Origin: a virus
Lineage: Duplodnaviria > Caudoviricetes
DNA: 62,640 bases
Virus record (IMG/VR): IMGVR_UViG_3300025652_000066
Location: 1 to 62,640 of that record
Direction: 5' to 3' (one strand)
Below the pieces are notes generated by a model. That model was not told the origin of the DNA, did no database searches, and saw nothing but the letters and a program-made list of their open reading frames with translations. The translations under genes were made by a program, and so were the position numbers. Position 1 is the stretch's first letter. Each line of letters opens with the position of its first letter. Positions 1 through 62,640 of this stretch are shown here, one piece after another.

Positions 1-2
1 AA

Positions 3-182
3 ATTGCAAAACGATATCGCGTGGTACTTGCTGTGCATGATGAGTGCGTCTTTCTGGTCCCGGATGAGGAAGTCGACGTAGCCTCAACATTCTGTCTGGA
101 TATCTTCCGTACCGCACCCGACTGGGCAGGCACCATACCACTAGATGGCGAATTAGCCATCGCTGATTACTACTCTAAATAG
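3..182 (+). CDS. DNA polymerase family A, C-terminal end (5' truncated by window edge; not in ORF track)
   Basis: Frame 3 reads IAKRYRVVLAVHDECVFLVPDEEVDVASTFCLDIFRTAPDWAGTIPLDGELAIADYYSK*; VHDE motif C and the P-x-W...PL..E tail are typical of phage PolA. Confidence 0.85.
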   Translation: MAKRYRVVLAVHDECVFLVPDEEVDVASTFCLDIFRTAPDWAGTIPLDGELAIADYYSK

Positions 183-190
183 GAGGATTT

Positions 191-427
191 ATGACAATAC
201 GAACCAATGATCTTATACAAGTTCTCTCTGGAGACTTCTTAACCGACCGCTACCCAGCAGACTGGGAAACGATGGAGGACTTCGAGCTAGATGAATTTAT
301 TAATGAACATGTTTGGGAGCCCTTCGAGCAATATTCTAGTAGCGAAGTAGCTTCATTAATAGCCAGCGCCGCATCCTCAGTCGTTGCGTACCTAACAGCA
401 CATGGCGTTGAAGTACGCGACTTTTGA
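191..427 (+). CDS. small acidic hypothetical protein
   Basis: AGGAGG RBS at 181-186; D/E-rich 78 aa ORF. Confidence 0.7.
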   Translation: MTIRTNDLIQVLSGDFLTDRYPADWETMEDFELDEFINEHVWEPFEQYSSSEVASLIASAASSVVAYLTAHGVEVRDF

Positions 428-654
428 GTAGGAGAACAAGAATGACACCAGTAACCATTGAGATATTAAAAGAAGAAATAGAAGTACTTCAAAACGCCTT
501 GGAATTTCACCAAGATATCGTGAATGACTACGATGACTGGGGTGGCGACGAAGCAGAAGCCATCGAGTCTCAATCACACGTTATAGAACTGACTGCAGAG
601 CTCCATAAATCACGAAGTGATTTACAAGATATGCTAGCTAAATCAACACATTAG
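424..654 (+). CDS. small acidic coiled-coil hypothetical protein (start possibly 442)
   Basis: ORF in operon; AGGAG at 430-434 precedes ATG 442. Confidence 0.6.
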   Translation: MSRRTRMTPVTIEILKEEIEVLQNALEFHQDIVNDYDDWGGDEAEAIESQSHVIELTAELHKSRSDLQDMLAKSTH

Positions 655-690
655 GAGTAGAATAGTCTACTCGAGATAAGGAGATTTCGT

Positions 691-1086
691 ATGGAAGCAA
701 TAACAATAGCAACACCCTCACTCGGCGCTCAGATTGACGCGCTACACACAGTACGAGATGCCATGCGGGCACTCAATAATGACCTCAAAATACTACAAGA
801 AGAGAAGACAGTTTTAGAAGCTGGCTTACTTGCAACTATGGATGCTCAAGGAATTGAGCAGTCACGTGGCGCGTCTGCGACCGCGACAGTCTCAAAGACA
901 ACTGTACCCAATGTCAATGACTGGGAAGCATTCTATAACTTCATCAAAGTTAATGATGCTTTTTATCTCTTAGATCGACGCGCTAGTGCTCCAAGCTATC
1001 GCGAGCTTTTAGAATCAAGAGACGGCGTGCCCGTTCCAGGCGTCGAGCCGTTCGAAAGAACAACAATATCACTTCGCACTCGTTAA
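691..1086 (+). CDS. conserved phage replication-region protein
   Basis: N-terminal coiled coil, DWEAFYNFI...LL.RR and PVPGVE motifs resemble proteins found next to phage PolA genes; AAGGAG RBS. Confidence 0.65.
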   Translation: MEAITIATPSLGAQIDALHTVRDAMRALNNDLKILQEEKTVLEAGLLATMDAQGIEQSRGASATATVSKTTVPNVNDWEAFYNFIKVNDAFYLLDRRASAPSYRELLESRDGVPVPGVEPFERTTISLRTR

Positions 1087-1109
1087 CAAACTACTCAGGA
1101 GGAAGCCAC

Positions 1110-1847
1110 ATGGCATCCACAGAACTATCCCTTGCTCAATCTATGCAAGACATCTCAGCATCCGTCCAATCCGAATATAAGGACATTATGGATGGCATCC
1201 AAGCTAAACTCAGCGCACCTTCAGGTAACACTATCCGGCTTACTCAAAATAAGAAATTTGTGCTACCCGATGGAGTCGAAAGCAATGGGCCCCTTGATGT
1301 CGTCATCGTGGGTTTTACATCTCGTAACGTCTACTACTCGGGCCAATTTAACCCTAACAACATTACGCCTCCAGATTGCTTTGCAGAAGGTGATAACCCG
1401 TCGTTAATGGCACCCTCTGACAAAGCTGAAATGAAACAAGCTGAAGACTGTAACGAATGTCCAATGAATCAGTTTGGCTCTAACGGTAATGGTAAAGCGT
1501 GTCAGAACCAGCGCATCATCGCCGTATTACCTGTCGGTAAACCTGACGCAGAAATCATGACTATCCGCGTTTCGCCGTCTGCTATTAAAGGTTTTGATAA
1601 TTACGTATCAGGACTTAATACCAAGTACAAAGTGCCACCGTTTGCTGTAGTAACACAAGTTACATTTGACCCGTCTACCACCTATGCAAAATTGATGTTT
1701 GGTAATCCTATCCCTAACCCAGAGTTCAAAGCGTTTGCTGATAGAGCGGTAGAAACACCGCAGCATCTAGCCGCTAACTTCGTCCCTGCAGCCGCAGCAA
1801 CACTAGGCCCAGCAGGTGGTGCTGTTCGTGGTAAAGGTCGTCGCTAA
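1110..1847 (+). CDS. putative ssDNA-binding/annealing protein with Cys cluster
   Basis: PDCF...CNECPMNQFGS..GKAC motif; position in replication module; function inferred. Confidence 0.5.
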   Translation: MASTELSLAQSMQDISASVQSEYKDIMDGIQAKLSAPSGNTIRLTQNKKFVLPDGVESNGPLDVVIVGFTSRNVYYSGQFNPNNITPPDCFAEGDNPSLMAPSDKAEMKQAEDCNECPMNQFGSNGNGKACQNQRIIAVLPVGKPDAEIMTIRVSPSAIKGFDNYVSGLNTKYKVPPFAVVTQVTFDPSTTYAKLMFGNPIPNPEFKAFADRAVETPQHLAANFVPAAAATLGPAGGAVRGKGRR

Positions 1848-1912
1848 TGGCTAAAAAGAAATCAAGAATCTTCGAACGTAAGCCTTTACCAATAAACAAA
1901 GATAAGACGTAG
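1847..1912 (+). CDS. basic 21 aa peptide MAKKKSRIFERKPLPINKDKT
   Basis: TAATG overlap with upstream stop suggests translational coupling. Confidence 0.35.
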   Translation: MAKKKSRIFERKPLPINKDKT

Positions 1913-1987
1913 CGGCGAGTTATCGTCCTCCAACCTGCCGCCGGACAGGTGCTACACCTCCGGCACTTATTCTATAAGGAAATAGAC

Positions 1988-2140
1988 ATGAAAGATTTAA
2001 TCGAACGAGTAAAACTACTCGAGCACACTGTCACGCGCCTTGCCGCACTTCTTGAGAAAGCAACCCTAGATAAGCACGAGCTGGAAGCAACCCTAACACG
2101 CAAAGTATTAGAGGAGATGACCCGTGTACCTAGAACCTAA
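1988..2140 (+). CDS. small coiled-coil hypothetical protein
   Basis: AAGGA RBS inside hairpin TCTAT-AAGGAA-ATAGA before ATG 1988. Confidence 0.6.
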   Translation: MKDLIERVKLLEHTVTRLAALLEKATLDKHELEATLTRKVLEEMTRVPRT

Positions 2141-3200
2141 GCTACTCTACAGACGTAATGCGGCAGGTGGCGGTCAGATGTGGTCCATAGAAGTTCACGA
2201 TTGGGACCTCCACATTAAGCATGGAACCATTGATGACAATAATAATCACGGAAAACTACAGCTCCAAGTCGAAGAAGTCCCTGTCGGCAAGGCTGGGCGG
2301 ACCCGGGTTGAGCAAGTCCAATCCCGCGTCGCCTCCCGGACCAACAAACAGCGCGATAAAGGCTACGTTGATAGCCTATCGGATGCTGTTAAAGGGACCA
2401 ATGGAGCCGGCTTTATTAAGCCCATGCTTGCGACACCTTTTAAAGAAGTGCCTGAGACCGACTTAAACAAAGTATATGTTCAGATGAAATACGACGGCTT
2501 ACGCTGCCTAGTCACTAAGAAAAACGGAGTACTGCATGCGTATAGTCGTAACGGTAAACCAATCAACTCTGTTGACCATATACTCAGCGAGCTACAAGAC
2601 CGCCTCGATGAAGATGCTACGCTCGACGGTGAGCTGTATGCGCATGGGCTTACTCTACAGACTATCAATTCCCTCGTACGGGGCTCTACGAAAGATACTA
2701 CCCAGATAAGGTACATGGTCTATGACACTATCAGCGACGATCCGTACACGCTTAGGATGGCCAAAATCAGGTCCACACTTAAAGGATGCAGCGCTTCGTC
2801 CTTGGTTCCTACATCGACGTTATCGTCGGATCTCGATAAAGCATTACAGGGAGCACTAGATGACGGCTTCGAAGGACTCATTCTCCGTACGTTGGACACC
2901 GGATACGAAGCCGGCAAGCGTTCTAAAAGCCTCATTAAGGTTAAGCGATTCCTTGATGACGAGTTTATCGCGTTTGACATACACAGTTCCGTCGATGGCC
3001 ACGGGATTGTCTCGCTCTTTTCAAAAAATGGATCCCCTTTCACAGTTTCTGCACCAGGTACTGCGGCAGAAAGGGCGAAATGCCTTATACATAAAAACGA
3101 ATACATCGGTAAAGCATTAACCGTTAAATACGCCAATCTGACACCAGATGGCATCCCGTTCCACCCTGTTGCAGTCGCATGGAGAGATGCAGCAGATTAG
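2124..3200 (+). CDS. ATP-dependent DNA ligase with N-terminal WGR-like domain
   Basis: KPMLA, motif I KYDGLR, LDGELY, FEGLILR, LIKVK, OB-fold tail DGIPFHP. Confidence 0.9.
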   Translation: MYLEPKLLYRRNAAGGGQMWSIEVHDWDLHIKHGTIDDNNNHGKLQLQVEEVPVGKAGRTRVEQVQSRVASRTNKQRDKGYVDSLSDAVKGTNGAGFIKPMLATPFKEVPETDLNKVYVQMKYDGLRCLVTKKNGVLHAYSRNGKPINSVDHILSELQDRLDEDATLDGELYAHGLTLQTINSLVRGSTKDTTQIRYMVYDTISDDPYTLRMAKIRSTLKGCSASSLVPTSTLSSDLDKALQGALDDGFEGLILRTLDTGYEAGKRSKSLIKVKRFLDDEFIAFDIHSSVDGHGIVSLFSKNGSPFTVSAPGTAAERAKCLIHKNEYIGKALTVKYANLTPDGIPFHPVAVAWRDAAD

Positions 3201-3415
3201 TTTCATGCCGAGCTTAGCGTGCTCCTTGCCCTACCGTCGTCTAGGGTAACTAAGTTGACGACCTAATGAATCTAGCATTGTTGGTGTTTTAGAACTTTTG
3301 ATCCAGAGGTCTAGATAGGATCCCCCAGTAGCAGGTGGGTAACAGCTTCAGTACATGAGCGTTTTTCCAATCCTTTGCGTGGTATGTGCCGACTAGTCGC
3401 CGTTAGCGACCCTTT
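3201..3415 (+). ncRNA. candidate structured non-coding RNA / leader
   Basis: Nested pairings TTCAT/ATGAA, AGCTTAG/CTAAGTT, TTGCCCTA/TAGGGTAA, GATCC/GGATC, GTACAT/ATGTGC, GTCGC/GCGAC in an ORF-free gap. Confidence 0.35.
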
Positions 3416-3436
3416 ATTTACTTCAAGGAAGAAGTT

Positions 3437-3673
3437 ATGAAAACGATAGTCCACGTGAATCAACACGTCATCAAAACTAACAGAGCCCTTGGATCACAAG
3501 CGCCTGTACTCACATGCAAGACCTACAAATCAAACGCATACGCTAGCGAAGTCGCCATCTTAGACAAAGACGGTGAAGAAGTCGGACGCTTTATATACAG
3601 TCCTGACAAGCCCCTCTCTTGCGGCGCGCACGTATGGTTTGAAACACAGAACGAAATCAAAGTCCTCAGCTAG
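3437..3673 (+). CDS. conserved phage hypothetical protein
   Basis: MKTIVHVNQHVIK...YSPDKPLSCGAHVW is a recurrent phage small-protein pattern. Confidence 0.7.
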   Translation: MKTIVHVNQHVIKTNRALGSQAPVLTCKTYKSNAYASEVAILDKDGEEVGRFIYSPDKPLSCGAHVWFETQNEIKVLS

Positions 3674-4089
3674 TGGCTCAAAAGCCTGAGGCCGTGTACC
3701 GCAACTCGGTACATAAGCACCTCAACAAATCACACGTTTATTACGCGCCTATGGGAGGAAGCTATGTCGCTGGTATTCCGGACATGTACTACGAAGGATC
3801 TCTCGGCTGCTTGTGGGTGGAGTGGAAAAATTTTCAAGCCCTTCCATATACTATCGACCTTACCAAACTTTCGTCTAGATCAAAGTTATCTGCTCTCCAA
3901 CAACAGTGGCTCACTCGGGCTCACAAGCATTCGGTTAAGACGGCAGTTATCTGTGGCTCACCGCTTGGTGGTGTCATCTACGAAGGATTAAATTGGCAAC
4001 ACCCGCTAACTCAAGATGAGTTTTTAGCTAAATCATTACCAAGGAAGGAAATAGCACTATGGCTAACCAATCAAGTTTCAGACGAATAG
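3673..4089 (+). CDS. VRR-NUC-like / Holliday junction resolvase-type nuclease
   Basis: GIPD...WVEWK (PD-(D/E)xK) and LSALQQQWL motif. Confidence 0.75.
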   Translation: MAQKPEAVYRNSVHKHLNKSHVYYAPMGGSYVAGIPDMYYEGSLGCLWVEWKNFQALPYTIDLTKLSSRSKLSALQQQWLTRAHKHSVKTAVICGSPLGGVIYEGLNWQHPLTQDEFLAKSLPRKEIALWLTNQVSDE

Positions 4090-4289
4090 AATTCGGCAGC
4101 TACCAGCTTTCAAAAGGGGGCAGCTCAGAAATATACACCAAAGGTGTAGAACTCCATGTAACTGCGGACGCAATCCGTATACATCCTATAACGCTACACG
4201 CTAGCAAGGCGTCAAAATCATGCTACATTTCTATCCCCAACAACTACGAGGATATACAAAGCCTCATCAAGCTCCTGGAGGAATCATGA
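4059..4289 (+). CDS. hypothetical protein
   Basis: Fills the gap between nuclease and next gene; ATGA overlap at 4286-4289. Confidence 0.5.
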   Translation: MANQSSFRRIEFGSYQLSKGGSSEIYTKGVELHVTADAIRIHPITLHASKASKSCYISIPNNYEDIQSLIKLLEES

Positions 4290-4909
4290 TTTCCTCCATG
4301 AAAGAAGCCACTGAGATATGTGGAACCTTAGGTAAAACCTCTAAGATGCCGGGTTACTCATTGAGTCTCCCAGCATCAGCGTGTAAGACAGGCCAAAAAC
4401 TAATGGCCATTGAAGGGAGTGTATGCAGTGACTGCTATGCGTGCAAAGGTCGTTATAAATTCAAGAACGTACAAGACGCAATGGCGCGTCGTCTTCAAGG
4501 GCTTACCCATCCTGCTTGGACGGCCGCCGTCACGTATCTTGTCACAAACTCGGTTACTATCGGCGTACCTTACTTCCGATTTTTTGATTCGGGAGATTTA
4601 CAATCCGAATCGCACTTAATGAAAATATTCGCTGTATGTAACAACGTACCAAGCGTTAGTTTCTGGTTGCCTACCCGCGAGCACGCTATTGTTAAGAACG
4701 TACTACGTAGATTCCCTGTACCGAAAAATCTTACAATTCGTGCGAGCTCTGCTATGATTGACGGTGTATCCCCTACCTATAGCCCTAACACTGCTGCTGT
4801 AGTTACTAGCGAAGCAACGTGCCCAGCTCCGAAACAAGGTGGGGAATGCGCAAATTGTAGAGCATGCTGGGATAAAAATGTAGCCCACGTTTCGTATAAG
4901 CTACATTGA
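4286..4909 (+). CDS. GP88-like Cys-rich protein (possibly Fe-S binding)
   Basis: SKMPGYS, CSDCYA, FRFFDSGD, WLPTRE, C-terminal CPA..CANCRACW; GGAGG RBS places the start at 4286. Confidence 0.7.
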   Translation: MISSMKEATEICGTLGKTSKMPGYSLSLPASACKTGQKLMAIEGSVCSDCYACKGRYKFKNVQDAMARRLQGLTHPAWTAAVTYLVTNSVTIGVPYFRFFDSGDLQSESHLMKIFAVCNNVPSVSFWLPTREHAIVKNVLRRFPVPKNLTIRASSAMIDGVSPTYSPNTAAVVTSEATCPAPKQGGECANCRACWDKNVAHVSYKLH

Positions 4910-4928
4910 AAGAAAGAGGATCATAGTC

Positions 4929-5114
4929 ATGCTTGTGTTAACGCGCAAAGAAGGCGAAGTAATTTTAGTAGGAGATAATATAAGGATAACGTTAGTGAGG
5001 TCTACTAACGGACAAGCAAAGATAGGAATCGATGCTCCAGATACCGTAACAATACTCAGGGACGAGCTAACTCATGAATCTACTAAAGATAACGACGGTC
5101 GCGGAAACATTTGA
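4929..5114 (+). CDS. csrA: CsrA/RsmA family RNA-binding translational regulator (copy 1)
   Basis: [10 protein letters not shown]...IGIDAP....ILRDEL; L4, R6, R44 conserved. Confidence 0.92.
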   Translation: MLVLTRKEGEVILVGDNIRITLVRSTNGQAKIGIDAPDTVTILRDELTHESTKDNDGRGNI

Positions 5115-5391
5115 TTGCTCCCCGCGTCATATAAGAAGACTAATCAACAAGGGTGAGATCAAGGTGGTCTCACTCGGCCCTTCACCTAAGAGCGACAGGA
5201 TTGAGCGCCTCGAACTGGAGCGTTATATCGAAAGGAATCGAGCCACACGCGCAAACCCCTCATGCCACTCCAACTTCGCAACAAAACGTACTATGTCCGC
5301 GTCAGACGCAACGGCCAAGAAATTAAACGCGCTATTGGCAACAAAAAGCCAACGCAAAAAGGGCTTAGAGAATACGAGGACCTATTGCTAG
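5074..5391 (+). CDS. excisionase-like HTH DNA-binding protein
   Basis: LLKITTVAETFDCSPRHIRRLINKGEI...RI....LERYI; lies upstream of and overlaps the integrase. Confidence 0.75.
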   Translation: MNLLKITTVAETFDCSPRHIRRLINKGEIKVVSLGPSPKSDRIERLELERYIERNRATRANPSCHSNFATKRTMSASDATAKKLNALLATKSQRKKGLENTRTYC

Positions 5392-6242
5392 CCGAACTTA
5401 CTGCCTTACCTTCACTATCTTTTTCGCTTTTTGATGCTTTTACTAAGTATATAGACGGGCGGGCCACTGAAGTAGAACACTTCGACAAGCTTATGAGTAC
5501 TATTCGCACTATAATGCCTTACGTCCAGACGGCGGCTATCACCGATGTAGTCTCTGTTGGGGAAAGTATAATAGAAGCGGGGAAGAAGCGAGGCTTAGCT
5601 AACGCGACTATCAACAAACAACTTGGCGTACTTAGACGCGTAGCCAATTTGGCCTTTAAGTGGGGGTGGATAGATGTACAACTCGGCGCTAAGATTGATA
5701 AGCTCCCTGCCTCACTAGGTAGAGAAAACTTTCTATCTCTCGCTGAAGTCGACCAACTTGCATTAGCAGAACCTGTTATATCAGATACCGTCCTGTTTCT
5801 GACATTCACCGGTATGCGATGTGGGGAAGCGTTCAAGTTAGTAGCCGCCGATCGTATCGACGCCACCCATATACTAATACCTAAAGAAATAACCAAGACT
5901 AAATCACCTAGACTATTACCTATCCCCGCTAGAATCCAGCACGTTGCTATACCCTTAACACTATCTCGTAATGTACTGAGTAATAAATTTATCTTAGCCC
6001 GCGAAGCAATAGGTCGACCAGAAGTAACGCTTCATGATTTACGTCATACGTATGCGTCGTGGATGGCCAATGCTGGCGTGGAGTTTCAAACCTTGCAAAA
6101 GCTACTAGGCCACAAATCTCCTAGCATGACAAATCGCTACTCTCATCTGATGGATTCCACCTTTGAAGCCGCAGTTGCGAAGATGGAAACTTTTCACAAA
6201 GCGGGAACAAAAGCGGGAACAGATGAAGATGGATCGGCTTGA
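5262..6242 (+). CDS. int: tyrosine recombinase / phage integrase
   Basis: TGMRCGE (R), HDLRHTY (HxxR), LLGHKS (H), TNRYSH (Y). Confidence 0.95.
   Translation: MPLQLRNKTYYVRVRRNGQEIKRAIGNKKPTQKGLREYEDLLLAELTALPSLSFSLFDAFTKYIDGRATEVEHFDKLMSTIRTIMPYVQTAAITDVVSVGESIIEAGKKRGLANATINKQLGVLRRVANLAFKWGWIDVQLGAKIDKLPASLGRENFLSLAEVDQLALAEPVISDTVLFLTFTGMRCGEAFKLVAADRIDATHILIPKEITKTKSPRLLPIPARIQHVAIPLTLSRNVLSNKFILAREAIGRPEVTLHDLRHTYASWMANAGVEFQTLQKLLGHKSPSMTNRYSHLMDSTFEAAVAKMETFHKAGTKAGTDEDGSA
6197..6221 (+). repeat. putative integrase arm-type sites, left of core
   Basis: CAAAGCGGGAACAAAAGCGGGAACA, identical to 6370-6394. Confidence 0.75.
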
Positions 6243-6248
6243 AAGGTA

Positions 6249-6292
6249 TGCCCACGGCGCGATTCGAACGCGCGACCTTCCCCTTAGGAGGG
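6249..6292 (-). mobile_element. attP core: 3' half of tRNA-Arg(CCT)
   Basis: Minus strand CCCTCCTAAGGGGAAGGTCGCGCGTTCGAATCGCGCCGTGGGCA: CCT anticodon loop, T-arm GTTCGAATC, acceptor 3' strand; no 5' half; directly after int. Confidence 0.85.
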
Positions 6293-6369
6293 CGGTTTAG
6301 GGGCTATACACCACGTAATAATGCGGCTTTACAGCCTGTTTTATCGGTCTATGTTCCCGTTATCGGACC

Positions 6370-6394
6370 CAAAGCGGGAACAAAAGCGGGAACA
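6370..6394 (+). repeat. putative integrase arm-type sites, right of core
   Basis: Second 25 bp copy; an inverted half site TGTTCCCG lies at 6352-6359. Confidence 0.75.
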
Positions 6395-6413
6395 ACTGAT
6401 TAAGGATTCAAGG

Positions 6414-6653
6414 ATGAATAAAGGACAAACAAAGAAACACAGTATTTTAGAAGCGCTTACGCAAACGGCTATCGGATTCTCAGTGGGGTTAGCCTCGCAG
6501 CTTATCTTCTTTCCGATGTTTGATATTGATATATCGCTCCATCAGAATTTGCAGATCTCTGCTATATTCACAGTGATATCGATAGCTCGCGGGTATATAC
6601 TACGTCGGGGCTTTAACGCTTGGATGGTTAAGCAGATTAATAAACTAGACTAA
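6414..6653 (+). CDS. small two-TM phage membrane protein
   Basis: QTKKHSILEA...ISIARGYILRRGFN pattern; ATG 6414 lies inside hairpin ATTCA-AGGA-TGAAT. Confidence 0.7.
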   Translation: MNKGQTKKHSILEALTQTAIGFSVGLASQLIFFPMFDIDISLHQNLQISAIFTVISIARGYILRRGFNAWMVKQINKLD

Positions 6654-6889
6654 GGTTCTTCAGCCCATTCTCTAAGGAGTCGCTTATCAATATTGCAAGA
6701 ATCAAGATAGCCCCGCAAGTCGAGCGCATACTCCGCAAGGTCGCGGTAAGATTCCCCCTCGAATGGCGGCTTGAGGCAGTCCTGCAGCAAGTCCTGAGGA
6801 GGAAGTAGCTTTATGGTTTCAACACGTACTGCTCTATCGCAAGAGCTTAAGGACAGCATCAGGAACACGCCGATCAAGGCAACCGTCAT
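6650..6889 (-). CDS. o-spanin (Rz1-like lipoprotein)
   Basis: Lipobox LSSC, Pro-rich segment, C-terminal CNIDK; overlaps i-spanin 3' end. Confidence 0.8.
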   Translation of the reverse strand: MTVALIGVFLMLSLSSCDRAVRVETIKLLPPQDLLQDCLKPPFEGESYRDLAEYALDLRGYLDSCNIDKRLLREWAEEP

Positions 6890-7151
6890 CGGGCGTTTCC
6901 CTGAGATCCGCCTTGAGCTTATTTCGTTCATGCATAACCGCCTTGGTATCGTTTTGCTTCCTTATGACGAGCTTAGCGTTGGCAACAAGCTGGTTCTGCA
7001 CTATTTCAAGAGTACGCGCTAGAGCTGCTACATTTTGCTCTGCGATGACAGCCTTGGTGTACTGCTGCTTCGCTACCAAGCCCAGCGCTATGGCGCTACT
7101 TAGTGTTAGTGCAAAGCCCACTGCAGCTGCTTTACCAAACAACGAATTCAC
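6834..7151 (-). CDS. i-spanin (Rz-like)
   Basis: N-terminal TM, coiled coil, C-terminal CLDRRVPDAVLKLLR. Confidence 0.8.
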   Translation of the reverse strand: MNSLFGKAAAVGFALTLSSAIALGLVAKQQYTKAVIAEQNVAALARTLEIVQNQLVANAKLVIRKQNDTKAVMHERNKLKADLRETPDDGCLDRRVPDAVLKLLR

Positions 7152-7348
7152 TTCGGCCCTGAGCTTGTGTAGAGACCGAATACTGCAGCACTTATCCCAA
7201 CAACTGTCGATACGAACGCAGCTTGCGTTGACGTGGGGAGTGCTAGCGCCATAAACCAGAATGACACTTCATAGAGTAACCACGAGTACCCGAGGATTAA
7301 TATCCTGGGCACTACGCGGTATTTGTTAAGTAGTTCGTGGAGAGGCAT
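7148..7348 (-). CDS. putative holin
   Basis: 66 aa with two hydrophobic segments, immediately upstream of spanins. Confidence 0.6.
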   Translation of the reverse strand: MPLHELLNKYRVVPRILILGYSWLLYEVSFWFMALALPTSTQAAFVSTVVGISAAVFGLYTSSGPK

Positions 7349-7350
7349 GG

Positions 7351-7953
7351 CTATAATCTAAAACCACCCCTAGATGGGGCACCAAAAGAATCCAAATACT
7401 GGGACAATGACCTTAATCCGTTATTAAGACTTAGCATATTTCTGTCTTTCCGTAGCCCTATAGTATTGTTATTCAATTGTCCTGCCGTTAGGTCTGCAGC
7501 CGTAATACCACTATTAGGTCTTGCTACCATCAAGTTATTAACTCGGTCATTAGTATTCTGAGTCACCAGCTGCTCACGTTTTTGCTGCTGCATATCAGCA
7601 ACTCGCTGATTACCCGCTACTTGCTGCTCAACGAAAGCTTCGGGGGTTTGTACTGTTTCTCCTTGGCTGACATCACTCATCCCACCCGCTACTTGCTGTT
7701 GCAAATTGGTAAAGGAGGGTACGCCATTCTGCATTGTGCTAGTAATAGGAGCAGAACCTGGGGCTTGCGAAGCGTTGAGGCCTGTAAGATCCATGCGGTT
7801 ATTACCACGCTTTTGGATATTGGCATTACCTTGCGCTACGAATGAGTTCGTTATCCCTCGGCTAGCACCAAGATTAAGACCGCTTTGACCACCCTGCGGT
7901 CTAGGCCCTAAAGAGCCAGACGTCGTCTGGTTGCCGTACGCATTAATAGCCAT
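7351..7953 (-). CDS. Gln/Asn/Gly-rich hypothetical protein, possibly internal virion protein
   Basis: Low-complexity composition like ejection proteins. Confidence 0.5.
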   Translation of the reverse strand: MAINAYGNQTTSGSLGPRPQGGQSGLNLGASRGITNSFVAQGNANIQKRGNNRMDLTGLNASQAPGSAPITSTMQNGVPSFTNLQQQVAGGMSDVSQGETVQTPEAFVEQQVAGNQRVADMQQQKREQLVTQNTNDRVNNLMVARPNSGITAADLTAGQLNNNTIGLRKDRNMLSLNNGLRSLSQYLDSFGAPSRGGFRL

Positions 7954-7954
7954 T

Positions 7955-8344
7955 CTATGTAATCTCCATATTAAACTCGTCCACTCCTGTGGTCAGCCCT
8001 GCGAACTTTTGGATCGCTAGCCTAGAACTTGTTACTGCCCATTTATTATACGCTACACCGAGGTATAGTCCTAAACCTATGCAACCATGGAGATCGTCTT
8101 TAACATTAGCGACATGGAATAGAATATGCGTTCGGCCTGGCACATCCATCACTTCGAATGTATCCCCGAACTTGGGGCTTTGCACACGCTTGCACACGTA
8201 CTTCCCTGGAGGGATACAAGAAACGAAAGGCTTATTACATTCCCAGGGTCGTTCTACGGTATATAGTGTTCTACCCTCGATAGTGAACTCACCGAAAGTA
8301 CCGACTTCGCTATGCGAAGCAAATCGTTTTAATTGCACATCCAT
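7955..8344 (-). CDS. DUF5675-like protein, probable endolysin
   Basis: GTFG...TVERPW...SCIPPGKY...VPGRTHILFHVAN...GCIGLG; in lysis cluster. Confidence 0.75.
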   Translation of the reverse strand: MDVQLKRFASHSEVGTFGEFTIEGRTLYTVERPWECNKPFVSCIPPGKYVCKRVQSPKFGDTFEVMDVPGRTHILFHVANVKDDLHGCIGLGLYLGVAYNKWAVTSSRLAIQKFAGLTTGVDEFNMEIT

Positions 8345-8411
8345 GTGCTTTCTCCTGTTTTAAGTAACGATTACTGCTACCCACAATACACCAATACCAC
8401 CATCACGCCTT

Positions 8412-8918
8412 TTATGGAGGCGTAGGGAGCTGGGCTAATATTTCTGCAAACGTAGGCACTGGATCCCCCACAACATGGGCGTTTAATATAGACTGACCAG
8501 CTACCCAAACATTGCCTCTCCATAGTACATAGCTCTCCCCTTCTACTTGAAATGGGTTAACACTACCAGCATAAGAACAAGCAGATAAAATATTGTCGTA
8601 CCCATTAGCCACAGCCGTATCATCTAAGTAGCTCTGAATAGCCGCAGTAAGTCTTGCCACCTCTACAGCTTCTTTAGCTACTACAGCTTCATCATAAGCC
8701 TCTTGGTTGCTCACTGCCCAAGCTAGGTCATAAGATAGAACACCACCACCTATCCATAGGTCTGGCGCATCAGCAGCCACTACTTCATGGGTAGTATCTT
8801 TAATATCCAAGGCTTTAGTTCTGCCCACCACCATTCTAGAAGCATCAATATCAATAGGCTCGAAGTCTGGGAACATGTAGATAGCTTTTTTAGAAGTTAT
8901 TTCTCTTACAATTTGCAT
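8412..8918 (-). CDS. tail fibre assembly/chaperone-like protein
   Basis: IQSYLDDTA...GYDNILSACSY...WRGNVW...LAQLP; follows a fibre gene. Confidence 0.6.
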   Translation of the reverse strand: MQIVREITSKKAIYMFPDFEPIDIDASRMVVGRTKALDIKDTTHEVVAADAPDLWIGGGVLSYDLAWAVSNQEAYDEAVVAKEAVEVARLTAAIQSYLDDTAVANGYDNILSACSYAGSVNPFQVEGESYVLWRGNVWVAGQSILNAHVVGDPVPTFAEILAQLPTPP

Positions 8919-8923
8919 GGTAG

Positions 8924-10537
8924 TTATAACCTATCTATGTAAAGTTCAGTTGCTGAAAGTGCCTTACCAACGTACACACCCGCTAGACTATTCTCTGTCA
9001 GCGTACCAGTACCCGTCACGTAGTAGTCAGAGCCTATGGTTAAGTCTGTTTGATTTGCGTCAATGAAACCTTTAACACCCACTGATACTGTTTGGGCATC
9101 GGTTGCTGAGGCTTGGGCAATACCAATAGTGTTTGAGTTGTTTGAGGTGTCAGTTTGGTAAACTATTGCTGTGCCGAAACTAGAGTTGTCTACGTCAGCA
9201 TAAGCTATAATATTTTTAGTAGTATCCCGTGATATAGAATAATAACTTGATGAGGCACTTGCAAACACTGTGGCAGTACCAAAACTTATTGAATTTCCAG
9301 AAATCGCACCAGTAACTAGTGTGCCAAAACCCCCATTAATCTCGTCCCTGTAGGTTATTAGTATTTTGCCAGCGGTTGTGTCATAGATTGTGTCTAGATG
9401 AGATATATTCACACTGGCGAAAACCACCGCCGTGCCAAAACTAATTGTAGTACCAGAAACTGTACCTACAATAGCTTTTCCGTAATCTACAGTAGCATCA
9501 TCATCCCTGTAAGATATGGCTATTTTATTATTAGTCAGGTCGTGCATTGCGCTTGTGAGGGATGTAGCCGCACTGGAGAAAACCACTGGTGTACCAAAAC
9601 TTATAGCAGTACCAGAAACAGTACCTACTACTGCGGTACCATAGCTAGAGTTACCTAGGTCTTGGTAAGTTATAACAACTTTGTTATTAGTTGAGTCATA
9701 GACTGCTGAGGTATAGGTAGCGGAAGCTCCAAACACCACGGCAGTACCGAAACTGATGGAGGTCCCAGAAACTGTTCCTACTATAGCAGTACCTTTGCCA
9801 GTATTGCCATTATCTCTATAAGCAATGACTACTTTATTGTTGGTGTTGTCGAAAGCTGTTGAGATGTAGGGAGCACTGGCACTTTCAAACACAGCCGCAG
9901 TACCAAAACTTATAGAGGTTCCAGAAACAGTACCAACAATGGCTGTACCAAAGCTAGAGTTACCAACATTTTGATAAGCTATAACAACTTTGTTATTAAG
10001 GCTATCATAAACTAATGTTATAGAGCCTTGAGTACTAGTATTGAATACTACTGCTGTACCAAAAGTTATACTAGTGCCACTTACTGTACCTACAATGGCT
10101 GTACCATAGTTAGAGTTACCTAGGTCTTGGTAAGCTATAACCACTTTGTCATTTAGGGTATCAAAGGCGGATGAAATATTACCACTGGAACCAGCACTCT
10201 CAAACACAGTAGCAGTACCAATGGCTTCACCACCACCAGTCTGACCCACCACACTTACTGTCCCGTCACCGTTCAAAGCAACAGCCAAACCAGCCGAAGC
10301 TATAGTACCAGTAGCAACGAAGTCTTTAGAACTACCACCACCTGTTGCGCCCCCACCTACGCTTCCCCATGAAGTACCGTTGTAACCTTCAAAGGCTGAT
10401 AGTGTCCCGTTGTATCTGAAGTAACCTGCTGAGGGTGAACCATCACGTTGAGCTGTAGTTCCTGAAGGCAAACCTATTGAGCCTGTCTCGCTTGTTATTA
10501 GCCCTGATAGGTCTGCTAAGTCTCTTGCCTTACTCAT
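8924..10537 (-). CDS. tail fibre/spike protein with ~7 beta-repeats
   Basis: MSKARDLA and LPSGTTAQR...FRYN...FEGY fibre motifs; repeated IAYxDxGN..GTAIVGTVSGT.ISFGT.VVF units. Confidence 0.75.
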   Translation of the reverse strand: MSKARDLADLSGLITSETGSIGLPSGTTAQRDGSPSAGYFRYNGTLSAFEGYNGTSWGSVGGGATGGGSSKDFVATGTIASAGLAVALNGDGTVSVVGQTGGGEAIGTATVFESAGSSGNISSAFDTLNDKVVIAYQDLGNSNYGTAIVGTVSGTSITFGTAVVFNTSTQGSITLVYDSLNNKVVIAYQNVGNSSFGTAIVGTVSGTSISFGTAAVFESASAPYISTAFDNTNNKVVIAYRDNGNTGKGTAIVGTVSGTSISFGTAVVFGASATYTSAVYDSTNNKVVITYQDLGNSSYGTAVVGTVSGTAISFGTPVVFSSAATSLTSAMHDLTNNKIAISYRDDDATVDYGKAIVGTVSGTTISFGTAVVFASVNISHLDTIYDTTAGKILITYRDEINGGFGTLVTGAISGNSISFGTATVFASASSSYYSISRDTTKNIIAYADVDNSSFGTAIVYQTDTSNNSNTIGIAQASATDAQTVSVGVKGFIDANQTDLTIGSDYYVTGTGTLTENSLAGVYVGKALSATELYIDRL

Positions 10538-10797
10538 TAGGCTACTCCAATTTCTTGCTGTGCTATGAAGTCCTTACGGTTCTGAATAACTTCAGGAGTC
10601 CAAGTGAGATTAGCTAAGTCAACAATACGCTGATTAGTTACATCACCTAAGCCACGAGCAGGGTCTAATACGTTACGATGGAAGGTTGAGGTTAATTCAA
10701 CGCCATCCTCTAATATTGAAGTCTTTTCCTGTATCTGAATTTGACCATCTGCTAAGACTGTCATTTGAGATATTTCTACTTGTTTTGTAATTGCCAT
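10537..10797 (-). CDS. fibre-associated small protein
   Basis: QIQIQEKT.I.EDGVEL.STFHR...WT pattern downstream of a fibre gene. Confidence 0.55.
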   Translation of the reverse strand: MAITKQVEISQMTVLADGQIQIQEKTSILEDGVELTSTFHRNVLDPARGLGDVTNQRIVDLANLTWTPEVIQNRKDFIAQQEIGVA

Positions 10798-10801
10798 GAT
10801 T

Positions 10802-11986
10802 TTATACCTTGTACGTTATTGAGAAAAAGAGCTTTGAGCCTGCTGCAACATCACTAGGTATTAGGGGTGTTGTTCCAGCTGTTGAGTCAAATAATTTTAT
10901 TGATATAGTTGTCGTATTGCCAACACCTCGCCCCATTAATGCAAATGTGCCTGACAGGGTTAACGATGTCCCTTCAACGGGGCAAACTACAAAGCTAACA
11001 GCTGTGCCCATCGTAAACGGCAACCCCCCAAAGAATAGCGCTCCTGCCATGCCAGATGTAGTGTTTATCTCTATGTATGCGTTGCAAGTCACGATGTCAC
11101 CGCATTTAGTGTAATCGCCCTCCTGAGTAGTATAAGTATTCGTTCCCGCCGTGGAGATGCCGTAAAGTGTAGGAGTAAAAGTTCCCTCCTCGTAGTCGTC
11201 AAGGGTAGTAGCGTCTGCACTTGCATTTTGGGTTACTGGGAATTGAAGTTGTCCCTGAGTTACCTTTATAGAACCCGCCCGTGATACCCTGAGTATCTCA
11301 GTGTTTAACGTATTATCATCATTTAACGCCCTAACTAGTAAGTCTGACGTTGTTCCAGTTAGTGCCCATTTTTTAGCATCTACAGCTTGGTCAGTTTCTT
11401 CTAAAATTATCTGTGGTGCTGTTGTTGATATAAACTGAGCCGCTGTAAACGAATTAGGTAAGGCAAGCGCCGCCTTCTCAGTATCTAACTCATCTATAGC
11501 GGCTTGTACGTTTGTTGCTATTATGTTTCCTGTTGGCACGTTCACCACATTAGTGGCTGTCAATGCAGTAGAGGACAAGAAGTTAAATGAGACCATAGCT
11601 ATCTCGTCATTCAGGTCTGCACCCACTGTTAGCGTGACGGTATTCGCTACATTATCTAAAGTGTAATCCACTGCGGGTAATAATTTAGCACCGTTTAGAA
11701 ACACTAGTATTGACGCGTCAGTATCGTAGAGCAGTACAACACCATTATCATCAGCACCACTAAATAGGGTCTGACTTGCTGTTGCTGTGTAAACTAATTC
11801 CTGTGTGATTGTATCTAATACAGATGCTGAAGCACCGATCTCAACAATAGCGTCCGAGCCGTCGTTTTTCTTTGTATATAACCTACCGTCATACGTGTTT
11901 AACGCTAGCTCACCTAAATCTAAGTCAGCAACTAACGGAGCTTTCGAGGCGACCGCGCTACGTTTTAACTTTAATGTATTAGCCAT
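10802..11986 (-). CDS. tail fibre protein
   Basis: LKLKRS...GELALNTYDGRLY N-terminal module; TNVQAAIDEL; LDDYEEGTFTP head domain. Confidence 0.75.
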   Translation of the reverse strand: MANTLKLKRSAVASKAPLVADLDLGELALNTYDGRLYTKKNDGSDAIVEIGASASVLDTITQELVYTATASQTLFSGADDNGVVLLYDTDASILVFLNGAKLLPAVDYTLDNVANTVTLTVGADLNDEIAMVSFNFLSSTALTATNVVNVPTGNIIATNVQAAIDELDTEKAALALPNSFTAAQFISTTAPQIILEETDQAVDAKKWALTGTTSDLLVRALNDDNTLNTEILRVSRAGSIKVTQGQLQFPVTQNASADATTLDDYEEGTFTPTLYGISTAGTNTYTTQEGDYTKCGDIVTCNAYIEINTTSGMAGALFFGGLPFTMGTAVSFVVCPVEGTSLTLSGTFALMGRGVGNTTTISIKLFDSTAGTTPLIPSDVAAGSKLFFSITYKV

Positions 11987-12028
11987 ATGGCTTCTCCTTA
12001 GTGCTTATATAAGCAGAGATTAGGTTTC

Positions 12029-12859
12029 TTAGAATGTACCGCCATCAATAACCCAAGCATTCAGCCTGAGGGGTGTAACGATACGTAGGTCATCTGAGCC
12101 TGCATCGACTTCAACTTGCGTAGCTAATTCAGCAATACCTGCTACTGTTTGCGTAGCTTGAACTTCATCACCAGAGTTAGTACCAGACGTATTACCAAGT
12201 TTGGTAACCGAGGCATCTGTTAATGCGTTAGTGTCAGCATTAGATTCATACTGCGTTTTGATGCTAGCAGGTGTTAAGTTAGCCTGAACAATAGTCCAGT
12301 CAGTTTCTGCTGCAGCATTGTCAACCTGAGAAATCAGCGTGTCACCTATCTCTACATCTGCTGTAAAGAAGGTACCTGCTACCGTTACGGTGTAGGTATC
12401 ACCGGTAACCGTCGCTATTGGCGTGCTATCTAAGTTTGGAGTATCGGTTGACGCGTTGTAGTCGCCTTTGTACGCCATACCTGAAGTTACAGCTCCAGCA
12501 ACCTGGGCGGTCACGTAGGCTTTTACAGATTGCTGAGTCGGTACTTTAGATGCCGAATCCGTAGCAAAGCTATCTTCATCGATTACAAAACCTACTGCAG
12601 CAGAGGATGTGTCGCTGTTCATCACAGCACCAGCAGCGTCGACCGAGGCCGCGTCTGTTACGTCAGCGCCTGCTTCAATACCGTTTAATTTAGCTACGTA
12701 TTTCCAACCGCCGACTACTTCTTGCGACGCACCAGCAATACCGATGAATAGTTCACCGTCGCCTGTACCTGTACTTTCTGAATAAGCTAACTCACCTTGT
12801 GTGAGCCCCGTAGGAGCAGCAGAAGTACTACTGCGTTTGATCCGTATTGTATTTGCCAT
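12029..12859 (-). CDS. tail fibre/appendage protein
   Basis: IRIKRS...GELAY, KLNGIEAGADVTD, PTQQSVKAYV, GIAELATQ, C-terminal IDGGTF. Confidence 0.7.
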   Translation of the reverse strand: MANTIRIKRSSTSAAPTGLTQGELAYSESTGTGDGELFIGIAGASQEVVGGWKYVAKLNGIEAGADVTDAASVDAAGAVMNSDTSSAAVGFVIDEDSFATDSASKVPTQQSVKAYVTAQVAGAVTSGMAYKGDYNASTDTPNLDSTPIATVTGDTYTVTVAGTFFTADVEIGDTLISQVDNAAAETDWTIVQANLTPASIKTQYESNADTNALTDASVTKLGNTSGTNSGDEVQATQTVAGIAELATQVEVDAGSDDLRIVTPLRLNAWVIDGGTF

Positions 12860-12870
12860 TATTAATTCCC

Positions 12871-13167
12871 TTAGAAATAGCCGCCATTAGTATCTAAGCC
12901 ACCATTATCAGCAGCTAGCTCTGTCTTATAAACTATCGGTTCCCATATACCGGATGTATACACGGAGAGAACCTGTGTACTTGTTTGAAGCCATAGTTGT
13001 CCATTGTCTGCACCTGCCGGAGCGCTCTCACTGTCGATGACTTGCCCAGATCCATTATTACCCGCTGCACCAGCTGGACCTTGAATACCGAGCGTAACTA
13101 TGTCTACCGACTTAGTCCCAGGCGATACCGTGGTTGTGTTGTTCCGTATCGTTACTGTAGTAGTCAT
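12871..13167 (-). CDS. small fibre/adaptor-like protein
   Basis: GIQGPAG, GQLWLQT...VY..G.W, C-terminal NGGYF. Confidence 0.55.
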   Translation of the reverse strand: MTTTVTIRNNTTTVSPGTKSVDIVTLGIQGPAGAAGNNGSGQVIDSESAPAGADNGQLWLQTSTQVLSVYTSGIWEPIVYKTELAADNGGLDTNGGYF

Positions 13168-13730
13168 TTGAACGCGTTGAAATCGAAGAGGCTAAGGAGC
13201 TTGGATTTGACATGCTCACCGAAGCTACCTGCTGTAACGTGATCCGAGGTGTTGGCGTCCCATACTGCGGTAGCGTTTTGTGCATCTGTTGGAATAGATA
13301 GAAGTTTAGCGTTCTCTGCTTCACTAAGCCCGCTGCCTGTAGAGATAACGATTACTTCTACTTGCGGTGGAATGTAGGCAATATCGACTGACGTTGCTAA
13401 TGCAAGACTAGCTTTATCAAATACCGCAATACCTTCCTGTCCATCATCTGTAATTATTGTTCCGTTTATGGTCAGTACATGTGACGTATCAAACGGCACT
13501 ATTCTTGTCCCACTTAGCAACACTGCATATCTTTCGGTGAACTTACCACCGCCTTTGCTTACGTTACCTTCTGCGTTCATAAACACATCGTAAATACGTA
13601 AGCCTTCATCTGTTCTTCTTAGCGTTCTCATCTCTTTGTAAATGTCGATTGGGTTTACAGTAGCCCCGACCGTGTCTGCGTGTAGGTATATTCTGCGGTT
13701 AGCGCCATCTATAGAAGCTATCAGCGTCAT
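13164..13730 (-). CDS. virion structural hypothetical protein
   Basis: Coupled ORF within structural block. Confidence 0.6.
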   Translation of the reverse strand: MTLIASIDGANRRIYLHADTVGATVNPIDIYKEMRTLRRTDEGLRIYDVFMNAEGNVSKGGGKFTERYAVLLSGTRIVPFDTSHVLTINGTIITDDGQEGIAVFDKASLALATSVDIAYIPPQVEVIVISTGSGLSEAENAKLLSIPTDAQNATAVWDANTSDHVTAGSFGEHVKSKLLSLFDFNAFK

Positions 13731-14029
13731 ACATGTAACCTCCCGTTGCTATCCAATGTGGCATCATGTTCAATCGCCACCCATTTCAAGGCTACCGTTG
13801 CAATCATTGCGTAAAGTTCCATACCGTCGATCATTCCATCAGCAGCATAGTCATTGACAGGTTGCTTGTAGATGTCGCTCAATCTTCGGTATATTCTGTC
13901 GAAGCCACCGATAACCTGGATTTCTTTCCCCAAGTCATCGGTTATTACTTTCTCGACATGAATACTTATAAATGGCTCACCTACAGGTATAACATCAATA
14001 CTAATTGTTCTAATTCGTAGGTAAGCCAT
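13727..14029 (-). CDS. hypothetical protein
   Basis: AGGAG RBS; coupled to downstream gene. Confidence 0.55.
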   Translation of the reverse strand: MAYLRIRTISIDVIPVGEPFISIHVEKVITDDLGKEIQVIGGFDRIYRRLSDIYKQPVNDYAADGMIDGMELYAMIATVALKWVAIEHDATLDSNGRLHV

Positions 14030-14037
14030 AGCAGCTC

Positions 14038-15516
14038 CTATACGTTATTTTCTGCGGCTGGTGCGCATGTGAACGCTACGGTTGTTTGTTGCGTTATGCT
14101 GTAAAGCGTTTTAGCTTGGGTAGCCCCGCCATCACCTTCACATAAGAATACGCAATCTTTATCAGTCTCAGCAGTACCGCCGACCGTATCACCCGTATAA
14201 TCGAACGGGAAGATGATCTTGTTATTACCATTGGCTGAAGAAGAAAGACCTTTAACTGCCACTGATGAAGAGTTTTCAACTGTAACTGCGCCAGCGGTGT
14301 TGTAAGCTGCAGCAAAGAAACTATGATACCAAGAGTTAACATCGCCTTTAGCAGTTGAACCGATATCCGCTTCTACTGAAACAGAGAATGAGTAAGCCTT
14401 GACAGTACCGCCATCATCGGTAAATACAACTCGTTGCTGATCGGCTGTTGGAATGTTCGTGATGTACATTCCTTCAGTAGTTGGATCAACACCAGATTTA
14501 GTTACGATTTGACCTTGAGCATTGTATGAATACCAAGTTTCAATGTCTTTACCTAAGCTACCTGTAGTTACACCAAGACCATCTGCTTCATCTGGTTGTG
14601 TTGCGAAAGCATCTAACCATGCTACACACTGGTTTAATGTAGCTGAGTTTGAGTTGATTAGTTCCCATGAGAACAATCTACTACCTGTTTCATCAGAGAA
14701 CTCAGCAGACTTAGCAGAAGGCGCGGCAATGTTGTTTAATTCCATCGTCGCCCATACACCAGTGGGGGTCGTGTAAACATCTGCAAGAGGATGAGTAGTT
14801 GTGTTAGTTGTTAAATGCACAGACTCGTTCAATGCGAAACCTGTTGAGTAACCACCTAATTCTGTGATACCCAAATCGGTAGTAGTTGCTTTTCTATCGT
14901 AGTTGTTTCCGTATGTACGGACAGACACGGCTTCATAGGTACGACTATCGAAAGACCCGTTAGACACATCACCGAATACTTGAACCGCTTCATCTATCTG
15001 ACCAACTTTAGCGAAATCCGTTGCTGTACCCTGAATGGCTAATTGATAGTAAGGTTGTGATCCAGCTTCGATGTTGGATAAACCTTTGTTACCGAAGTAG
15101 ATCCGTGTAGCTACCGCGCTTGCATCAAGCTCGTTCCAGCCGGAGCCGCGAATACCCGCTCTATCAGCATCAGTCGATGGTGTTTTAGCATTAACAAAGT
15201 TATATGCACCACCGAACTTAAAGGTACCTGAAGTCCAACGATCATACTGACGAAGCACTTCATCTGAAGCACGTTCCTGATTTTCAAAAGCGTAGATAGC
15301 CTCGAATTTCAAGCCATCTGCACGAATCAATGGATTTGGATCTGACGCACCACCACCGACGCTGGTTAAATCAACCGTTGCCAATTCATCTGCGTAGATA
15401 AATTCAATCAGGTCATTCGCTTTGTCGAAGTAGATGTTGCCATCTGGTGTTCCGGCTCGCGAGTCTGTTGATTGGACGAGTGTTGTATTGTAGTTGGATA
15501 AATCTATAAGTGCCAT
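14038..15516 (-). CDS. virion structural hypothetical protein (492 aa)
   Basis: Acidic Thr/Ser/Gly-rich long ORF with GAGGAG RBS. Confidence 0.65.
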   Translation of the reverse strand: MALIDLSNYNTTLVQSTDSRAGTPDGNIYFDKANDLIEFIYADELATVDLTSVGGGASDPNPLIRADGLKFEAIYAFENQERASDEVLRQYDRWTSGTFKFGGAYNFVNAKTPSTDADRAGIRGSGWNELDASAVATRIYFGNKGLSNIEAGSQPYYQLAIQGTATDFAKVGQIDEAVQVFGDVSNGSFDSRTYEAVSVRTYGNNYDRKATTTDLGITELGGYSTGFALNESVHLTTNTTTHPLADVYTTPTGVWATMELNNIAAPSAKSAEFSDETGSRLFSWELINSNSATLNQCVAWLDAFATQPDEADGLGVTTGSLGKDIETWYSYNAQGQIVTKSGVDPTTEGMYITNIPTADQQRVVFTDDGGTVKAYSFSVSVEADIGSTAKGDVNSWYHSFFAAAYNTAGAVTVENSSSVAVKGLSSSANGNNKIIFPFDYTGDTVGGTAETDKDCVFLCEGDGGATQAKTLYSITQQTTVAFTCAPAAENNV

Positions 15517-15520
15517 GTGG

Positions 15521-15859
15521 CTACTCCTCTGGTAATAAGTTTTCTAAAATAGTTGCGAGTCGTACATTTTCAATACCCAACTCATTGTTCACGCCTGCCA
15601 ACTCGTCTATCTGAGCCTTTAAATATTCGTTCTGCTTTTCTTTTTGAAAATTAATTCCTGCATTGAAAGCAATAAGTTCGTACTTCTTTGCGAAGTTAAG
15701 AATATTGAACATAAGCGCATCGTTAATTACAGGAGGGAAACTATGAATAGCCTCGCCTGTCACGTTCTTTCTTACAGTCCAATCGCTCTTAACTGCACCA
15801 TTCGTGTTCTGTGTAACGTGCGATGTTTGTAAGTCAATCAATTCAGGTTGCTCTGCCAT
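15521..15859 (-). CDS. hypothetical protein with C-terminal coiled coil
   Basis: TAATG coupling to upstream gene. Confidence 0.6.
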   Translation of the reverse strand: MAEQPELIDLQTSHVTQNTNGAVKSDWTVRKNVTGEAIHSFPPVINDALMFNILNFAKKYELIAFNAGINFQKEKQNEYLKAQIDELAGVNNELGIENVRLATILENLLPEE

Positions 15860-17499
15860 TAGTTATTAATGTCCTTTTTTAAATTTATGATGACGTTTTG
15901 ATCGCCAGCGGTTGCGGAGTAGTAAGTCACAGACTCTTCAAAGTCATTAGCTTTAGGTAATATCTGAATCGCATAGTTGGTACCATTGACAAAATCGTAA
16001 GCATAAGATTGAGATGCGTTTGTTGCGTTTTCATCCCCTTGAACTTCGTTAGCACCCGCCAAACTTCCTGTGTTGGTTACTTCATAGATGCGGTATTCGT
16101 AGTTCGTAATTGCGGGATTTAACGTGTAACCCAACGTAGACTTGTCTACCGAAACAATGAAACTTCCCAATCCTGAGTTAAATATTGTCGGAGTGGTTGC
16201 GCCAGCGACTACGTTGATGGTTAACGTAGCAGCGACTAGCATATTTATACGAATCGTTTCGTTACCTGTACTTCCGTTTATGCCTGCATAACCACTGTCA
16301 TTACTGTTCCATGTGTAGGTTTCGTCTGTTCCTGTAGAGATGTTTAACTCTACTGCGTGACCGGTGCCTGTAGACTCAAATGTAGAAAACTTTATAAAAT
16401 CCAAATCGGAAACAATAACTGCCGCAGAAGCAGGTGAGTTTCTAACCGTAGTTTTATTCAACTCGCCTGTTAGCGTGATAGCGCCGCAACCATTGAATGT
16501 ACAAGAAGCCATAGTGTTAGCGATAGCCGCTGTACCACCTGAAGTGAATACAACACCTGATATTGCTTGACCTAACTTGGTAGCTACCGTTGCGTAGTTG
16601 GAAACTGCACCGCCTGACATTGTGAAAGCAGTAGCCGCTGTCGTATCAAAGTTGTAGTCAACTAAGCCGGATGCCGATATAGATGAGTTTGTTAGTGTTG
16701 CTGTGCCTGTAACATCGAAGCCATACGTGTAAGCACCACCTAGCGTGTCAGAGAATACTAGCGTTTCACCGCTGGAAGTCATAGCTGTACCGTCGAATGA
16801 AACACTACCTTGCGTAAACACGATACCTTCCTCTATTCGCATTACACCAATAGCGGCTGTATCATCTTGTACTGTTGCCTCTGTGAATAACGCGTTTGAA
16901 TCAGTTGTACCATTAAAAGATAATCCAGCGCCTACTTCCATAGCATCGACAACAAAGTTATCAAAACGTGTAGTATTACCACCTACGTCAGTAACAAATC
17001 CTATTTCGGTGATATCGCCTAATGTAGCATTTGTACCACTATTACCGCTCGGTGTAGATGCTGTGTTTACTGCCCATTTTATGAAACCACCTGAGTATGT
17101 GTCTGACCCTGCTACGTTCCAATAAGAGGTGTTTGCGCCATCGCCTAGCGCGATTTGCATACCACCGTTAGCTTTCAGTAATGCAGAACCAGCAGCTAAG
17201 AAAGCCGCCCAGATGTAGGCGTTGCCTAGAGGGACTTTTGTTAACCCAGTACCTGTGCCGCCTGACGTAAAGTCATAGCCTAGTGCGTTTGTATAGTAAA
17301 TCTTTACTCGTTGCTTGTTAGTACGAGAGGCTCTTGCATCAGTACCCTCAGCCACTAAATCGATTGTACCTACTGAATTTAGAAGACCAGCACCACCACC
17401 AGAACCCGAGATTGTTAATGCCGCCCAACCTGTAGCGGTATCAGCATTGTCTACTCTAGTAGCTTTGTATGTGCCGCCTGTATTTATCGTTACTGGCAT
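15859..17499 (-). CDS. beta-rich virion appendage/tailspike-like protein
   Basis: Gly/Thr/Ser-rich 546 aa ORF with beta-helix-like composition. Confidence 0.6.
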   Translation of the reverse strand: MPVTINTGGTYKATRVDNADTATGWAALTISGSGGGAGLLNSVGTIDLVAEGTDARASRTNKQRVKIYYTNALGYDFTSGGTGTGLTKVPLGNAYIWAAFLAAGSALLKANGGMQIALGDGANTSYWNVAGSDTYSGGFIKWAVNTASTPSGNSGTNATLGDITEIGFVTDVGGNTTRFDNFVVDAMEVGAGLSFNGTTDSNALFTEATVQDDTAAIGVMRIEEGIVFTQGSVSFDGTAMTSSGETLVFSDTLGGAYTYGFDVTGTATLTNSSISASGLVDYNFDTTAATAFTMSGGAVSNYATVATKLGQAISGVVFTSGGTAAIANTMASCTFNGCGAITLTGELNKTTVRNSPASAAVIVSDLDFIKFSTFESTGTGHAVELNISTGTDETYTWNSNDSGYAGINGSTGNETIRINMLVAATLTINVVAGATTPTIFNSGLGSFIVSVDKSTLGYTLNPAITNYEYRIYEVTNTGSLAGANEVQGDENATNASQSYAYDFVNGTNYAIQILPKANDFEESVTYYSATAGDQNVIINLKKDINN

Positions 17500-17786
17500 T
17501 AGTTACGCTCTATCAACCTGTCAAGCTTGTCGTTCATACGATTGAAATTAGAACTCATGCTCTCCATGGCTTTGATGCTACGTTCTTCGCTGTTGTTCAT
17601 CATATTCGTGACGTTATCGATCTTGAGCTCATTAGCACTGATACGCTTATCTAACGTCGCAGCCCACGAAAACATGCTTGTAGCAAAAAGAGCCGTAATA
17701 ATCAGATGGCCTACATTCAGACGTTTGTCCAAGTGCCAATGACTAGATAGCCCGTCTTCATCGCGATGATTGAGATGCTCATGCAT
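17499..17786 (-). CDS. single-TM coiled-coil protein
   Basis: WHLDKRLNV + TM + MNDKLDRLIE. Confidence 0.6.
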   Translation of the reverse strand: MHEHLNHRDEDGLSSHWHLDKRLNVGHLIITALFATSMFSWAATLDKRISANELKIDNVTNMMNNSEERSIKAMESMSSNFNRMNDKLDRLIERN

Positions 17787-18204
17787 AAGATATTCCTACT
17801 CGGTTATCCCAGACGTTATCAGCATTATCGTTGCCATCAGCTAGGGTTTCGGTGAACACGCCGGCCGGCGCTTCAATCCCACGTAAAATCATCCATGATG
17901 ATGACGCGGTGTTATTAGAATCGCTCCAGCCTTTGTAGTAGGTGTTTCCAACTTGAGCGTACTCGCGGTAGGCGTATTCAGTAGCTACGCCGCCCGTTCC
18001 TGTTCCTGCTGGGCCTTGTACACCTACCGTTACGATGTTTACTTTCTGAACGATGGGAGTAACAGACATAGCTGTAGTAGAAGCTGTAACAGATATATTT
18101 GAATTTACGAGGGATACGGTGTTTTCGACAGGCGCTAAAGCTACTGTATGTTCCTTTGGAACAACAGTGATGCTAGTTTGTAACGCTGAAGAAGAGATAG
18201 CCAT
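17779..18204 (-). CDS. virion structural hypothetical protein
   Basis: GVQGPAG; ADGNDNADNVWDNR..ISY C-terminus. Confidence 0.6.
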   Translation of the reverse strand: MAISSSALQTSITVVPKEHTVALAPVENTVSLVNSNISVTASTTAMSVTPIVQKVNIVTVGVQGPAGTGTGGVATEYAYREYAQVGNTYYKGWSDSNNTASSSWMILRGIEAPAGVFTETLADGNDNADNVWDNRVGISYA

Positions 18205-18578
18205 TATCTGGTTATCTCGGTATCTATTTTGACATTGCCTTTAAGCAGGCGGGTAACCACACCAGCAGCAGAAACCATTTCGAGATCGTAGTTACCAGCA
18301 GTCCACGAGATAGCAGCGGTGTCAGTAGCAGAAATGAACAGGCGAACTTCGCCAGGGGCTGTACCAAGAATCAAACCACCGTTTTCTGTAGTTAGTTCTA
18401 GTAAGGTAGATGCAGCATCTATTGAGTCACGGATGTGTAGTCGAGCTGTGTAGTTTTCAAGTCCTGCAACAGGTGAGTTAGACTCATCACTCCATGTAAG
18501 AGGCACGTCAAACGTAGCACCCTGTTCGATGACTACATTAAGTTTGCCCGCTACCGCTTTGATTGTATCTATCGCCAT
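18204..18578 (-). CDS. Ig-like fibre attachment/adaptor protein
   Basis: IEQGATF...YTAR...YDLEM....V.RLLKG pattern. Confidence 0.65.
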   Translation of the reverse strand: MAIDTIKAVAGKLNVVIEQGATFDVPLTWSDESNSPVAGLENYTARLHIRDSIDAASTLLELTTENGGLILGTAPGEVRLFISATDTAAISWTAGNYDLEMVSAAGVVTRLLKGNVKIDTEITR

Positions 18579-19092
18579 CCTTGGCTCCAGTATGCTGTAC
18601 TATTTTATTGATGTGACTCAACCATTGATCTAGAGAAGCCACGCTTTTCATCTTGTTACACGTGCCGCAAGCTGGTGTTATATTACCTGCTCGGTATGCG
18701 TCGCTGCTGTCGATCCGGTCTATACCTATACCATCTATTTTATCATTACAGTAGGCACAATGCGAGTTCCACAGCTTGACAAAGTCCCCAATGGTCAGAT
18801 CCCACTTTATATCTCGACTGCGCGCACTAGACCTGTACTCGGCAAAGCGGATCGTTATGTTACTAGAGCGTTCAGCCTTAGAGCAGCACGCCGTGCATAT
18901 TTCATATTTAGTAGACTTTGGCATTACTAGAGCGCATTTCTTACAGCGAACTAAATGCGGAGACTTAATATTCAGCCGCCTAGCCCGCACACTATTTTCC
19001 GTACGATGTGGGAGTACTAGCTCAGCTATGTCGGTATTAGAATAGAAGCGGTGTTCTCGAATTAACTCTTCTTCCCACTCCTGCCACTCCAC
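18538..19092 (-). CDS. HNH-type endonuclease with N-terminal DNA-binding region
   Basis: CAYC...GIDRIDS..AY..GN..PAC..CNKMK. Confidence 0.75.
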   Translation of the reverse strand: MEWQEWEEELIREHRFYSNTDIAELVLPHRTENSVRARRLNIKSPHLVRCKKCALVMPKSTKYEICTACCSKAERSSNITIRFAEYRSSARSRDIKWDLTIGDFVKLWNSHCAYCNDKIDGIGIDRIDSSDAYRAGNITPACGTCNKMKSVASLDQWLSHINKIVQHTGAKDGDRYNQSGSGQT

Positions 19093-19094
19093 CC

Positions 19095-22000
19095 CTAGAG
19101 ATCCGGCATTATTTGCTGGACAGGCATTGCCTTATTAAAGTCCGGATCTAAGAACTGTTCTATTGTAGGGCCGAGTAGTGATTTACCTGGGATACTACCG
19201 TACTGGTAATCTTTATACATATCGTACGCGGTCATACCTGGAACGCCTGGAAGACCGGCTCTGAATATACCGTTTACCGTGTAGTCGTATACGCCCCAGT
19301 TAGCTTTTCGTGCGTCTTCTTCGCCGCCATTCATCACCATATCTTTTAAGAAGTCAGCGGCTACCATCACAGGTACGATCATCATGAGATTAGCCACCGA
19401 TGCTGTGTTACCGTTTTTAGCCTCGTGCCATGCACGTTTGAGAATACGATCATGGAATGAATACATGAATGATTTTAAATGGAACGCTAGCATCCAATGA
19501 GGATCTGAAGCCCACAGTGGACGTTGTGACGGATTAGGTCGTAGGATTGATTCATCCACGAATCTAACTATCGCGCTGCGTACTCTGTCGTCTCGTTGCA
19601 TCTCCTCGTACGATGCTTTCTTCCGCTCGCCCCGAGTAAGTAGTTGCAAGCTACCATCTTTGGCAAGCTTGATATCAGCTGGCGCTACATTCAACTCTTC
19701 AAAGTATCTAGCAGAATGCTTATTAGGGTTGTTTTTGTGACGCGCCAGGAACTTAAGGGCTGATGACGTCGCCATTACCCGCGTCATCCGAGTCCAGGCT
19801 TGTAGACCGGTTAGTTTGAAGAAACCCTCATTGATTTTACGAGCTGTACCTCCTAGATACACGCCCCCGTATTCCCAACCGAGTGCTTCGTTCACCACGT
19901 TGTAATCGATGATACCTAGTGATTCCGCTATCTCATGAATCATAGTAGGTTCTGCACTTATCATGCTTTTGATTCCTGACTTGAAGCCTTGCCATGCAAG
20001 GCCAAGGTCACCAGATCTTACAGCGATACCCATCGGATCTATCAATGAAGAGAAGGTAGCACCTACTAATAGGCGTACATTCTGGTACACCATCATAGTA
20101 CCCATACCTTTTTGAAGGTTGGTATTGATAGCTTTACCAGCAGCAGGAAGTGCTAGCCCTGTTTTATTAGATAACCACAAGGCGGTCTTACGACCATGCA
20201 CACCCATCGTGGCATTAACGTAATCTGTTGCTAGCTCAATATCAGCTTCCGTAGCACCTTCTTTCTTCGCTTTAGCAAGCATAGCCGGTAACCACTGCGC
20301 GTCGTTATTCTCATTACCGAAGCGTGTTGTGTACTCTGCTTTCTTAACTGCTAGTCCGATATAGCTATTAAGTACTAACCCGAGATCGTCTGACATAAGG
20401 CTCGCCACGAATGCTTTATCTTTCGTACTACCCTCAGTACGAATGAAGTCAATTAACCGGCGATTCATAAATCGATTAACTGGCGTCGCATCTACTGGAT
20501 TAGGATCATTCTCAATATTACCACCGAAAGCAGGCGTGTCAGCATAACCGTCATTCGCTACGATTCCCTCTACTATCTGGTCAGCAAATTTCTCAGGCGT
20601 AAGAGGCTTCACAGACTTAACGTCTGGGTATTTAGCAAAGATCCGCTCAGACCTAGCTTTGTTAACAATGTCTAGCTCTTTTTTTAGTGCTGCTGCAAAC
20701 TTAGGCTGTAGTATCACAGTCCTTAGCTCTGCGGCATTAGCACCATCCATCTTGTCGATGTCAAATACCCACGGGAAGTATTGCTCGCCTCGATCACCTA
20801 ACTCCACGCCTTTACCTACCATGTAGTCCCGAACCTCACGCATTATCTGGAATACACGTTTAGCGGTCCGCTGTATATCCGCTGGCGCGTTAGACAAGGT
20901 GTCTGGGTTATGTAGTACTTTAAGAACGGCTGCGCCGTGCGCTTGATCTTTATTATTAAAGATACGACGTACTTGAGCATCGAACCCACCACGTTTCATC
21001 GCTTTATCTTGATCCATCGTGTTAGCAACGTTACGTCTACCTGCTTTCACATGAAGCATGTCCGCTATTGCATTCAACGTTGGGATCTTAGTTGCTCTCA
21101 AACGTTCGTCGGAGATGAAGAAAGCACGCTTAGCCTTCCCAAGGATACCTTGAGCAGCACGTTCTTGTTTAGCGATCGCTGCGTCTACCCCTTCAAACTC
21201 TAAGGAACTCATAGCAGGTGTTTCTCTATTAAACTTCTCTCTAAGTATGCTGTCTACCACCTCGAAGCTTTTTAGATTATCGCGTTCTTTATTCTGCTTA
21301 AGTGCCGCGCCGTGCTTTCCATCCATCATAGCCTTATGAGCAGCATCTAGTATTGACTCAAAGCCCTTTTGTAGAGACTCGAAACTAGCTTGTAGTGTAG
21401 GGCCGACTTTGAGCTTACCCGCCTGCCACATTTGAAAAGCAAGCTCAGGCGTCACATCGCCTAGTTTAGAGACTTGGTTCTTGATAGCTGGACTATTCAT
21501 AGCTTGGTCAATAGCCGCGCGTGTTTTCTTGTTCACGTACTGCAGCGAGCTACCGATACCATGCCGAGATAGTTCTCCGAGCTTACGCTCGATGTTAGCT
21601 CGAGCCGCCGCATACAGTGCGAAAGCATTCTCTTTTGTCACTTCAAATACAGTGTCAGCGTCCATGTTTTTTAGCGCTGCTTCTAAGCCTTGAAGCTTTT
21701 CAGAGAATACTGAAGTGAAATCAGCAGTACTAGAAACAAGGCTTTCCGTCATGCCATAGATATTAAATCCAGGAACGCCGAGTCTTGCTGCTAGCTTTTT
21801 AAACATTTGAACAGCCGCATGGAAGAACTTCTCGACCTCTGTACGAGGTGTCGCTGTTTTATCCATCACCCATTTAGATACGTTATCCGCGAAGTATTCT
21901 TCAAAATCTAATAGGTATTTACGCGAGGCTTCTGGAAGGTCTGCAACATTCAAACCATCAAGCCCATTGACAGCGGCAAGTAACGACGCATGTGCTGTCT

Positions 22001-25000
22001 TTTTAGACCTAAGAAGTGCACCGGCAGTGCTACGTCCATGCTTAGCAGACCACGCTTTAAAGTCATTCATGATAGCTGTAGCATCTAGCTTGGAAGCGCT
22101 AAGGGCTAGGCTACGGAATACAACATGGCCAAACTCATGGGCAATGATCTCGTTACGGAGCTTACCTGTTAGACCTGGGTGGATAAACACACGGATCTTA
22201 CCATTGGTTACGCTGGTTACGAATCCGTGCAACGTGCCGTTCTGCATCTTGGCTAAGTAGTCAGTAAAGCCGTTTTGCTTAGCATAAGCCATCGCCTGCT
22301 CAACAGACATAGCTTCAACTACTGTATCGAGATTCAAGTTTTTAGCTAAGGTAGTGAGCGCTGTCTGTAGCTTATTTATTTTAGCTTTTGTATTAAGGTT
22401 CTTTAGCTGCTCAATAGTATTCGACGCTATTGCTTTGACCGCTTCGATAGAGGCAGACTGGGCTGGGGATTCTTTCGATGTGTAGCCGGCTCTAGCAGGC
22501 GCTTCCATCGCTGCTAATGCAGCTGCTGCGTGAGCGCGTTCACTTTCGATTATCTTAAAGAGCCCTGTGCCTTTAGCTTTCGCCGCGCGCGCAGTCTGTG
22601 TCTTAACTAACCGAACTAACCCACCGTCATCGCCCGCCTTTACTAGCGCAGCCACTTTTGCTTTAAACATGCTATTAACTTTATAACGGTCCAAAGCTTC
22701 CTCAGGCTGAACGTCGTCCTCTACTTTCCTAGCCTTCGCTAAATTAGCAGCTTTACTAGCAGCGGCAGTCTCGCCTTGTGCTTTTAGTCTCTCGTTATAA
22801 GCCTTGTCCTTCGCAGAGAGCGTTTTAGGCGCGTTGCCTTTAGCCACTGAGCGCTCAGTTTGCTCCGCTTTTAGCTGCTGTGCTGGCGTCTGAGGAGGGG
22901 TGGCTTTTCTTCTCGCGGCCACACTCTCTGGACTAAGATCAAGTTTACCCCTAGTTGACACTAAACGGGTTGCTTCGCGAGATGCATCTGCTGCTGCGTT
23001 AAGCTGCTCTAACTGCTCTTTGTTCTTAACTACATTAGTGGTGCCTTTATCAACCGCATTAAATAGAGGTTTGTTATACGCCTTGGTGAACTTATTCTGA
23101 AGGTTCTCAAGAGTCTGTACTTTAGTGGTTAAAGCTTTTATTTCTGTATAGCGCTGAGCGTTCTTATTAGCTGGTAAGGCTTCGTTTTTTTCTTCGAGCT
23201 TTCGAATTTTAGCTTTTAGAAACCGTAGTTCGCGTTTGTGCTTAGGAGACACCTGCTCTAAGCTGGCTTCTATTTTAGCCATCGCGTCTTTTCTTGATAT
23301 AGGGCCTGTGTTGCCATGCACTTTTTTAAACATGGCGACAGCGTCAGCAGCAAAACCAGCTGGCACTGCAAGCATTTTCTTCCTCAAATCGAGGAGCTGA
23401 AACAAACGTTTAGAAGCCTTATTCTGCTTAAAAGGATCAGGAACATCCTCGAGAATGTCAATACTAGCTCTTCGTAGGTCTATCAGATCAGTGGCGCTCT
23501 GTTTGTATTTAGTTAGCACTTCACTAGCAGACATTTTTCTTATATCGGATAGCTCTTTCTTGATATTGGCTATAGCTACGGCAGACGCAGAGTATATAGG
23601 ATCAGTCTCTTCGTGCTCGAACACGTTGGCCATATCTTCAGCCTGGGTTGGCGGAACACTGTAACCGTTAATTACTATCGGATTACGGCTTTTGATCTTA
23701 ACATCTTGGTTATTATGCTCTAACCCCTCGCCTTGGATACCGTCAGGTTTGTTTCTAAGGGGCGTGTCTATAGCTTTTCTTTGCGAAGCAACGCGTATCT
23801 CTTCCTTGGATTTCTTAGGTCTTGCTGCCCGCTCTTTTGCCGCTTTGGCCGTTGCCGCTATACGCTTTTCTTGGTCAACTAGAAGAGAGCCTGTATCCGC
23901 GTTGGCTATCGCTGCTTGTGACTTAGCAGACTTTACACCGGCAACAGCTGTCTCATTCTGCGTAATCAACCGATCCATAACTTTACTTGAAGGGCGCTTC
24001 CCTAATTCCATACCTAGGGCTTTGTCTAATGCTTCGCGCGCTTCAATAGCCTTCTCTTCTGCAAACTGTAGTTTCACCAACGCTTGAGTGTACCCGTCAG
24101 ACTCAAACAGCTCAGCGTAAGTTATATTCACGCCTTTGCCTCGATGATGGACAACAGTCGTCGGGCTAATGCTAGGTATCTTATAGCCTTGGTTTAAAAG
24201 CGTAGATAACCCTGTAAGTAGTGATACTTTCGTTTTATCGTATATATTTTTAGAGTCAAAACTAGACTCGTTCTGCATCATGCGGCGGACTAGCGCTGGC
24301 AAATAAAGGTTGAGCGTACTACCATCCTTATCCTGCACGTGAACCGATCTAGAGTTAGCCGTGTCGGTAGTAGCTGGCTTCAGGATAGCCTCTTTATCTA
24401 GGCTTGCATCTATCTCTCTGCTACGTTGCTCTAACGTTTTTGTACTGTAGTCCTTAAGCTTAAGCGCGCCTACTTCGTTTTTAAGCTGGTCTAATTGTTT
24501 TACGATGTCTCCCTGGTTTTCTCCGGCAGAACTGTATGCAGCATTCAGAAATCCAGCAAGGCTATCCTTAGCGGCGACTTCGTCGGCTGCGGCTTTTTTT
24601 TCATTTCCAAGATCGGTTATTGCAAACGACGTGCGTCTTTTAGCTCGTAGCTTCCTAGGATCAGGCGTAGCCCTAAGGTCTTCGCCTGTTAGGTCGTCTT
24701 GCTGTATCGGTGTCATAGCAGCAGGTATCTTGCCTGCTGACCGTAACATGTAAGTGCTCTGTAACCACGCGACTGGGTCGGCGGTTTCTACTCTACTCTG
24801 CTTGGCAAAGGAGGCGGCGATGCTTTGGATCTTACCTTGCAGCTGCTCACCTGAAAAACCCTGCGCTTGTAGCTCGAGTGTAGTAGCCTCAAGGCCATTT
24901 AACACGTTGTAGTCTATATCTGGATTTTGCTTACGTGCAGTACTTATAGCCGTCGTTAGAGATTTTTGGTCTTTTATAGGTAGACCCACGCTGCTTAGTA

Positions 25001-26342
25001 CGTTCTTAGCCTCATGAGTTGTAACCTCTGGGACAGCGAAATTTATGTTCATCGCGTCGGCTACTGCTGCTTCATCTACTACTTCGTCTTGCAGGTCAAT
25101 GTCTTTTACACGCTGCTCATCCTTAGCGTACGCTGATTTTAACTCTTCGCCGAATCCGCCGACGTACTCCTCTGACTCTGCTACCGAGTCATCTAGCTCT
25201 GCTTCATTAGGATCCTGCTTACTCGGTTTCGGCGAAGTGCGTACAGCTGTAGCCGCCTTAATTCTACGGAAGAGATCATCGTATACGTGAGGTTCAACCT
25301 CCCCCGTATACTTGCTACTTACTTCTACTATCGATTGATCGAGGTCGCCTCTAGTTATAAAACCTTGACTGTAATCCTCTATAGCTTGTGACAGTTCGAC
25401 ATTGATATCTGATTTAGCATCATCAGGGGTAAGTGAAGCTGCTGGAGATTCTCGGTTATACTCGTCAGGCGTTACTACAAATGGGTTTTCGGAAGGAGCT
25501 TCGGTAGAGCGGCGAGAAAAAGCACCGCCTGCGCCGCCCATAACACCACCACCTAGTGCACCTAATGCACCAGCTTCAACTAAGCGTCGAGTATTAGCAT
25601 CTCTATTCTCAGGAGCAAGTGCGTCGTAGTTAGGATCAGCAAAGTCTCTAGCACCTAATGCGATAGACTCTTGGATAACTTCTGTTCCACCTTCAACAGC
25701 ACTAGTCAATGCTGCTTTTTGTCCTATGTTAGATAGCCTTGTTCTACCACCTGTTTTACGTAGCAGGGATAAAGGACTTAATAAATCTATGCCACCTGCG
25801 GCAATACCAGCACCAAGCGCTGTACCAGGCGCTTCAATCCCACTTTCTTGTTCAATCTCTTTGAATATACCACCGGCCTGCATACCAGCATTAGGTATAG
25901 TTGCACCGACGCCAGCGCCTATTGCTAAGCCTCGTGATCTATTAGTTTGGGCAAAACCTCTACCGATTGCGCCACCCATGACGCCACCTGCTAACATCGT
26001 AGCCGCAGTAGGTACGAGCGAGCCTAAGCCGCCGAGGGCCCAATCCATTACGTCAGTTAGGTTATTGACATCGTAGATACTTTCTACGCGACCAGCTAGC
26101 TCAGGTGCGGCGGCTTCTTGATTGTTTCTGTCGTAGCCTTGATCACCGAATTGCTGGAGCTGTTCGTTACCTATCATGCTTCCAGCTAGGGAGGCGGCTC
26201 CATAGAGGTCAGCTTGCAATCCGTTACCGGCTCGCTGCACGCCTTTTTGGAACTCGTTAAGTGTTGGCCCTGCTGCATCCTCGCCGGCAGGCTGTAACCC
26301 ATTTGGGTTAGAGTAATGTACTTGACGTAGTCCTTGCGCCAT
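19095..26342 (-). CDS. giant internal virion (DNA ejection) protein with zincin-like motif
   Basis: 2415 aa; Gly/Ala-rich hydrophobic N-terminus; IAHEFGH...EEYFAD; helical C-terminal domain. Confidence 0.75.
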   Translation of the reverse strand: MAQGLRQVHYSNPNGLQPAGEDAAGPTLNEFQKGVQRAGNGLQADLYGAASLAGSMIGNEQLQQFGDQGYDRNNQEAAAPELAGRVESIYDVNNLTDVMDWALGGLGSLVPTAATMLAGGVMGGAIGRGFAQTNRSRGLAIGAGVGATIPNAGMQAGGIFKEIEQESGIEAPGTALGAGIAAGGIDLLSPLSLLRKTGGRTRLSNIGQKAALTSAVEGGTEVIQESIALGARDFADPNYDALAPENRDANTRRLVEAGALGALGGGVMGGAGGAFSRRSTEAPSENPFVVTPDEYNRESPAASLTPDDAKSDINVELSQAIEDYSQGFITRGDLDQSIVEVSSKYTGEVEPHVYDDLFRRIKAATAVRTSPKPSKQDPNEAELDDSVAESEEYVGGFGEELKSAYAKDEQRVKDIDLQDEVVDEAAVADAMNINFAVPEVTTHEAKNVLSSVGLPIKDQKSLTTAISTARKQNPDIDYNVLNGLEATTLELQAQGFSGEQLQGKIQSIAASFAKQSRVETADPVAWLQSTYMLRSAGKIPAAMTPIQQDDLTGEDLRATPDPRKLRAKRRTSFAITDLGNEKKAAADEVAAKDSLAGFLNAAYSSAGENQGDIVKQLDQLKNEVGALKLKDYSTKTLEQRSREIDASLDKEAILKPATTDTANSRSVHVQDKDGSTLNLYLPALVRRMMQNESSFDSKNIYDKTKVSLLTGLSTLLNQGYKIPSISPTTVVHHRGKGVNITYAELFESDGYTQALVKLQFAEEKAIEAREALDKALGMELGKRPSSKVMDRLITQNETAVAGVKSAKSQAAIANADTGSLLVDQEKRIAATAKAAKERAARPKKSKEEIRVASQRKAIDTPLRNKPDGIQGEGLEHNNQDVKIKSRNPIVINGYSVPPTQAEDMANVFEHEETDPIYSASAVAIANIKKELSDIRKMSASEVLTKYKQSATDLIDLRRASIDILEDVPDPFKQNKASKRLFQLLDLRKKMLAVPAGFAADAVAMFKKVHGNTGPISRKDAMAKIEASLEQVSPKHKRELRFLKAKIRKLEEKNEALPANKNAQRYTEIKALTTKVQTLENLQNKFTKAYNKPLFNAVDKGTTNVVKNKEQLEQLNAAADASREATRLVSTRGKLDLSPESVAARRKATPPQTPAQQLKAEQTERSVAKGNAPKTLSAKDKAYNERLKAQGETAAASKAANLAKARKVEDDVQPEEALDRYKVNSMFKAKVAALVKAGDDGGLVRLVKTQTARAAKAKGTGLFKIIESERAHAAAALAAMEAPARAGYTSKESPAQSASIEAVKAIASNTIEQLKNLNTKAKINKLQTALTTLAKNLNLDTVVEAMSVEQAMAYAKQNGFTDYLAKMQNGTLHGFVTSVTNGKIRVFIHPGLTGKLRNEIIAHEFGHVVFRSLALSASKLDATAIMNDFKAWSAKHGRSTAGALLRSKKTAHASLLAAVNGLDGLNVADLPEASRKYLLDFEEYFADNVSKWVMDKTATPRTEVEKFFHAAVQMFKKLAARLGVPGFNIYGMTESLVSSTADFTSVFSEKLQGLEAALKNMDADTVFEVTKENAFALYAAARANIERKLGELSRHGIGSSLQYVNKKTRAAIDQAMNSPAIKNQVSKLGDVTPELAFQMWQAGKLKVGPTLQASFESLQKGFESILDAAHKAMMDGKHGAALKQNKERDNLKSFEVVDSILREKFNRETPAMSSLEFEGVDAAIAKQERAAQGILGKAKRAFFISDERLRATKIPTLNAIADMLHVKAGRRNVANTMDQDKAMKRGGFDAQVRRIFNNKDQAHGAAVLKVLHNPDTLSNAPADIQRTAKRVFQIMREVRDYMVGKGVELGDRGEQYFPWVFDIDKMDGANAAELRTVILQPKFAAALKKELDIVNKARSERIFAKYPDVKSVKPLTPEKFADQIVEGIVANDGYADTPAFGGNIENDPNPVDATPVNRFMNRRLIDFIRTEGSTKDKAFVASLMSDDLGLVLNSYIGLAVKKAEYTTRFGNENNDAQWLPAMLAKAKKEGATEADIELATDYVNATMGVHGRKTALWLSNKTGLALPAAGKAINTNLQKGMGTMMVYQNVRLLVGATFSSLIDPMGIAVRSGDLGLAWQGFKSGIKSMISAEPTMIHEIAESLGIIDYNVVNEALGWEYGGVYLGGTARKINEGFFKLTGLQAWTRMTRVMATSSALKFLARHKNNPNKHSARYFEELNVAPADIKLAKDGSLQLLTRGERKKASYEEMQRDDRVRSAIVRFVDESILRPNPSQRPLWASDPHWMLAFHLKSFMYSFHDRILKRAWHEAKNGNTASVANLMMIVPVMVAADFLKDMVMNGGEEDARKANWGVYDYTVNGIFRAGLPGVPGMTAYDMYKDYQYGSIPGKSLLGPTIEQFLDPDFNKAMPVQQIMPDL

Positions 26343-26408
26343 TTGAGACCGTCCTTGGTTTCTGTGTGCTTTGGTGGCTACCCACTAAGGGGCAGCCTTT
26401 AGAGTTAG

Positions 26409-28451
26409 CTACTGTCTAAGTGAGTTAAAACCCAACTGCCTACCTACATCGTATTCCTCAGGTGTCGTTTGGTCTTCATAGATGCGAGCACCTTTTCCAT
26501 TAGTGAGGTTGTTCCCAAAAAACGCGTTTGGTCCCCACCATTGACGCCAGCTATCGTCTTCTCTAAGGCCTTTGTGAGAGTCCGGTCCTGCAGGTAAAGA
26601 GTCAGCACTCCCATTCCCGAATAGGCCACTGGTCCAATCTATAAGGTTACCTGAGTTTTGCATTACGCGGTTAAGTGAATGCCTACTATTACTAACATCC
26701 GCTGGCGTTTGTATTCCGGCTTCTAAATTCGCCGAAGTCGCAATCGCGTTTTGTTGTCGGCCTTCAGGCGTTCGCTGTCTTTCCGAGGTCTCATCAGAGC
26801 GTTTTATACTCTCCGCATCAGATTTCTGCTGTGCCTCGAACCCATACCGCGCCATCTCCATCTGCTGTTTCTGAGCAGCCGTTGCCGCGACTGATGCAGC
26901 GATAGACTTAGACGTGTTGTTGGTTTCGATACCTTGCAGTGCGTTTATTTGCTGCTGCGTAACGTTGTTCTTCTGTTTGTCACCTATGTTGCCTGAGCGC
27001 ATAGTCTTAGCAAGCTTCATTATCTGTGCTTGCTCTGGGCTCATTCCTGTACGACCTGTGGCTACGCTTCTGCGTCCGTCTTGCATAGCGAGCTTAGATT
27101 CATAGTTCTGGCGGTTCTGCTCAGTAACGGCATCGATGCCTGCGACGTTAGAATCGATCTGCTGTTGTAATTCAGGTGTACGACCATACGGGTTAGATGC
27201 GCCTGGGCCAGTCGGGACAGCGTAGCCGCCAGAACCTTCGCCGTTAGATACCATATTAAAGTTAGGATTAGATGCTTCAGCTGACGAAGGTAAAGGTGTG
27301 CCATCAGCCCCGTTCATGTTGCCAGCTAAAATAGCTTCTGCGTTCGAACCAGGTTGTTGCCCTTCCGCAGGAGCCTGGTCACCACCACCAAACGTTGGAA
27401 GGTTCGCGCCTGGAGCGCCACTCATATCTTGTTGGGCTTGCTGTAAACCAGAAATACCAGCGATGTACTGCTCTTTGGTTATCGCACCATCGCCGAACTG
27501 TTGTTTCAAGCCTGATAAAGAGTCACGGAGTCCGCCAAGTTGCTCGTTATAGTCACTTAACCCTGTAACAGCTGACACGCCATCAACTATGTCTTCGCCA
27601 TAGTTATCGTATATCTTATCGCCTAAGTACTCTCCGGCTTTGTACGCTCCGTATTGTAGTGCGGCCGCGCCGCCAAATCTAGCGGTACCTAACCCAGCCC
27701 GTCCTACTGCATTGACGTACTTGCCGCCAGGAACTCTAGCTACTTGTTTACCAGCACTATCTAATAGGCCCGCTATTTTTCCTGGGGGCTTAGTTGTTTT
27801 AGCCTGTTTTTTAGCCTCTTTCGCAGCTTGCTTTTTATCCTTCGCTATCTTCTTTTCTTCAGCGTCAAAAACAGCTTTAGCTTTCGGGTTGTCGGCAGTA
27901 TTGATCCCTTTTACTGTCTCAGTAGGGTTTATCGCTTTGTTTGGGTTACCCTCGGCATTAAAAGAAGCCCTGCGTGTGACTCGCTCATTTGCTGCTTTTT
28001 TATCCTGTGCTGTTTTTACTACGCCCCGTAGAGCGGCGGTAGTTCCCTGACCCGCATCTTTAAGGACGCCTAAGCCTTTCTCTACTACAGGTTTGGCGAG
28101 ATTGTACCCACCCTTAACTCTCTCGACTCCTTTCTCTACTACAGGTTTGGCGTTCTCCAGCGTCTGTTTCGCGGCTTTAATACCTTGATTGATATAAGGC
28201 GTAGCGGTCTTGATAGCTTTCTTAACCTGTAAATCAGCTTTAGCTGTTGCGTCTTTGACGTCGAGCACTGTACCTTTTGACAGGTTATCCATCTGCCCTT
28301 GCAACGTAATAGAGGCTTTGCCAAGACTCCTCATAGAAGCTTCCGCCGCCTTTCTGGCTTGGCCTTTCAAGTCTTTGCTGTCTAGTCTTTCACGCAGTTT
28401 ACCCATAGCCTCGACGAGCGACTGTCTACTTCTTTCTAGTGAAATATCCAT
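26409..28451 (-). CDS. internal virion/ejection protein
   Basis: Lys/Ala-rich then Gly/Gln-rich; adjacent to the giant virion protein. Confidence 0.6.
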   Translation of the reverse strand: MDISLERSRQSLVEAMGKLRERLDSKDLKGQARKAAEASMRSLGKASITLQGQMDNLSKGTVLDVKDATAKADLQVKKAIKTATPYINQGIKAAKQTLENAKPVVEKGVERVKGGYNLAKPVVEKGLGVLKDAGQGTTAALRGVVKTAQDKKAANERVTRRASFNAEGNPNKAINPTETVKGINTADNPKAKAVFDAEEKKIAKDKKQAAKEAKKQAKTTKPPGKIAGLLDSAGKQVARVPGGKYVNAVGRAGLGTARFGGAAALQYGAYKAGEYLGDKIYDNYGEDIVDGVSAVTGLSDYNEQLGGLRDSLSGLKQQFGDGAITKEQYIAGISGLQQAQQDMSGAPGANLPTFGGGDQAPAEGQQPGSNAEAILAGNMNGADGTPLPSSAEASNPNFNMVSNGEGSGGYAVPTGPGASNPYGRTPELQQQIDSNVAGIDAVTEQNRQNYESKLAMQDGRRSVATGRTGMSPEQAQIMKLAKTMRSGNIGDKQKNNVTQQQINALQGIETNNTSKSIAASVAATAAQKQQMEMARYGFEAQQKSDAESIKRSDETSERQRTPEGRQQNAIATSANLEAGIQTPADVSNSRHSLNRVMQNSGNLIDWTSGLFGNGSADSLPAGPDSHKGLREDDSWRQWWGPNAFFGNNLTNGKGARIYEDQTTPEEYDVGRQLGFNSLRQ

Positions 28452-28454
28452 TTT

Positions 28455-30359
28455 TTATCCTGTGCTCTCAAGAGCTGCTGTAGTTATAGTGTTAGTCGCG
28501 CTAGCTGCTGAGCTAGCTAAGCCTGCCATAGCATTCGCTACGCCAACTGCTGTTGAGCCACCGGAAGCGATGCCTCGTTGCGCTATCTCTCTAATACCTA
28601 TTTCTGATTGTAGTGTTGCGCTAAGACTTGCTTTAGCGGCATCTAGATCCAGAGCGCTATGTTTGTATTTAGCATTGAAGGTGTCTAACGTTATTGCTTG
28701 GTACGCTTTGTAGGCTTCTATCCGAGCGCGATAAGCTTCGCTATCAGCACCGAATGTTGTTTTCGCAGCGTCTAGTTCTGCGCCGTAGGCGGATAGTTCA
28801 GCGCGATACTCATCTATGATGTTTTTGTTATGGTCAGAGATGGCTCGTGAATGTGCTATCTCTACGTCTGCTATAGACTTAGCAGCGTTTACTTCTTGAG
28901 CGTAAGCTTGGACTTGTGTTGAGTAGGCTCTGACTTTAGCTTCGTCCCCTCCGATAGCGGCGGTATAGACGTCAAACTCGGCTTTCTTAGCTCCGACTTG
29001 GGCAACGTAGGCTCTGACTTGCTCTCCATAGATTTCAACCTTTAGTTTCTCTAAGTTAGCTGCTGTAGACACACCTTGTAACTCGGCTACGTAGTTATCT
29101 ATCTTGGTAGATTCCGCTTTGATTAAAGCGCTGTAGACATCAACGTCGATCTTCTCAATGTTCTTACTAAGTTCTGCTGCACGTATTTCCGCCTCAAAGA
29201 TAGTGATGTCAGCTAGTGCTGCTTTTAACTGCGACTCATAGATCTGTGTTTGGATCCCCGCCAACTGCAACTCTGCTTTATAGCGTTCTAATCTAGCGTT
29301 GTACTCAGTGACTAGGGATTCAGCTAGCTGCTTACTGTATTGCAGGGATTGGCCATTGATCTGAACTAACTGCTGTGCGTATTGCACAGCTGTACCAAGT
29401 AAACCCATATGTAATGTAGAGCTTAGGTTCATAATAAACTGTGCGTGCTCTTGCTCTAGCTTGGCTCTAGCGATAGCTGTTTCAGCAGCTGTACTCGCTA
29501 AGTTTTTAGCAGTAGCTTGTTGGATCTGATTAAGCCCAGCTGATATAGCGGATGGAGGAAGTTGGTATCCTCGCTTAGACATGCCTTCAAGGAGATCTTC
29601 ACTAGCACGTTGTGCTTCTGCTTCTGTACGATCGCGGGCTCTGTCGTATATTTGTTGTTCTATAACGTCGGACATTGCTGTACCGCCGTTCATACCTGCG
29701 GCTATCTTAGCTTCAAGCTGTGACATCGCAGTTGAGTATTCAGGAGCGTATTTGCTCATCCACCCATTAACTACGTCGTCAAGAAATGCGCGCATTTGCG
29801 GAACTGCGTTGTCATATGTAGAGCGAGTTAGTGCTAGTACATCGCCTATTTCACCAGGATCAGTAGCATCAGTATCAACAGGTACGAAGTCAGGGATAGT
29901 TATATCCGGAGCATTTGGGATATTAACTTCTGATATGACAGGTGTAGCCGGTATGTTTAAGTCAGGAGCGGCAGGAATATCTAGCTCAGTATCTACCGTA
30001 GGCGCAGTTTCGCTAAAGGGCGATACATCAAAAACAGGGGTAGCTTGACTAAATAAACTCGACGTGTCTAGTGTGGCTGGCGCACTAGAAAACGTAGGTA
30101 TAGTGGGGATGTAGAGCGATTCTAGGTCAGTCAGCGACGCGTTATTAGTTGGCGCATTATAGACAGCCGAGAACACAGGTGGTGGCGCAACAGCCCCAGG
30201 TATTGGCGTACTATTTGTGAATGAAAGGTTCGCCTCGATAGCATAAGGTATATAACCACCTTGTGCTCGACTTGCAGCACTAAGTGCTTGTGCTACCGCT
30301 GAGGCTGCATACGTCTGCTGGTTGGCTATTATGCTGTTGATCTGATCAGTAATCGCCAT
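28455..30359 (-). CDS. virion protein with long Tyr/Ala/Glu coiled-coil repeats
   Basis: Pro-rich N-terminus, RGYQLPP motif, Y.A.V.A helical repeats. Confidence 0.65.
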   Translation of the reverse strand: MAITDQINSIIANQQTYAASAVAQALSAASRAQGGYIPYAIEANLSFTNSTPIPGAVAPPPVFSAVYNAPTNNASLTDLESLYIPTIPTFSSAPATLDTSSLFSQATPVFDVSPFSETAPTVDTELDIPAAPDLNIPATPVISEVNIPNAPDITIPDFVPVDTDATDPGEIGDVLALTRSTYDNAVPQMRAFLDDVVNGWMSKYAPEYSTAMSQLEAKIAAGMNGGTAMSDVIEQQIYDRARDRTEAEAQRASEDLLEGMSKRGYQLPPSAISAGLNQIQQATAKNLASTAAETAIARAKLEQEHAQFIMNLSSTLHMGLLGTAVQYAQQLVQINGQSLQYSKQLAESLVTEYNARLERYKAELQLAGIQTQIYESQLKAALADITIFEAEIRAAELSKNIEKIDVDVYSALIKAESTKIDNYVAELQGVSTAANLEKLKVEIYGEQVRAYVAQVGAKKAEFDVYTAAIGGDEAKVRAYSTQVQAYAQEVNAAKSIADVEIAHSRAISDHNKNIIDEYRAELSAYGAELDAAKTTFGADSEAYRARIEAYKAYQAITLDTFNAKYKHSALDLDAAKASLSATLQSEIGIREIAQRGIASGGSTAVGVANAMAGLASSAASATNTITTAALESTG

Positions 30360-30389
30360 CCTTGGCTCCTAGTGTTTCATATTCTCTAA

Positions 30390-32072
30390 TTATAACACGT
30401 AGAGATCGTGGGTAATATAGCCATCGGCCTTACTGTATCCCGTTTCCATAGCAATAGAGGGTGTAGGTGTTTGCACGATATTCGCATTACCGCCATTCTC
30501 CCTTCCGCCCCAAGTGCTAAGGTCCTCACTAGCGTCGGCCGTAAGGTTGTACACATCTTCGTGATTAGTTAGGGGAAGGGCCCCACCTACTACTACATCT
30601 AGCGCATACGTGGCATAATTATAAAACGGGTCAGCATAGTTAGTGTATTCCCCCGTGTTTAAATCAGGGTTAACACTTATAGCCGCCCCAGTATGATAAA
30701 ACATCATCGTGTACCACTCGAACTGGTTATTATTCTCTGGTAGTAACGGGGATAGAATATTAGTAGGTGGCGTCGCGAATCCTGCAGCAGTCACCTCATA
30801 AGAGACGTGTACATTAGGGGACAAACTAAAGTTCCACATAAACGTACTAAGCGCATTATCTCCTGAAGCCGCATCATAGTTCCTTGCAGCTAAGACCGCT
30901 AAGCCGAACCGGAGGTCTAAGCCTCGAACCATCGCTATATAATCCGCTAACCAATAAGGTGTCGGAGACGCATAGTGTCCATTCCATATACCGCCATCGT
31001 GTCGAAGTAGGGTCTTTATGGCGTGGTCAGAACCGTCACGTCTTATAACTAGCTCAGAATATATATCAGCAACTGTTGGGGCTGGGTCGTCAGGATCATT
31101 ACCTGTGTAGGTAGGAGAGTCGCCTTTAGTCGCAGGTCGGCCGTAGTTTCTAGTGCCAGCTACAACAATCTTGTCGAGCATCCCCTCGTTGTCATTCTCG
31201 GAACTATAAGAGAAATCCACACCTACTATTTTTACAGTGCTGTCCGTATATACTGTGTGCTGGGTAAAGTTAACTTTCTCTTCCTCAGCATCATAGTTAA
31301 ACTTGATATAGCGATATTCATGAACGCCCTCTGAACCGATACCCGCGTCGGCCCTTCTAACAGAATCACGTATCTCGCCACCTACGATAGCATTACCCGC
31401 TAAGTTAAACCGCCACTCAAACTGAGCGCCAGAGGGCACATTAGGTATGGGGAACGTAAGGTGTGTGTCAGCTCCTACATTCCATACGACTATATTAGAG
31501 TCTATTGTAGCTATAAATAACTTGCTTTGTGCAGGATGGGCCGACGTCGGTGACACACCGTCTGGGAAAGGAATAGCTGCTTTGCCGGACGGTACTACGA
31601 ATGCTAAAGACCACGCTTCTTTAAGTCTATCTAGTCCACCGCCGAAAAAACGCGCTTGGTAACCTTTATAGCGGGTATTAGGGAGAGAGATGTAACCCTT
31701 AGCGTACGGGATCATCTGCCCTGATTCTTCCTCAGTTCTCGGATGGATCTTAGTTACTTTAGGCGCGTTTTGCACACCATCCTCATCCTCACCGTACTGC
31801 ATTTTGTCAGGTCGTAACTTGACTGCATACTTATAGTACGAAGCCTCATCGTCAATAGTTCCTACGAATATATACTCAGGCGGCGTTCCACCACTAAGCA
31901 TTATGTAAGGTGTAGCTGCATTAACAGACGTAGCTGTGATACCCTGCGCTATTAAGGTCTTACGGGAATTGAGTATATTCCCATTACGTTTAAGCTGCTT
32001 GAGCTTGTTCTTAGCAAGCACACTAAAACGTAGTGCCCTAGCGCCACTACCGGTTTTTCTAATACCAGCCAT
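30390..32072 (-). CDS. virion structural hypothetical protein
   Basis: 560 aa ORF coupled to upstream gene. Confidence 0.6.
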   Translation of the reverse strand: MAGIRKTGSGARALRFSVLAKNKLKQLKRNGNILNSRKTLIAQGITATSVNAATPYIMLSGGTPPEYIFVGTIDDEASYYKYAVKLRPDKMQYGEDEDGVQNAPKVTKIHPRTEEESGQMIPYAKGYISLPNTRYKGYQARFFGGGLDRLKEAWSLAFVVPSGKAAIPFPDGVSPTSAHPAQSKLFIATIDSNIVVWNVGADTHLTFPIPNVPSGAQFEWRFNLAGNAIVGGEIRDSVRRADAGIGSEGVHEYRYIKFNYDAEEEKVNFTQHTVYTDSTVKIVGVDFSYSSENDNEGMLDKIVVAGTRNYGRPATKGDSPTYTGNDPDDPAPTVADIYSELVIRRDGSDHAIKTLLRHDGGIWNGHYASPTPYWLADYIAMVRGLDLRFGLAVLAARNYDAASGDNALSTFMWNFSLSPNVHVSYEVTAAGFATPPTNILSPLLPENNNQFEWYTMMFYHTGAAISVNPDLNTGEYTNYADPFYNYATYALDVVVGGALPLTNHEDVYNLTADASEDLSTWGGRENGGNANIVQTPTPSIAMETGYSKADGYITHDLYVL

Positions 32073-34087
32073 TACACTTTCCTGCTAAGTGCTTCGACCT
32101 TATATTCTACCGCTTCTATATCAAGCGCATCACCTGCTGTATTCGAGATACTTAAACCCCAATACCGACCTCTAGCACCACGCGGTAAAACAACGCGACG
32201 CGTATGTGTACCTACTCTATCAATAGCGACAGCAATATGTGCCCCGCCACTCACTTCGTCTGCTTTAGGTTCTACGCTTATAGTCTGATTAGCACGCCCT
32301 GCAACATAGGCGTAAGGCACTCTTTTCAGCTGCGAGGAATTAAAATCAGTTGGCGCGAGTTCGGCCTTGGCGTTGATCTCAATCCCGTTATCCGTTTCGC
32401 CCTCTAACGAGAACAGCGTGTTATTCAATACACCGTAATAAACCCCGTTGAAACGGACAAGATGATCAAACTGGTAACTAACATACTTGGATATTGCCGA
32501 GTTAGCTATGTTCATAGCATAGGCTGTATACCCAGATGGAAGCTGGAATATTGACGCTTTAATAGCTATAGCTGGAACACCGAGCTGTGCAATACCGAAT
32601 AGTGATGTTACGGCAGGTACTGCGAGTATCGCTGAGCCGTATACGCCTGGTGTTACTGTCGCTGTTAAACTAACAAGTGGTGCTGCAATAGTTGTCGTTG
32701 CTACCGCGCCGACGGTGGCTGAAGCTGTTATCGACGACTTCGGTAGTGCTAACCTAGCGTACCCACCTGAGTAGGAAACCAAAGATACGTTGAACGATAT
32801 GCTTTGATCTACCTGTGCGACGCCGCCTACTAATCCTGATGCTGTGATTGAGCTAGCAGGGACAGACGCTTTGACGCGCGCTAGACTAGGTACTGTAGCA
32901 GACGCTGTTAATACGGTTGCTGGGGCTTTAAGCTTAGCACCATTTCCTGAGAATGCCGCTAAGGTTACGAGCGGTATATCAGCGACTACACCTTGCAGAT
33001 CAGCGGGGTAGGCTGCGGCAGACATTCTGAAATCTGCTACAGGAAGTGTATGCTGGAATACGCCGTCAACTGCTACATACTCCCCGCCACGTGACGTAAA
33101 GCCAAACAACGAGGTACTTGATTCGCCGTAATTATGATCTGCGGAAATAGTATCTAGGGCTAATAAATCGCTAGCGCCTGTACCGATTTCACCAGTAAGG
33201 ACATGCCCTTTAGAAACCAGACCTACAAGAGACGCGGTAGATGATGAGATAACAGGCGCAACAAAGCCACCGTTAGACTCTGAGATTAACGTTTCAAACG
33301 TCGAGTGTGATACGGCGGCTGGATAGTTTGTAGCCCAGGTATCGAGTGGTTGTAGTGAGACAGTCGCGCCATCATTATGAAGTGGCGACATTGTGCCGGT
33401 CATACTAGTGGCTGTGCTAAACGCACCACTGAATGATCTGCGTTTATTTGCTGTACCGGCTACTGATAGACTAGCTGGGAAGGCGCCACCTAAATGATGA
33501 ACCCCGTCAACGGTTCCGTGGCTGGCCATTGTAAATGACATCGGAATAGCAGTGGCTAGTGTGTTGGTTACTGTCATCGGAGATACGACGACAGTAGGAG
33601 CCATTTTGAAAGTAGCTGCTAGCTTATACACATTATAGATAACTGCGTCAGCGATGTTATCCCCGCCTGCATAGAGCGACGAGTCAATTAGTAAAAACGA
33701 GGTGTCAGAAGGCGGCGCTATTAAGCTTGTATAAACCAGCACTTCGTCAACGTAATAGGTTATCTCAGAACCTATCCTAACTATTTTATATACTGTGGAG
33801 GTTGGAGCGGATATTACGGGTGCCGTTTTGTCGACCCCAGATTCCATAATCCGGTAACCACCATTGGAGATATAGAACCCCCACTGGATTTCTTGGTAGC
33901 TATACCCCGTATTAGCGGACGGGTCTGAAAGACCTGTTACTACCCCTACTGGCGTGCCGTCGACTTGGAACTTATATATAGCATCGCCGTCAAGCATGCC
34001 GATACTTATAGCACCTGCATTCCACCCAGCATTAGGATCGAGTATGTATGTATCCGGTAGCTGTACCGTCTCGTATACGTAAGCCAT
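32072..34087 (-). CDS. tail structural protein
   Basis: 671 aa beta-rich; C-terminal GARGRYWG. Confidence 0.6.
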   Translation of the reverse strand: MAYVYETVQLPDTYILDPNAGWNAGAISIGMLDGDAIYKFQVDGTPVGVVTGLSDPSANTGYSYQEIQWGFYISNGGYRIMESGVDKTAPVISAPTSTVYKIVRIGSEITYYVDEVLVYTSLIAPPSDTSFLLIDSSLYAGGDNIADAVIYNVYKLAATFKMAPTVVVSPMTVTNTLATAIPMSFTMASHGTVDGVHHLGGAFPASLSVAGTANKRRSFSGAFSTATSMTGTMSPLHNDGATVSLQPLDTWATNYPAAVSHSTFETLISESNGGFVAPVISSSTASLVGLVSKGHVLTGEIGTGASDLLALDTISADHNYGESSTSLFGFTSRGGEYVAVDGVFQHTLPVADFRMSAAAYPADLQGVVADIPLVTLAAFSGNGAKLKAPATVLTASATVPSLARVKASVPASSITASGLVGGVAQVDQSISFNVSLVSYSGGYARLALPKSSITASATVGAVATTTIAAPLVSLTATVTPGVYGSAILAVPAVTSLFGIAQLGVPAIAIKASIFQLPSGYTAYAMNIANSAISKYVSYQFDHLVRFNGVYYGVLNNTLFSLEGETDNGIEINAKAELAPTDFNSSQLKRVPYAYVAGRANQTISVEPKADEVSGGAHIAVAIDRVGTHTRRVVLPRGARGRYWGLSISNTAGDALDIEAVEYKVEALSRKV

Positions 34088-34404
34088 TAGCGGGTTGCCC
34101 CATCGGCAAAGGAATAATCAGATACCGGTAGTTTAGAGCTAGTTACTTGAGTAAAACTGCCGTTGCTTGTAGTGTTACTAAGTGAGCAGAAGCCAGCTAC
34201 AGGTATGCCGCCGTATATTAGACACTCGTATACTGTAACAGACGCTTGTCCATCCCATGGCACTTGCCATTCATTTGCTGACGTAGAAGCAGCGTTCTGG
34301 CTATCCCCAACTATAGGATCAGGCACAAAGACGAGTACCTGCTCGGTTCCGCCAGGCACACGTTTTTGCACGAAGTCTTTAACTAATAGATTGATAGCAG
34401 CCAC
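34087..34404 (-). CDS. hypothetical protein
   Basis: AAGGAG RBS; coupled ORF. Confidence 0.55.
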   Translation of the reverse strand: MAAINLLVKDFVQKRVPGGTEQVLVFVPDPIVGDSQNAASTSANEWQVPWDGQASVTVYECLIYGGIPVAGFCSLSNTTSNGSFTQVTSSKLPVSDYSFADGATR

Positions 34405-34414
34405 AGGCTACTCC

Positions 34415-34867
34415 TTATAACGAAGGTAAGGTAACGCTATAGTAATCCACGTTCTGATCAGCACTGGCTGTCAGAGTAGTATTAGTAAAGTTCATCTCCG
34501 CATTAGCAGTAGCGATAGCGCCTTGCAATCTAGCCTCAGTTGTACTAAGTGTGCCTGTATCACCCACGGCTGTGTGGCGGTAGAAACTCGCTAGCCCTGA
34601 AGCTGCATTAGTGCCTTTCCAGCTTTCACCTGGCGCTTTAGCTAATACGCCTGATGCCGCCGCAGTATCCATATTGATGCCTGTTCCTAGCCCGTCAATA
34701 GAGATGGTACATAGTAAGGTATTCGCACCCGCTGAACCGATAGCGTTATCCGCATTGGTAGGAGCAGTTCCTGAGTATATCTTGATAAAGCCAGCCGCTA
34801 GTGTTGAAGCTAGCGAACCAGTAGCAAGTAACTTGTTACGCATCCCTGCGCTTACTTTAAGAGCCAT
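34415..34867 (-). CDS. small virion structural protein (paralogue of 35279..35740)
   Basis: S.GMRNKLL...IKIYSG..P.NAD...A.FYR...RLQG. Confidence 0.65.
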   Translation of the reverse strand: MALKVSAGMRNKLLATGSLASTLAAGFIKIYSGTAPTNADNAIGSAGANTLLCTISIDGLGTGINMDTAAASGVLAKAPGESWKGTNAASGLASFYRHTAVGDTGTLSTTEARLQGAIATANAEMNFTNTTLTASADQNVDYYSVTLPSL

Positions 34868-34868
34868 C

Positions 34869-35279
34869 TTAGTCTCCTGTGACTGTTACTGCGCCAGTAG
34901 CGAATGAAGCTACTTCTGCGGTGTTCAATGTGACGGTTGGAATACTAACCAAGAACAATAAGTTCCCAGCAGTAGCAGCATCGTAGATCCCTAGATACAT
35001 GACGGCATAAGGAGCCGCGCCAGAGCCGTATACAACTGCTCCGTAAGTCTGGGCGTTAGTCGAAGTAGCTACGCCGCCTGAAGCTGCACCAAACGTAATT
35101 GACTGGCGGGCATAGGCTGTATCGTCGACTGTGGCACTGACTTCTGTTCCAGTATCAGCATCCGTTGGATCTGCTTTATGTAGCGATAGATAAAGCGTGG
35201 CGTTAGGTGATGTGTACCCCGTCGCTGTGAGAACGTGGTTTAGCGCCGCATTCTCTAGGTAATCACTCATCCCAGCCAT
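34869..35279 (-). CDS. small tail-associated structural protein
   Basis: MSDYLEN..LNHVL...YLSLH.ADP...YARQ.ITF...GIYDA.TAGNLL. Confidence 0.7.
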   Translation of the reverse strand: MAGMSDYLENAALNHVLTATGYTSPNATLYLSLHKADPTDADTGTEVSATVDDTAYARQSITFGAASGGVATSTNAQTYGAVVYGSGAAPYAVMYLGIYDAATAGNLLFLVSIPTVTLNTAEVASFATGAVTVTGD

Positions 35280-35740
35280 TAGTTAGCAGCCATTGTTAAT
35301 TGGAATACATCAACTGTGCTTGGCGCGCCTCCGACAATAGCGGTATTGCTCAATGTCATATCACCGCCCGTCTTCGCTACACTACCGTCAATACGTGACA
35401 AAGTTGTGCTAGAAGTACCGTCATCATTAGGGTTGCCTGCAAAACGGAACCAGCCGGCTGTGCCTGACGTTATCCCGTTAAACTTCCAGTTCTCTGATAC
35501 TGCTTTGGCAATAGAACCTGCCGCTGCATTATCAAAGTTAATACCGTTAGTTGCTACGCCGTGTGTAAAGGCCAACGCGTCTACGGTAACCTGGCCAAGC
35601 AGAACGCCTGCCGCAGCAGAGTCAGCAGTAGCGGGTTGCGCGCCTGAGTAGATGTAGATCGTGCCGTTAGCTAAGGCGGCGTCTAAACCCGTGCTGCCTA
35701 ACATAGCGTCCCGTAATCCTGTTGAAAATCGAACTGCCAT
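35279..35740 (-). CDS. small virion structural protein
   Basis: STGLRDAML...IYIYSGAQP.TAD...AGWFR...RIDG. Confidence 0.65.
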   Translation of the reverse strand: MAVRFSTGLRDAMLGSTGLDAALANGTIYIYSGAQPATADSAAAGVLLGQVTVDALAFTHGVATNGINFDNAAAGSIAKAVSENWKFNGITSGTAGWFRFAGNPNDDGTSSTTLSRIDGSVAKTGGDMTLSNTAIVGGAPSTVDVFQLTMAAN

Positions 35741-35742
35741 AA

Positions 35743-36942
35743 TTATATCCCTATATATTTATTATTTACTGTCCCACTATCCGTAGTGGAGACTAGAAAC
35801 CTGTTATACCCGTCTTGCTCTATAAAAGCGGTGACACATCTGCCACCAGGTGCCACGCTCGCACGCGTTTGCGTAAGATTTTCAAACTCAGGTACTCTGC
35901 ATACCCCTCGATTTGTCCAGAAATAGAGCACGCCATTTGGATCTTGAGATGCTTGATTCCCTTCTGGTACGCCGTAATCCGCGAGTTTCACTAACCCGTT
36001 GCTCATGGAGTACGAGAGTATTGTCTTATCTGTGGCGATTAATACGCCGCCTGTATACGCCTCTAGCATCCTGACCTGTCCAGACACTGCTTCGTATGAT
36101 CCGAAGAGGTCAAACAACCCTAGCCAAAAAGGCTCAGAGTGGAAGATATAAGTGGCGTCTTGAGGCTGTGAATAATCTGCAACATACATCCGCCCGTCTT
36201 GGTAGGTGAGCTTAGTGGCTGACATCGGTACTGGGTAACGTTGGTGTTGCTCCTTAGCTAGCGGAACGATTAAGTTCTCTAATGCGCCATCAAGGAGAAA
36301 CGATATATTGGTTGTAGTGACCGCTTTGTATAGCGTCTCACCATTAGTAGCCGAGATATAGATAACCGTCTCGTGGTCAGCTAGTTGGGGTACTTCGATC
36401 TGAAGTCCTGAGTTAGCTGATGTATTTACAACGACAGGTGTGGGCGCAGCGCCTTCTTCTCCGAAACTATTACGGTGTGTGCACGTGACTTGGTATTGAC
36501 CTGGCGGTATTGAGCCTGCGGCTAACGTAATACTAGGTTGCATAGCGGTTGCTACGCCCCACGGTTTAAATACGTCCGAGTCTATTACGCCTGTCTTAGG
36601 ACCAAGGATGTAGATCTTATTTCCAACTTCTTCCCATTCATATACGCCTTCTGGAAAACCAGTAGCTAGAACCGTCGAGGTGAAGTCAGCTTCAATCGCG
36701 ATAAGCGATCCGTCGTCGATGGCGTACATATGTTTCTGGTCGTCTGTCGAGAACATCCCGTAGACATCCGATAGCGATAAGCGGGAGGTATATCCGTCGC
36801 GCCTATGGATAGAATCCTCGTTGTCTATATTTATATTGTCGGCAACAAGTAGTGCCCCTTTCGGAGCTTGTAGCGGGTCGAGCGTGTTTACTAAACCCAG
36901 AAACGAGTTTACTTTGAGTGGGTCTTGTTTAGGTAGGGTCAT
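35743..36942 (-). CDS. putative tail nozzle/tubular protein
   Basis: F.GLVN...ADNINID....RRDGY; follows the adaptor gene. Confidence 0.55.
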   Translation of the reverse strand: MTLPKQDPLKVNSFLGLVNTLDPLQAPKGALLVADNINIDNEDSIHRRDGYTSRLSLSDVYGMFSTDDQKHMYAIDDGSLIAIEADFTSTVLATGFPEGVYEWEEVGNKIYILGPKTGVIDSDVFKPWGVATAMQPSITLAAGSIPPGQYQVTCTHRNSFGEEGAAPTPVVVNTSANSGLQIEVPQLADHETVIYISATNGETLYKAVTTTNISFLLDGALENLIVPLAKEQHQRYPVPMSATKLTYQDGRMYVADYSQPQDATYIFHSEPFWLGLFDLFGSYEAVSGQVRMLEAYTGGVLIATDKTILSYSMSNGLVKLADYGVPEGNQASQDPNGVLYFWTNRGVCRVPEFENLTQTRASVAPGGRCVTAFIEQDGYNRFLVSTTDSGTVNNKYIGI

Positions 36943-37631
36943 AATCCACCATACTTAACCGTACCAACACGGCGTTGCTTTCTAGTCTGGCGACCCTTCA
37001 CGATCTTGCAGTATTGATAAAACTGCATTTTATATCGATCGGCTAACTGCATATTACCGGAGTCAGAGTCTTGCTTCTCATAGGCCATGGCTTTACAGAA
37101 CATCAACAAAGAGCGTTGGTGGGCTGACTCAGCTAGCTCTAGAACACTGCCGTCGTCAACAATATCGTTTACGGGTAACCGAATTACTGAGAACTGAATA
37201 GTGTCACTTGCACTAGGTATTGGAACGAGCCGTGCTTTGTTAGTCTGCTCATCAGTGACAAGAAGTCTGGGTGTACCTTTAGCCGTATCCCAGTTACCTG
37301 ACAACTGCTCGCCGTATCCACCTGTGGTGTATTCTTTGTCAAGTTCATTGAAGTTAACAATCCTCAGTGGACGAGAGCGCGAGCCTAATCTAGCACGTCG
37401 GATCTCGATGATCCGTGGATCAATATCAATCCACGGGCTGTCGATCGTAATAGCAGGCTGAGTTACAGCCGGTGTAGAGGAATCTTTAAAGTAATCGGTA
37501 AGACGTGCAAATTCTTTCTGGGCTTCATCTAGATACCAGAAGAACTCCTGGTCAGACCAGAAATACTCTTGTACTGTATCTTCCACTTCTGTGCGGAATA
37601 TACCAAGGAGATCCTCTACTAGATAAGCCAC
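36939..37631 (-). CDS. head-tail adaptor protein
   Basis: FR....D....YFWSD.E...YLDEAQ.EFAR...L.P.P...AYEKQD. Confidence 0.7.
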   Translation of the reverse strand: MAYLVEDLLGIFRTEVEDTVQEYFWSDQEFFWYLDEAQKEFARLTDYFKDSSTPAVTQPAITIDSPWIDIDPRIIEIRRARLGSRSRPLRIVNFNELDKEYTTGGYGEQLSGNWDTAKGTPRLLVTDEQTNKARLVPIPSASDTIQFSVIRLPVNDIVDDGSVLELAESAHQRSLLMFCKAMAYEKQDSDSGNMQLADRYKMQFYQYCKIVKGRQTRKQRRVGTVKYGGL

Positions 37632-37635
37632 TATA

Positions 37636-38019
37636 CTACTCTACTGCTTCTTCGCCGATTGTAAGCCGAACGTCGGCCCACACTTCATCGCGTTCCCCAG
37701 CAAAGACTTGGAATCCTAAATCTTTTGACATGACGACTGCGTCTGGTTTACCAGACCCTGTGAAGTCACCACGCTTGTTGCGAGCGACCATAGAGCGGAT
37801 CTGTTTTGCTAAGGCTGTTGTACGTTCTGGCCCTTCAAGTTGTACAGCAATTTTTGTCTCTTCAGCATCAAGGACTTCGCCTTGTACTAAATGAGCTCCG
37901 GCAGCTAGACAATCTTTAACGGCGGCAGCAGGTACATCAACTGGGGTGTTCTTTTTAAACTCGAAAGTGTAACCAACTAGGGTTACAACGAGCTTATCTA
38001 CAGGCATTTGTAGTTTCAT
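37636..38019 (-). CDS. conserved hypothetical protein
   Basis: DFTGSGKP...ERDEVW. Confidence 0.6.
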   Translation of the reverse strand: MKLQMPVDKLVVTLVGYTFEFKKNTPVDVPAAAVKDCLAAGAHLVQGEVLDAEETKIAVQLEGPERTTALAKQIRSMVARNKRGDFTGSGKPDAVVMSKDLGFQVFAGERDEVWADVRLTIGEEAVE

Positions 38020-38101
38020 TATTTATTTCCTAAAGTGAGTGGTGTCCCCGAAGGGGGAAGGGAGTGACTAAACTCCCTTCCTAGTCAACCACTGCCGGTG
38101 G

Positions 38102-38494
38102 TTAAACTGGTTGTACTTCGTTTGCACGTCCACCTACGATGTACGAAACAAGCACGTAACCATCACCGACTGTAGGCGTACCAGTGTTCGTGATGTTCAA
38201 AACAAGTGCATCTGTTACAGAGAAAGCCGCGCCTGCAGGTACTAGGTTTGTTCCACCTGCAACTTTAGCGTCAACGTTTGCTGCATACTTATCACCAGTA
38301 GTCTTGTCACCTAAGTCAAGTACAGCTGATGAAGCAGAGTCAAATGCATTTACGATTACGACTGCGCCGCCAGTTACGACTGCGCCGCCAGGGATATCAA
38401 TTAACTCTACGCTTACGCCATCAGCGTCTGCGAAGGTAAAATTGACCTTAGCTGTTAGTGGCCATTGACGACCACCATCTTTTACGATTGCCAT
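38102..38494 (-). CDS. putative capsid decoration protein
   Basis: Directly after MCP; IPGGAVVTGG...AFDS...LDLGD. Confidence 0.6.
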   Translation of the reverse strand: MAIVKDGGRQWPLTAKVNFTFADADGVSVELIDIPGGAVVTGGAVVIVNAFDSASSAVLDLGDKTTGDKYAANVDAKVAGGTNLVPAGAAFSVTDALVLNITNTGTPTVGDGYVLVSYIVGGRANEVQPV

Positions 38495-38518
38495 GATTTA
38501 TTTCCTCTTAAGCAATAT

Positions 38519-38542
38519 GATGGGGCGGCGAACCGCCCCGTC
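38519..38542 (-). terminator. UUCG-tetraloop hairpin after MCP (terminator/stabiliser)
   Basis: GACGGGGCGG-TTCG-CCGCCCCATC on the minus strand; weak U tract. Confidence 0.55.
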
Positions 38543-38545
38543 GGA

Positions 38546-39655
38546 TTAGATAGCAGTATCGATAGCGATAACACCGAAATCTTGTTCAGTACCAGAGATC
38601 TGACTATGGAACACAGGTTTCTTCATACCGATGATTTTGCCGGTAGAAATAGCTTGTTGATTGTCATAATCGAACATCTTCTCGATCCACTCAGGTGAAC
38701 CAATATCAGCGAATGCCATAGCTTGAGCACCACACATTAGGACACGTTGGCCGTCGACGTTAGAACCTGCACCCCATTTAGATCCAGCTAGTGCACCTTT
38801 AGTGTTGTACACGTGACGGTATTCGTAGATCGCTAAGCCATCAACATAGATAACCGAAGCGCCTTTGAATAACGGGTTAGATGAGCTACGTGGTAACGCG
38901 TCTTTCCATGCAGCCATAAAGTCTGGGTCAGCTTTAAGCTTCGCAATACCTTGAGGAGTCATGAATACGTTGTACACTTCCATACCATCACCACCACGGA
39001 TTGGGCGGATGAAGTTGTCTTTAGCGTACGCTTTGGCTTCTACCAACATACGCCATGAAGGAGTATCAGTAGAGACTAACGATGCGTTAGAGGCATGGCT
39101 GAAATCTTTAGCAGTGTTGTTCCATGTAAGAACGCGATCTGTAGTTGGAGCAGATACATCACCAGAGAAATCTAAGTTTACGAAATCAGAACCAACACGA
39201 TCACGACCGTTAGTGTGCTTGCTATAAGCAACACCAGACATTGTCAAGAACGCTAATTGGTCGCAACGATCAGCAAGCCAGTAAGACAAGTTGTCGCGTG
39301 AAGTTTCGCGGAAGTTGATGATTGAACGTTGGTCAGCCATACGGCCTTCGTGGCGTGTAGCGTGACGTAGTTGATCAAGCTGAACAACCATGTCGTATGA
39401 TTTACCAGCTTCTTCATTACCTTCTAATGTGCGATCCCCTGCGATACCATCGCCTTCAAGATCTGCTACTAGGGTAATTACTGCACGAGCGCCTTTTTCG
39501 GACTTAGTCAACTCAGTGATTCGTTGAATCATTGCGTTGTTACCAGTACCCATAAAGCGGTTCATGAAAGAGTTGTTACGCGCTGCTTTCCAAAGATCTT
39601 TAGACCAGACGGTCTTTTCTTCGTTTGTAAGCAGGGCAAAGTTACTTAATGCCAT
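38546..39655 (-). CDS. major capsid protein, N4 gp56-like
   Basis: IQRITEL.K..KG.RAVITL..DLEGDG..GD..LEGNEE, DQLRHA, NPLFKG, CGAQA, DFGVIA. Confidence 0.9.
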   Translation of the reverse strand: MALSNFALLTNEEKTVWSKDLWKAARNNSFMNRFMGTGNNAMIQRITELTKSEKGARAVITLVADLEGDGIAGDRTLEGNEEAGKSYDMVVQLDQLRHATRHEGRMADQRSIINFRETSRDNLSYWLADRCDQLAFLTMSGVAYSKHTNGRDRVGSDFVNLDFSGDVSAPTTDRVLTWNNTAKDFSHASNASLVSTDTPSWRMLVEAKAYAKDNFIRPIRGGDGMEVYNVFMTPQGIAKLKADPDFMAAWKDALPRSSSNPLFKGASVIYVDGLAIYEYRHVYNTKGALAGSKWGAGSNVDGQRVLMCGAQAMAFADIGSPEWIEKMFDYDNQQAISTGKIIGMKKPVFHSQISGTEQDFGVIAIDTAI

Positions 39656-39658
39656 GTC

Positions 39659-39854
39659 GAATATTCCTTTATTCGTCGTATTAAAATCCCAAAACTATGG
39701 GAATGATTGGTCAAACGTTCTGAACCTATCGCGTCAGATAACTTTCGCTTAATACGGTTATTTATCGAGGGTGGCGATCCTCGCTCTATCTATCGCTATA
39801 GAGGTCGAAGTATGGATCTAGCGCATCCTTGCGCATTTGATACATCCTTGTATC
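39659..39854 (-). promoter_or_regulatory. MCP 5' leader with three CsrA-type AGGA hairpins
   Basis: GATACA-AGGA-TGTATC (39839-39854), GCGCA-AGGA-TGCGC (39821-39834), GAATA-AAGGAA-TATTC over the RBS (39659-39674). Confidence 0.75.
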
Positions 39855-39870
39855 GCAGAACCATGTGAGC

Positions 39871-39900
39871 ATGGTACCACAATACAAGGATTATAGTCAA
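39871..39900 (-). promoter_or_regulatory. sigma70-type promoter for MCP
   Basis: TTGACT-N18-TACCAT with TG extension. Confidence 0.6.
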
Positions 39901-40749
39901 CTAGTTGACGTCACCACGCATTTTCCGCTTGGTTGATTCTGGTAACGCGTCGAACTCTTCCTCAGTCAGATCATTAACATCAGGGAGTACATCTTTTTTA
40001 CCTGAGTTATCACTATCAAACCCTACCTTATCTAAACCAGGTGGTTGCTTATTAGCGGTATCTACGTTCTTCTTCACGTCCGTTTTTCGCTTCTGGGCTG
40101 GCTCTGCAGGTTCTGCAGCTGCTACACCTTTAGGCATGACGTAACGTACCGCATCTTGTAGTGCTGTAGAAGGTGCTGTACCTGACGAGACAAACGCGCG
40201 TTGTAGACGAAGTACTTCGTCTACCGAGTCTTGGTCATAGGTATCGGAGTCAGGGTCAAGATTAGGGTACTGGGTATTCAATGCTTCGATAGTAGAATCA
40301 AGACGGATAGACTCGCGAGTAGACTCGCTCGTACGTTGCGAACGTTGTTCGTGCTCTGCATCACGTTCTGCTCGTTCCATCTGACGGATCTGCTTATTGT
40401 AGCCAGCCGCAGCTGCTGTATCACCATCTGCTCTAGCTTGCTCTAGCTTAAGGTCTAAGTCTGCATAAGGATCAGCTTCTTCTTTCTGCTCTTCCTTAGG
40501 TGACATGCTAGCACGCAACTCAGCCAGTTCACGCTCCGCTTCTCTTGCACGGTTTGCTGCTGAGTCGTAACGATGCTTTGGGATCATCCCATTAGATCGG
40601 GGTGCTTCCTCTTCTTCCTCTTCAGGCGCTTCAGCTTCTTCCTCTTCAGGCGCTTCCGCTTCTTCTAAGCCTTCTTCCTCTTCTTCTTCGACCGCTTGAT
40701 CTTCAGGCAACAAGATGTCATCTTCGTCTTCCATGGCAGTGTTTGACAT
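39901..40749 (-). CDS. capsid scaffolding protein
   Basis: Very acidic N-terminus, MIPKHRYD, coiled coil, EEEFDALPE..KRKMRG; between portal and MCP. Confidence 0.8.
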   Translation of the reverse strand: MSNTAMEDEDDILLPEDQAVEEEEEEGLEEAEAPEEEEAEAPEEEEEEAPRSNGMIPKHRYDSAANRAREAERELAELRASMSPKEEQKEEADPYADLDLKLEQARADGDTAAAAGYNKQIRQMERAERDAEHEQRSQRTSESTRESIRLDSTIEALNTQYPNLDPDSDTYDQDSVDEVLRLQRAFVSSGTAPSTALQDAVRYVMPKGVAAAEPAEPAQKRKTDVKKNVDTANKQPPGLDKVGFDSDNSGKKDVLPDVNDLTEEEFDALPESTKRKMRGDVN

Positions 40750-40760
40750 TGTAAATCCTC

Positions 40761-42908
40761 CTAGGATTCTTTAGTTTTAGTTTTGGCTTTTTCTTTATCA
40801 GCTCGCTCTGCTTGTTCTCGCTTCGCTTCGCCGTCTTGGATGGTAGCCAGCATCTTTATCTTTTGCTGGCCGACTGCTTTTTCTCGTTCTAGCTGAAGCT
40901 GCATGGCTTGTTTTTCTCTCGCCATCCACAACTCTGCATCTTGCTTCTCACGTGCCATTTCCAACTCCGCTGCTATCTTAGCGTGTTGTAATCTTAGCTC
41001 GCCTTGCCCGTCATCTTGCTGGTCTTTTTGCACTTCGGCCATTTCTTTACGGGCTCTTACTGCGTTGAGCGCTGCAGTAGATGATTTAACCTGGGTATCC
41101 GCTTCTTTGTCTTTATTTTCAAGTTCGAGTTTCTGCATCTCAAGCTGCTGCATTTTTTGCTCGGCTTCAGTTGCTTCACCGCCGCCTTGTAGTTCTTTAA
41201 TGCGTGCTGCTATTTCTGTTTTACGAGACAGATGACTATTCTCAATTAACACATCGTCAGGAATAGCGATGCCTAGTTGACGTAGCTCAAGTGCTTCTTG
41301 GAACTGCGTAGTCTCGAAGTCATCTCTTGCAGGAACGTTCGTAACAACAATGCCGTATTCACCTAGCGTTAGATCATTAATTAGCTGACCTTCTGGTGTC
41401 ATCTGGTTTACAGCCATCTGCTCAGTCTGTGCTGTTAAGTCACGACCGACGACTTGGATAACACGTTCTTCTGTGTAATAAGTCTGAACTAAATTTAAGA
41501 TCCGCTTAGCCAACATGTGGCGTGTTTTGGTTAGGTTATCTAGTGGTTTCGCTAAGTTGACAGCGCCAGCAGATTGTTTTGCTTTAATCGCTTTTGCTGC
41601 TACGTCGGCTCTATCCATGCCGCGCTGTGAATCAGAGATACCTGATATTTCTTTAATGAACTCATCTGACTTATACGTTACACGATCGAGGCCAGTTGGC
41701 ACTTGGTTCGGGCTGATCTTCTCTAGATCGTTTACATCTGTTAGCTCAAACACAACACCTGTTTCAGCGCCGCGTTCTTCCAGATCTTCTACATCCATGT
41801 TCTGTAGTGAGCCGGCTTTAACTTTGTAACCACTGTTTGCTGTGGTGTTGATAATGTGTAGTTCTTGACTTGACGCTTTGTTGAGCTGGTCTTGTGGAGA
41901 AAGGAGATTCTCGACTAAGCCAATCGTCCGTCCGTTACGAAGGTATGGGAAGTAAGGCACGATAGTAAAGTAGGTGTAAGGACTCCACTCGTCGAACAGC
42001 ACAATGTCATCAGCTGTTACCGTCCAGCGGATAGATTCCGCTAAGCGCTTAACCATTGACAAGCCTGCTTTGTTAGCAACATCTTGGCGTTTTGCACTGT
42101 CCCAGTTATCTGGAACCATACGCATGTCGCCTGCTTCGATGTCTACGAACCACCACGCATTTCGGATCTTACGGTATTGTCTTTCGATAATACGCACTTT
42201 ACGGCGTGTATTATCATTCTCTCTGTCACCTTCTGGAACTTGAAACGAGCCAGCAAACGTACCGTGGTAGCGTTCGGCTGAGTCGTACCCAAACTGGAAC
42301 TCGCTAGCCACTTTGGTCTTTAGGGTATCGGCGTGCTTTTTACTATAGAGTAGCTCGATGTCATTTATCGTTAGCCACTTAGTGATGAACACTTCTTTCC
42401 AGGTATCGGGATCGTACTCGTCTGCATCAGGATCTATAACGACATTACGGGGGTTTATACGCTTAAGGCGTACCTCGCCTTGCATGTGATCGTCAAAAGC
42501 AGCACGTACATCGAAGAAGCCACGACTTGTTATGAACCCATCGTTGGAGACTTCTGATTCAATATCATCGAGCTTGTTACTGTTGGTGATCTGAATGTAA
42601 ACTTTAGTGAGCGCGTCGGCGACTTCTTGTGTGCCATCTTTCAAGGGGCGAAAGGATACGTCTGCTCTATTACGCAGTTGCTCGCCCATAACCACAGCCA
42701 TAGTAGACATGATTTTATTTATGGTGAGTACTGGCTTGCCTTGCGATTCTAGTTTCTGGCGGACAGCTTCGTCCCACTGCTCTCCAGCAAAATACTTATC
42801 GCACAGGTCAGCCTTCTTGACGAAGTCAAGGTGGCCGTTGTCTCTCGCGTATGAGTATCGTTCGAACTGTTCGCTAGCTATTTCATAATCGGTCGGCATC
42901 CTTGCCAT
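40761..42908 (-). CDS. portal protein (N4/P22-like podovirus type)
   Basis: YFAGEQW...GKPVLTINKI, IDPDA.EYD, SPQDQLNK, C-terminal helical barrel. Confidence 0.9.
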   Translation of the reverse strand: MARMPTDYEIASEQFERYSYARDNGHLDFVKKADLCDKYFAGEQWDEAVRQKLESQGKPVLTINKIMSTMAVVMGEQLRNRADVSFRPLKDGTQEVADALTKVYIQITNSNKLDDIESEVSNDGFITSRGFFDVRAAFDDHMQGEVRLKRINPRNVVIDPDADEYDPDTWKEVFITKWLTINDIELLYSKKHADTLKTKVASEFQFGYDSAERYHGTFAGSFQVPEGDRENDNTRRKVRIIERQYRKIRNAWWFVDIEAGDMRMVPDNWDSAKRQDVANKAGLSMVKRLAESIRWTVTADDIVLFDEWSPYTYFTIVPYFPYLRNGRTIGLVENLLSPQDQLNKASSQELHIINTTANSGYKVKAGSLQNMDVEDLEERGAETGVVFELTDVNDLEKISPNQVPTGLDRVTYKSDEFIKEISGISDSQRGMDRADVAAKAIKAKQSAGAVNLAKPLDNLTKTRHMLAKRILNLVQTYYTEERVIQVVGRDLTAQTEQMAVNQMTPEGQLINDLTLGEYGIVVTNVPARDDFETTQFQEALELRQLGIAIPDDVLIENSHLSRKTEIAARIKELQGGGEATEAEQKMQQLEMQKLELENKDKEADTQVKSSTAALNAVRARKEMAEVQKDQQDDGQGELRLQHAKIAAELEMAREKQDAELWMAREKQAMQLQLEREKAVGQQKIKMLATIQDGEAKREQAERADKEKAKTKTKES

Positions 42909-42914
42909 CCTTGG
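42895..42914 (-). promoter_or_regulatory. two tandem CsrA-type hairpins across the portal start codon
   Basis: CCA-AGGA-TGG then GGCA-AGGA-TGCC. Confidence 0.7.
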
Positions 42915-42961
42915 TAAGGTTTATTAATGGGTATGATACAGTATTTTACGTGACTGTACTA

Positions 42962-43900
42962 TCAGAACTTATATATAGTGACGCCGTGCGTCTCAGTCCA
43001 GAAATCACTAGCGGGCGCTAATACGGAGGTTAAAAAAACATTATTGCTGAAACCATACGAAACGATACCATAAACCTCATTGCCTACTGCTTTGGCGCCA
43101 GGGTCATAAGAGGGGACGTTGTCAAGCCCTGTTGACTCTATTAACCAGGATACGCCATTATCAATCGAGCTCACAATATCGTTCGTTGCTTCTCCGAATA
43201 AATAAATAGTACCATTCTCAAGTGCGACGCCATTGGAATAACTCTTGTTAGGTGCGCCGCTTTGGCTTATCCAGGCGAGGCCATCTGTGCTGGTCAACAC
43301 GACGCCTTCGTAGGAGACCAAACAAAAAACCGCACCATTATGGACAACGCAGGGCCAGTAGTCCTCGACGGGTAGGGCCGCGGCAGTCCAGCTTTTTCCA
43401 TCTGTGCTGTGTATATATGACCCATAACCGGCGGCGATATAGCGCGTTCCACTATCCGCTACGGTGTAGTAGTCACCCGTGGGGTAATTGATGGTACTAC
43501 GTGTTGTACCGTCTGTTGTCCATAAGCCGCTGGAAGAGCCTATGATAAAAGCAAAGTCGTTGGTTCGGGCTAAATGTAAGGCGTACCAATTCGGGCCTGA
43601 TGGAAGTGAAGTCGTCTGCACCCAATTTATGCCGTCGCTACTGATATCAACATTGAGGTCCAGACTGCTCCCCGCTGTAGTGGACAAATAGGTCGTGGGT
43701 AGTTTAACTACCGCACTGCCTGAGGCCGAGGTATATTCCCAAATACCAACGGGGAAATCCGAGAGCGGCATATATGAGTTCTGATCCCCACCTGTTAGGG
43801 CATATATGTAATCGCCGGCAATCGATACGCCTAAGTAGTTCCCATTATAGAGCCCGAAACCATCTGTCCCCTGGACTTCGTGTAATTCTAATATATCCAT
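42962..43900 (-). CDS. BNR/Asp-box-like beta-propeller protein (start 43900 or 43912)
   Basis: Repeated S.DG..W motifs (SSDGINW, STDGKSW, STDGLAW, SIDNGVSW). Confidence 0.65.
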   Translation of the reverse strand: MDILELHEVQGTDGFGLYNGNYLGVSIAGDYIYALTGGDQNSYMPLSDFPVGIWEYTSASGSAVVKLPTTYLSTTAGSSLDLNVDISSDGINWVQTTSLPSGPNWYALHLARTNDFAFIIGSSSGLWTTDGTTRSTINYPTGDYYTVADSGTRYIAAGYGSYIHSTDGKSWTAAALPVEDYWPCVVHNGAVFCLVSYEGVVLTSTDGLAWISQSGAPNKSYSNGVALENGTIYLFGEATNDIVSSIDNGVSWLIESTGLDNVPSYDPGAKAVGNEVYGIVSYGFSNNVFLTSVLAPASDFWTETHGVTIYKF

Positions 43901-43953
43901 TAGCAGTTCCATGCTGAAGTATTACCTAATCCTGTCCAGAATATACAACTCAT
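43900..43953 (-). CDS. 17 aa coupling peptide MSCIFWTGLGNTSAWNC
   Basis: ATGA overlap upstream and TAATG overlap downstream. Confidence 0.4.
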   Translation of the reverse strand: MSCIFWTGLGNTSAWNC

Positions 43954-45131
43954 AATTTTATCTCGTGTACTACGACTTGAGCATAGTAGTTCCCGTCAGG
44001 GTGGTATTCATCCCCTTCAAAGGCTATGTATGTTGTGTTACCGAAACTAGTTACTTTAGGGTTCGCTATATATTCATACTCTCCAATAGAGTAAGGCGCT
44101 TCAAATATCTGCGTTTGTCGGTTAAAAAGAGATACTTTCAAACTGTATTTACTACCATTAAACTCACTGTATAACACTACGTAACTATTTCCACATGGGA
44201 AGATGCCGCTTTCCCACCCATCCATGTAGGATATATGAGGAAAGTCAGTTAGTGTTTGGATTACGCCGTCTTTCTTCCATATGTATCGTGTTACAGTTGG
44301 GTTCCCACTTAAACGTTTAGAGTTTTCTAAAGCCATCATTTCTTTATCAGTATGACTAGCTACTCCAGAAGGAAACCACTTATTGAGATTAAATTCGGTT
44401 GGAAACATCTGGGTCTTAGTCCACGTAGAACCGTTGTCATCAGAAATATATTCTTGGGATGCTGAATCGTCATTGAAGTTATTAGTAGGCTCGTTAGTAT
44501 ACAAGCGAATCTTGTTATATGGCAAAGTCTGCATACTTATTACTCTGGGGTATAAGTTACCCGCAGAAACTGGATACGGCGTAGATTTCAGCGCCCATCC
44601 TACACCGACAGTATGTTCCCATACTTCTATCCGGTGATCCGCACTAGAATCAGGAGTATAACTTACAGCAACTAGCGCTTTCCCTGCACTGTTTTGGCAC
44701 CCGGATAACTGAGACCCGACATTTATGGCAGCCCCAACTATAGTTTCGGCAGCGCTCCATGTATCACCATTGTCGCTTGATCGCCAGAACGCACTAAGTT
44801 TTCCGGCAATCGCAGTGACTGCCGTAATATATAGATCATTCCCTACAGGAAATATAAATCGATCGAAAATGCTACCATTATTATTATTTTCTATTTCTAC
44901 TGGTGTAGACCATCCACTTCCTACTTCTTTTTTAGCGTACCAAAGATCGTAGTTCTCTTCGAATATAAGATGAAGCGTTCCATCAGGAGTAGTGGTTATA
45001 TCAATATAATCATCCCATGCAGTTTCAGACGGGTTAATTATATATTTCTTGCCTAAATCGTATTGTGCTTCAGTGACAGCCTTTTCTGCTCGCCAAAAAC
45101 CACCATTCTGATTTGCCCAACACCCACTCAT
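43950..45131 (-). CDS. Asp-box (sialidase-like fold) beta-propeller protein
   Basis: SSDNGDTW and SDDNGSTW Asp-boxes. Confidence 0.65.
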   Translation of the reverse strand: MSGCWANQNGGFWRAEKAVTEAQYDLGKKYIINPSETAWDDYIDITTTPDGTLHLIFEENYDLWYAKKEVGSGWSTPVEIENNNNGSIFDRFIFPVGNDLYITAVTAIAGKLSAFWRSSDNGDTWSAAETIVGAAINVGSQLSGCQNSAGKALVAVSYTPDSSADHRIEVWEHTVGVGWALKSTPYPVSAGNLYPRVISMQTLPYNKIRLYTNEPTNNFNDDSASQEYISDDNGSTWTKTQMFPTEFNLNKWFPSGVASHTDKEMMALENSKRLSGNPTVTRYIWKKDGVIQTLTDFPHISYMDGWESGIFPCGNSYVVLYSEFNGSKYSLKVSLFNRQTQIFEAPYSIGEYEYIANPKVTSFGNTTYIAFEGDEYHPDGNYYAQVVVHEIKL

Positions 45132-46669
45132 CAGCTTGCCCTCGTTCCGTCGCAGCGGAGAGTCTGCGTGTTTGATCCATCGGTGACTGTGTACGTACCG
45201 TCGCTGTTAGCTGTCCAGACTAAGCCGCTAGTAAACGTAATAGTGCTCTGTCCATCTTTTAAACTCTGTGGAGCATCAGGATCATCGCTAGCAGCGTAAA
45301 ACTTACCGCCACTCATTATGATGTCGTAGTGTCCGTCTGAGGGCCAGCTTTCTTCGGTTGGTGCCGTGGCTACACAGCCTTCCTCAACTCCATGATATTC
45401 TGGGTTACATAGGTAGGCATTCGCGTTCTCTTCACCGATAGTTATATCGTCTGGTTGAGCCCCGTCGTATATATGGGTACGGGTACGCTGTACGACAGCA
45501 ACGAACTCACTAGCTAACCTTATAAATACGCAATCGTAGTATCGTGTGTACCACCCATATGCGTCGATATGTCTCGACCCGCCTTCTGGGGTCCATACTG
45601 CATAATATTCTCTAACTGCGGCTGCAGGAGTAGAGGCCTGCCCTTGTTTTAAATATGTCCCCGACGCCCGACTCCAAAACCTACCTGGAATCCAGTTAGG
45701 AATTAGTGGAGCTCCGTTCTCCCAGCCTGCCGGTACAGCTATAGTGCCGTCACAGCCTTTGAATGTAACTGTATCGCCTGACGTAGCATCAATCATTCCA
45801 GTTACGGAGCCTACTCCACCGCTGCTTGGTAATCCTGGTGAAGCGCCGTCGGATGCTTCAGCGAAGTCATTCTCACCGAAGGGTTCTGTTACCGGTAGCG
45901 GTTCGTTGTTTAGTAAATCATTAATATCATACGACGTTCCTGTCTCGTCCGTGCAGGACGTTGACGCGCCGAAGAGTGATGCGCCTCTCCAAAAGCAACT
46001 AGATACGCCGTTCACGATAAGATTACCGTCAGCATCATAGGCCGCAGTCGTTCCGCCCTGGTCTATTGAGTACCCGTCGTCAGTGGCGGTTAACGTCTCT
46101 CCGCCGCCAAGCGCTAGTGATGAATCACTCGAGCCAGGACTTGGAGCGTCAGGGTCATATTGATTAGTTTCAAAGTTGCCATTAATTAGTGCTACGTCAT
46201 AGCATGTATCTGAAGTCCACCCAGATGTATCAGTTGGTGCTACTGATGGACAGAAGGTGTCTACGTCTACGGTGCACAGTACAGTAGTAATCAGCCTGCT
46301 AGTGAGCGGCTGCCAGCCGCCAGAGAAATACTCAACCTGCACTTGTTGTCCCGAATCAACAACTCTGAATGAGTAGCCGCCAGATGCGTTCGCTTGGATA
46401 TACTCCTTGCAATCAGCCATCATTTGATGCGCATCAGCATAAGCTAGCGCTTCAGTGTGAAAATAGCTCTGCACATTAGGTGCGACCCATGTTGCGCCAT
46501 TAAATGACGCATCAGGGAACCCACTGCTAGACCCTCGCTCGCCCTGTACCCAACCATCGATGGCAGGAGGAGTGTCAGCATCTACCCAACCTTCAGGGAC
46601 TGGATAAGTTCCGTCGGTATGTAGAATAAAGCAGTTGCCATCTGCATCTTGCATAGGGATACTAGCCAT
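45131..46669 (-). CDS. hypothetical protein made of two homologous modules
   Basis: Internal duplication: DGT..VP.GW...AP....W.SD..YD.....G.F.....DPDAP occurs twice. Confidence 0.6.
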   Translation of the reverse strand: MASIPMQDADGNCFILHTDGTYPVPEGWVDADTPPAIDGWVQGERGSSSGFPDASFNGATWVAPNVQSYFHTEALAYADAHQMMADCKEYIQANASGGYSFRVVDSGQQVQVEYFSGGWQPLTSRLITTVLCTVDVDTFCPSVAPTDTSGWTSDTCYDVALINGNFETNQYDPDAPSPGSSDSSLALGGGETLTATDDGYSIDQGGTTAAYDADGNLIVNGVSSCFWRGASLFGASTSCTDETGTSYDINDLLNNEPLPVTEPFGENDFAEASDGASPGLPSSGGVGSVTGMIDATSGDTVTFKGCDGTIAVPAGWENGAPLIPNWIPGRFWSRASGTYLKQGQASTPAAAVREYYAVWTPEGGSRHIDAYGWYTRYYDCVFIRLASEFVAVVQRTRTHIYDGAQPDDITIGEENANAYLCNPEYHGVEEGCVATAPTEESWPSDGHYDIIMSGGKFYAASDDPDAPQSLKDGQSTITFTSGLVWTANSDGTYTVTDGSNTQTLRCDGTRAS

Positions 46670-48666
46670 TAGACTGACATCGGGTCTTTAGAACCCGCGC
46701 CTTGTGTGAATGCTTTTAGTTTGTCTTTCCAGCTGGCGTGCTCTTGCGCTTTAGGCGCGCGAGGTGCAGGGAAGCGCATCGCCATACGGACGACCCATGA
46801 CAACGCATCGACGATATCGTCGTGGACACCACCAGGGAACCGCATTAACTCAAACACCGCTTGCTCAACCCACGGTTGATTGCTGGGGAAGAAGACCATG
46901 CCTTGCTGCATACGGCCTTGTAACGGGCGAGCGCGTACTGACTTATCGTTAATAGGTGTAAGTGCATCCTTGCCCTCTGCCAACGTAAAGAACGCTTTTC
47001 GTTCTTGCATACGCCGAGCCAATATAGGTTTAATAGCCATCTCGAGATGTCCTTTCTCGATACCGACTAACTGGGGTTTGTAACGCATGGCGGTATCAAT
47101 GATTGTTTCAACAATACCAAGCGCATCCCATCGTCCTCTTATTATATCAAGAACATGGATCTGGTCCAAGTAATCAACACCGATGACAGCGCCTACCGTG
47201 TAATCGTTGGTCTGTTTCTCACCGATAGCCAAATCCCAGGCGATGTATACATTGTACTTGTGACCGACAGGCGTATACGGCTCCATCCTAAACATACCTT
47301 TAGTGAAGTACACACCTTCGTCAGGGACAGGATTTTGCTGGTATAACGCAGACCAATGTCGTGGCTGCATTGAGCGCCGCATATTAAGCAGTCGTGAATA
47401 AGGGAAGCGACTCTCATGGAGTGGCTCGTCCTTCTCACGTAGCAATCGATAGCCGTCCTCAAGGTCAATGATATCTTTACCCTGAATAATTTGATGCGTC
47501 TCTAAATCTTCATACTCGTCATCAGTAGCAATCGCAGGGTAAGAAACAATCTCCCATTTATCAATAGAATCCATCTCAAATTGATATGACTTTATTTCGC
47601 CCTGTATGTTCGCCCGCTCTAGGTCGTTAGATGCAGCAGCTATCCGATCTCGTGCTTCTGCGATGAGTTCTTCCAGCTCGGCTGTCTGCTCCTGCATCTG
47701 CAGTATCATACGACCACTCAAATCATCATCGTGCCAGCGGGTCTGGATTACAAGTGTCCCACCACCAGGCGCAAGACGCGTCTTCGCAGTAGAGCCCCAC
47801 CAATCCCACGTTTTTTCGCGCATAGTTTCCGAATCAGCTTCCTCTGCATCCTTAACCGGATCGTCAATGATGAAGACGTGCGCACCTTTACCTGTGATAC
47901 CACCCCCGACGCCCGCTGCAACATACCCACCTCCTGCTGTAGTAGCCCACGCTTCTGCGGCTTGGCTAGATTTAGATAAGGTCGCTTTAGGAAAGATAGC
48001 TTTGTACGTCGGCGTCTGCATCATGTCCCGCACCTTGCGAGAGAACCCCATCGGCAGTGACACGTTGTACGAGCTTGCTATAATCTCAAACGTAGGGTGA
48101 TGCCCTAATATATACGCAGGGAAGTTCTTTGACGCTATCTCACTCTTGCCGTGACGGGGTGGCATGGCTAAGATCAACCTGGGGCTTTTCTTGTCGACCA
48201 CATCTTGTAAGAACCGTTCTAACCGGTCACATATATCTTCGTGCACCCAGCCTGGTTCATAATCCGGCTTAAACTTCTGAATAAAGTGCAGTAGCCTACG
48301 GCGTGCTAACACCCGCGACGCTAACTCTCTATCCGCCATGGTAGCGGCGGTCACCGCTTTTTTCTTCACTTCCTTCTCTTTCAGAGCAAGCCGCGCCATC
48401 CGTTTCTGGTCGTACACCTTCTGATTACGTACGCCTTGCACGACTTTACGGTGTGACTCACGCTCAGCTGCAGCGGTCGCTATCTTCTCATTCCGTCGCT
48501 TAGCGACATCCGCTGCTAGCTTATCCGTGCTCGTCGTGTCACAACTCGTACACGTTGTACTATAGGTCGCTGGGTTACGGGTGAGCTGCTGAAAGCTCTT
48601 AACCGTTCTATCCTTACTACAGACCTCACACTTCATCTTCATCAAACTCCGCGTCGATAATCCCAT
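46669..48666 (-). CDS. terL: terminase large subunit
   Basis: MPPRHGKS Walker A, ITGKGAH..IIDDP Walker B, IQTRWHDDDL, ALYQQNP, WDLA, HDDIVDA. Confidence 0.95.
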   Translation of the reverse strand: MGLSTRSLMKMKCEVCSKDRTVKSFQQLTRNPATYSTTCTSCDTTSTDKLAADVAKRRNEKIATAAAERESHRKVVQGVRNQKVYDQKRMARLALKEKEVKKKAVTAATMADRELASRVLARRRLLHFIQKFKPDYEPGWVHEDICDRLERFLQDVVDKKSPRLILAMPPRHGKSEIASKNFPAYILGHHPTFEIIASSYNVSLPMGFSRKVRDMMQTPTYKAIFPKATLSKSSQAAEAWATTAGGGYVAAGVGGGITGKGAHVFIIDDPVKDAEEADSETMREKTWDWWGSTAKTRLAPGGGTLVIQTRWHDDDLSGRMILQMQEQTAELEELIAEARDRIAAASNDLERANIQGEIKSYQFEMDSIDKWEIVSYPAIATDDEYEDLETHQIIQGKDIIDLEDGYRLLREKDEPLHESRFPYSRLLNMRRSMQPRHWSALYQQNPVPDEGVYFTKGMFRMEPYTPVGHKYNVYIAWDLAIGEKQTNDYTVGAVIGVDYLDQIHVLDIIRGRWDALGIVETIIDTAMRYKPQLVGIEKGHLEMAIKPILARRMQERKAFFTLAEGKDALTPINDKSVRARPLQGRMQQGMVFFPSNQPWVEQAVFELMRFPGGVHDDIVDALSWVVRMAMRFPAPRAPKAQEHASWKDKLKAFTQGAGSKDPMSV

Positions 48667-49150
48667 TCAAATGAGATTCCTCAACTTCCAGCTCTTGTGC
48701 GGGGTTAATCTGTCCTTGTGCTTCTGTCATCGCCAACAGCTCGTCATCACTGAGCTCATTCAACCGATTAACAAAATCCTTCTGACTATTACTAAGCTCA
48801 ATCTGTGCACGCTCTATCTCATAGAAGCCACACATCTTATTAATCTCACTAGCGGCGCGTACCATCGCGTTGGCGTCGTCTGTCAGCTTTGCAACATCAA
48901 ACGCCTCCATCACCATGGCCTGTACTTTATCTCGGGTCATCTTCATTGCGGATTGATTCCTTTCAAGGCGCACATTCATCTCCGACCGCATCTTAGGATC
49001 TGCAGTCTGAAGCTCAACGTATTTACGGGGGTTTTGCGAGCCAGCTTTCTTAGCGGCTTGGGTCTTGGACATACCGAGCTCACAAAATTGCAGGTATCGC
49101 CACTGCATATCTGAGAACTGGCTTTTGTAACCCACTAAATCCTGGGGCAT
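48626..49150 (-). CDS. terS: terminase small subunit
   Basis: SKTQAAKKAG HTH, helical core, LSDDEL; immediately upstream of TerL. Confidence 0.75.
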   Translation of the reverse strand: MPQDLVGYKSQFSDMQWRYLQFCELGMSKTQAAKKAGSQNPRKYVELQTADPKMRSEMNVRLERNQSAMKMTRDKVQAMVMEAFDVAKLTDDANAMVRAASEINKMCGFYEIERAQIELSNSQKDFVNRLNELSDDELLAMTEAQGQINPAQELEVEESHLNGIIDAEFDEDEV

Positions 49151-49153
49151 GGC

Positions 49154-49169
49154 TACTCATCCTTGAGTA
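49154..49169 (-). promoter_or_regulatory. CsrA-type hairpin on terS RBS
   Basis: TACTCA-AGGA-TGAGTA, 3 nt before ATG. Confidence 0.7.
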
Positions 49170-49247
49170 ATTGACTTAGAGCATAGTATAGCAGCTTTGT
49201 AAAGCCTGTCCATGTAACGACGTGTGGACGACCATGTAGCGGCGTTG

Positions 49248-49661
49248 CTAAGAAACCGTGTACGAGTTCCCCTTTGCTGTGTTGTCAGCGTGGGATAGCG
49301 CTTGTAGGTTACTAGGTACGTGCAAGCCGCAAACTAAGAGGCCTCGTAGCGGGATAATGTGATCCATATCTTGTCCTGATACTAGCTTTGAGTACGCTTC
49401 ATAGAAGTCAGGGCCAGATACCCAACGAGGTATAACCGTCCGCTTCTTCAGCTTCTTCCAGGCGTCTTTCGCCCGAGCTCTCCCAAGACGGAGTAAACAT
49501 ACGTCCTGCTTCTTACTCACGCGATGTCGCTTTGAATAGCTCGAATTACGTACGGCGCGTCGACAACTTATGCACGAGGCATCTAGGCCGTCCTTGCTTT
49601 TCACCCTGTTACCGAACTCTGCTTTGCTGAGCGTACGCTCACACTGGCTGCATTTCTTCAT
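49248..49661 (-). CDS. HNH endonuclease (possibly packaging-associated)
   Basis: KKCSQC...CISC; DHIIPL.G..VCGLHVPSNLQ.L...DN..K.N. Confidence 0.85.
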   Translation of the reverse strand: MKKCSQCERTLSKAEFGNRVKSKDGLDASCISCRRAVRNSSYSKRHRVSKKQDVCLLRLGRARAKDAWKKLKKRTVIPRWVSGPDFYEAYSKLVSGQDMDHIIPLRGLLVCGLHVPSNLQALSHADNTAKGNSYTVS

Positions 49662-49695
49662 CTGCTACTTCCTTATAGCTTGCTAAGTCGGATTC

Positions 49696-49704
49696 ATTAT
49701 AGCA
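49696..49704 (-). promoter_or_regulatory. extended -10 promoter for late block
   Basis: TGCTATAAT on minus strand; similar TGCTATACT upstream of terS near 49185-49193. Confidence 0.5.
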
Positions 49705-50150
49705 GCGCTGGCTATTTTTAAAAAATTTTTTTCGGCAAAAATGGGTATCTCAGGGGCTCAGCCTACCCTACCCCCTTACGTAGTGAGCGGGGTCGGTTCG
49801 GATTCCGATTCTCAGACTTCGGTCTGGAGTCCCACGCTCTGTGTACAGAGAAACAACTTCGTTGCTTCTCATCCTCAGCCCCTCAGCGTAGCGCAGGTTC
49901 AGTATCAAAAACAACGGCACGTTGTATTGTGAGACTAGAACCTGCGCAAGCTAGCTTAGTATACCACGCACAGCGACACGCAACCGCCTCTCCCCTCGTA
50001 CCACATCACGCTATAGCTACGTCTACGTGCTATAGACAACTCTGTTGGCATGTGCTAGGAGACCGGGAGCGGAGGGACAACACACTCGTAGAGAATCAGG
50101 TATGTCAATACATCATTGTATACACAGGAGTTGTTGTTTTAATACCACAC

Positions 50151-50210
50151 ACGTGCCAGCAGAGCATGGCACTACATTGGTTTACCTATGTGTACTAGGC
50201 ATCTTCGCCT
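50151..50210 (+). repeat. early leader element, copy 1
   Basis: GTGCCA-GCAGAGCA-TGGCAC TACATTGGTTTACCTATGTGTAC + AGGC-ATCTTC-GCCT. Confidence 0.8.
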
Positions 50211-50231
50211 CATTCATTAGGAGTACATCTC

Positions 50232-50468
50232 ATGTCAACTAACAAAGAAAACTTGGTTTCTATCGCTCGCGATTCTGTTCAAATCTCACGCACACTTGCA
50301 GGCATAACCGTTCAGCTTGCGGGTGCAGGCGTGGTCGTAGCAGGCGTAGCCATTGCGGCCGCTGGTGCTAGCGTGTCAATGGCTGGCGTTAAGATTGAAG
50401 GCGAAATGAACTTCGTTCGTCGCATGAGTAACAAGATGGAACGCATGATGGCTAAAGAAGCTCGCTAA
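50232..50468 (+). CDS. early hypothetical protein with hydrophobic helix
   Basis: AGGAG RBS; followed by terminator. Confidence 0.7.
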   Translation: MSTNKENLVSIARDSVQISRTLAGITVQLAGAGVVVAGVAIAAAGASVSMAGVKIEGEMNFVRRMSNKMERMMAKEAR

Positions 50469-50489
50469 CGTTTCGGTCGCTAGTCTCTC

Positions 50490-50520
50490 AGCCTCAACAC
50501 TTCGGTGTTGGGGCTATTTT
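50490..50520 (+). terminator. intrinsic terminator
   Basis: AGCCTCAACAC-TTCG-GTGTTGGGGCT-ATTTT. Confidence 0.8.
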
Positions 50521-50567
50521 GGTTTACCTATGTATAAGCACTTTCGCTTAATACTAGGAGTTCTACC

Positions 50568-50711
50568 ATGTTTTCATATCGTCAGTACAAAAAACAGCAA
50601 GCTAAGAACGAAGCAGTCTTCCGCATGGAAATATGCTTCATCTGTTTCATGGCGGGCTTGTTCGCCATGGATGCCTACTTGGGCAACTTCTACCTACTTG
50701 GAGGTGTGTAA
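50568..50711 (+). CDS. 47 aa single-TM early protein (not in ORF track)
   Basis: AGGAG RBS; MFSYRQYKKQQAKNEAVFRMEICFICFMAGLFAMDAYLGNFYLLGGV; TAATG coupling. Confidence 0.6.
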   Translation: MFSYRQYKKQQAKNEAVFRMEICFICFMAGLFAMDAYLGNFYLLGGV

Positions 50712-50983
50712 TGGATATGTTTCTCCCTGGTATCATCAGCGGCATGGGCATACTCGTTGTGCTTATGCAGTTTGACTTTCGTAAGGTCCTTGGGTACTCG
50801 CTACTCATAGATATAGCAAGCACTGGTGGCTTGGCTTGGATCTTCTTGGGAACGTTCTCAGGAATGATGAGCGGCATCTTCGGTGGGCTCACCGTGTCGC
50901 TTGTCCTTGCCTTTAGCAAAAAGCTTCTTGGTTACAAAAAGCTCACTCGTGGTGGTTGGGTCTCACATCCGGCCACTTGGTAA
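50711..50983 (+). CDS. small multi-TM early membrane protein
   Basis: GGAGG RBS; about three hydrophobic segments. Confidence 0.7.
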   Translation: MDMFLPGIISGMGILVVLMQFDFRKVLGYSLLIDIASTGGLAWIFLGTFSGMMSGIFGGLTVSLVLAFSKKLLGYKKLTRGGWVSHPATW

Positions 50984-50989
50984 TCAGCG

Positions 50990-51020
50990 TTTAGCCTCAG
51001 CACTCAGTGTTGGGGCTAAA
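50990..51020 (+). terminator. terminator-like hairpin related to 50490 and 52381
   Basis: TTTAGCCTCAGCAC-TCA-GTGTTGGGGCTAAA. Confidence 0.55.
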
Positions 51021-51021
51021 A

Positions 51022-51078
51022 ACGTGTCAGCAGAGCATGACACTACATTGGTTTACCTATGTGTACCAACTTCGGTAC
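51022..51078 (+). repeat. early leader element, copy 2
   Basis: GTGTCA-GCAGAGCA-TGACAC TACATTGGTTTACCTATGT + GTACC-AACTTC-GGTAC. Confidence 0.8.
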
Positions 51079-51099
51079 TTACTATCTAAAGGATGGATT

Positions 51100-51306
51100 A
51101 TGAGCTCTCTCATACAAAGAACACACGAAGCTGTAAACAGCTACTACCGCACTCGCATGGTGGGTCTTTCAATCACACACCGTGCGCCTATTGAACAACT
51201 CCGTGTTCAAGCTTGCTTGAATCTAGGCGTTGACCCGTACTTCCAACCTGTCTTTGACGACCTAGCACTAGGCGTCCCAGCAACTATCTCAGGAGCACAC
51301 TCATGA
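51100..51306 (+). CDS. early hypothetical protein
   Basis: AAGGA RBS before ATG 51100. Confidence 0.6.
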   Translation: MSSLIQRTHEAVNSYYRTRMVGLSITHRAPIEQLRVQACLNLGVDPYFQPVFDDLALGVPATISGAHS

Positions 51307-51482
51307 GTAATCAACTATTCATCGCTCGTTCTGACGACGGTTTACAAGACACGTTCATCGATGGCGAAGAAATCGCCTCTGATGACCTTATGGACAACCC
51401 AGAGTTCATGTACTTCTACTCAGAAGTAGAAGACAACGATGAGCTGTCTCTTGAAGACGTCATCAAACTGTATCTCCTATAA
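51303..51482 (+). CDS. 59 aa highly acidic early protein (not in ORF track)
   Basis: AGGAG RBS, ATGA overlap; MSNQLFIARSDDGLQDTFIDGEEIASDDLMDNPEFMYFYSEVEDNDELSLEDVIKLYLL. Confidence 0.7.
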   Translation: MSNQLFIARSDDGLQDTFIDGEEIASDDLMDNPEFMYFYSEVEDNDELSLEDVIKLYLL

Positions 51483-51539
51483 CAAAAACACTAGTGCCTA
51501 GCATTTCGCTAAGCACTCATATCTAAAAGGTAACTAAAA

Positions 51540-52373
51540 ATGGCTAATTCAACTAAAACAAACAGCGTAGCTCAAGTTCAAAACTCAACGGGTAACATCC
51601 TTGATATTGAACGTATCATCGACAGCGTAGAAGGTGGTCACAATGACTTCCTTTGGGATCGCATCGCGAGCAATGGCATGCATGCATTCTCATATGCTTT
51701 CATGACAATTGAGGACATTAGCAAAGCGGCTGTACTCTCAGATGCACAGTCTACGTTCATCACTGCGCTAGAAGCTCAGCAGGCGGACGCTGTGGACTTA
51801 ATAGCTTGGGCTTACCCCAACACCACAGGGTTACGTAATGCACGCACTACGCCTGAATCACAAGCCGCCTACGAAGTAGGTGCTGTGAACAAGAAACTAG
51901 TCACTCAAGCAGATCAAGATCTGCAGTTAATCACTCAAATGATTGACGGCGACTTAAAGAACAAGTTCATTAAGGCGGACGAGGCAGAGCTTCGTAAAAT
52001 ATCAGCTCAGGCTGACTATGAAGAACAAATCGCTGGCATCAGCGAAGCGCTTACTAAGTCATCTGGCTTACAAGCTCGCCTTGCTAAGGCACTCACAGTA
52101 GCAACACAGGCTAAACAGTCAGCATTCGAGGTAACGAATGATACGCAAGCCTTCTTCATCATTGATAGCATGTACAACATCATCCGTGATGGTGCTGACT
52201 TTAACAAAGTCAAAGAGCTTCTTAAGAAGCAATCATCATCGTTCGTACGCGAACGCATCATGGTTAACCGTGTTATCTACCAAGGTGCTGTAGACTCAGT
52301 CAAAGCTATCTGGTCTAAACACAAATCAAACTACGAAGGCGCAGGTTACGCGCCTAGTAACAACATGCACTAG
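51540..52373 (+). CDS. early helical hypothetical protein
   Basis: 277 aa ORF followed by a clear terminator. Confidence 0.75.
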   Translation: MANSTKTNSVAQVQNSTGNILDIERIIDSVEGGHNDFLWDRIASNGMHAFSYAFMTIEDISKAAVLSDAQSTFITALEAQQADAVDLIAWAYPNTTGLRNARTTPESQAAYEVGAVNKKLVTQADQDLQLITQMIDGDLKNKFIKADEAELRKISAQADYEEQIAGISEALTKSSGLQARLAKALTVATQAKQSAFEVTNDTQAFFIIDSMYNIIRDGADFNKVKELLKKQSSSFVRERIMVNRVIYQGAVDSVKAIWSKHKSNYEGAGYAPSNNMH

Positions 52374-52380
52374 ATCCTAC

Positions 52381-52410
52381 AGCCCTAGCACTTCGGTGTT
52401 AGGGCTTTTT
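52381..52410 (+). terminator. intrinsic terminator
   Basis: AGCCCTAGCAC-TTCG-GTGTTAGGGCT-TTTT. Confidence 0.85.
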
Positions 52411-52479
52411 CTATGTCGGTCTTACGTTGGTGGCTCCGACGAGTTAGAGAGCGTTACACGCCCTCTAAGACTAATAGAC

Positions 52480-52509
52480 AAACTAACAGCGCTTAGGCGC
52501 TGTTAGTTT
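52480..52509. repeat. perfect 13 bp inverted repeat
   Basis: AAACTAACAGCGC-TTAG-GCGCTGTTAGTTT followed by an A-tract (possible minus-strand terminator). Confidence 0.7.
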
Positions 52510-52684
52510 AAAAAACACTGACTTACATGGGGTTTACTCGATGCCCATAGCTTAAGCGTTGGTACATATAGCTTTAGTGCTATAATGGGCAGTAAATCTC
52601 GTACTTCGACGTTTACTCCTCCCATAGGGAACTATCACTCTTTTATTTTCTCTCTCCTTTCTTATATAGAAACTCTCTTAAATG

Positions 52685-52790
52685 TAGTGCCCTTAGTGCC
52701 CAGTAGTGTTTATATAATAATAATATAGAGAGGTAACAAGCACTTAACTAAGAAATAAGGCGGGCAATGAAGCGGGCATTGGTCTGGGCA
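52685..52790. other. candidate replication origin
   Basis: TAGTGCCC x2, AT-rich core, then GGGCA x3 at 12 bp spacing. Confidence 0.4.
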
Positions 52791-52954
52791 TGCATTTTAG
52801 TGGACAGTGATATTTGCCCCTATTTAGCACCCGACAGGTTTACCCTGTTTCCACAACCCCCTTTATAACCCTACTCTAAGTAAGGGTGCTAAGCTTAAAT
52901 CACTGCCCTGGACACAACTGGCCAGTTGCCAATGACCACTCTTTGGAGCATAAA

Positions 52955-53206
52955 ATGATCACTCAAGAGAAGCTAAAAGAACTCATCTATTACAAACCTA
53001 GTCATGGGACTGTCACCTTTCTCACTAAAAGAGCACCGATGAAGCCTAACGCCTACGCTATAAACATAGTGGGGGTGTCTTACCCTATAAAGAAGCTGAT
53101 ACACCTATATATGACAGGCGAGATGCCTAAGCACCCTGTCACGCCTCTAAATGGTATCGAATCAGACAACCGCTGGGTAAACTTAGCACAGCTACCGCTT
53201 CGTTAA
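52955..53206 (+). CDS. degenerate HNH homing endonuclease-like protein
   Basis: ITQEKLKELIYY.P..G...YMTGEMP...TPLNG..SDNRWVNL; the usual catalytic DH appears replaced. Confidence 0.55.
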   Translation: MITQEKLKELIYYKPSHGTVTFLTKRAPMKPNAYAINIVGVSYPIKKLIHLYMTGEMPKHPVTPLNGIESDNRWVNLAQLPLR

Positions 53207-53250
53207 GAAACGTGATACTGTACTCCTCACTTTATAACCAAGGACGGGAA

Positions 53251-53412
53251 ATGAAAGCAACAATCAAACGACTTCCCCGAATCCATCCCAGCGAGCATCT
53301 TGATGCGGTGAAGGTAAGCGTCATGTACTTCCGTTGTAGGATGGCGTTCAATAAAACGTGCGTCTCAAACAGCCGCTACCGCGAGTTTAGGGAGCTAATC
53401 AAAGATGCTTAA
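53251..53412 (+). CDS. KAxIKR-family small protein 1
   Basis: MKATIKRLP...ELIKDA. Confidence 0.65.
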   Translation: MKATIKRLPRIHPSEHLDAVKVSVMYFRCRMAFNKTCVSNSRYREFRELIKDA

Positions 53413-53557
53413 AGCAAAACTTAAACGCCAACCAGCCTACAACGACGACGGCATCCCGCTCCGTAAGTTCAGATTCTGGAAAGAGCAATACTACTTTGAC
53501 AAAAGGATGATAAGCGTTGGAGACAGCGTCACAGAATACTGGAGGATCCTGCAATGA
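53405..53557 (+). CDS. KAxIKR-family small protein 2 (not in ORF track)
   Basis: MLKAKLKRQPAYNDDGIPLRKFRFWKEQYYFDKRMISVGDSVTEYWRILQ. Confidence 0.65.
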   Translation: MLKAKLKRQPAYNDDGIPLRKFRFWKEQYYFDKRMISVGDSVTEYWRILQ

Positions 53558-53772
53558 AGCAACACCGTTCGCCCTCACGCCGTATAGAAAGTAAGCTCCT
53601 TAAAGCTACAATTAAACGTATTCCACTAGACACAAGTAACAAACCAAAAGCTAAGGAGCCGTTGACTACGTATGCACGCTTCCAGTTCAGCATTCTCGAC
53701 TACCCGCCATACATAACAGTCAGCAATCAGTCGATGGTGTATAACTACACAGGAGTAATCAGAGATGCTTAA
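53554..53772 (+). CDS. KAxIKR-family small protein 3
   Basis: ...LLKATIKRIP...VIRDA. Confidence 0.65.
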   Translation: MKQHRSPSRRIESKLLKATIKRIPLDTSNKPKAKEPLTTYARFQFSILDYPPYITVSNQSMVYNYTGVIRDA

Positions 53773-53962
53773 AGCTATAATTAAACGTATTCCATTACAA
53801 GAGCTCTTGCCTGATCAACCCAGAAGTGTAGGCCTAACAACATTCAAGCTATGTATACCTAGAACCAGACAGATGAGCATTATATGGTCCCCAGTTGCGT
53901 CCGATTTCATGTATGAAGACTCAATAGAAATACGACTGTGGAGGATACTCAGAGATGCTTAA
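53765..53962 (+). CDS. KAxIKR-family small protein 4
   Basis: MLKAIIKRIP...WRILRDA. Confidence 0.7.
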   Translation: MLKAIIKRIPLQELLPDQPRSVGLTTFKLCIPRTRQMSIIWSPVASDFMYEDSIEIRLWRILRDA

Positions 53963-54152
53963 AGCCACGATCAAACGCGTCCCTGATGACACCGCCTGGA
54001 TGAACCGCTATTACCCGGGTAATAGCGGCAGTTCCCTAGGAACAACCAGATTCAGATTGACTGTATTCGCTAGCGATTACAAAGCCGTGGTATACCCCAC
54101 CCACGGGTTCTCAACTCAGCGAGCGCTAAAGGATATCCTCAAAGAGGCTTAA
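53955..54152 (+). CDS. KAxIKR-family small protein 5
   Basis: MLKATIKRVP...DILKEA. Confidence 0.7.
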   Translation: MLKATIKRVPDDTAWMNRYYPGNSGSSLGTTRFRLTVFASDYKAVVYPTHGFSTQRALKDILKEA

Positions 54153-54179
54153 AACACACAACCATATTAAAGGAATAAT

Positions 54180-54374
54180 ATGTCAAGCAATATGTCAACA
54201 AGGACGAGCACTAGCGCTACACAAGGCTACGGACATGCAACGAATTACGAGTCATCAGGGTTAGTCTTTAGAACTATCTGCCCTGCATGCAAGACAGCGA
54301 AGAAACCGGGCACAAGCCACCCGCGCTGCTCACCGATACTAAAACGAATGCGAGCCGACGGAGAGCTAGGATGA
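54180..54374 (+). CDS. small Zn-finger-like protein
   Basis: CPAC...HPRC; start inside hairpin CATATTA-AAGGAA-TAATATG. Confidence 0.6.
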   Translation: MSSNMSTRTSTSATQGYGHATNYESSGLVFRTICPACKTAKKPGTSHPRCSPILKRMRADGELG

Positions 54375-54610
54375 AAGCAGTCATCAAACGATTCCCCCAA
54401 GACAGCAACTGGATGGCAGATCGCGAAAAAGATAACTCTTCCGTGTTTATGTACGGAGTCGCACGGAAAGATAACTCTTCCGTGTTTATGTACGGAGTCG
54501 CACAGGAAGAAAGCGGCGAGTATATAAGACTATTCATAACCGACACTACGTACCGAGTACATCACCACAGACTTGCTTTAATAATTAACCCCCCTGCTGT
54601 ACGCAGATAA
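54371..54610 (+). CDS. KAxIKR-family small protein 6 with internal 13 aa duplication
   Basis: [21 protein letters not shown] x2. Confidence 0.65.
54428..54503 (+). repeat. 39 bp-period tandem duplication
   Basis: AAAGATAACTCTTCCGTGTTTATGTACGGAGTCGCAC at 54428 and 54467. Confidence 0.9.
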
Positions 54611-54647
54611 CACGACGCCCAATACTGGGCCGTTTAGGAGAACAGCC

Positions 54648-54827
54648 ATGCTAGTATTAACTCGAAAAGAAGGCGAAACCATCCATATTGGTAGCGATAT
54701 TGTGGTAAATGTATTACAATTACGCGGTAATCAAGTCAAGATAGGTATCGAAGCACCCAAGATAGTCGACGTGCACCGAGGCGAGATTTATGCGGCTATA
54801 AAGGCACAACTCCTAAACACACACTAA
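54648..54827 (+). CDS. csrA: CsrA/RsmA family regulator (copy 2; not in ORF track)
   Basis: [60 protein letters not shown]4, R6, H43-R44, EIY conserved; AGGAG RBS. Confidence 0.93.
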
Positions 54828-54849
54828 CACCAACATGCAAGGATGCGTA

Positions 54850-55380
54850 ATGGTAAAAACACCCTCTATCAATTCTCTAGCTCAGGCTAACGGCATCTCA
54901 AGACAAGTCTTGGCATACCGCCGAAAACTGAATCCTGACGCACCGATGAACGAGCTTGTTTACCCACCACGCAGTAGAAGCGTACGTAGCTTTAACTTCA
55001 TTGGGGACAAAGAGCAGTACACTGTCACTGAGCTGGCCAGAGCGTATAACGTGCCAAGACGCACACTTGACACACGCATTACTCGCAACCCCGATGCACT
55101 CATAGAAGACTTACTCTATCCACCTTGTGCAACACCGCACCGAGTCCTCAAGCGGTATATAGCTAAAGACCTACAACCTGAGGTAGTCAAGCCTAAAAAG
55201 CCAAGACGTAAGCCTAACCCACGACCCGATCCGCCACCCTTCTCAGAAGACTACGAGACACTCAACAGGATTCGATCGTATAGAAAAGCAGGAATGAGCG
55301 AAGACGAAATCATGTTCAAACTCAAAATGATAAGCCGCTGGGACAAAACACCCTCGCCTTATGCCGACTACTTATTCTAA
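54850..55380 (+). CDS. DNA-binding protein with two HTH-like repeats
   Basis: SINSLAQANGISRQVL..R...NPDA...EL.YPP repeated as TVTELARAYNVPRRTL..R...NPDA...DL.YPP. Confidence 0.65.
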   Translation: MVKTPSINSLAQANGISRQVLAYRRKLNPDAPMNELVYPPRSRSVRSFNFIGDKEQYTVTELARAYNVPRRTLDTRITRNPDALIEDLLYPPCATPHRVLKRYIAKDLQPEVVKPKKPRRKPNPRPDPPPFSEDYETLNRIRSYRKAGMSEDEIMFKLKMISRWDKTPSPYADYLF

Positions 55381-55391
55381 GGAGAATACAA

Positions 55392-55535
55392 ATGATACCC
55401 GCACCTAAAGACTATAGAGCGAAAGTAGAAGCCCTTAAACTAAAACCCGAGTACAAAAAACCCATAGCTATTAAAACGACACCCACCAATATCCCAGGCC
55501 TACATCGTGTTGACCTAGACGACGTACTCCGATAA
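55392..55535 (+). CDS. 47 aa hypothetical protein (not in ORF track)
   Basis: AAGGAG RBS; MIPAPKDYRAKVEALKLKPEY...DDVLR. Confidence 0.55.
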   Translation: MIPAPKDYRAKVEALKLKPEYKKPIAIKTTPTNIPGLHRVDLDDVLR

Positions 55536-55699
55536 TGACACATCAACTCGATCCCTCACCCTGTTGCGAGGCTATCATGATGGTTTATCCATCCGGCGGC
55601 TCACCTTTATTCCCCGCAATCAAGGGCTCGTACACCCAGTGCATCGAATGCATGCAGCAGTACGAGATGGATTACCAAACCGGTATATTAGCCGAATGA
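55535..55699 (+). CDS. small Cys-containing protein (not in ORF track)
   Basis: TAATG coupling; SPCC...CIEC. Confidence 0.5.
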   Translation: MTHQLDPSPCCEAIMMVYPSGGSPLFPAIKGSYTQCIECMQQYEMDYQTGILAE

Positions 55700-55897
55700 A
55701 ACATAGTTCACAGACCGCACAGACCGCACTAAGCCAAACATGCTAGAGGTGTGAACTAAAGCTTACACTGTTTTTGGAGCAGCACTTAACGTATAACCCC
55801 CAAAATAAAACCTAGTATAAGCATACAGAGTGTGTTTAGCTAAATCCCTCAAACCTCTGGCCCAGGATGGTCAGTTTACTCGTCAAGGAAGACCTTT

Positions 55898-58378
55898 ATG
55901 ACTTTAAACGTCACATTCTTAGAACCCACAGCTCATAATGCTAAAGCCTCAAAACGTTTCTTCCTTGATACGACAGGCAAGATAGACTCAGACTACATTA
56001 CGGGCGCGTTCTTCACATCCCATCAAGAAACCCATTTATCTTTAAAGGACTTCTATGTCTCAATTAAAGAGCACGCCTCCACCTTCCACGCCTTGCTTAA
56101 AGGCAACGTTACACGGCAGATCACAAATGATCGCCGACGTGGTACGACACGTACCACAGACGAAACCAACTGGATCGTCTTTGACGTGGATGGCCTTGCT
56201 GATGTGTCTTCAGCCGAAGAATTTATGAAGGACCTAGGTTATGGCGACGTTGAATACATCATCCAATACTCCGCTTCAAGTGGCGTTAACCCAGACAAAG
56301 GGCTCAGTTGCCATATTATGGCGAAGCTCGACCAGTATTACCCCGCGCCTCTTCTTAAAGAGTGGCTTAAGGACATCAATCTGTCACAGAGATCTCTACG
56401 AGCTCAAATCTCTCTTACGAAAACAAATGCTTCGCTGTCTTGGCCACTAGACATCACCACCTGTCAGAACGATAAGCTAATATTTATATCACCCCCGGAG
56501 GTAACTGAAGGTGTTGAAGACAACTTTAAAGGGCAAAGAATCATTTATCACGAGGGCACTATTCCTTTCATTACACCCGTTATCAAAGACGGGCTTACTG
56601 AACTTAATAAGTTCGCCACAGAGAAAACTATCTCCGAATTACGCGAAGGTATGGGCCTCCCGAAAAAGAGATTTAGCACTACGCTCCACTCCTCAGGTGT
56701 TGAGGTTCTCAAAGGCGTCTCAAACGCGCAGATAACAGGGGTCAAGTTCGATGGCGAATACGTACGTATTAACCTCAACGGCGGGGACTCATGGGCCTAT
56801 TACCATCCAGTTACCGACTCTTCCATACTTTTTAACTTCAAAGGCGAGGCAAACTACCTCATTAAAGAACTTGATCCGGATTATTTTACAGCCTCTCAAG
56901 CGGCGTGCTCAGAGGCAAAAAAGTCCGAGGCCATAGAGAGGCAAGACGCCTATCTCAGGGATGCCAAGCTTGGCGTAGTGCATACAGCAGTACGCGACGC
57001 GGTTACGGACAAGTACTACGCAGTCACTTGGGATCATGGCACCAAAACTTTAGAAGCTAATAAGATACTGACTAAAGATAGGATCAATGACTTTCTCCAC
57101 GACCATGAACTACCAGAAATGGAGCACGTACCGACGTGGGATATTTCGCATAATCTACAATCCGACATCCAATTTGATATTGAAAGTAGACAAGTTAACC
57201 TGTATGCGGCTCCAAAACTCTTGGTACGGGGGAACAGGCCTTTGGTCACCGCACCTCCGCCGGCGATCCACACCTTAATAAGTCACCTTATGGCGGAAGA
57301 CAAAGAATCTGTTGCTCATTTCTATAACTGGATAGCGTCAATCGTTCAGTTCCGAACCACTCCTAAAACATCATGGGTATTACATGGCACACAAGGCACT
57401 GGTAAAGGTTTATTGTTCACAGAAATCCTTGCACCTCTATTTGGTAAAGCTGCCATTAAGAAACCCTATCTTGACTTCGAAGACAAGTTCAATTCCCAGC
57501 TCGCATCCGCGCTTCTCGTCTTTGTGGATGAAGTGTCTAATGAACCGGGCTCTCGAAAAATCCTCCAGAAGCTAAAAACATACATCACCGACGAAGAGCT
57601 TTCATCGCGTGCAATGGGTATTGAATCTACGTATGCAGCAATGCATGCAGCGTTCATCTTCACGTCGAACAACTTAGACATCATGCTCTTAGAAGAAGGC
57701 GATCGCCGCTTTAATATACCGCCTAGACAAGAACGACAGCTTCAGGCGGTGTTACCAGGCAACGATACGTTTAAGTTTGTAGAACAAATCCAGCTCGAGC
57801 TTGAAGACTTCGCTAACTTCTTACACGCATATGAAGTCGATGAGCTTAAAGCCGCGCGTCCTATGGACAACGAAGCGAAAGCGACCTTAATGAGCATCAA
57901 CGAGACGACGATAAGCGCTTATTGCAATGCCATTAAGAGTGGAGATTTACCGTATCTAGCAGCCGCTATACCTATCTCCATTACAGACAGCACTAAGAAT
58001 AGTGTGCACTTTGTGGACCCATTAGAAACCAAGTATTTAAACGTAATCGAAGCCATTATGGATAGATTACCAACAACAGGATTCGATGCAGCAGGTAACA
58101 ATCTTGCTGCAGTGAAGCTAGAAAGTGATGACTTACAAAGTCTTTATAACTTTATAGCAGGCGGTAAACGCCAAACGCAAGCGAAGTTCAACAAGATGTT
58201 GGAACACCAACAGCTGTTCGTTAATCGCATGCGTATCAATGGCCCTAAACGTACGGGCCTGGAGATCAACTTTAAGTATAACGAGTTAGATATGATATCT
58301 ATCAGAAAGATGCTGCTAGGCGACTCCCAAATCAGCACGACTTATCATCGAGGACAACACTCGGCTTCGAGCCATTAA
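55898..58378 (+). CDS. primase-helicase (primase-like N-terminus + SF3 helicase)
   Basis: FDVD...SASSG...H N-terminal motifs; LHGTQGTGKG Walker A, VFVDE Walker B, FTSNN, GDRRF. Confidence 0.85.
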   Translation: MTLNVTFLEPTAHNAKASKRFFLDTTGKIDSDYITGAFFTSHQETHLSLKDFYVSIKEHASTFHALLKGNVTRQITNDRRRGTTRTTDETNWIVFDVDGLADVSSAEEFMKDLGYGDVEYIIQYSASSGVNPDKGLSCHIMAKLDQYYPAPLLKEWLKDINLSQRSLRAQISLTKTNASLSWPLDITTCQNDKLIFISPPEVTEGVEDNFKGQRIIYHEGTIPFITPVIKDGLTELNKFATEKTISELREGMGLPKKRFSTTLHSSGVEVLKGVSNAQITGVKFDGEYVRINLNGGDSWAYYHPVTDSSILFNFKGEANYLIKELDPDYFTASQAACSEAKKSEAIERQDAYLRDAKLGVVHTAVRDAVTDKYYAVTWDHGTKTLEANKILTKDRINDFLHDHELPEMEHVPTWDISHNLQSDIQFDIESRQVNLYAAPKLLVRGNRPLVTAPPPAIHTLISHLMAEDKESVAHFYNWIASIVQFRTTPKTSWVLHGTQGTGKGLLFTEILAPLFGKAAIKKPYLDFEDKFNSQLASALLVFVDEVSNEPGSRKILQKLKTYITDEELSSRAMGIESTYAAMHAAFIFTSNNLDIMLLEEGDRRFNIPPRQERQLQAVLPGNDTFKFVEQIQLELEDFANFLHAYEVDELKAARPMDNEAKATLMSINETTISAYCNAIKSGDLPYLAAAIPISITDSTKNSVHFVDPLETKYLNVIEAIMDRLPTTGFDAAGNNLAAVKLESDDLQSLYNFIAGGKRQTQAKFNKMLEHQQLFVNRMRINGPKRTGLEINFKYNELDMISIRKMLLGDSQISTTYHRGQHSASSH

Positions 58379-58400
58379 CTATATATATAGGATGTATTTT

Positions 58401-58559
58401 ATGACAACTGTAACTTTCACCGTGACAACTAAGCTTGACACTCGTAGCGAATTCACGGAGATAGCGCAATTACAACTAGCGTCAGACCTTATTGCTAAAA
58501 ACTTAGCCGGATTTGACGGCGATGTTGAATTTAAAATAGAACAAGCACAGTTTAACTAA
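58401..58559 (+). CDS. 52 aa hypothetical protein (not in ORF track)
   Basis: AGGA RBS; MTTVTFTVTTKLDTRSEF...EQAQFN. Confidence 0.55.
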   Translation: MTTVTFTVTTKLDTRSEFTEIAQLQLASDLIAKNLAGFDGDVEFKIEQAQFN

Positions 58560-58571
58560 GGAGAATACCTC

Positions 58572-58835
58572 ATGGCACAATCAGTTACTAAAGTATCAGA
58601 CGAAGAGTTTCACTTAGAAATAACCGATAGAGACTTAGCTATCTTTTTCCGAGTGTTCGCCCAAGAGCCGAAAGAGGCAGTACGTATTGCCGCTTTATTC
58701 AACGAAGAACCTCTCTCGTTTGCTGCTATGTCAGCAGATAACCGCACTCAAATCTTAGAGCAAGTGAACAACAAAGAATTGTTCGCCTTAGTAAAAGAGA
58801 CTGAGGAACAAGCACTTGCTGAATTAGCAGACTAG
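58572..58835 (+). CDS. hypothetical protein
   Basis: AAGGAG RBS; acidic 87 aa. Confidence 0.65.
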   Translation: MAQSVTKVSDEEFHLEITDRDLAIFFRVFAQEPKEAVRIAALFNEEPLSFAAMSADNRTQILEQVNNKELFALVKETEEQALAELAD

Positions 58836-58864
58836 TGGTAAAATTGAGCTCCGCTCAAAACTAG

Positions 58865-58880
58865 TTTGCAAGGATGCAAA
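58865..58880 (+). promoter_or_regulatory. CsrA-type hairpin on exonuclease RBS
   Basis: TTTGCA-AGGA-TGCAAA, 4 nt before ATG 58885. Confidence 0.7.
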
Positions 58881-58884
58881 AAAC

Positions 58885-59619
58885 ATGGCTACACAAATCA
58901 ATGCCGGTTCCTTCTCACGCATGTCTGTCTATGCAGAATGCCCTCAACGTGCAAAATTACAGTATGTAGATAAGATCAAGGAGATGGAGCGACCTGCTCC
59001 ACCTCCTGGTCAAGAGCATGCTAACGATAGAGGATCACGAGTTCATGACGAAGCAGAAAAATATGTCAAAGACGAACGCGACGACCTTGTCATGGAATTG
59101 CTCAATTTCAAAGACGAACTGGAACACCTTAAATCCCTTTATACAGATGGAGTGGTCGAAACCGAACAACTATGGACGTTCGACGATACTTGGACGCCGT
59201 CTGATCCAGATGATTATCCCAACATCTGGCTACGAGTCATCTGCGACGGGTTGGTATTTCTCGATGATGAAACAGCTGTGGTTATTGATTATAAGACAGG
59301 CAAAAGAGTCAGAAACGAAGTAAAGCACGCACAACAAGGGCAGCTCTACATGCTGTCCACCTTCATTCGTTATCCAAAGTTACAAACAATCACCGTTGAG
59401 TTCTGGTATTTAGACCAGGATGAAATGTATCAAATGACCTATACCCGAGAACAAGGTATGCGGTTCTTCAAATTATGGAACGACAAGATGTTAAAAATGA
59501 CATCTGACGTGACCTTTGAAGCTAAACCTTCTACGTATACCTGTAGATTCTGCCCTTTCCAAGATGGCAAGAACAAGTGGCTCACCGGTACAGGTGACTG
59601 CACCAGAAACCCGACGTGA
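58885..59619 (+). CDS. PD-(D/E)XK exonuclease, RecB/Cas4-like
   Basis: SFSR...CP, RGS.VH, D...IDYKTGK, Q.QLY, C.FCPF...C. Confidence 0.85.
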   Translation: MATQINAGSFSRMSVYAECPQRAKLQYVDKIKEMERPAPPPGQEHANDRGSRVHDEAEKYVKDERDDLVMELLNFKDELEHLKSLYTDGVVETEQLWTFDDTWTPSDPDDYPNIWLRVICDGLVFLDDETAVVIDYKTGKRVRNEVKHAQQGQLYMLSTFIRYPKLQTITVEFWYLDQDEMYQMTYTREQGMRFFKLWNDKMLKMTSDVTFEAKPSTYTCRFCPFQDGKNKWLTGTGDCTRNPT

Positions 59620-59644
59620 GTTAGACAGCACACGTCACCTTTGA

Positions 59645-59676
59645 CCCACTTGCGCTACGTAGGTGGGTATTTTTTC
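59645..59676 (+). terminator. intrinsic terminator
   Basis: ACCCACTTGCG-CTA-CGTAGGTGGGT-ATTTTTT. Confidence 0.75.
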
Positions 59677-59697
59677 GCATAAAATATAGGAAGTATT

Positions 59698-60012
59698 ATG
59701 CTTACCGAAAATGAAGAACACGCCCTAGCACAACACAAAGCCGACGTACTACGCCGCTTCACAACCACTATGGCCTCATACTCTGATGACGGTGAAAAAC
59801 CAGAAGAGAACACCGAAAGTGTTTACGCCATTGATGGATTTTCCGATACCTACTTTTCTATCGACGCAGCCGTGAAAGAAGCCAGCGACAGTGCCGAAGC
59901 ACACGTGGCGCATACAGGTCAATCACACACCTTCACAGTATGGCGCAAGGTAAAAACAGTCACCGCAATACCTAAATCGCTCGCAGATATAAAGGTGGAA
60001 TCCCATGGCTAA
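59698..60012 (+). CDS. hypothetical protein
   Basis: AGGA RBS within AATAT-AGGAA-GTATT. Confidence 0.6.
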   Translation: MLTENEEHALAQHKADVLRRFTTTMASYSDDGEKPEENTESVYAIDGFSDTYFSIDAAVKEASDSAEAHVAHTGQSHTFTVWRKVKTVTAIPKSLADIKVESHG

Positions 60013-60310
60013 AAATGCAGCAAAACAAGTTTTACAAGCGAAGATGAAACGCCTCTTGGAAGCTGAATCGCCCCGTGAACTAGCTCATACATTAGGCGTC
60101 CATGAGCGCACGATTATCAACTGGACACAAGGGCGCGTGCTACCACAGCAACACTCACAACGACGTATAGACGAAGCGCTAATAAAGAGCTTCAACAAAG
60201 AGCGAACGTTCTTCGCATTACATGCACCCGCACTTCTCTTATCACTCTTAGGTCTAGCCATCGTGCTAGGCGCTTATTTACATAACAACACAACACTACA
60301 ACTGTTTTAG
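60005..60310 (+). CDS. HTH (XRE/Cro-like) protein with C-terminal TM helix
   Basis: SPRELAHTLGVHERTIINWTQGRVLP; hydrophobic tail. Confidence 0.65.
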   Translation: MAKNAAKQVLQAKMKRLLEAESPRELAHTLGVHERTIINWTQGRVLPQQHSQRRIDEALIKSFNKERTFFALHAPALLLSLLGLAIVLGAYLHNNTTLQLF

Positions 60311-60364
60311 TACTAGGTGGGGGCAATCTGCTCCCACTCTTTTAATAAATAAAGGAAGTTTATT

Positions 60365-61339
60365 ATGAAAGCATCACACCTTATCGAGTCAATCAAATTA
60401 TTACTAGAGTACAACCTCGTACCCTACGTTCAAGGTCAACCAGGTTTAGGCAAATCCTCTGTCTTCAAGCAAGTAGCTGAAGATTTAGGCGTAGAAATTA
60501 TAGATTTCCGCCCTGCATTACATGGCGTAGAAGATCTCATTGGCCTACCTAACTTCTCATCTGACAAATTATTCAGCTCATTCGCAACCCCTAATTGGTT
60601 ACCAAAAAGCGGCAAAGGTATCTTCTTCATCGATGAGTTACCACAAGCAATGCCAGGTATGATGGCTGCGTTGTCACAGTTCATCTTAGATAGAAAGATT
60701 GGTAACTACACATTGCCTAAAGGCTGGATGATTGCCTCAGCAGGTAACCGTACCTCCGATCGCGCAGCCACACATAAACGTCCATCACACATCAATGACC
60801 GCCTAGTCATACTCGATATGGAATTCTCGTCTGTTGATTTTGATGAGTTCTGTCGAGTCAATGACGTACCGACAGTCGTTCGTGCTTTTGCTAAGTTCAA
60901 CCCTAAAGCATTGCAATCATTCGATGCGTCTTTAGAAATCAACTGCACACCACGTTCAATGATAATGGCAGGCAAATTGATTGATGCCCCTGCCCATCTA
61001 ATGCATGAACTATTAACCGGTACGATTGGCGAAGGCGTCGCTGCTGAGTTTCGTGGTTACATGAAAATCTGGAACGAGCTTCCTGATTTAGACTTAATCT
61101 TAAAATCACCTACGTCAGTCGCAGTCTCTGATAAGCCTGATATCCAATATGGGGTATCAACGTTGTTATCAGCGAACGCATCGGTTGAGAACTTTGGCAA
61201 AATGCTGCAGTACATGTCTCGCATGCCTGGTGAGTTCACAGCAGCGTTTGTGAAAGACGCACTACGAACAGATCCAGAAATCTTAGACACCCCTGAACTA
61301 GAAAGCTACTTGAAGGTCAACGCATCAATATTAGTATAA
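60365..61339 (+). CDS. MoxR-type AAA+ ATPase
   Basis: GQPGLGKS, FFIDEL, AGNR, TPRS. Confidence 0.85.
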   Translation: MKASHLIESIKLLLEYNLVPYVQGQPGLGKSSVFKQVAEDLGVEIIDFRPALHGVEDLIGLPNFSSDKLFSSFATPNWLPKSGKGIFFIDELPQAMPGMMAALSQFILDRKIGNYTLPKGWMIASAGNRTSDRAATHKRPSHINDRLVILDMEFSSVDFDEFCRVNDVPTVVRAFAKFNPKALQSFDASLEINCTPRSMIMAGKLIDAPAHLMHELLTGTIGEGVAAEFRGYMKIWNELPDLDLILKSPTSVAVSDKPDIQYGVSTLLSANASVENFGKMLQYMSRMPGEFTAAFVKDALRTDPEILDTPELESYLKVNASILV

Positions 61340-61349
61340 GGAGCATCAC

Positions 61350-62504
61350 ATGTCAGAAGCACTAATACGAGCACGTACCAAGCTTGTCTTAACACACCCG
61401 TTCTTCGGGTGTTTGCTTTTGAGCTGCAAAATGACCGAGGACAATTCAGTCCCGACAGCAGCTACAGATGGCAAAGACTTATTTTACAACGCGAAGTTTA
61501 TCGCATCACTTAAACACGAAGAACTCATGGGCCTACTCGCACATGAAGTGGGACATAAAATGTTTATGCATATGTCTCGCAAAGGGCAACGTGACATGCG
61601 GATCTGGAACGTAGCCGCCGATTACGCCATCAATATTATCATTAAAGAAGCAGGCCTCATCCTACCGGCTGGCGCACGGTTTGATGCGCAATATGCCAAT
61701 ATGACGACGGAAGCTATTTATGACATCATCAAGCAGAAAGTTGACGACCAACGAGCTAAGAACGACGCTGGAGGTAATTCAGACGCACTCAGCCAAGCTC
61801 TTGATGACGGCGAAGACATACCCGATCATCTTAAGGAAGGCCAACAGCTCTCTGCTGCCGAGCAGTCAGAGCTTGAGGCTGATATCAAGACGCAAATCGC
61901 CCAAGCAGCTTCTATTGCAAAGCAAGCAGGCAAGCTCCCTGATTCTATTGCTCGTCTTGTCGCCAGCGTTTTAGAACCTAAAGTCGATTGGCGTAAACAG
62001 CTTCGTGAATTCGTTCTTGAAACAGCAAAGAGCGACTACACGTTTAAACGCCCTAGCCGTCGCCTAATGGCCCACGATTTATACATGCCTTCACTTACTG
62101 GTACAGAGATGCCTCCGTTCGCGTTGGCGTTTGATACCTCAGGAAGTATTTATGAAGACCAAAAAACCCTCGAAATCTTTGTCGCTGAAATTAACGGTGT
62201 CATCCAAGATTGTAGTCCTGCTTCGGTCACTGTCGTCTATGCAGACTCGAAAGTTGCTGGCTTCCAAGAACTTGAGCAAGACGAGGAGTTTGTCCCCGCG
62301 CTCAAAGGCGGCGGCGGAACTGCATTTAGCGCGACGTTCGATTGGTTGGAAGAGCACGAGACTGACTTCGCTGGGATCATATACTTTACCGACCTTGAAG
62401 TATCGGATTTCGGCTTCACCGACACACCGACCATGTGGGCCGTTCACGGTAACAGCTCACCACAAGACCCGCCATTCGGCACTGTAATTATACTGGAGGA
62501 TTAA
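61350..62504 (+). CDS. metallopeptidase-like + VWA domain protein (DUF2201-like)
   Basis: TAATDG, HEVGH, WNVAADYAIN, DTSGS (MIDAS), GGGGTAF, YFTD. Confidence 0.85.
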   Translation: MSEALIRARTKLVLTHPFFGCLLLSCKMTEDNSVPTAATDGKDLFYNAKFIASLKHEELMGLLAHEVGHKMFMHMSRKGQRDMRIWNVAADYAINIIIKEAGLILPAGARFDAQYANMTTEAIYDIIKQKVDDQRAKNDAGGNSDALSQALDDGEDIPDHLKEGQQLSAAEQSELEADIKTQIAQAASIAKQAGKLPDSIARLVASVLEPKVDWRKQLREFVLETAKSDYTFKRPSRRLMAHDLYMPSLTGTEMPPFALAFDTSGSIYEDQKTLEIFVAEINGVIQDCSPASVTVVYADSKVAGFQELEQDEEFVPALKGGGGTAFSATFDWLEEHETDFAGIIYFTDLEVSDFGFTDTPTMWAVHGNSSPQDPPFGTVIILED

Positions 62505-62616
62505 TATGCTAGCTAACAGCTTACAAAAACGTAGATAAAGCACTGACCAAAGCCATCAATGATTACCGAGACAGCTGGCTAGACGACCGTAATGGTTTTG
62601 AACTTAAGGAGATACC

Positions 62617-62640
62617 ATGAAATTAACAAACCAAATGAAA
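62617..62640 (+). CDS. start of next gene, truncated by window edge
   Basis: AAGGAG RBS + ATG AAA TTA ACA. Confidence 0.4.

What the first reader, a model, noticed from the sequence alone, without database searches (positions are those of the whole stretch)
1971..60363. Apparent phage-encoded CsrA/RsmA regulon: two csrA genes plus genome-wide AGGA hairpins on translation starts
Seen: two csrA ORFs (4929-5114, 54648-54827). Stem-loops with AGGA in the loop lie on the RBS, start codon or leader of many genes. CAAGGATG-core hairpins: 6406-6419(+), 18574-18585(-), 30355-30366(-), 39821-39834(-), 39839-39854(-), 42895-42906(-), 42905-42914(-), 49154-49169(-), 54835-54848(+), 58865-58880(+). Related AAGGAA/AAGGAC/CAGGAT-loop hairpins: 1971-1986, 3420-3435, ~26348-26359(-), 39659-39674(-), ~49665-49680(-), 54163-54182, 55857-55874, 55882-55893, ~59683-59697, ~60344-60364. 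Stems differ in sequence yet still pair, which points to selection on structure. By manual, non-exhaustive count, CAAGGATG occurs at least 12 times (about 2 expected for an 8-mer on both strands at uniform composition), 10 of them at starts or leaders. Established: CsrA/RsmA binds GGA in hairpin loops (SELEX consensus RUACARGGAUGU) and usually blocks ribosome loading. Inference: TerS, portal, MCP, virion proteins, primase and exonuclease are under a translational switch run by phage and/or host CsrA. This could gate lytic development on host Csr/Gac status. Phage csrA homologues are known, but I do not know of a description of a matched genome-wide target set.
Basis: partly seen in the sequence, partly recalled or inferred. 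Interest (0 to 1): 0.93.

Follow-up and report, generated by a model that had tools for sequence, protein, structure and literature searches.

The report
Phage csrA genes plus GGA-hairpin operators
A temperate phage, probably of the methylotroph Methylophaga, carries two CsrA RNA-binding protein genes, and many of its own gene starts sit in small hairpins that look like textbook CsrA binding sites, so it may control its own translation through this regulator.

Summary
Both csrA ORFs are real (Pfam PF02599, E 3e-20 and 1e-24). CAAGGATG occurs 13 times against 1.44 expected. Eleven copies are on the sense strand and 10 lie at leaders or starts.

- **Hexaloops:** AAGGAA and AAGGAT are the two commonest hexaloops closed by at least 4 Watson-Crick pairs in the whole window.
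- **Gene starts:** 22 of 80 GGA triplets within -30..+12 of gene starts sit in such loops. Flank-swapped controls give 4.1±2.0 (0 of 2000 reach 22). Inside genes the rate is 22 of 639.
- **Other phages:** four other csrA-carrying phages show no such excess. KPP25, which has no csrA, is borderline. Only the closest relatives share the trait, and they show compensatory stem changes.

The phage is temperate. It has an integrase, and a 44-nt attP core identical to tRNA-Arg(CCU) of two Methylophaga genomes that themselves encode CsrA.

The best reading (about 0.55) is that these are translational operators bound by phage and/or host CsrA. No binding has been shown. I could not test whether csrA and the hairpins occur together in close relatives. 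The main rival is a set of CsrA-independent hairpins that display the Shine-Dalgarno sequence (SD) or stabilise mRNA 5' ends. Phage csrA genes are already known. I found no published description of a matching cis target set.

The parts
4929..5114 (+). csrA1, 61 aa. The more divergent copy. It lies directly upstream of the integrase gene.
   Evidence: Pfam PF02599, E 2.8e-20. Aligned to solved CsrA/RsmA chains it keeps L2, L4, R6 and R44, but has V42I, H43L and I47L.
54648..54827 (+). csrA2, 59 aa. The canonical copy, in the early/replication arm.
   Evidence: Pfam PF02599, E 9.7e-25. In a 54-residue alignment with E. coli CsrA (1y00) it keeps L2, L4, R6, V40, V42, H43, R44, E46 and I47.
39839..39854 (-). 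Class I hairpin GATAC[AAGGAT]GTATC. First of two tandem sites at the 5' end of the ~200-nt MCP leader.
   Evidence: A promoter-like site (TTGACT, 18-nt spacer, TG, TACCAT) ends at 39871. RNA contigs from two metatranscriptome runs stop at 39846 and 39841.
39821..39834 (-). Class I hairpin GCGC[AAGGAT]GCGC. Second tandem site; its GGA lies 19 nt after the first one.
   Evidence: It is covered by RNA contigs that run on into the MCP coding sequence.
39658..39675 (-). CGAATA[AAGGAA]TATTCG on the MCP Shine-Dalgarno sequence (ATG at 39655).
   Evidence: Identical in L025 and L026. Replaced by ATATA[GGAA]TATAT in L024.
42894..42914 (-). Two overlapping class I sites, CC[AAGGAT]GG and GGC[AAGGAT]GCC, over the portal start (ATG at 42908 or 42899).
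   Evidence: The portal is Pfam P22_portal, E 4e-87. L025 has GGC[ACGGAT]GCC at the same place.
49153..49170 (-). TTACTC[AAGGAT]GAGTAG, with 9 nt between the GGA and the ATG (49150) of the 174-aa gene in the TerS position.
   Evidence: An extended -10 promoter-like site (TGGACA, 16-nt spacer, TG, TATACT) ends at 49185.
49664..49679 (-). GCTAT[AAGGAA]GTAGC (contains G-U pairs) on the SD of the endonuclease VII/HNH-like gene (ATG at 49661).
   Evidence: PHROG 1035.
30355..30366 (-). GCC[AAGGAT]GGC. The start codon (30359) sits in the loop and closing pair, and a GGAG lies 9 nt upstream.
   Evidence: The gene encodes a 634-aa protein of PHROG 10969.
18574..18585 (-). GCC[AAGGAT]GGC. Same 18-nt context as the 30355 site, with the start codon at 18578 inside the motif.
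   Evidence: The gene belongs to PHROG 1084.
26348..26359 (-). ACC[AAGGAC]GGT on the SD of the 2415-aa virion protein gene. A second AAGGAC follows 22 nt downstream, in TGGCG[CAAGGACTA]CGTCA.
   Evidence: The stem is weak (3 bp).
40753..40769 (-). GAATCC[TAGGA]GGATTT on the SD of the 282-aa gene between the portal and MCP genes.
   Evidence: L025 and L026 have AATTCC[TAGGA]GGAATT, a compensatory A-T to T-A change.
35744..35757 (-). TATA[TAGGGA]TATA on the SD of the 153-aa gene (ATG at 35740).
   Evidence: Orthologous starts carry AACCC[ACGGAG]GGGTT in L025 and L026 and AAACCC[CGGA]GGGTTT in L027.
34871..34884 (-). AGTC[ACAGGA]GACT on the SD of the 150-aa gene (ATG at 34867).
   Evidence: L026 has AGTC[ACGGAG]GACT.
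6406..6419 (+). ATTC[AAGGAT]GAAT. Its ATG (6414) is the likely start of the DUF7220 gene, and two further GGA triplets lie 10 and 13 nt away.
   Evidence: The DUF7220 domain begins at residue 36 of the longer ORF.
54835..54848 (+). ATGC[AAGGAT]GCGT, 7 nt after the csrA2 stop, on the SD of the HTH-protein gene (likely ATG at 54850).
58865..58880 (+). TTTGC[AAGGAT]GCAAA, with 10 nt between the GGA and the ATG (58885) of the PD-(D/E)XK exonuclease gene.
   Evidence: Pfam PDDEXK_1.
55857..55893 (+). A pair of hairpins, CTGGCC[CAGGAT]GGTCAG and GTC[AAGGAA]GAC, with GGAs about 21 nt apart, ahead of the primase-like gene (ATG at 55898).
   Evidence: PHROGs 24712 and 1156.
54163..54182 (+). CATATTA[AAGGAA]TAATATG. 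The start codon of a 64-aa ORF (54180) forms part of the 3' stem.
3420..3435 (+). ACTTC[AAGGAA]GAAGT, directly before the ATG at 3437 (78 aa, PHROG 8676).
1971..1986 (+). TCTAT[AAGGAA]ATAGA, before an in-frame ATG at 1988 of a small ORF upstream of the DNA ligase gene.
5228..5241 (+). TCGA[AAGGAA]TCGA, between csrA1 and the integrase gene. 25 nt separate its GGA from the integrase ATG, too far to act as an SD.
60343..60365 (+). TAATAAAT[AAAGGAA]GTTTATTA. Its 3' stem runs into the ATG (60365) of the ATPase gene.
   Evidence: PHROG 1297.
59683..59697 (+). AATAT[AGGAA]GTATT, directly before the ATG at 59698 (104 aa).
55373..55388 (+). TATTC[TAAGGA]GAATA on the SD of a 47-aa ORF (ATG at 55392).
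672..689 (+). CGAGAT[AAGGAG]ATTTCG (one G-U pair) on the SD of the gene starting at ATG 691 (PHROG 13900).
8335..8348 (-). GCAC[ATGGAT]GTGC. The start codon (8344) lies in the loop.
5262..6242 (+). Tyrosine integrase gene. It marks the phage as temperate.
   Evidence: PHROG 1, E 1e-43.
6249..6292 (-). attP core. Its 44 nt are identical to the 3' part of tRNA-Arg(CCU) in two Methylophaga genomes.

Best explanation
The window is a temperate phage. It is a distant relative of Pseudomonas phage KPP25 and its host is probably Methylophaga.

About 20-25 of its translation-initiation regions and 5' leaders carry a short stem (3-8 bp) that presents GGA in a 4-7 nt loop. Ten of these carry the exact core C-AAGGAU-G.

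I read them as cis-acting operators for a CsrA-family dimer: phage CsrA2, phage CsrA1, host CsrA, or some combination. The bound protein would cover the Shine-Dalgarno sequence and/or the start codon and so set how efficiently ribosomes load.

Paired sites 19-22 nt apart occur in the MCP leader, ahead of the primase-like gene, and at the giant virion protein gene. That spacing would let one dimer bridge two sites.

**Shown:** the csrA genes, the hairpins, their enrichment, their position on starts, stem covariation in close relatives, and transcription of the MCP leader together with the MCP gene.

**Inferred:** that CsrA is the binder, that the effect is on translation, and the direction of that effect. 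I guess repression, as for most known CsrA targets.
For: - **Regulators present.** There are two intact csrA genes. CsrA2 keeps the residues that I recall as RNA-contacting. Both putative host genomes encode a canonical CsrA.
- **Motif excess.** CAAGGATG occurs 13 times against 1.44 expected, and 10 copies are at leaders or starts. Of sense-strand AAGGA pentamers, 8 of 21 in start or intergenic regions are CAAGGATG, against 3 of 57 inside genes (Fisher p = 8e-4). The phage has about 10 times the density of the host genomes.
- **Hairpin excess.** AAGGAA and AAGGAT top the ranking of hexaloops with at least 4 Watson-Crick pairs: 6 of 20 and 5 of 26 sense-strand occurrences, where chance is about 0.4%. 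At gene starts, 22 of 80 GGA triplets are in such loops, against 4.1±2.0 for flank-swap controls.
- **Sites that cannot be SDs.** The two tandem sites lie 170-190 nt upstream of the MCP start. Site 5228-5241 has 25 nt between its GGA and the integrase ATG. Site 55857-55874 has its GGA 33 nt before the primase ATG.
- **Selection on structure.** Compensatory stem changes are seen at orthologous starts in L024-L027. L025 and L026 also have two tandem GGA-loop hairpins about 20 nt apart in the MCP leader, with different sequences.
- **Transcribed.** Metatranscriptome contigs identical to the window cover the MCP gene and its leader continuously up to 39841-39846.
- **Weak directional hint.** Among all Rfam families, the leader's lowest-E match (E 0.37) is a 17-nt local match to a GGA hairpin of the Rsm sponge RsmV. 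That is not significant.
- **Wider family.** In Bcep22, DC1 and JC1 a csrA gene sits directly upstream of the MCP gene; in GP4 one small gene lies between them. The MCP leader pairs a GGA-containing 5' arm with the stretch just upstream of the start codon in Bcep22, JC1 and GP4, less clearly in DC1.
Against: - **No excess in other csrA phages.** F116 has 3 of 62, Vibrio D65 0 of 52, PSTCR8lys 2 of 48 and Bcep22 3 of 23. All are at the flank-swap expectation. Carrying csrA therefore does not generally come with such a site set.
- **Co-occurrence untested.** The relatives that share the SD-in-loop hairpins (L024-L026) are 8-9 kb fragments of unknown csrA status. The long relatives examined (12 records of 26.7-71 kb) lack csrA, but they also lack the hairpins and are distant.
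- **AAGGA is itself an SD.** Many hairpins could simply display the SD. The base after GGA does not differ between hairpin and non-hairpin SDs (G in 6 of 15 against 20 of 41, p = 0.76).
- **Weak stems.** Several stems are only 3-4 bp or all A-T, with predicted folding energies of 0 to -5.5 kcal/mol.
- **Loose count unremarkable.** The genome-wide GGA-in-loop count is within the range of other loci.
- **Awkward logic.** Repression of both early and late genes by one protein has no obvious regulatory rationale.
- **No experiment.** The consensus sequences I compare with are recalled from memory, not taken from a call.
Confidence: 0.55

Rival explanations
1. The hairpins act on their own as RNA structures, with no CsrA involved. 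They might hold the Shine-Dalgarno GGA single-stranded in a loop to tune ribosome loading. As stem-loops near the 5' end of short leaders, they might instead protect the mRNA from 5'-end-dependent decay. On this reading the two csrA genes are ordinary accessory ('moron') genes aimed at host mRNAs.
For: - Most sites coincide with the SD at normal spacing: 5-10 nt lie between the GGA and the ATG.
- Relatives down to about 70% protein identity present the SD in a loop using quite different loop sequences (CGGA, ACGGAG, GGAA). Only the SD-like GGA is constant.
- Several hairpins sit 8-10 nt after predicted promoters with extended -10 elements, where a 5' stem-loop would stabilise the RNA.
- Four other csrA-carrying phages lack such hairpins.
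- The literature I read treats phage CsrA as a manipulator of the host (passages).
Against: - It does not explain why an 8-nt sequence, C-AAGGAU-G, recurs 10 times with a fixed closing pair and fixed loop flanks.
- It does not explain well-formed sites with no start codon at SD distance: 5228-5241, 55857-55874 and the second tandem site at 39821-39834.
- In four class I sites the AUG itself lies in the loop and closing pair, with a separate SD upstream. That is not SD display.
Confidence: 0.3
2. The hairpins are operators or processing sites for a different phage- or host-encoded factor. Candidates are another translational repressor acting as T4 RegA does, or an endoribonuclease that cuts GGA-containing ribosome-binding sites as T4 RegB cuts GGAG. 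Their resemblance to CsrA sites would then be coincidental.
For: - The repeated 8-mer implies recognition by a sequence-specific factor but does not identify it.
- Many ORFs of the early arm have no assigned function.
Against: - I recognised no candidate RNA-binding protein or RNase among the 30 proteins scanned, whereas two CsrA genes are present.
- The motif matches the recalled CsrA/RsmE consensus in sequence, loop size and closing pair.
Confidence: 0.1
3. The pattern is an effect of composition or chance: AGGA-rich ribosome-binding sites in AT-rich intergenic DNA that happen to be flanked by short palindromes.
For: - The loose genome-wide count of GGA in small loops is unremarkable, at 7.5% against 4.3-13% in other loci.
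- Several stems are short or consist only of A-T pairs.
Against: - Flank-swap controls drawn from the same start regions never reach the observed count (0 of 2000).
- Of 100 dinucleotide shuffles, 0 reach 13 copies of CAAGGATG.
- 20 comparison sets scored with the same script sit at the flank-swap expectation, apart from the closest relatives (L024-L026) and a borderline KPP25.
- Compensatory changes are seen in relatives.
Confidence: 0.03

Closest known systems
CsrA/RsmA-RsmE translational repression of bacterial mRNAs (glgC, cstA, pgaA, hcnA). SELEX consensus RUACARGGAUGU and RsmE consensus (A/U)CANGGANG(U/A), both recalled from memory.
   Same: GGA is presented in the loop of a short hairpin that overlaps the SD or start codon. 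The CA-N-GGA-N-G core is met exactly by 10 leader or start sites. Some targets have two sites roughly 20 nt apart. The protein family is encoded in the same genome.
   Different: The targets here are a phage's own early and late genes, not host metabolic or virulence genes. The regulator may be phage-encoded. No binding has been shown. No sponge sRNA was found.
Phage-encoded CsrA/RsmA homologues: F116, the phi297 'RsmM' type, Bcep22/DC1/JC1 and PTXU04.
   Same: A small csrA gene is carried by a temperate or podovirus-type phage. F116, like this phage, has two copies. The MCP of this phage is distantly related to those of the Bcep22 group (about 33% identity).
   Different: The published view in the passages I read is host manipulation (for example CRISPR-Cas repression) or an accessory gene of unknown role. 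The 2025 CRISPRi-ART paper states that the role in the phage life cycle 'has not been previously tested' before its own knock-down, which reduced plaque size. None of these passages describes cis sites on phage genes. F116 and Bcep22 show no excess of hairpins at gene starts in my test.
CsrA paralogues on other mobile elements: plasmid RsmQ of Pseudomonas fluorescens and CsrT of Legionella ICEs.
   Same: A mobile element brings its own CsrA-family regulator. CsrT is reported to act on traits of its own element (recalled from memory; mentioned in passing).
   Different: Those elements are plasmids or ICEs. For RsmQ I saw only the search listing and abstract, which describe global control of host behaviour. 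I know of no element-wide set of consensus hairpins described for them, but I did not read those papers in full.
T4 RegA regulon and the coat-protein operator hairpins of RNA phages (recalled from memory).
   Same: The logic is the same: a phage-encoded RNA-binding protein represses many phage mRNAs, or one key mRNA, by occupying the translation-initiation region.
   Different: The protein families are unrelated, and RegA sites are not GGA hairpins. The resemblance is functional only, with no shared family membership.

Membership tests
CsrA/RsmA protein family (PF02599), for ORFs 4929-5114 and 54648-54827 | Profile match above the curated cut-off over nearly the whole ~53-position domain, in a protein of about 60 aa. 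| tested here: met
   72.5 and 86.7 bits against a cut-off of 27, covering profile positions 1-50 and 1-52 of 53. Confirmed.
CsrA/RsmA protein family (PF02599) | Conservation of the RNA-contacting residues of strands beta1 and beta5 (L2, L4, R6, V40, V42, R44, I47; the roles of these residues are recalled from mutagenesis literature). | tested here: met
   CsrA2 keeps all of them, with R7K. CsrA1 keeps L2, L4, R6, V40 and R44, with V42I, H43L and I47L. Both were aligned to solved chains 1y00 and 1vpz and to host CsrA.
CsrA/RsmA protein family (PF02599) | Interlocked homodimer fold with two RNA-binding surfaces. | not tested
   I made no structure or complex prediction. The only support is sequence similarity to solved dimers.
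CsrA binding site on mRNA | GGA in the loop of a short hairpin. | tested here: met
   22 of 80 start-region GGAs have at least 4 Watson-Crick pairs closing a 4-7 nt loop, against 4.1 expected. 11 AAGGAW hexaloops have at least 4 pairs.
CsrA binding site on mRNA | Match to the high-affinity consensus core CANGGANG (recalled). | tested here: met
   Ten sense-strand leader or start sites read CAAGGATG exactly. The other hairpins (AAGGAA, TAGGA and similar loops) meet only the A(N)GGA part.
CsrA binding site on mRNA | Overlap with the SD or start codon, or a second site within bridging distance (10-63 nt, recalled). | tested here: met
   SD or AUG overlap is seen at most sites. Pairs 19-22 nt apart occur at 39821-39854, 55857-55893 and 26322-26359. 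I did not test pair spacing statistically.
CsrA binding site on mRNA | Specific binding by a CsrA protein, with a regulatory effect. | not testable with these tools
   This needs EMSA, CLIP and reporter assays.
Csr/Rsm sponge sRNA (CsrB, RsmY/Z/V type), considered for the MCP leader | A discrete non-coding RNA with many (usually at least 5) GGA hairpins and its own terminator, or a match to a curated family. | tested here: not met
   The leader has only 2-3 GGA hairpins. There is no Rfam match at gathering score in the window. The only related hit is a 17-nt local match to RsmV at E 0.37. RNA contigs run from the leader into the MCP gene.
Temperate phage integrating into a tRNA gene | A tyrosine integrase, plus an attP core identical to the 3' part of a host tRNA, plus flanking arm repeats. 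| tested here: met
   Integrase: PHROG 1, E 1e-43. attP core: 44 nt identical to tRNA-Arg(CCU) of two Methylophaga genomes. Arm repeats: four copies of AAGCGGGAACA flank the core.

The most novel reading that the evidence does not exclude
The phage carries a self-contained Csr circuit with three parts:
- two diverged CsrA paralogues, one beside the integrase and possibly expressed in the lysogen, the other in the early lytic arm;
- twenty or more GGA-hairpin operators on its own early and late mRNAs;
- a highly transcribed MCP leader whose two tandem consensus sites act as a built-in decoy.

When late transcription fires, the decoy would titrate CsrA away, releasing translation of virion genes on a timer and tying phage development to the host's Csr state.
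Probability: 0.2. Interest if true: 0.85.

Novelty: new variant of a known kind. Interest (0 to 1): 0.66.

Why it matters
Many phages, plasmids and ICEs carry csrA, but what the gene does for a phage is open. One 2025 paper says the role had not been tested before its own knock-down, which reduced plaque size.

A phage whose own ribosome-binding sites look like consensus CsrA sites gives a concrete and cheap hypothesis to test. On this hypothesis phage CsrA is a regulator of phage translation, analogous to T4 RegA, in addition to or instead of a tool against the host.

It would also be a compact natural set of about 20 graded CsrA-type operators. That is useful for studying how site sequence, stem length and site pairing set affinity.

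Tried and rejected
**Leads that went nowhere or gave negative results**

1. **Loose genome-wide count.** Counting any GGA in any 4-8 nt loop does not distinguish the window. I replaced it with tests restricted to gene starts and to hexaloops.
2. **GGAG avoidance.** I expected hairpin loops to avoid GGAG. They do not: G follows GGA in 6 of 15 hairpin SDs against 20 of 41 non-hairpin SDs (p = 0.76).
3. **Closer relatives with long contigs.**
   - The primase protein found nothing in viral contigs or metagenome contigs.
   - CsrA2 found only homologues of 69% identity or less.
   - So I could not test whether csrA and the hairpins occur together in the lineage.
4. **Reverse search for tandem CAAGGATG in viral contigs.**
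   - A rough estimate from memory of the collection's size suggests that most are chance matches.
   - tblastn with the CsrA proteins found no csrA in the 80 stored loci.
5. **Host sponge.** No cluster of three CANGGANG motifs exists in the two Methylophaga genomes, which are incomplete assemblies.
6. **Rfam.** Nothing reached gathering score.
7. **Promoter scans.** Overall counts equal the shuffle expectation. I use only the individual sites lying in intergenic DNA just upstream of hairpins, and only as inference.
8. **Read layout.**
   - Regions of the window without RNA contigs are not evidence of silence.
   - All four runs laid are assembled contigs, and DNA carry-over in the RNA libraries cannot be excluded.
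   - The shared stop of two RNA contigs at 39841-39846 is only a weak hint of a 5' end.
9. **KPP25.** It lacks csrA over its whole record. Its borderline 6 of 54 comes mostly from doubtful small ORFs.
    - The Bcep22 paper PMC3187461 is not held.
The supplementary phage-csrA lists of PMC7366521 and PMC8450108 may include this or related contigs.

Full report
**What the window is.** The window is a complete IMG/VR virus record of 62,640 bp, classed as linear and estimated 74% complete by CheckV.
- Genes run on the + strand from 1 to about 6650 and from 49741 to 62504. They run on the - strand from 49661 down to 6834.
- The - arm holds these genes:
  - large terminase (46669-48666);
  - P22-type portal (40761-42908);
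  - major capsid protein, MCP (38546-39655);
  - a 2415-aa virion protein (19095-26342).
- The + arm holds these genes:
  - a primase-like protein (55898-58378);
  - a PD-(D/E)XK exonuclease (58885-59619);
  - an ATPase (60365-61339);
  - an ATP-dependent DNA ligase (2124-3200);
  - a tyrosine integrase (5262-6242).
- The nearest named phages are Pseudomonas phages KPP25 and phiR18 (56% MCP identity). More distant are the Bcep22-type Burkholderia and GP4-type Ralstonia podoviruses (about 30-33%).

**Lifestyle and host.**
- Next to the integrase gene, window 6249-6292 is identical over 44 nt to the 3' part of tRNA-Arg(CCU). A 35-nt exact-match scan of one genome for each of 185,579 species found it in only two, both Methylophaga assemblies.
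- Four copies of AAGCGGGAACA flank this core. I read them as integrase arm sites.
- The phage is therefore temperate, and its host is probably Methylophaga or a close relative.
- Both Methylophaga genomes encode a canonical CsrA.

**The csrA genes.**
- CsrA2 (54648-54827) aligns with E. coli CsrA over 54 residues. It keeps the residues that I recall as RNA-contacting (L2, L4, R6, V40, V42, H43, R44, E46, I47).
- CsrA1 (4929-5114) is more divergent (V42I, H43L, I47L) but keeps R44.
- Neither is a recent copy of the host gene.

**The motif and the hairpins.**
- CAAGGATG occurs 13 times against 1.44 expected. Eleven copies are on the transcribed strand. Ten are at leaders or starts, one is inside the terminase gene, and two are antisense.
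- In every leader or start copy, the bases on either side of C-AAGGAT-G pair for a further 1-5 bp, and the stem sequences all differ.
- I ranked all hexamer loops closed by at least 4 Watson-Crick pairs. AAGGAA (6 of 20 sense-strand occurrences) and AAGGAT (5 of 26) are the top two in the window, where chance is about 0.4% per occurrence.
- The same measure, counting both strands, gives 11 of 64 in the window. It gives 6 of 537 in 21 other csrA-bearing viral loci and 4 of 337 in 32 MCP relatives.
  - Of 80 GGA triplets within -30..+12 of the 81 called gene starts, 22 lie in a 4-7 nt loop closed by at least 4 Watson-Crick pairs.
  - I re-paired left and right flanks among the same sites, which keeps SD composition and position. 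The expectation is then 4.1±2.0, and 0 of 2000 trials reach 22.
  - Inside genes the rate is 22 of 639.
- A looser genome-wide count is not unusual.
- Predicted hairpin stabilities are modest, from 0 to -5.5 kcal/mol.

**Position on the messages.**
- At 18578, 30359, 42908 and 6414, the AUG inside the motif is the start codon or a likely start codon, and a separate SD lies upstream.
- At 49150, 58885, 54850, 39655, 3437, 49661, 60365 and others, the looped GGA is itself at SD distance from the start.
- Some well-formed sites cannot be SDs:
  - the two tandem sites at the 5' end of the ~200-nt MCP leader (GGAs 19 nt apart);
  - the site between csrA1 and the integrase gene (25 nt between its GGA and the ATG);
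  - the first of the two sites ahead of the primase gene.
- Promoter-like sites lie just upstream of two leaders: TTGACT, 18-nt spacer, TG, TACCAT ending at 39871, and TGGACA, 16-nt spacer, TG, TATACT ending at 49185. Promoter-like sites as a whole are no more frequent than in shuffles.
- Three metatranscriptome runs hold contigs identical to the window. These cover the MCP gene, the gene after it and the leader continuously. Two of them stop at 39846 and 39841, inside the first hairpin.
- That fits a transcript starting shortly upstream. It is only a weak hint, because these are assembled contigs.

**Comparison with other phages.** I ran the same gene-start test with the same crude gene caller on other genomes. 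The window gives 20 of 81 in this version, with 0 of 500 flank-swap trials reaching it.
- Four other csrA-carrying phages are at chance: F116 (two csrA copies) 3 of 62, Vibrio phage D65 0 of 52, Providencia phage PSTCR8lys 2 of 48, and Bcep22 3 of 23.
- KPP25 has no csrA anywhere in its record. It gives 6 of 54, mostly at doubtful ORFs.
- Only the closest relatives by MCP share the trait:
  - L024 gives 3 of 8, with 30 of 500 trials reaching it.
  - L025 gives 2 of 10, with 9 of 500.
  - L026 gives 4 of 11, with 0 of 500.
- Relatives with MCP identity of about 83% or lower are at chance.
- Orthologous starts show the structure being kept while the sequence changes:
  - MCP: CGAATA[AAGGAA]TATTCG against ATATA[GGAA]TATAT.
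  - The gene before MCP: GAATCC[TAGGA]GGATTT against AATTCC[TAGGA]GGAATT.
  - The 153-aa gene: TATA[TAGGGA]TATA against AACCC[ACGGAG]GGGTT and AAACCC[CGGA]GGGTTT.
  - Portal: GGC[AAGGAT]GCC against GGC[ACGGAT]GCC, through a synonymous Arg codon.
- L025 and L026 also carry two GGA-loop hairpins about 20 nt apart at the start of the MCP leader, with sequences unlike the window's. L024 has none there.
- These relatives are 7.5-9 kb fragments, so whether they carry csrA is unknown. Searches for longer close relatives failed.

**A family-level clue.**
- In Bcep22, DC1 and JC1, a csrA gene lies immediately upstream of the MCP gene. In GP4 one small gene lies between them.
- In the predicted fold of the Bcep22, JC1 and GP4 MCP leaders, a 5' arm containing CAGGA(U/G)G pairs with the stretch just upstream of the start codon. 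In DC1 the pairing is less clear.
- F116 also has a csrA copy inside its structural module.
- The association of csrA with capsid gene expression may therefore be old in this broad group. I did not test this statistically.

**Interpretation.** The hairpins are real, selected and positioned to affect ribosome loading.
- Several points make CsrA-family binding the best explanation. I put it at about 0.55.
  - The 8-nt core recurs with a fixed C-G closing pair.
  - That core matches the recalled CsrA and RsmE consensus.
  - Some sites cannot be SDs.
  - Some sites are paired at about 20 nt.
  - The phage has two csrA genes and the host has CsrA.
- Against it:
  - Other csrA phages show no such sites.
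  - AAGGA is itself an SD.
  - The lineage-wide SD-in-loop hairpins use varied loops.
  - Co-occurrence with csrA could not be tested.
- The main rival (about 0.3) is a set of CsrA-independent hairpins that display the SD or stabilise 5' ends. On that reading csrA acts only on the host.
- Which CsrA binds, and whether it represses or activates, is open.

**Literature.**
- Phage csrA genes have been catalogued (passages of PMC7366521 and PMC8450108). They are interpreted there as host manipulation, for example repression of CRISPR-Cas.
- In JC1, CsrA is called a moron gene, possibly virion-associated (passages of PMC9144972).
- The CRISPRi-ART paper reports that knocking down a phage csrA homologue reduces plaque size. 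It states that the role had not been tested before (passages of PMC11879866).
- Four full-text searches turned up no description of CsrA-type sites on a phage's own genes. I did not see supplementary files or papers in subscription journals.

**Verdict.** I rate it a new variant of a known kind, with interest 0.66.

Noticed in passing
window 6199-6394: The attP region has a 44-nt core (6249-6292) identical to the 3' part of tRNA-Arg(CCU) of two Methylophaga genomes. Two tandem copies of AAGCGGGAACA lie on each side (6199-6221 and 6372-6394) and are probably integrase arm-type sites. ARAGORN finds no complete tRNA in the window.
   Followed up: yes
window 39687-39790 (- strand); L024-L029 upstream of the MCP gene: The MCP leader holds a conserved structured core shared by relatives down to about 70% MCP identity. 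One hairpin, CGAGG-ATCGCCAC-CCTCG, shows compensatory changes: AGAGG..CCTCT in L027 and CAAGG..CCTTG in L029. It is followed by an invariant AAATAA. A terminator-like hairpin with a T run lies at 39687-39702, just before the MCP ribosome-binding site. No Rfam family matches. It might be an attenuator or antitermination element for late transcription.
   Followed up: partly
Bcep22 31170-31475 (L267); DC1 (L269); JC1 (L270); GP4 (L271): In Bcep22, DC1 and JC1 the csrA gene sits directly upstream of the major capsid gene; in GP4 one small gene lies between them. The predicted fold of the capsid leader in Bcep22, JC1 and GP4 pairs a GGA-containing 5' arm (for example GCAGGATGTGC in Bcep22) with the bases between the SD and the AUG (GCACATCC-ATG). 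In DC1 the pairing is less clear. A CsrA-responsive switch could look like this.
   Followed up: partly
L130 10488-10734; L132 832-1887: Two unrelated viral contigs found with the tandem-motif scan carry arrays of the same hairpin type. L130 has three near-identical AGGGC[AAGGA(T/C)]GCCCT units and 7 copies of CAAGGATG in 11.7 kb. L132 has 6 copies in 8.4 kb, three of them in hairpins. These could be sponge-like RNAs or coding repeats. tblastn found no csrA in the stored parts.
   Followed up: no
window 49247-49765: A 90-99% identical relative in DNA run X10 joins 49246 to 49766 with 48 other letters in between. It therefore lacks the endonuclease VII/HNH-like gene and the divergent promoter region found here. 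That gene looks like a mobile insertion.
   Followed up: no
window 50490-50515 and 52381-52406: Two near-identical 11-bp-stem terminator-like hairpins (AGCC(T/C)(C/T)A(A/G)CAC-TTCG-GTGTT(G/A)GGGCT followed by a T run) lie in the early arm. A third strong one is at 59644-59668.
   Followed up: no
G020:C42:19665-19672 (putative host genome): One host copy of CAAGGATG lies about 105 nt upstream of the host's own csrA gene, on the same strand. That is where an autoregulatory CsrA site would be expected.
   Followed up: no
F116 record, 16229-16600 and 33363-33569 (L063, L064): Pseudomonas phage F116 also has two csrA-like genes. One is in the early region, where the record annotates it as a transcriptional regulator. 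The other is inside the structural module.
   Followed up: partly

Follow-up and report, generated by a model that had tools for sequence, protein, structure and literature searches.

Tandem GGA hairpins at the start of a phage capsid mRNA leader, a candidate docking site for phage-encoded CsrA

The gene for the major capsid protein (MCP) of the virus analysed here is separated from the putative scaffold gene upstream by a gap of 245 nt, which raises the question of what this segment contributes to the capsid mRNA. The whole stretch of DNA analysed (62,640 nt, hereafter the window) comes from a freshwater phage with two copies of csrA. The gene downstream of the gap (38546-39655, minus strand, 369 aa) had been taken for the capsid gene in a sequence-only reading of the locus, and its product indeed matches a PHROG family of major head proteins (phrog_334, E = 9e-88). 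A protein comparison showed 56% identity to the major head protein of KPP25/phiR18. The 282-aa ORF on the other side of the gap (39901-40749, minus strand) had no match in a PHROG search and is designated a putative scaffolding protein solely because it lies between portal and capsid; its C-terminal stretch is kept in relatives. A search of the DNA of positions 39400-40100 against named phages gave no match, and a search of bacterial genomes with the MCP for a possible host returned a Comamonas prophage (50%) and one fragment only.

The gap appears to comprise a sigma70-type promoter and a structured 5′ leader of ~210 nt. The promoter proposed previously, TTGACT-N18-TACCAT, is present on the minus strand (39871-39900), with the -35 hexamer TTGACT at 39900-39895, a TG at 39879-39878 and the -10 hexamer TACCAT at 39876-39871. 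Its spacer is 18 nt long, a consensus scan gave 9 of 12 matches plus the TG extension, and transcription is predicted to start near A39864. The hexamers alone are not above chance, since positions 38000-41000 contain two promoter-like sites versus 3.9 ± 2.4 in shuffled sequences. The position of the promoter is conserved in relatives: by eye, a TTGAC[T/A] box recurs right after the upstream stop codon in L004, L005/6, L007, L009, L016, L023, L027, L030, L032 and L034, with TGn and [T/G]AC[C/T]AT or TAnnnT ~17 nt further downstream. The box thus keeps its place in 10 or more relatives, and the 18-nt spacer of this phage falls inside the 16-18 nt range of sigma70 promoters.

RNA initiated at this promoter would begin with two GGA hairpins, both of which lie where they had been described. 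Site 1, GAUACA-AGGA-UGUAUC, occupies 39839-39854 (minus strand, GGA at 39847-39845), and site 2, GCGCA-AGGA-UGCGC, occupies 39821-39834 (minus strand, GGA at 39828-39826). Inside site 1, ATACAAGGATGT (39853-39842) matches the CsrA consensus RUACARGGAUGU exactly, as claimed before; both the consensus and the rule that the GGA sits in a hairpin loop are taken from the accessible text of PMC7652899. This is the only exact match in the window, where simple arithmetic for the two strands of 62.6 kb predicts ~0.03. Relaxing the motif brings it down to chance level: with at most one mismatch there are two matches versus 0.84 expected, and 24 of 100 shuffles reach two. A third AGGA hairpin had been placed over the MCP ribosome-binding site. 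A GGA hairpin is present there (CGAAUA-AAGGAA-UAUUCG, 39658-39675, minus strand, GGA at 39667-39665, two bases 5′ of AUG 39655), but its loop is the six nucleotides AAGGAA and not an AGGA tetraloop. The consensus score is 12/12 for site 1, 9/12 for site 2 and ~6/12 for the ribosome-site loop. In the predicted fold of the promoter-initiated RNA, all three hairpins are short and expose their GGA in the loop, and the 5′ end of the mRNA is already base-paired. Folding of the leader gave z = -3.16 for this 216-nt form and z = -5.66 for a 261-nt form.

The first ~50 nt of this RNA would fold into a small Y-shaped domain, each of whose two arms would show AGGA in a loop closed by CA/UG. Such loops are of the high-affinity site type of CsrA/RsmE, and the domain could serve as the docking site for a single CsrA-family dimer. 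Relative to the predicted start, the GGA of site 1 is at about +18 and that of site 2 at about +37. Their distance of 19 nt falls inside the 10-63 nt two-site range and close to the optimum quoted for one bridging dimer (PMC7652899), so that one dimer should take both. One feature speaks against docking: the stems of both sites (5-6 bp) are longer than those of most SELEX ligands, which mostly have no more than four pairs in a row, and binding may suffer when a stem is very stable (PMC7652899).

The same geometry bears on the earlier proposal that capsid translation is repressed by a dimer that is held at the distal hairpins and extends from there to the hairpin at the ribosome site. This would resemble repression of the glgC type, in which a high-affinity hairpin tethers CsrA that then bridges to the Shine-Dalgarno (SD) sequence (PMC7652899). 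Like glgC, the capsid leader combines upstream GGA hairpins with a GGA at the SD, which here lies in the loop over 39675-39658; L005/6, in which site 2 is present as well, shares the ribosome-site hairpin, and the structured leader core could shorten the distance in space. Unlike glgC, it has two adjacent upstream sites instead of one, and these are 161-180 nt away instead of ≤63 nt, outside the tested range of 10-63 nt (PMC7652899). Moreover, the two distal sites have the ideal spacing to act as partners on a single dimer, both of whose faces they would occupy, the AAGGAA loop matches the consensus poorly and lacks the CA/UG closure, and repression of the highest-copy protein makes no obvious design. 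We therefore regard such bridging as quite improbable.

Contigs assembled from RNA libraries of two studies start within the capsid gene and extend with 100% identity as far as 39846 and 39841. These metatranscriptome contigs join the leader, hairpin 2 included, to the MCP coding start (site 2 is covered by X1 and X2), although contigs cannot prove transcription. They carry no loose end and fail to reach the predicted start by 18-23 nt, a weak hint only, as contigs cannot prove a 5′ end either. Positions 39847-39931 are covered by no contig of four RNA-library runs, an uncovered part that proves nothing, and coverage of 39847-42000 amounts to one 215-nt piece (X3) and a partial, mismatched fragment of 36 nt (X1, 40654-40689).

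RNA arriving from the upstream gene would look different. The promoter spacer and the -10 element are complementary to hairpin 1, a feature absent from the earlier description, so that read-through RNA would fold there as one long hairpin burying site 1. This imperfect hairpin of ~29 bp (39837-39900, minus strand) is predicted to form only in RNA reading through from upstream, with the spacer and -10 as its 5′ arm and the first transcribed bases, including site 1, as its 3′ arm; in such RNA the burial of site 1 would count against docking. It contains three G·U pairs on the sense strand and is absent from the list of the whole-window inverted-repeat scan, which scores G·T as a mismatch. A hairpin of unrelated sequence occupies the same position in L004, L005, L007 and L009, and more distant relatives carry a canonical terminator there. 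Together with the G·U pairs, which point to a sense RNA, this recurrence would fit a role in RNA processing or punctuation, in which the duplex of read-through RNA (39900-39837) is cut or protects a 3′ end and the GGA loops are by-products. However, hairpin 2 lies outside the long hairpin, and the genome-wide hairpin set described below would be left unexplained. In L004, L007 and L009 the long hairpin is retained although no GGA loop is present, which shows that the two features are separable. As the explanation of the GGA loops this reading is highly improbable, and it can coexist with a CsrA clamp at the 5′ end.

The sequence-only reading had likened the leader to a CsrB/RsmZ segment. This likeness extends over the first ~45 nt only. 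The remainder is a core of three hairpins with no exposed GGA, corresponding to the "further stems" mentioned earlier, which are kept in 10 of 10 relatives examined. P1, CUCUAU[AGCGAUAG]AUAGAG (39784-39803, minus strand), is a hairpin in 10/10 aligned leaders, with differing stems and an RCGAUA-like loop. P2, CGAGG[AUCGCCAC]CCUCG (39766-39783, minus strand), is likewise found in 10/10 leaders; its GGA is paired and unexposed, and double changes preserve pairing at three of its five pairs in the RNAalifold consensus. P3, UCUGA[CGCGAUAGGU]UCAGA (39719-39738, minus strand), also present in 10/10 leaders, has a loop like that of P1, and on our reading of the alignment the P1 and P3 loops co-vary between phages. 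Kissing of the P2 loop (AUCGC) with the P1/P3 loops (GCGAU) would fit this phage and was rejected, the complementarity not being kept in L005, L007, L016 and L017. Scans with the leader-core pattern found one new true leader (L074), one P2-only copy before another gene (L080) and three further matches, identical and unrelated. In an Rfam search of the whole window no family reached its gathering score, the leader core included. Across this phage group, the P1-P2-P3 core thus represents a conserved RNA motif upstream of the capsid gene that Rfam does not contain.

Downstream of the core, the leader carries a weak terminator-like hairpin (UCCCA-UAGUUU-UGGGA followed by UUUUAAU, 39687-39702, minus strand). 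A similar one is present in L004, and other relatives have a hairpin without the U run or none. This element bears on the second earlier proposal, namely that the abundant leader is a CsrA sponge that makes late translation switch-like. On this reading the leader would mainly titrate CsrA, each copy of the very abundant capsid mRNA removing one dimer as it builds up and thereby freeing occluded starts (portal, terminase-side and other genes). In principle, the hairpin at 39702-39687 could release a short leader RNA, the tandem pair is of the high-affinity type at optimal spacing, and about ten other phage starts with the same site would be the repressed targets. Known CsrA sponges have many more than three exposed GGAs. 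The capsid leader has five GGAs in ~210 nt, two of which are paired, one within P2 and one within the terminator-like stem, and of the three exposed only two are of the strong type, so that the array of many repeats is lacking. Within the Rfam sponge clan CL00106, the best hit was a local match of site 1 to one hairpin of the RsmV model (17 nt, 11.5 bits, E = 0.41; gathering score 100). The leader does not belong to the CsrB/RsmZ family. What it has in common with CsrB, CsrC, RsmX/Y/Z/V and the Salmonella fim leader, an mRNA 5′ UTR acting as a CsrA antagonist (PMC6844306, citing Sterzenbach 2013), is GGA-loop hairpins and the notion that CsrA is held by an abundant RNA. It differs from sponge RNAs in having only two strong sites, in being part of an mRNA and in lacking covariance-model membership. 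As the tandem pair is also missing in most relatives, titration as the main function of the leader seems unlikely.

The two 5′ hairpins are in fact lineage-specific. Both are missing from L004, the closest relative by capsid (93%), and from L007, L009, L008, L074 and KPP25, which indicates that they are dispensable for the leader. The L005/L006 orthologue of site 2 is GCACA-GGGA-UGUGC, with one compensatory pair change in the stem and an A-to-G change in the loop that the consensus permits. The L005 contig also has a hairpin at the portal start, GGCA-CGGA-UGCC, a feature common to it and this phage, and L004, L007 and L009 have neither site 2 nor the portal-start hairpin. The ribosome-site hairpin is identical in L005/6, reads AUAUA-GGAA-UAUAU in L004 and is absent from L007 and L009.

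Which CsrA could bind? The earlier reading assumed a host protein, unaware that the phage encodes CsrA. Two PF02599 genes were identified in the window, well above the cut-off of 27 bits, so that a cognate CsrA is present in the system itself: csrA-1 (54648-54827, plus strand, 59 aa, 85.6 bits) and csrA-2 (4929-5114, plus strand, 61 aa, 71.5 bits). An alignment pairs residues 1-54 of CsrA-1 with E. coli CsrA (1y00, E = 1e-15) and shows that the HR of VHREEIY is retained, and CsrA-2 aligns to PDB 1vpz (E = 1.9e-9) with an arginine kept at the R44 position. Each paralog can thus be aligned over its length with a solved CsrA structure, and each retains the position-44 arginine; an R44A mutant is reported to alter the RNA-binding surface (PMC7652899). 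The SD of csrA-1 itself lies inside a hairpin, GUUU-AGGA-GAAC (54632-54643). An IMG/VR search with CsrA-1 found 21 loci, the best at 64% identity and none from a close relative, and a search of 5.8 billion proteins found the exact CsrA-1 on 15 contigs (the longest 67,732 bp) and otherwise nothing closer than 68%. PF02599 was not found in L004, L005, L007, L009, L008 and L074, contigs that are 12-42% complete (7-27 kb) and uninformative on csrA; because of this small size the negative searches say little for these relatives. The records of L016, L034, L023 and L011 gave no PF02599 match, and the L026 provirus gave one sub-threshold match of 21 bits.

The hairpin type of the capsid leader is over-represented throughout the window. 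The string CAAGGATG occurs 13 times versus 1.44-1.49 expected, a count reached in 0/100 and 0/200 shuffles. Hairpins of the form xCA-NGGA-UGx with stems of at least 3 bp number 16 versus 1.97 ± 1.42 expected (0/100 shuffles), and NGGA loops on stems of at least 5 bp number 21 versus 9.95 ± 3.06 (0/100 shuffles). Fifteen of the 16 xCA-NGGA-UGx hairpins are on the sense strand, and 10 of these 15 are found at -1 to +21 nt from the start codon of a frame of at least 45 codons. Two overlapping CAAGGAUG hairpins, CCA-AGGA-UGG and UGGCA-AGGA-UGCCG, mark the portal start (42894-42914, minus strand). UUACUCA-AGGA-UGAGUAG (49153-49170, minus strand) is located 9 nt before the AUG of a 174-aa ORF upstream of the large terminase gene, AUGCA-AGGA-UGCGU (54835-54848, plus strand) 6 nt ahead of an AUG in frame with the gene that immediately follows csrA-1, and UUUGCA-AGGA-UGCAAA (58865-58880, plus strand) 10 nt before the AUG of a 244-aa ORF. 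GCCA-AGGA-UGGC covers the AUG of a 634-aa ORF (30355-30366, minus strand), and a second copy (18585-18574) covers that of a 124-aa ORF. The csrA-negative relatives G001 (95% complete; two hairpins versus 3.04 expected) and KPP25 (50 kb; two versus 2.67 expected) show no excess. Nor do the unrelated csrA-positive temperate phages PSTCR8lys and phi297, and therefore csrA carriage alone does not predict such hairpins.

CAAGGA is the common SD context in this phage, and part of the genome-wide excess may reflect ribosome sites displayed in loops. It is thus conceivable that no CsrA is involved, and that the capsid-leader hairpins are SD-like elements that serve as a stabiliser, a standby site or a decoy by holding 30S subunits or ribosomes close to the 5′ end, or provide the SD of an upstream ORF. 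SD-like 5′ stabilisers are known in other bacteria, and a frame of 16 codons begins at AUG 39836, with the AAGGA of site 1 located 8 nt ahead of it. This upstream ORF is not conserved, however, and L004 is without the whole segment. Such elements would also leave unexplained the CA/UG closing pairs, the exact 12-mer match, and the hairpin excess in a phage with two csrA genes but not in csrA-negative relatives, which makes this explanation distinctly unlikely.

Of the earlier proposal that CsrA acts on the capsid leader, the bridging and the CsrB/RsmZ-like build are unsupported, but binding has become much more credible because of the two PF02599 genes, the strand-biased hairpin excess at starts, the conservation of the promoter and the RNA-library contigs. 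On balance, we consider it somewhat more probable than otherwise that the 5′ end of the leader docks one CsrA dimer, probably phage-encoded, as a 5′ clamp similar to that on flhDC within a phage-wide CsrA regulon. The analysis establishes the csrA genes, the motifs, the over-representation of the hairpins and their strand bias, and that promoter and site 2 are conserved; binding, the identity of the binding CsrA and the direction of the effect are inferred. The most likely binder would be one of the two phage paralogs, which are encoded in the replication-side gene block, and the presence of the same hairpin type at or beside about ten other phage starts suggests that the capsid leader belongs to this regulon. 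In the leader of E. coli flhDC, CsrA at two 5′ sites shields the mRNA from RNase E (Yakhnin 2013, via PMC7652899). Counted from its predicted start, the capsid mRNA would similarly have two CsrA-type sites in the first ~45 nt of a long (~200 nt) leader, far from the ribosome site. It differs from flhDC in preceding a phage capsid gene, in its likely phage-encoded binder and in a predicted 5′ end that is already base-paired. A clamp close to the capsid mRNA's 5′ end, like that of CsrA on flhDC mRNA, would adjust how stable this mRNA is, how well it is translated, or both, and CsrA would in addition be retained on the late message of highest abundance.

A broader version of this clamp reading is a self-contained phage Csr circuit, which we consider speculative and rather unlikely. 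The two paralogs, made from the replication-side genes, would act on about ten starts, those of the portal gene, of the ORF on the terminase side, of several virion protein genes and of the gene that follows csrA-1. The built-in antagonist would be the capsid leader: its tandem site would clamp one dimer per capsid mRNA, and the flood of capsid mRNA would drain CsrA and release late translation. If true, both the timing and the stoichiometry of assembly would be set by the Csr circuit.

Phage csrA genes have been reported in ~1% of phage genomes (30 of 2517), including Bcep22, DC1 and GP4 (Sobrero and Valverde 2020, PMC7366521). The capsids of these three phages belong to the same family as the MCP studied here (31-33% identity). 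Knock-down of csrA in coliphage PTXU04 resulted in smaller plaques (Adler 2025, PMC11879866). The accessible portions of PMC7366521 and PMC11879866 name no RNA target or mechanism for phage CsrA, and searches for phage CsrA work returned nothing that does so by title or abstract. Unlike the catalogued examples, two paralogs coexist in the present phage with predicted cis sites on its own mRNAs. A phage with two csrA copies and CsrA-site-like hairpins on many of its own messages may be using a borrowed bacterial system to control how its own proteins are made. The window provides a testable target list for a viral CsrA, with 16 hairpins, the tandem site of the capsid leader and two paralogs. 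If binding is true, the virus would use a bacterial global translational regulator on its own messages and not only against the host, and a compact natural high-affinity tandem site would be gained. The closest named phages, KPP25 and phiR18 (Pseudomonas phages, Kochitakasuvirus), have the same order of portal, unknown ORF and capsid. Unlike in the present phage, the whole KPP25 genome has no PF02599 match, and its capsid leader is preceded by a terminator instead of GGA hairpins.

The capsid leader of this phage is best described as a candidate cis-acting element of the CsrA type on a viral mRNA, in a phage that encodes two CsrA proteins itself and bears further sites of matching form. The IMG/VR virus record (62,640 bp, estimated completeness 74%) has its sequence in runs labelled freshwater metagenome. 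The large terminase, portal, major head protein and virion proteins are encoded on the minus strand from ~49.7 kb down to 7.3 kb, and replication-type genes, including one for a primase-like protein, form plus-strand blocks at both window ends. The capsid protein shares 56% identity with those of the Pseudomonas phages KPP25 and phiR18 and 31-33% with those of Bcep22, DC1 and GP4. The C-terminal end of a 2415-aa virion protein (19095-26342, minus strand) matches phrog_30152. In PTXU04, a coliphage that carries csrA, a polyvalent protein of 2198 aa has been described close to that gene (PMC11879866).

Searching all six frames of the window with the Pfam CsrA model (PF02599, family cut-off 27 bits) revealed two intact csrA genes, which the sequence-only reading could not see, both in the replication-side plus-strand blocks: csrA-1 (54648-54827, 59 aa, 85.6 bits) and csrA-2 (4929-5114, 61 aa, 71.5 bits). 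Both products align along their full length with solved CsrA/RsmE structures and retain the arginine at the R44 position. L2, L4 and R6 are further conserved CsrA residues of importance. The R44A mutant has been described as changing the RNA-binding surface (PMC7652899, excerpted text). A previous catalogue recorded csrA genes in 30 of 2517 phage genomes (PMC7366521); Bcep22, DC1 and GP4, which belong to the same capsid family as the window phage, are among these 30. In PTXU04, csrA knock-down resulted in smaller plaques (PMC11879866). The excerpts of these two papers name no RNA target of phage CsrA, nor does any title or abstract among the phage-CsrA papers retrieved. The Shine-Dalgarno (SD) sequence of csrA-1 lies within GUUU-AGGA-GAAC. 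Just 5' of this gene, a 39-bp unit occurs as two tandem copies (54428-54508, 97% matches) within a doubtful 107-aa ORF. In a large protein collection, an identical CsrA-1 occurs on 15 contigs, and the length of the longest (67,732 bp) indicates that a fuller genome of this phage exists in public data.

Reading of the minus strand and a consensus scan identified a putative capsid promoter with TTGACT (39900-39895), an 18-nt spacer, TG (39879-39878) and TACCAT (39876-39871). It is followed by hairpin 1 (GAUACA-AGGA-UGUAUC, 39854-39839), hairpin 2 (GCGCA-AGGA-UGCGC, 39834-39821) and, just 5' of the capsid AUG at 39655, a ribosome-site hairpin (CGAAUA-AAGGAA-UAUUCG, 39675-39658). The sequence-only reading had placed all of these correctly, together with ATACAAGGATGT, an exact match to the RUACARGGAUGU consensus that proved to be the only one in the window. 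This consensus and the rule of a GGA in a hairpin loop are those given for CsrA sites in the excerpted text of PMC7652899. With one mismatch allowed, the consensus occurred twice against 0.84 expected, a number reached by 24 of 100 shuffles and not above chance. A possible 16-codon upstream ORF (39786-39836, minus strand, AUG 39836) has the AAGGA of site 1 as its SD at a distance of 8 nt; the related locus L004 does not conserve this ORF.

Related capsid loci in IMG/VR numbered 32, and upstream regions were inspected by eye for 31 of them, L029 being omitted because its match contained no capsid start; leaders were compared in 20 distinct relatives plus the window after near-duplicates were dropped. 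In the relatives, a TTGAC[T/A] box immediately 3' of the upstream gene's stop codon is followed ~17 nt later by TGn with [T/G]AC[C/T]AT, or by TAnnnT, the boxes being present in L004, L005/6, L007, L009, L016, L023, L027, L030, L032 and L034. Thus, the predicted promoter is backed far better by positional conservation than by its hexamer score. The spacer and -10 box also form the 5' arm of a long imperfect hairpin of ~29 bp in the predicted fold (39900-39837, minus strand), whose 3' arm holds site 1 and which contains three sense-strand G.U pairs. In L004, L005, L007 and L009 a long hairpin occupies the same position with sequences unrelated to that of the window, and in the more distant L008, L012, L014, L017, L032 and KPP25 this position has an ordinary terminator. 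We read the long hairpin as a probable RNA element of portal-scaffold read-through transcripts, where it may serve in processing or punctuation. Site 1 would be hidden in these transcripts and exposed in promoter-initiated ones.

In the predicted fold of RNA starting at 39865, both AGGA loops are displayed on a small Y-shaped domain that base-pairs the 5' end, and the ribosome-site loop is likewise exposed. A distance of 19 nt separates the GGA motifs of sites 1 and 2, and one CsrA dimer can bridge sites 10-63 nt apart with an optimum of ~18 nt (PMC7652899). Since the ribosome-site GGA lies 161 and 180 nt beyond the distal ones, one dimer should fill the tandem pair and not reach the ribosome site; repression by bridging, which the sequence-only reading had proposed as one option, exceeds the dimer range and appears quite improbable. 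That reading also likened the leader to CsrB/RsmZ, yet the leader falls in no sponge RNA family and lacks both defining sponge features tested. Titration of CsrA by a leader is known from Salmonella fim (PMC6844306); here this role is unlikely and would depend on just one dimer per capsid mRNA. The leader does fit a CsrA mRNA target in sequence and geometry, and the earlier interpretation is partly supported. Among known arrangements flhDC comes closest: there, CsrA on two sites near the 5' end shields the mRNA from RNase E (PMC7652899). On the strength of this likeness, the exposed loops and the 19-nt spacing, we give somewhat better than even chances to docking of one CsrA dimer on the tandem pair in the 5' domain, where it would act foremost as a 5' clamp on stability or translation. 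The sponge and bridging readings count as separate rivals of lower probability, and readings without CsrA take what is then left.

The window as a whole is rich in similar hairpins. CAAGGATG occurred 13 times against ~1.5 expected, a count reached in 0 of 100 and 0 of 200 shuffles. Hairpins of the xCA-NGGA-UGx type (stem of at least 3, G.U allowed) numbered 16 against 1.97 +/- 1.42, and NGGA tetraloops with stems of at least 5 numbered 21 against 9.95 +/- 3.06 (0 of 100 shuffles for each). By a simple rule from the ORF map, 15 of the 16 have the same orientation as the genes around them, and 10 of these 15 are positioned -1 to +21 nt from a start codon opening at least 45 codons. They include the starts of the portal (two overlapping copies), the ORF preceding the large terminase gene, the 634-aa and 124-aa ORFs (sharing GGAGCCAAGGAUGGCGAU), a 150-aa virion protein, the gene immediately 3' of csrA-1 and the 244-aa ORF at 58885. 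Three further hairpins are inside genes, and the capsid-leader pair is the only one in a leader distant from any long ORF start. CAAGGA is a common SD context in this phage, and part of the excess may represent ribosome sites shown in loops. No excess was found in the csrA-negative relatives G001 (2 against 3.04 expected) and KPP25 (2 against 2.67) or in PSTCR8lys and phi297, two unrelated temperate phages with csrA, which marks the pattern as this phage's own and not general to csrA-carrying phages.

Neither leader hairpin is present in L004 (capsid 93% identical), L007, L009, L008, L074 or KPP25. L005/L006 (87%) have one at the site 2 position, GCACA-GGGA-UGUGC, with a compensatory stem change and a loop A to G substitution permitted by the consensus. 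The L005 contig also carries the portal-start hairpin and an identical ribosome-site hairpin, and the hairpin type is absent from the entire L004, L007 and L009 contigs. These sites thus move between genomes together, like parts of one system. By this distribution, the putative CsrA-type leader hairpins are lineage-specific.

Parts of the region were found in four metatranscriptome runs from four studies. Window-identical contigs extend from the capsid gene interior to 39846 (X1) and 39841 (X2), and a third (X4) covers 39528-39704, so RNA-library contigs connect the leader, with hairpin 2, to the beginning of the capsid coding region. Such contigs are silent on strand, start and level, and DNA carry-over is possible. 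X1 and X2, from two studies, end 18-23 nt before the predicted start and have no loose end, at most a weak hint at a 5' end there.

The further stems mentioned in the sequence-only reading do exist, but they form a conserved core and do not expose GGA, that of P2 being paired. Aligned leaders revealed three minus-strand hairpins, P1 (39803-39784), P2 (39783-39766) and P3 (39738-39719), in 10 of 10 relatives (L004, L005, L007, L008, L009, L014, L016, L017, L023 and L074) besides the window (39719-39803), with conserved loops and varying stems. P2 shows pair-keeping double changes at three of five positions, and the similar P1 and P3 loops (RCGAUA-type) co-vary from phage to phage. The core has no match in Rfam. 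In P2, an SD-like GAGGA is paired with CCCUC, which resembles an anti-SD, and a conserved UUCG 5' of P1 can pair with CGAG in the P2 5' arm (39766-39810, minus strand), an alternative fold that could act as a translational switch. On another IMG/VR contig (L080, ~390-450), a P2-like hairpin and UAAAAUAAUCG precede the SD of a different gene by ~20 nt, suggesting that P2 may be a modular element.
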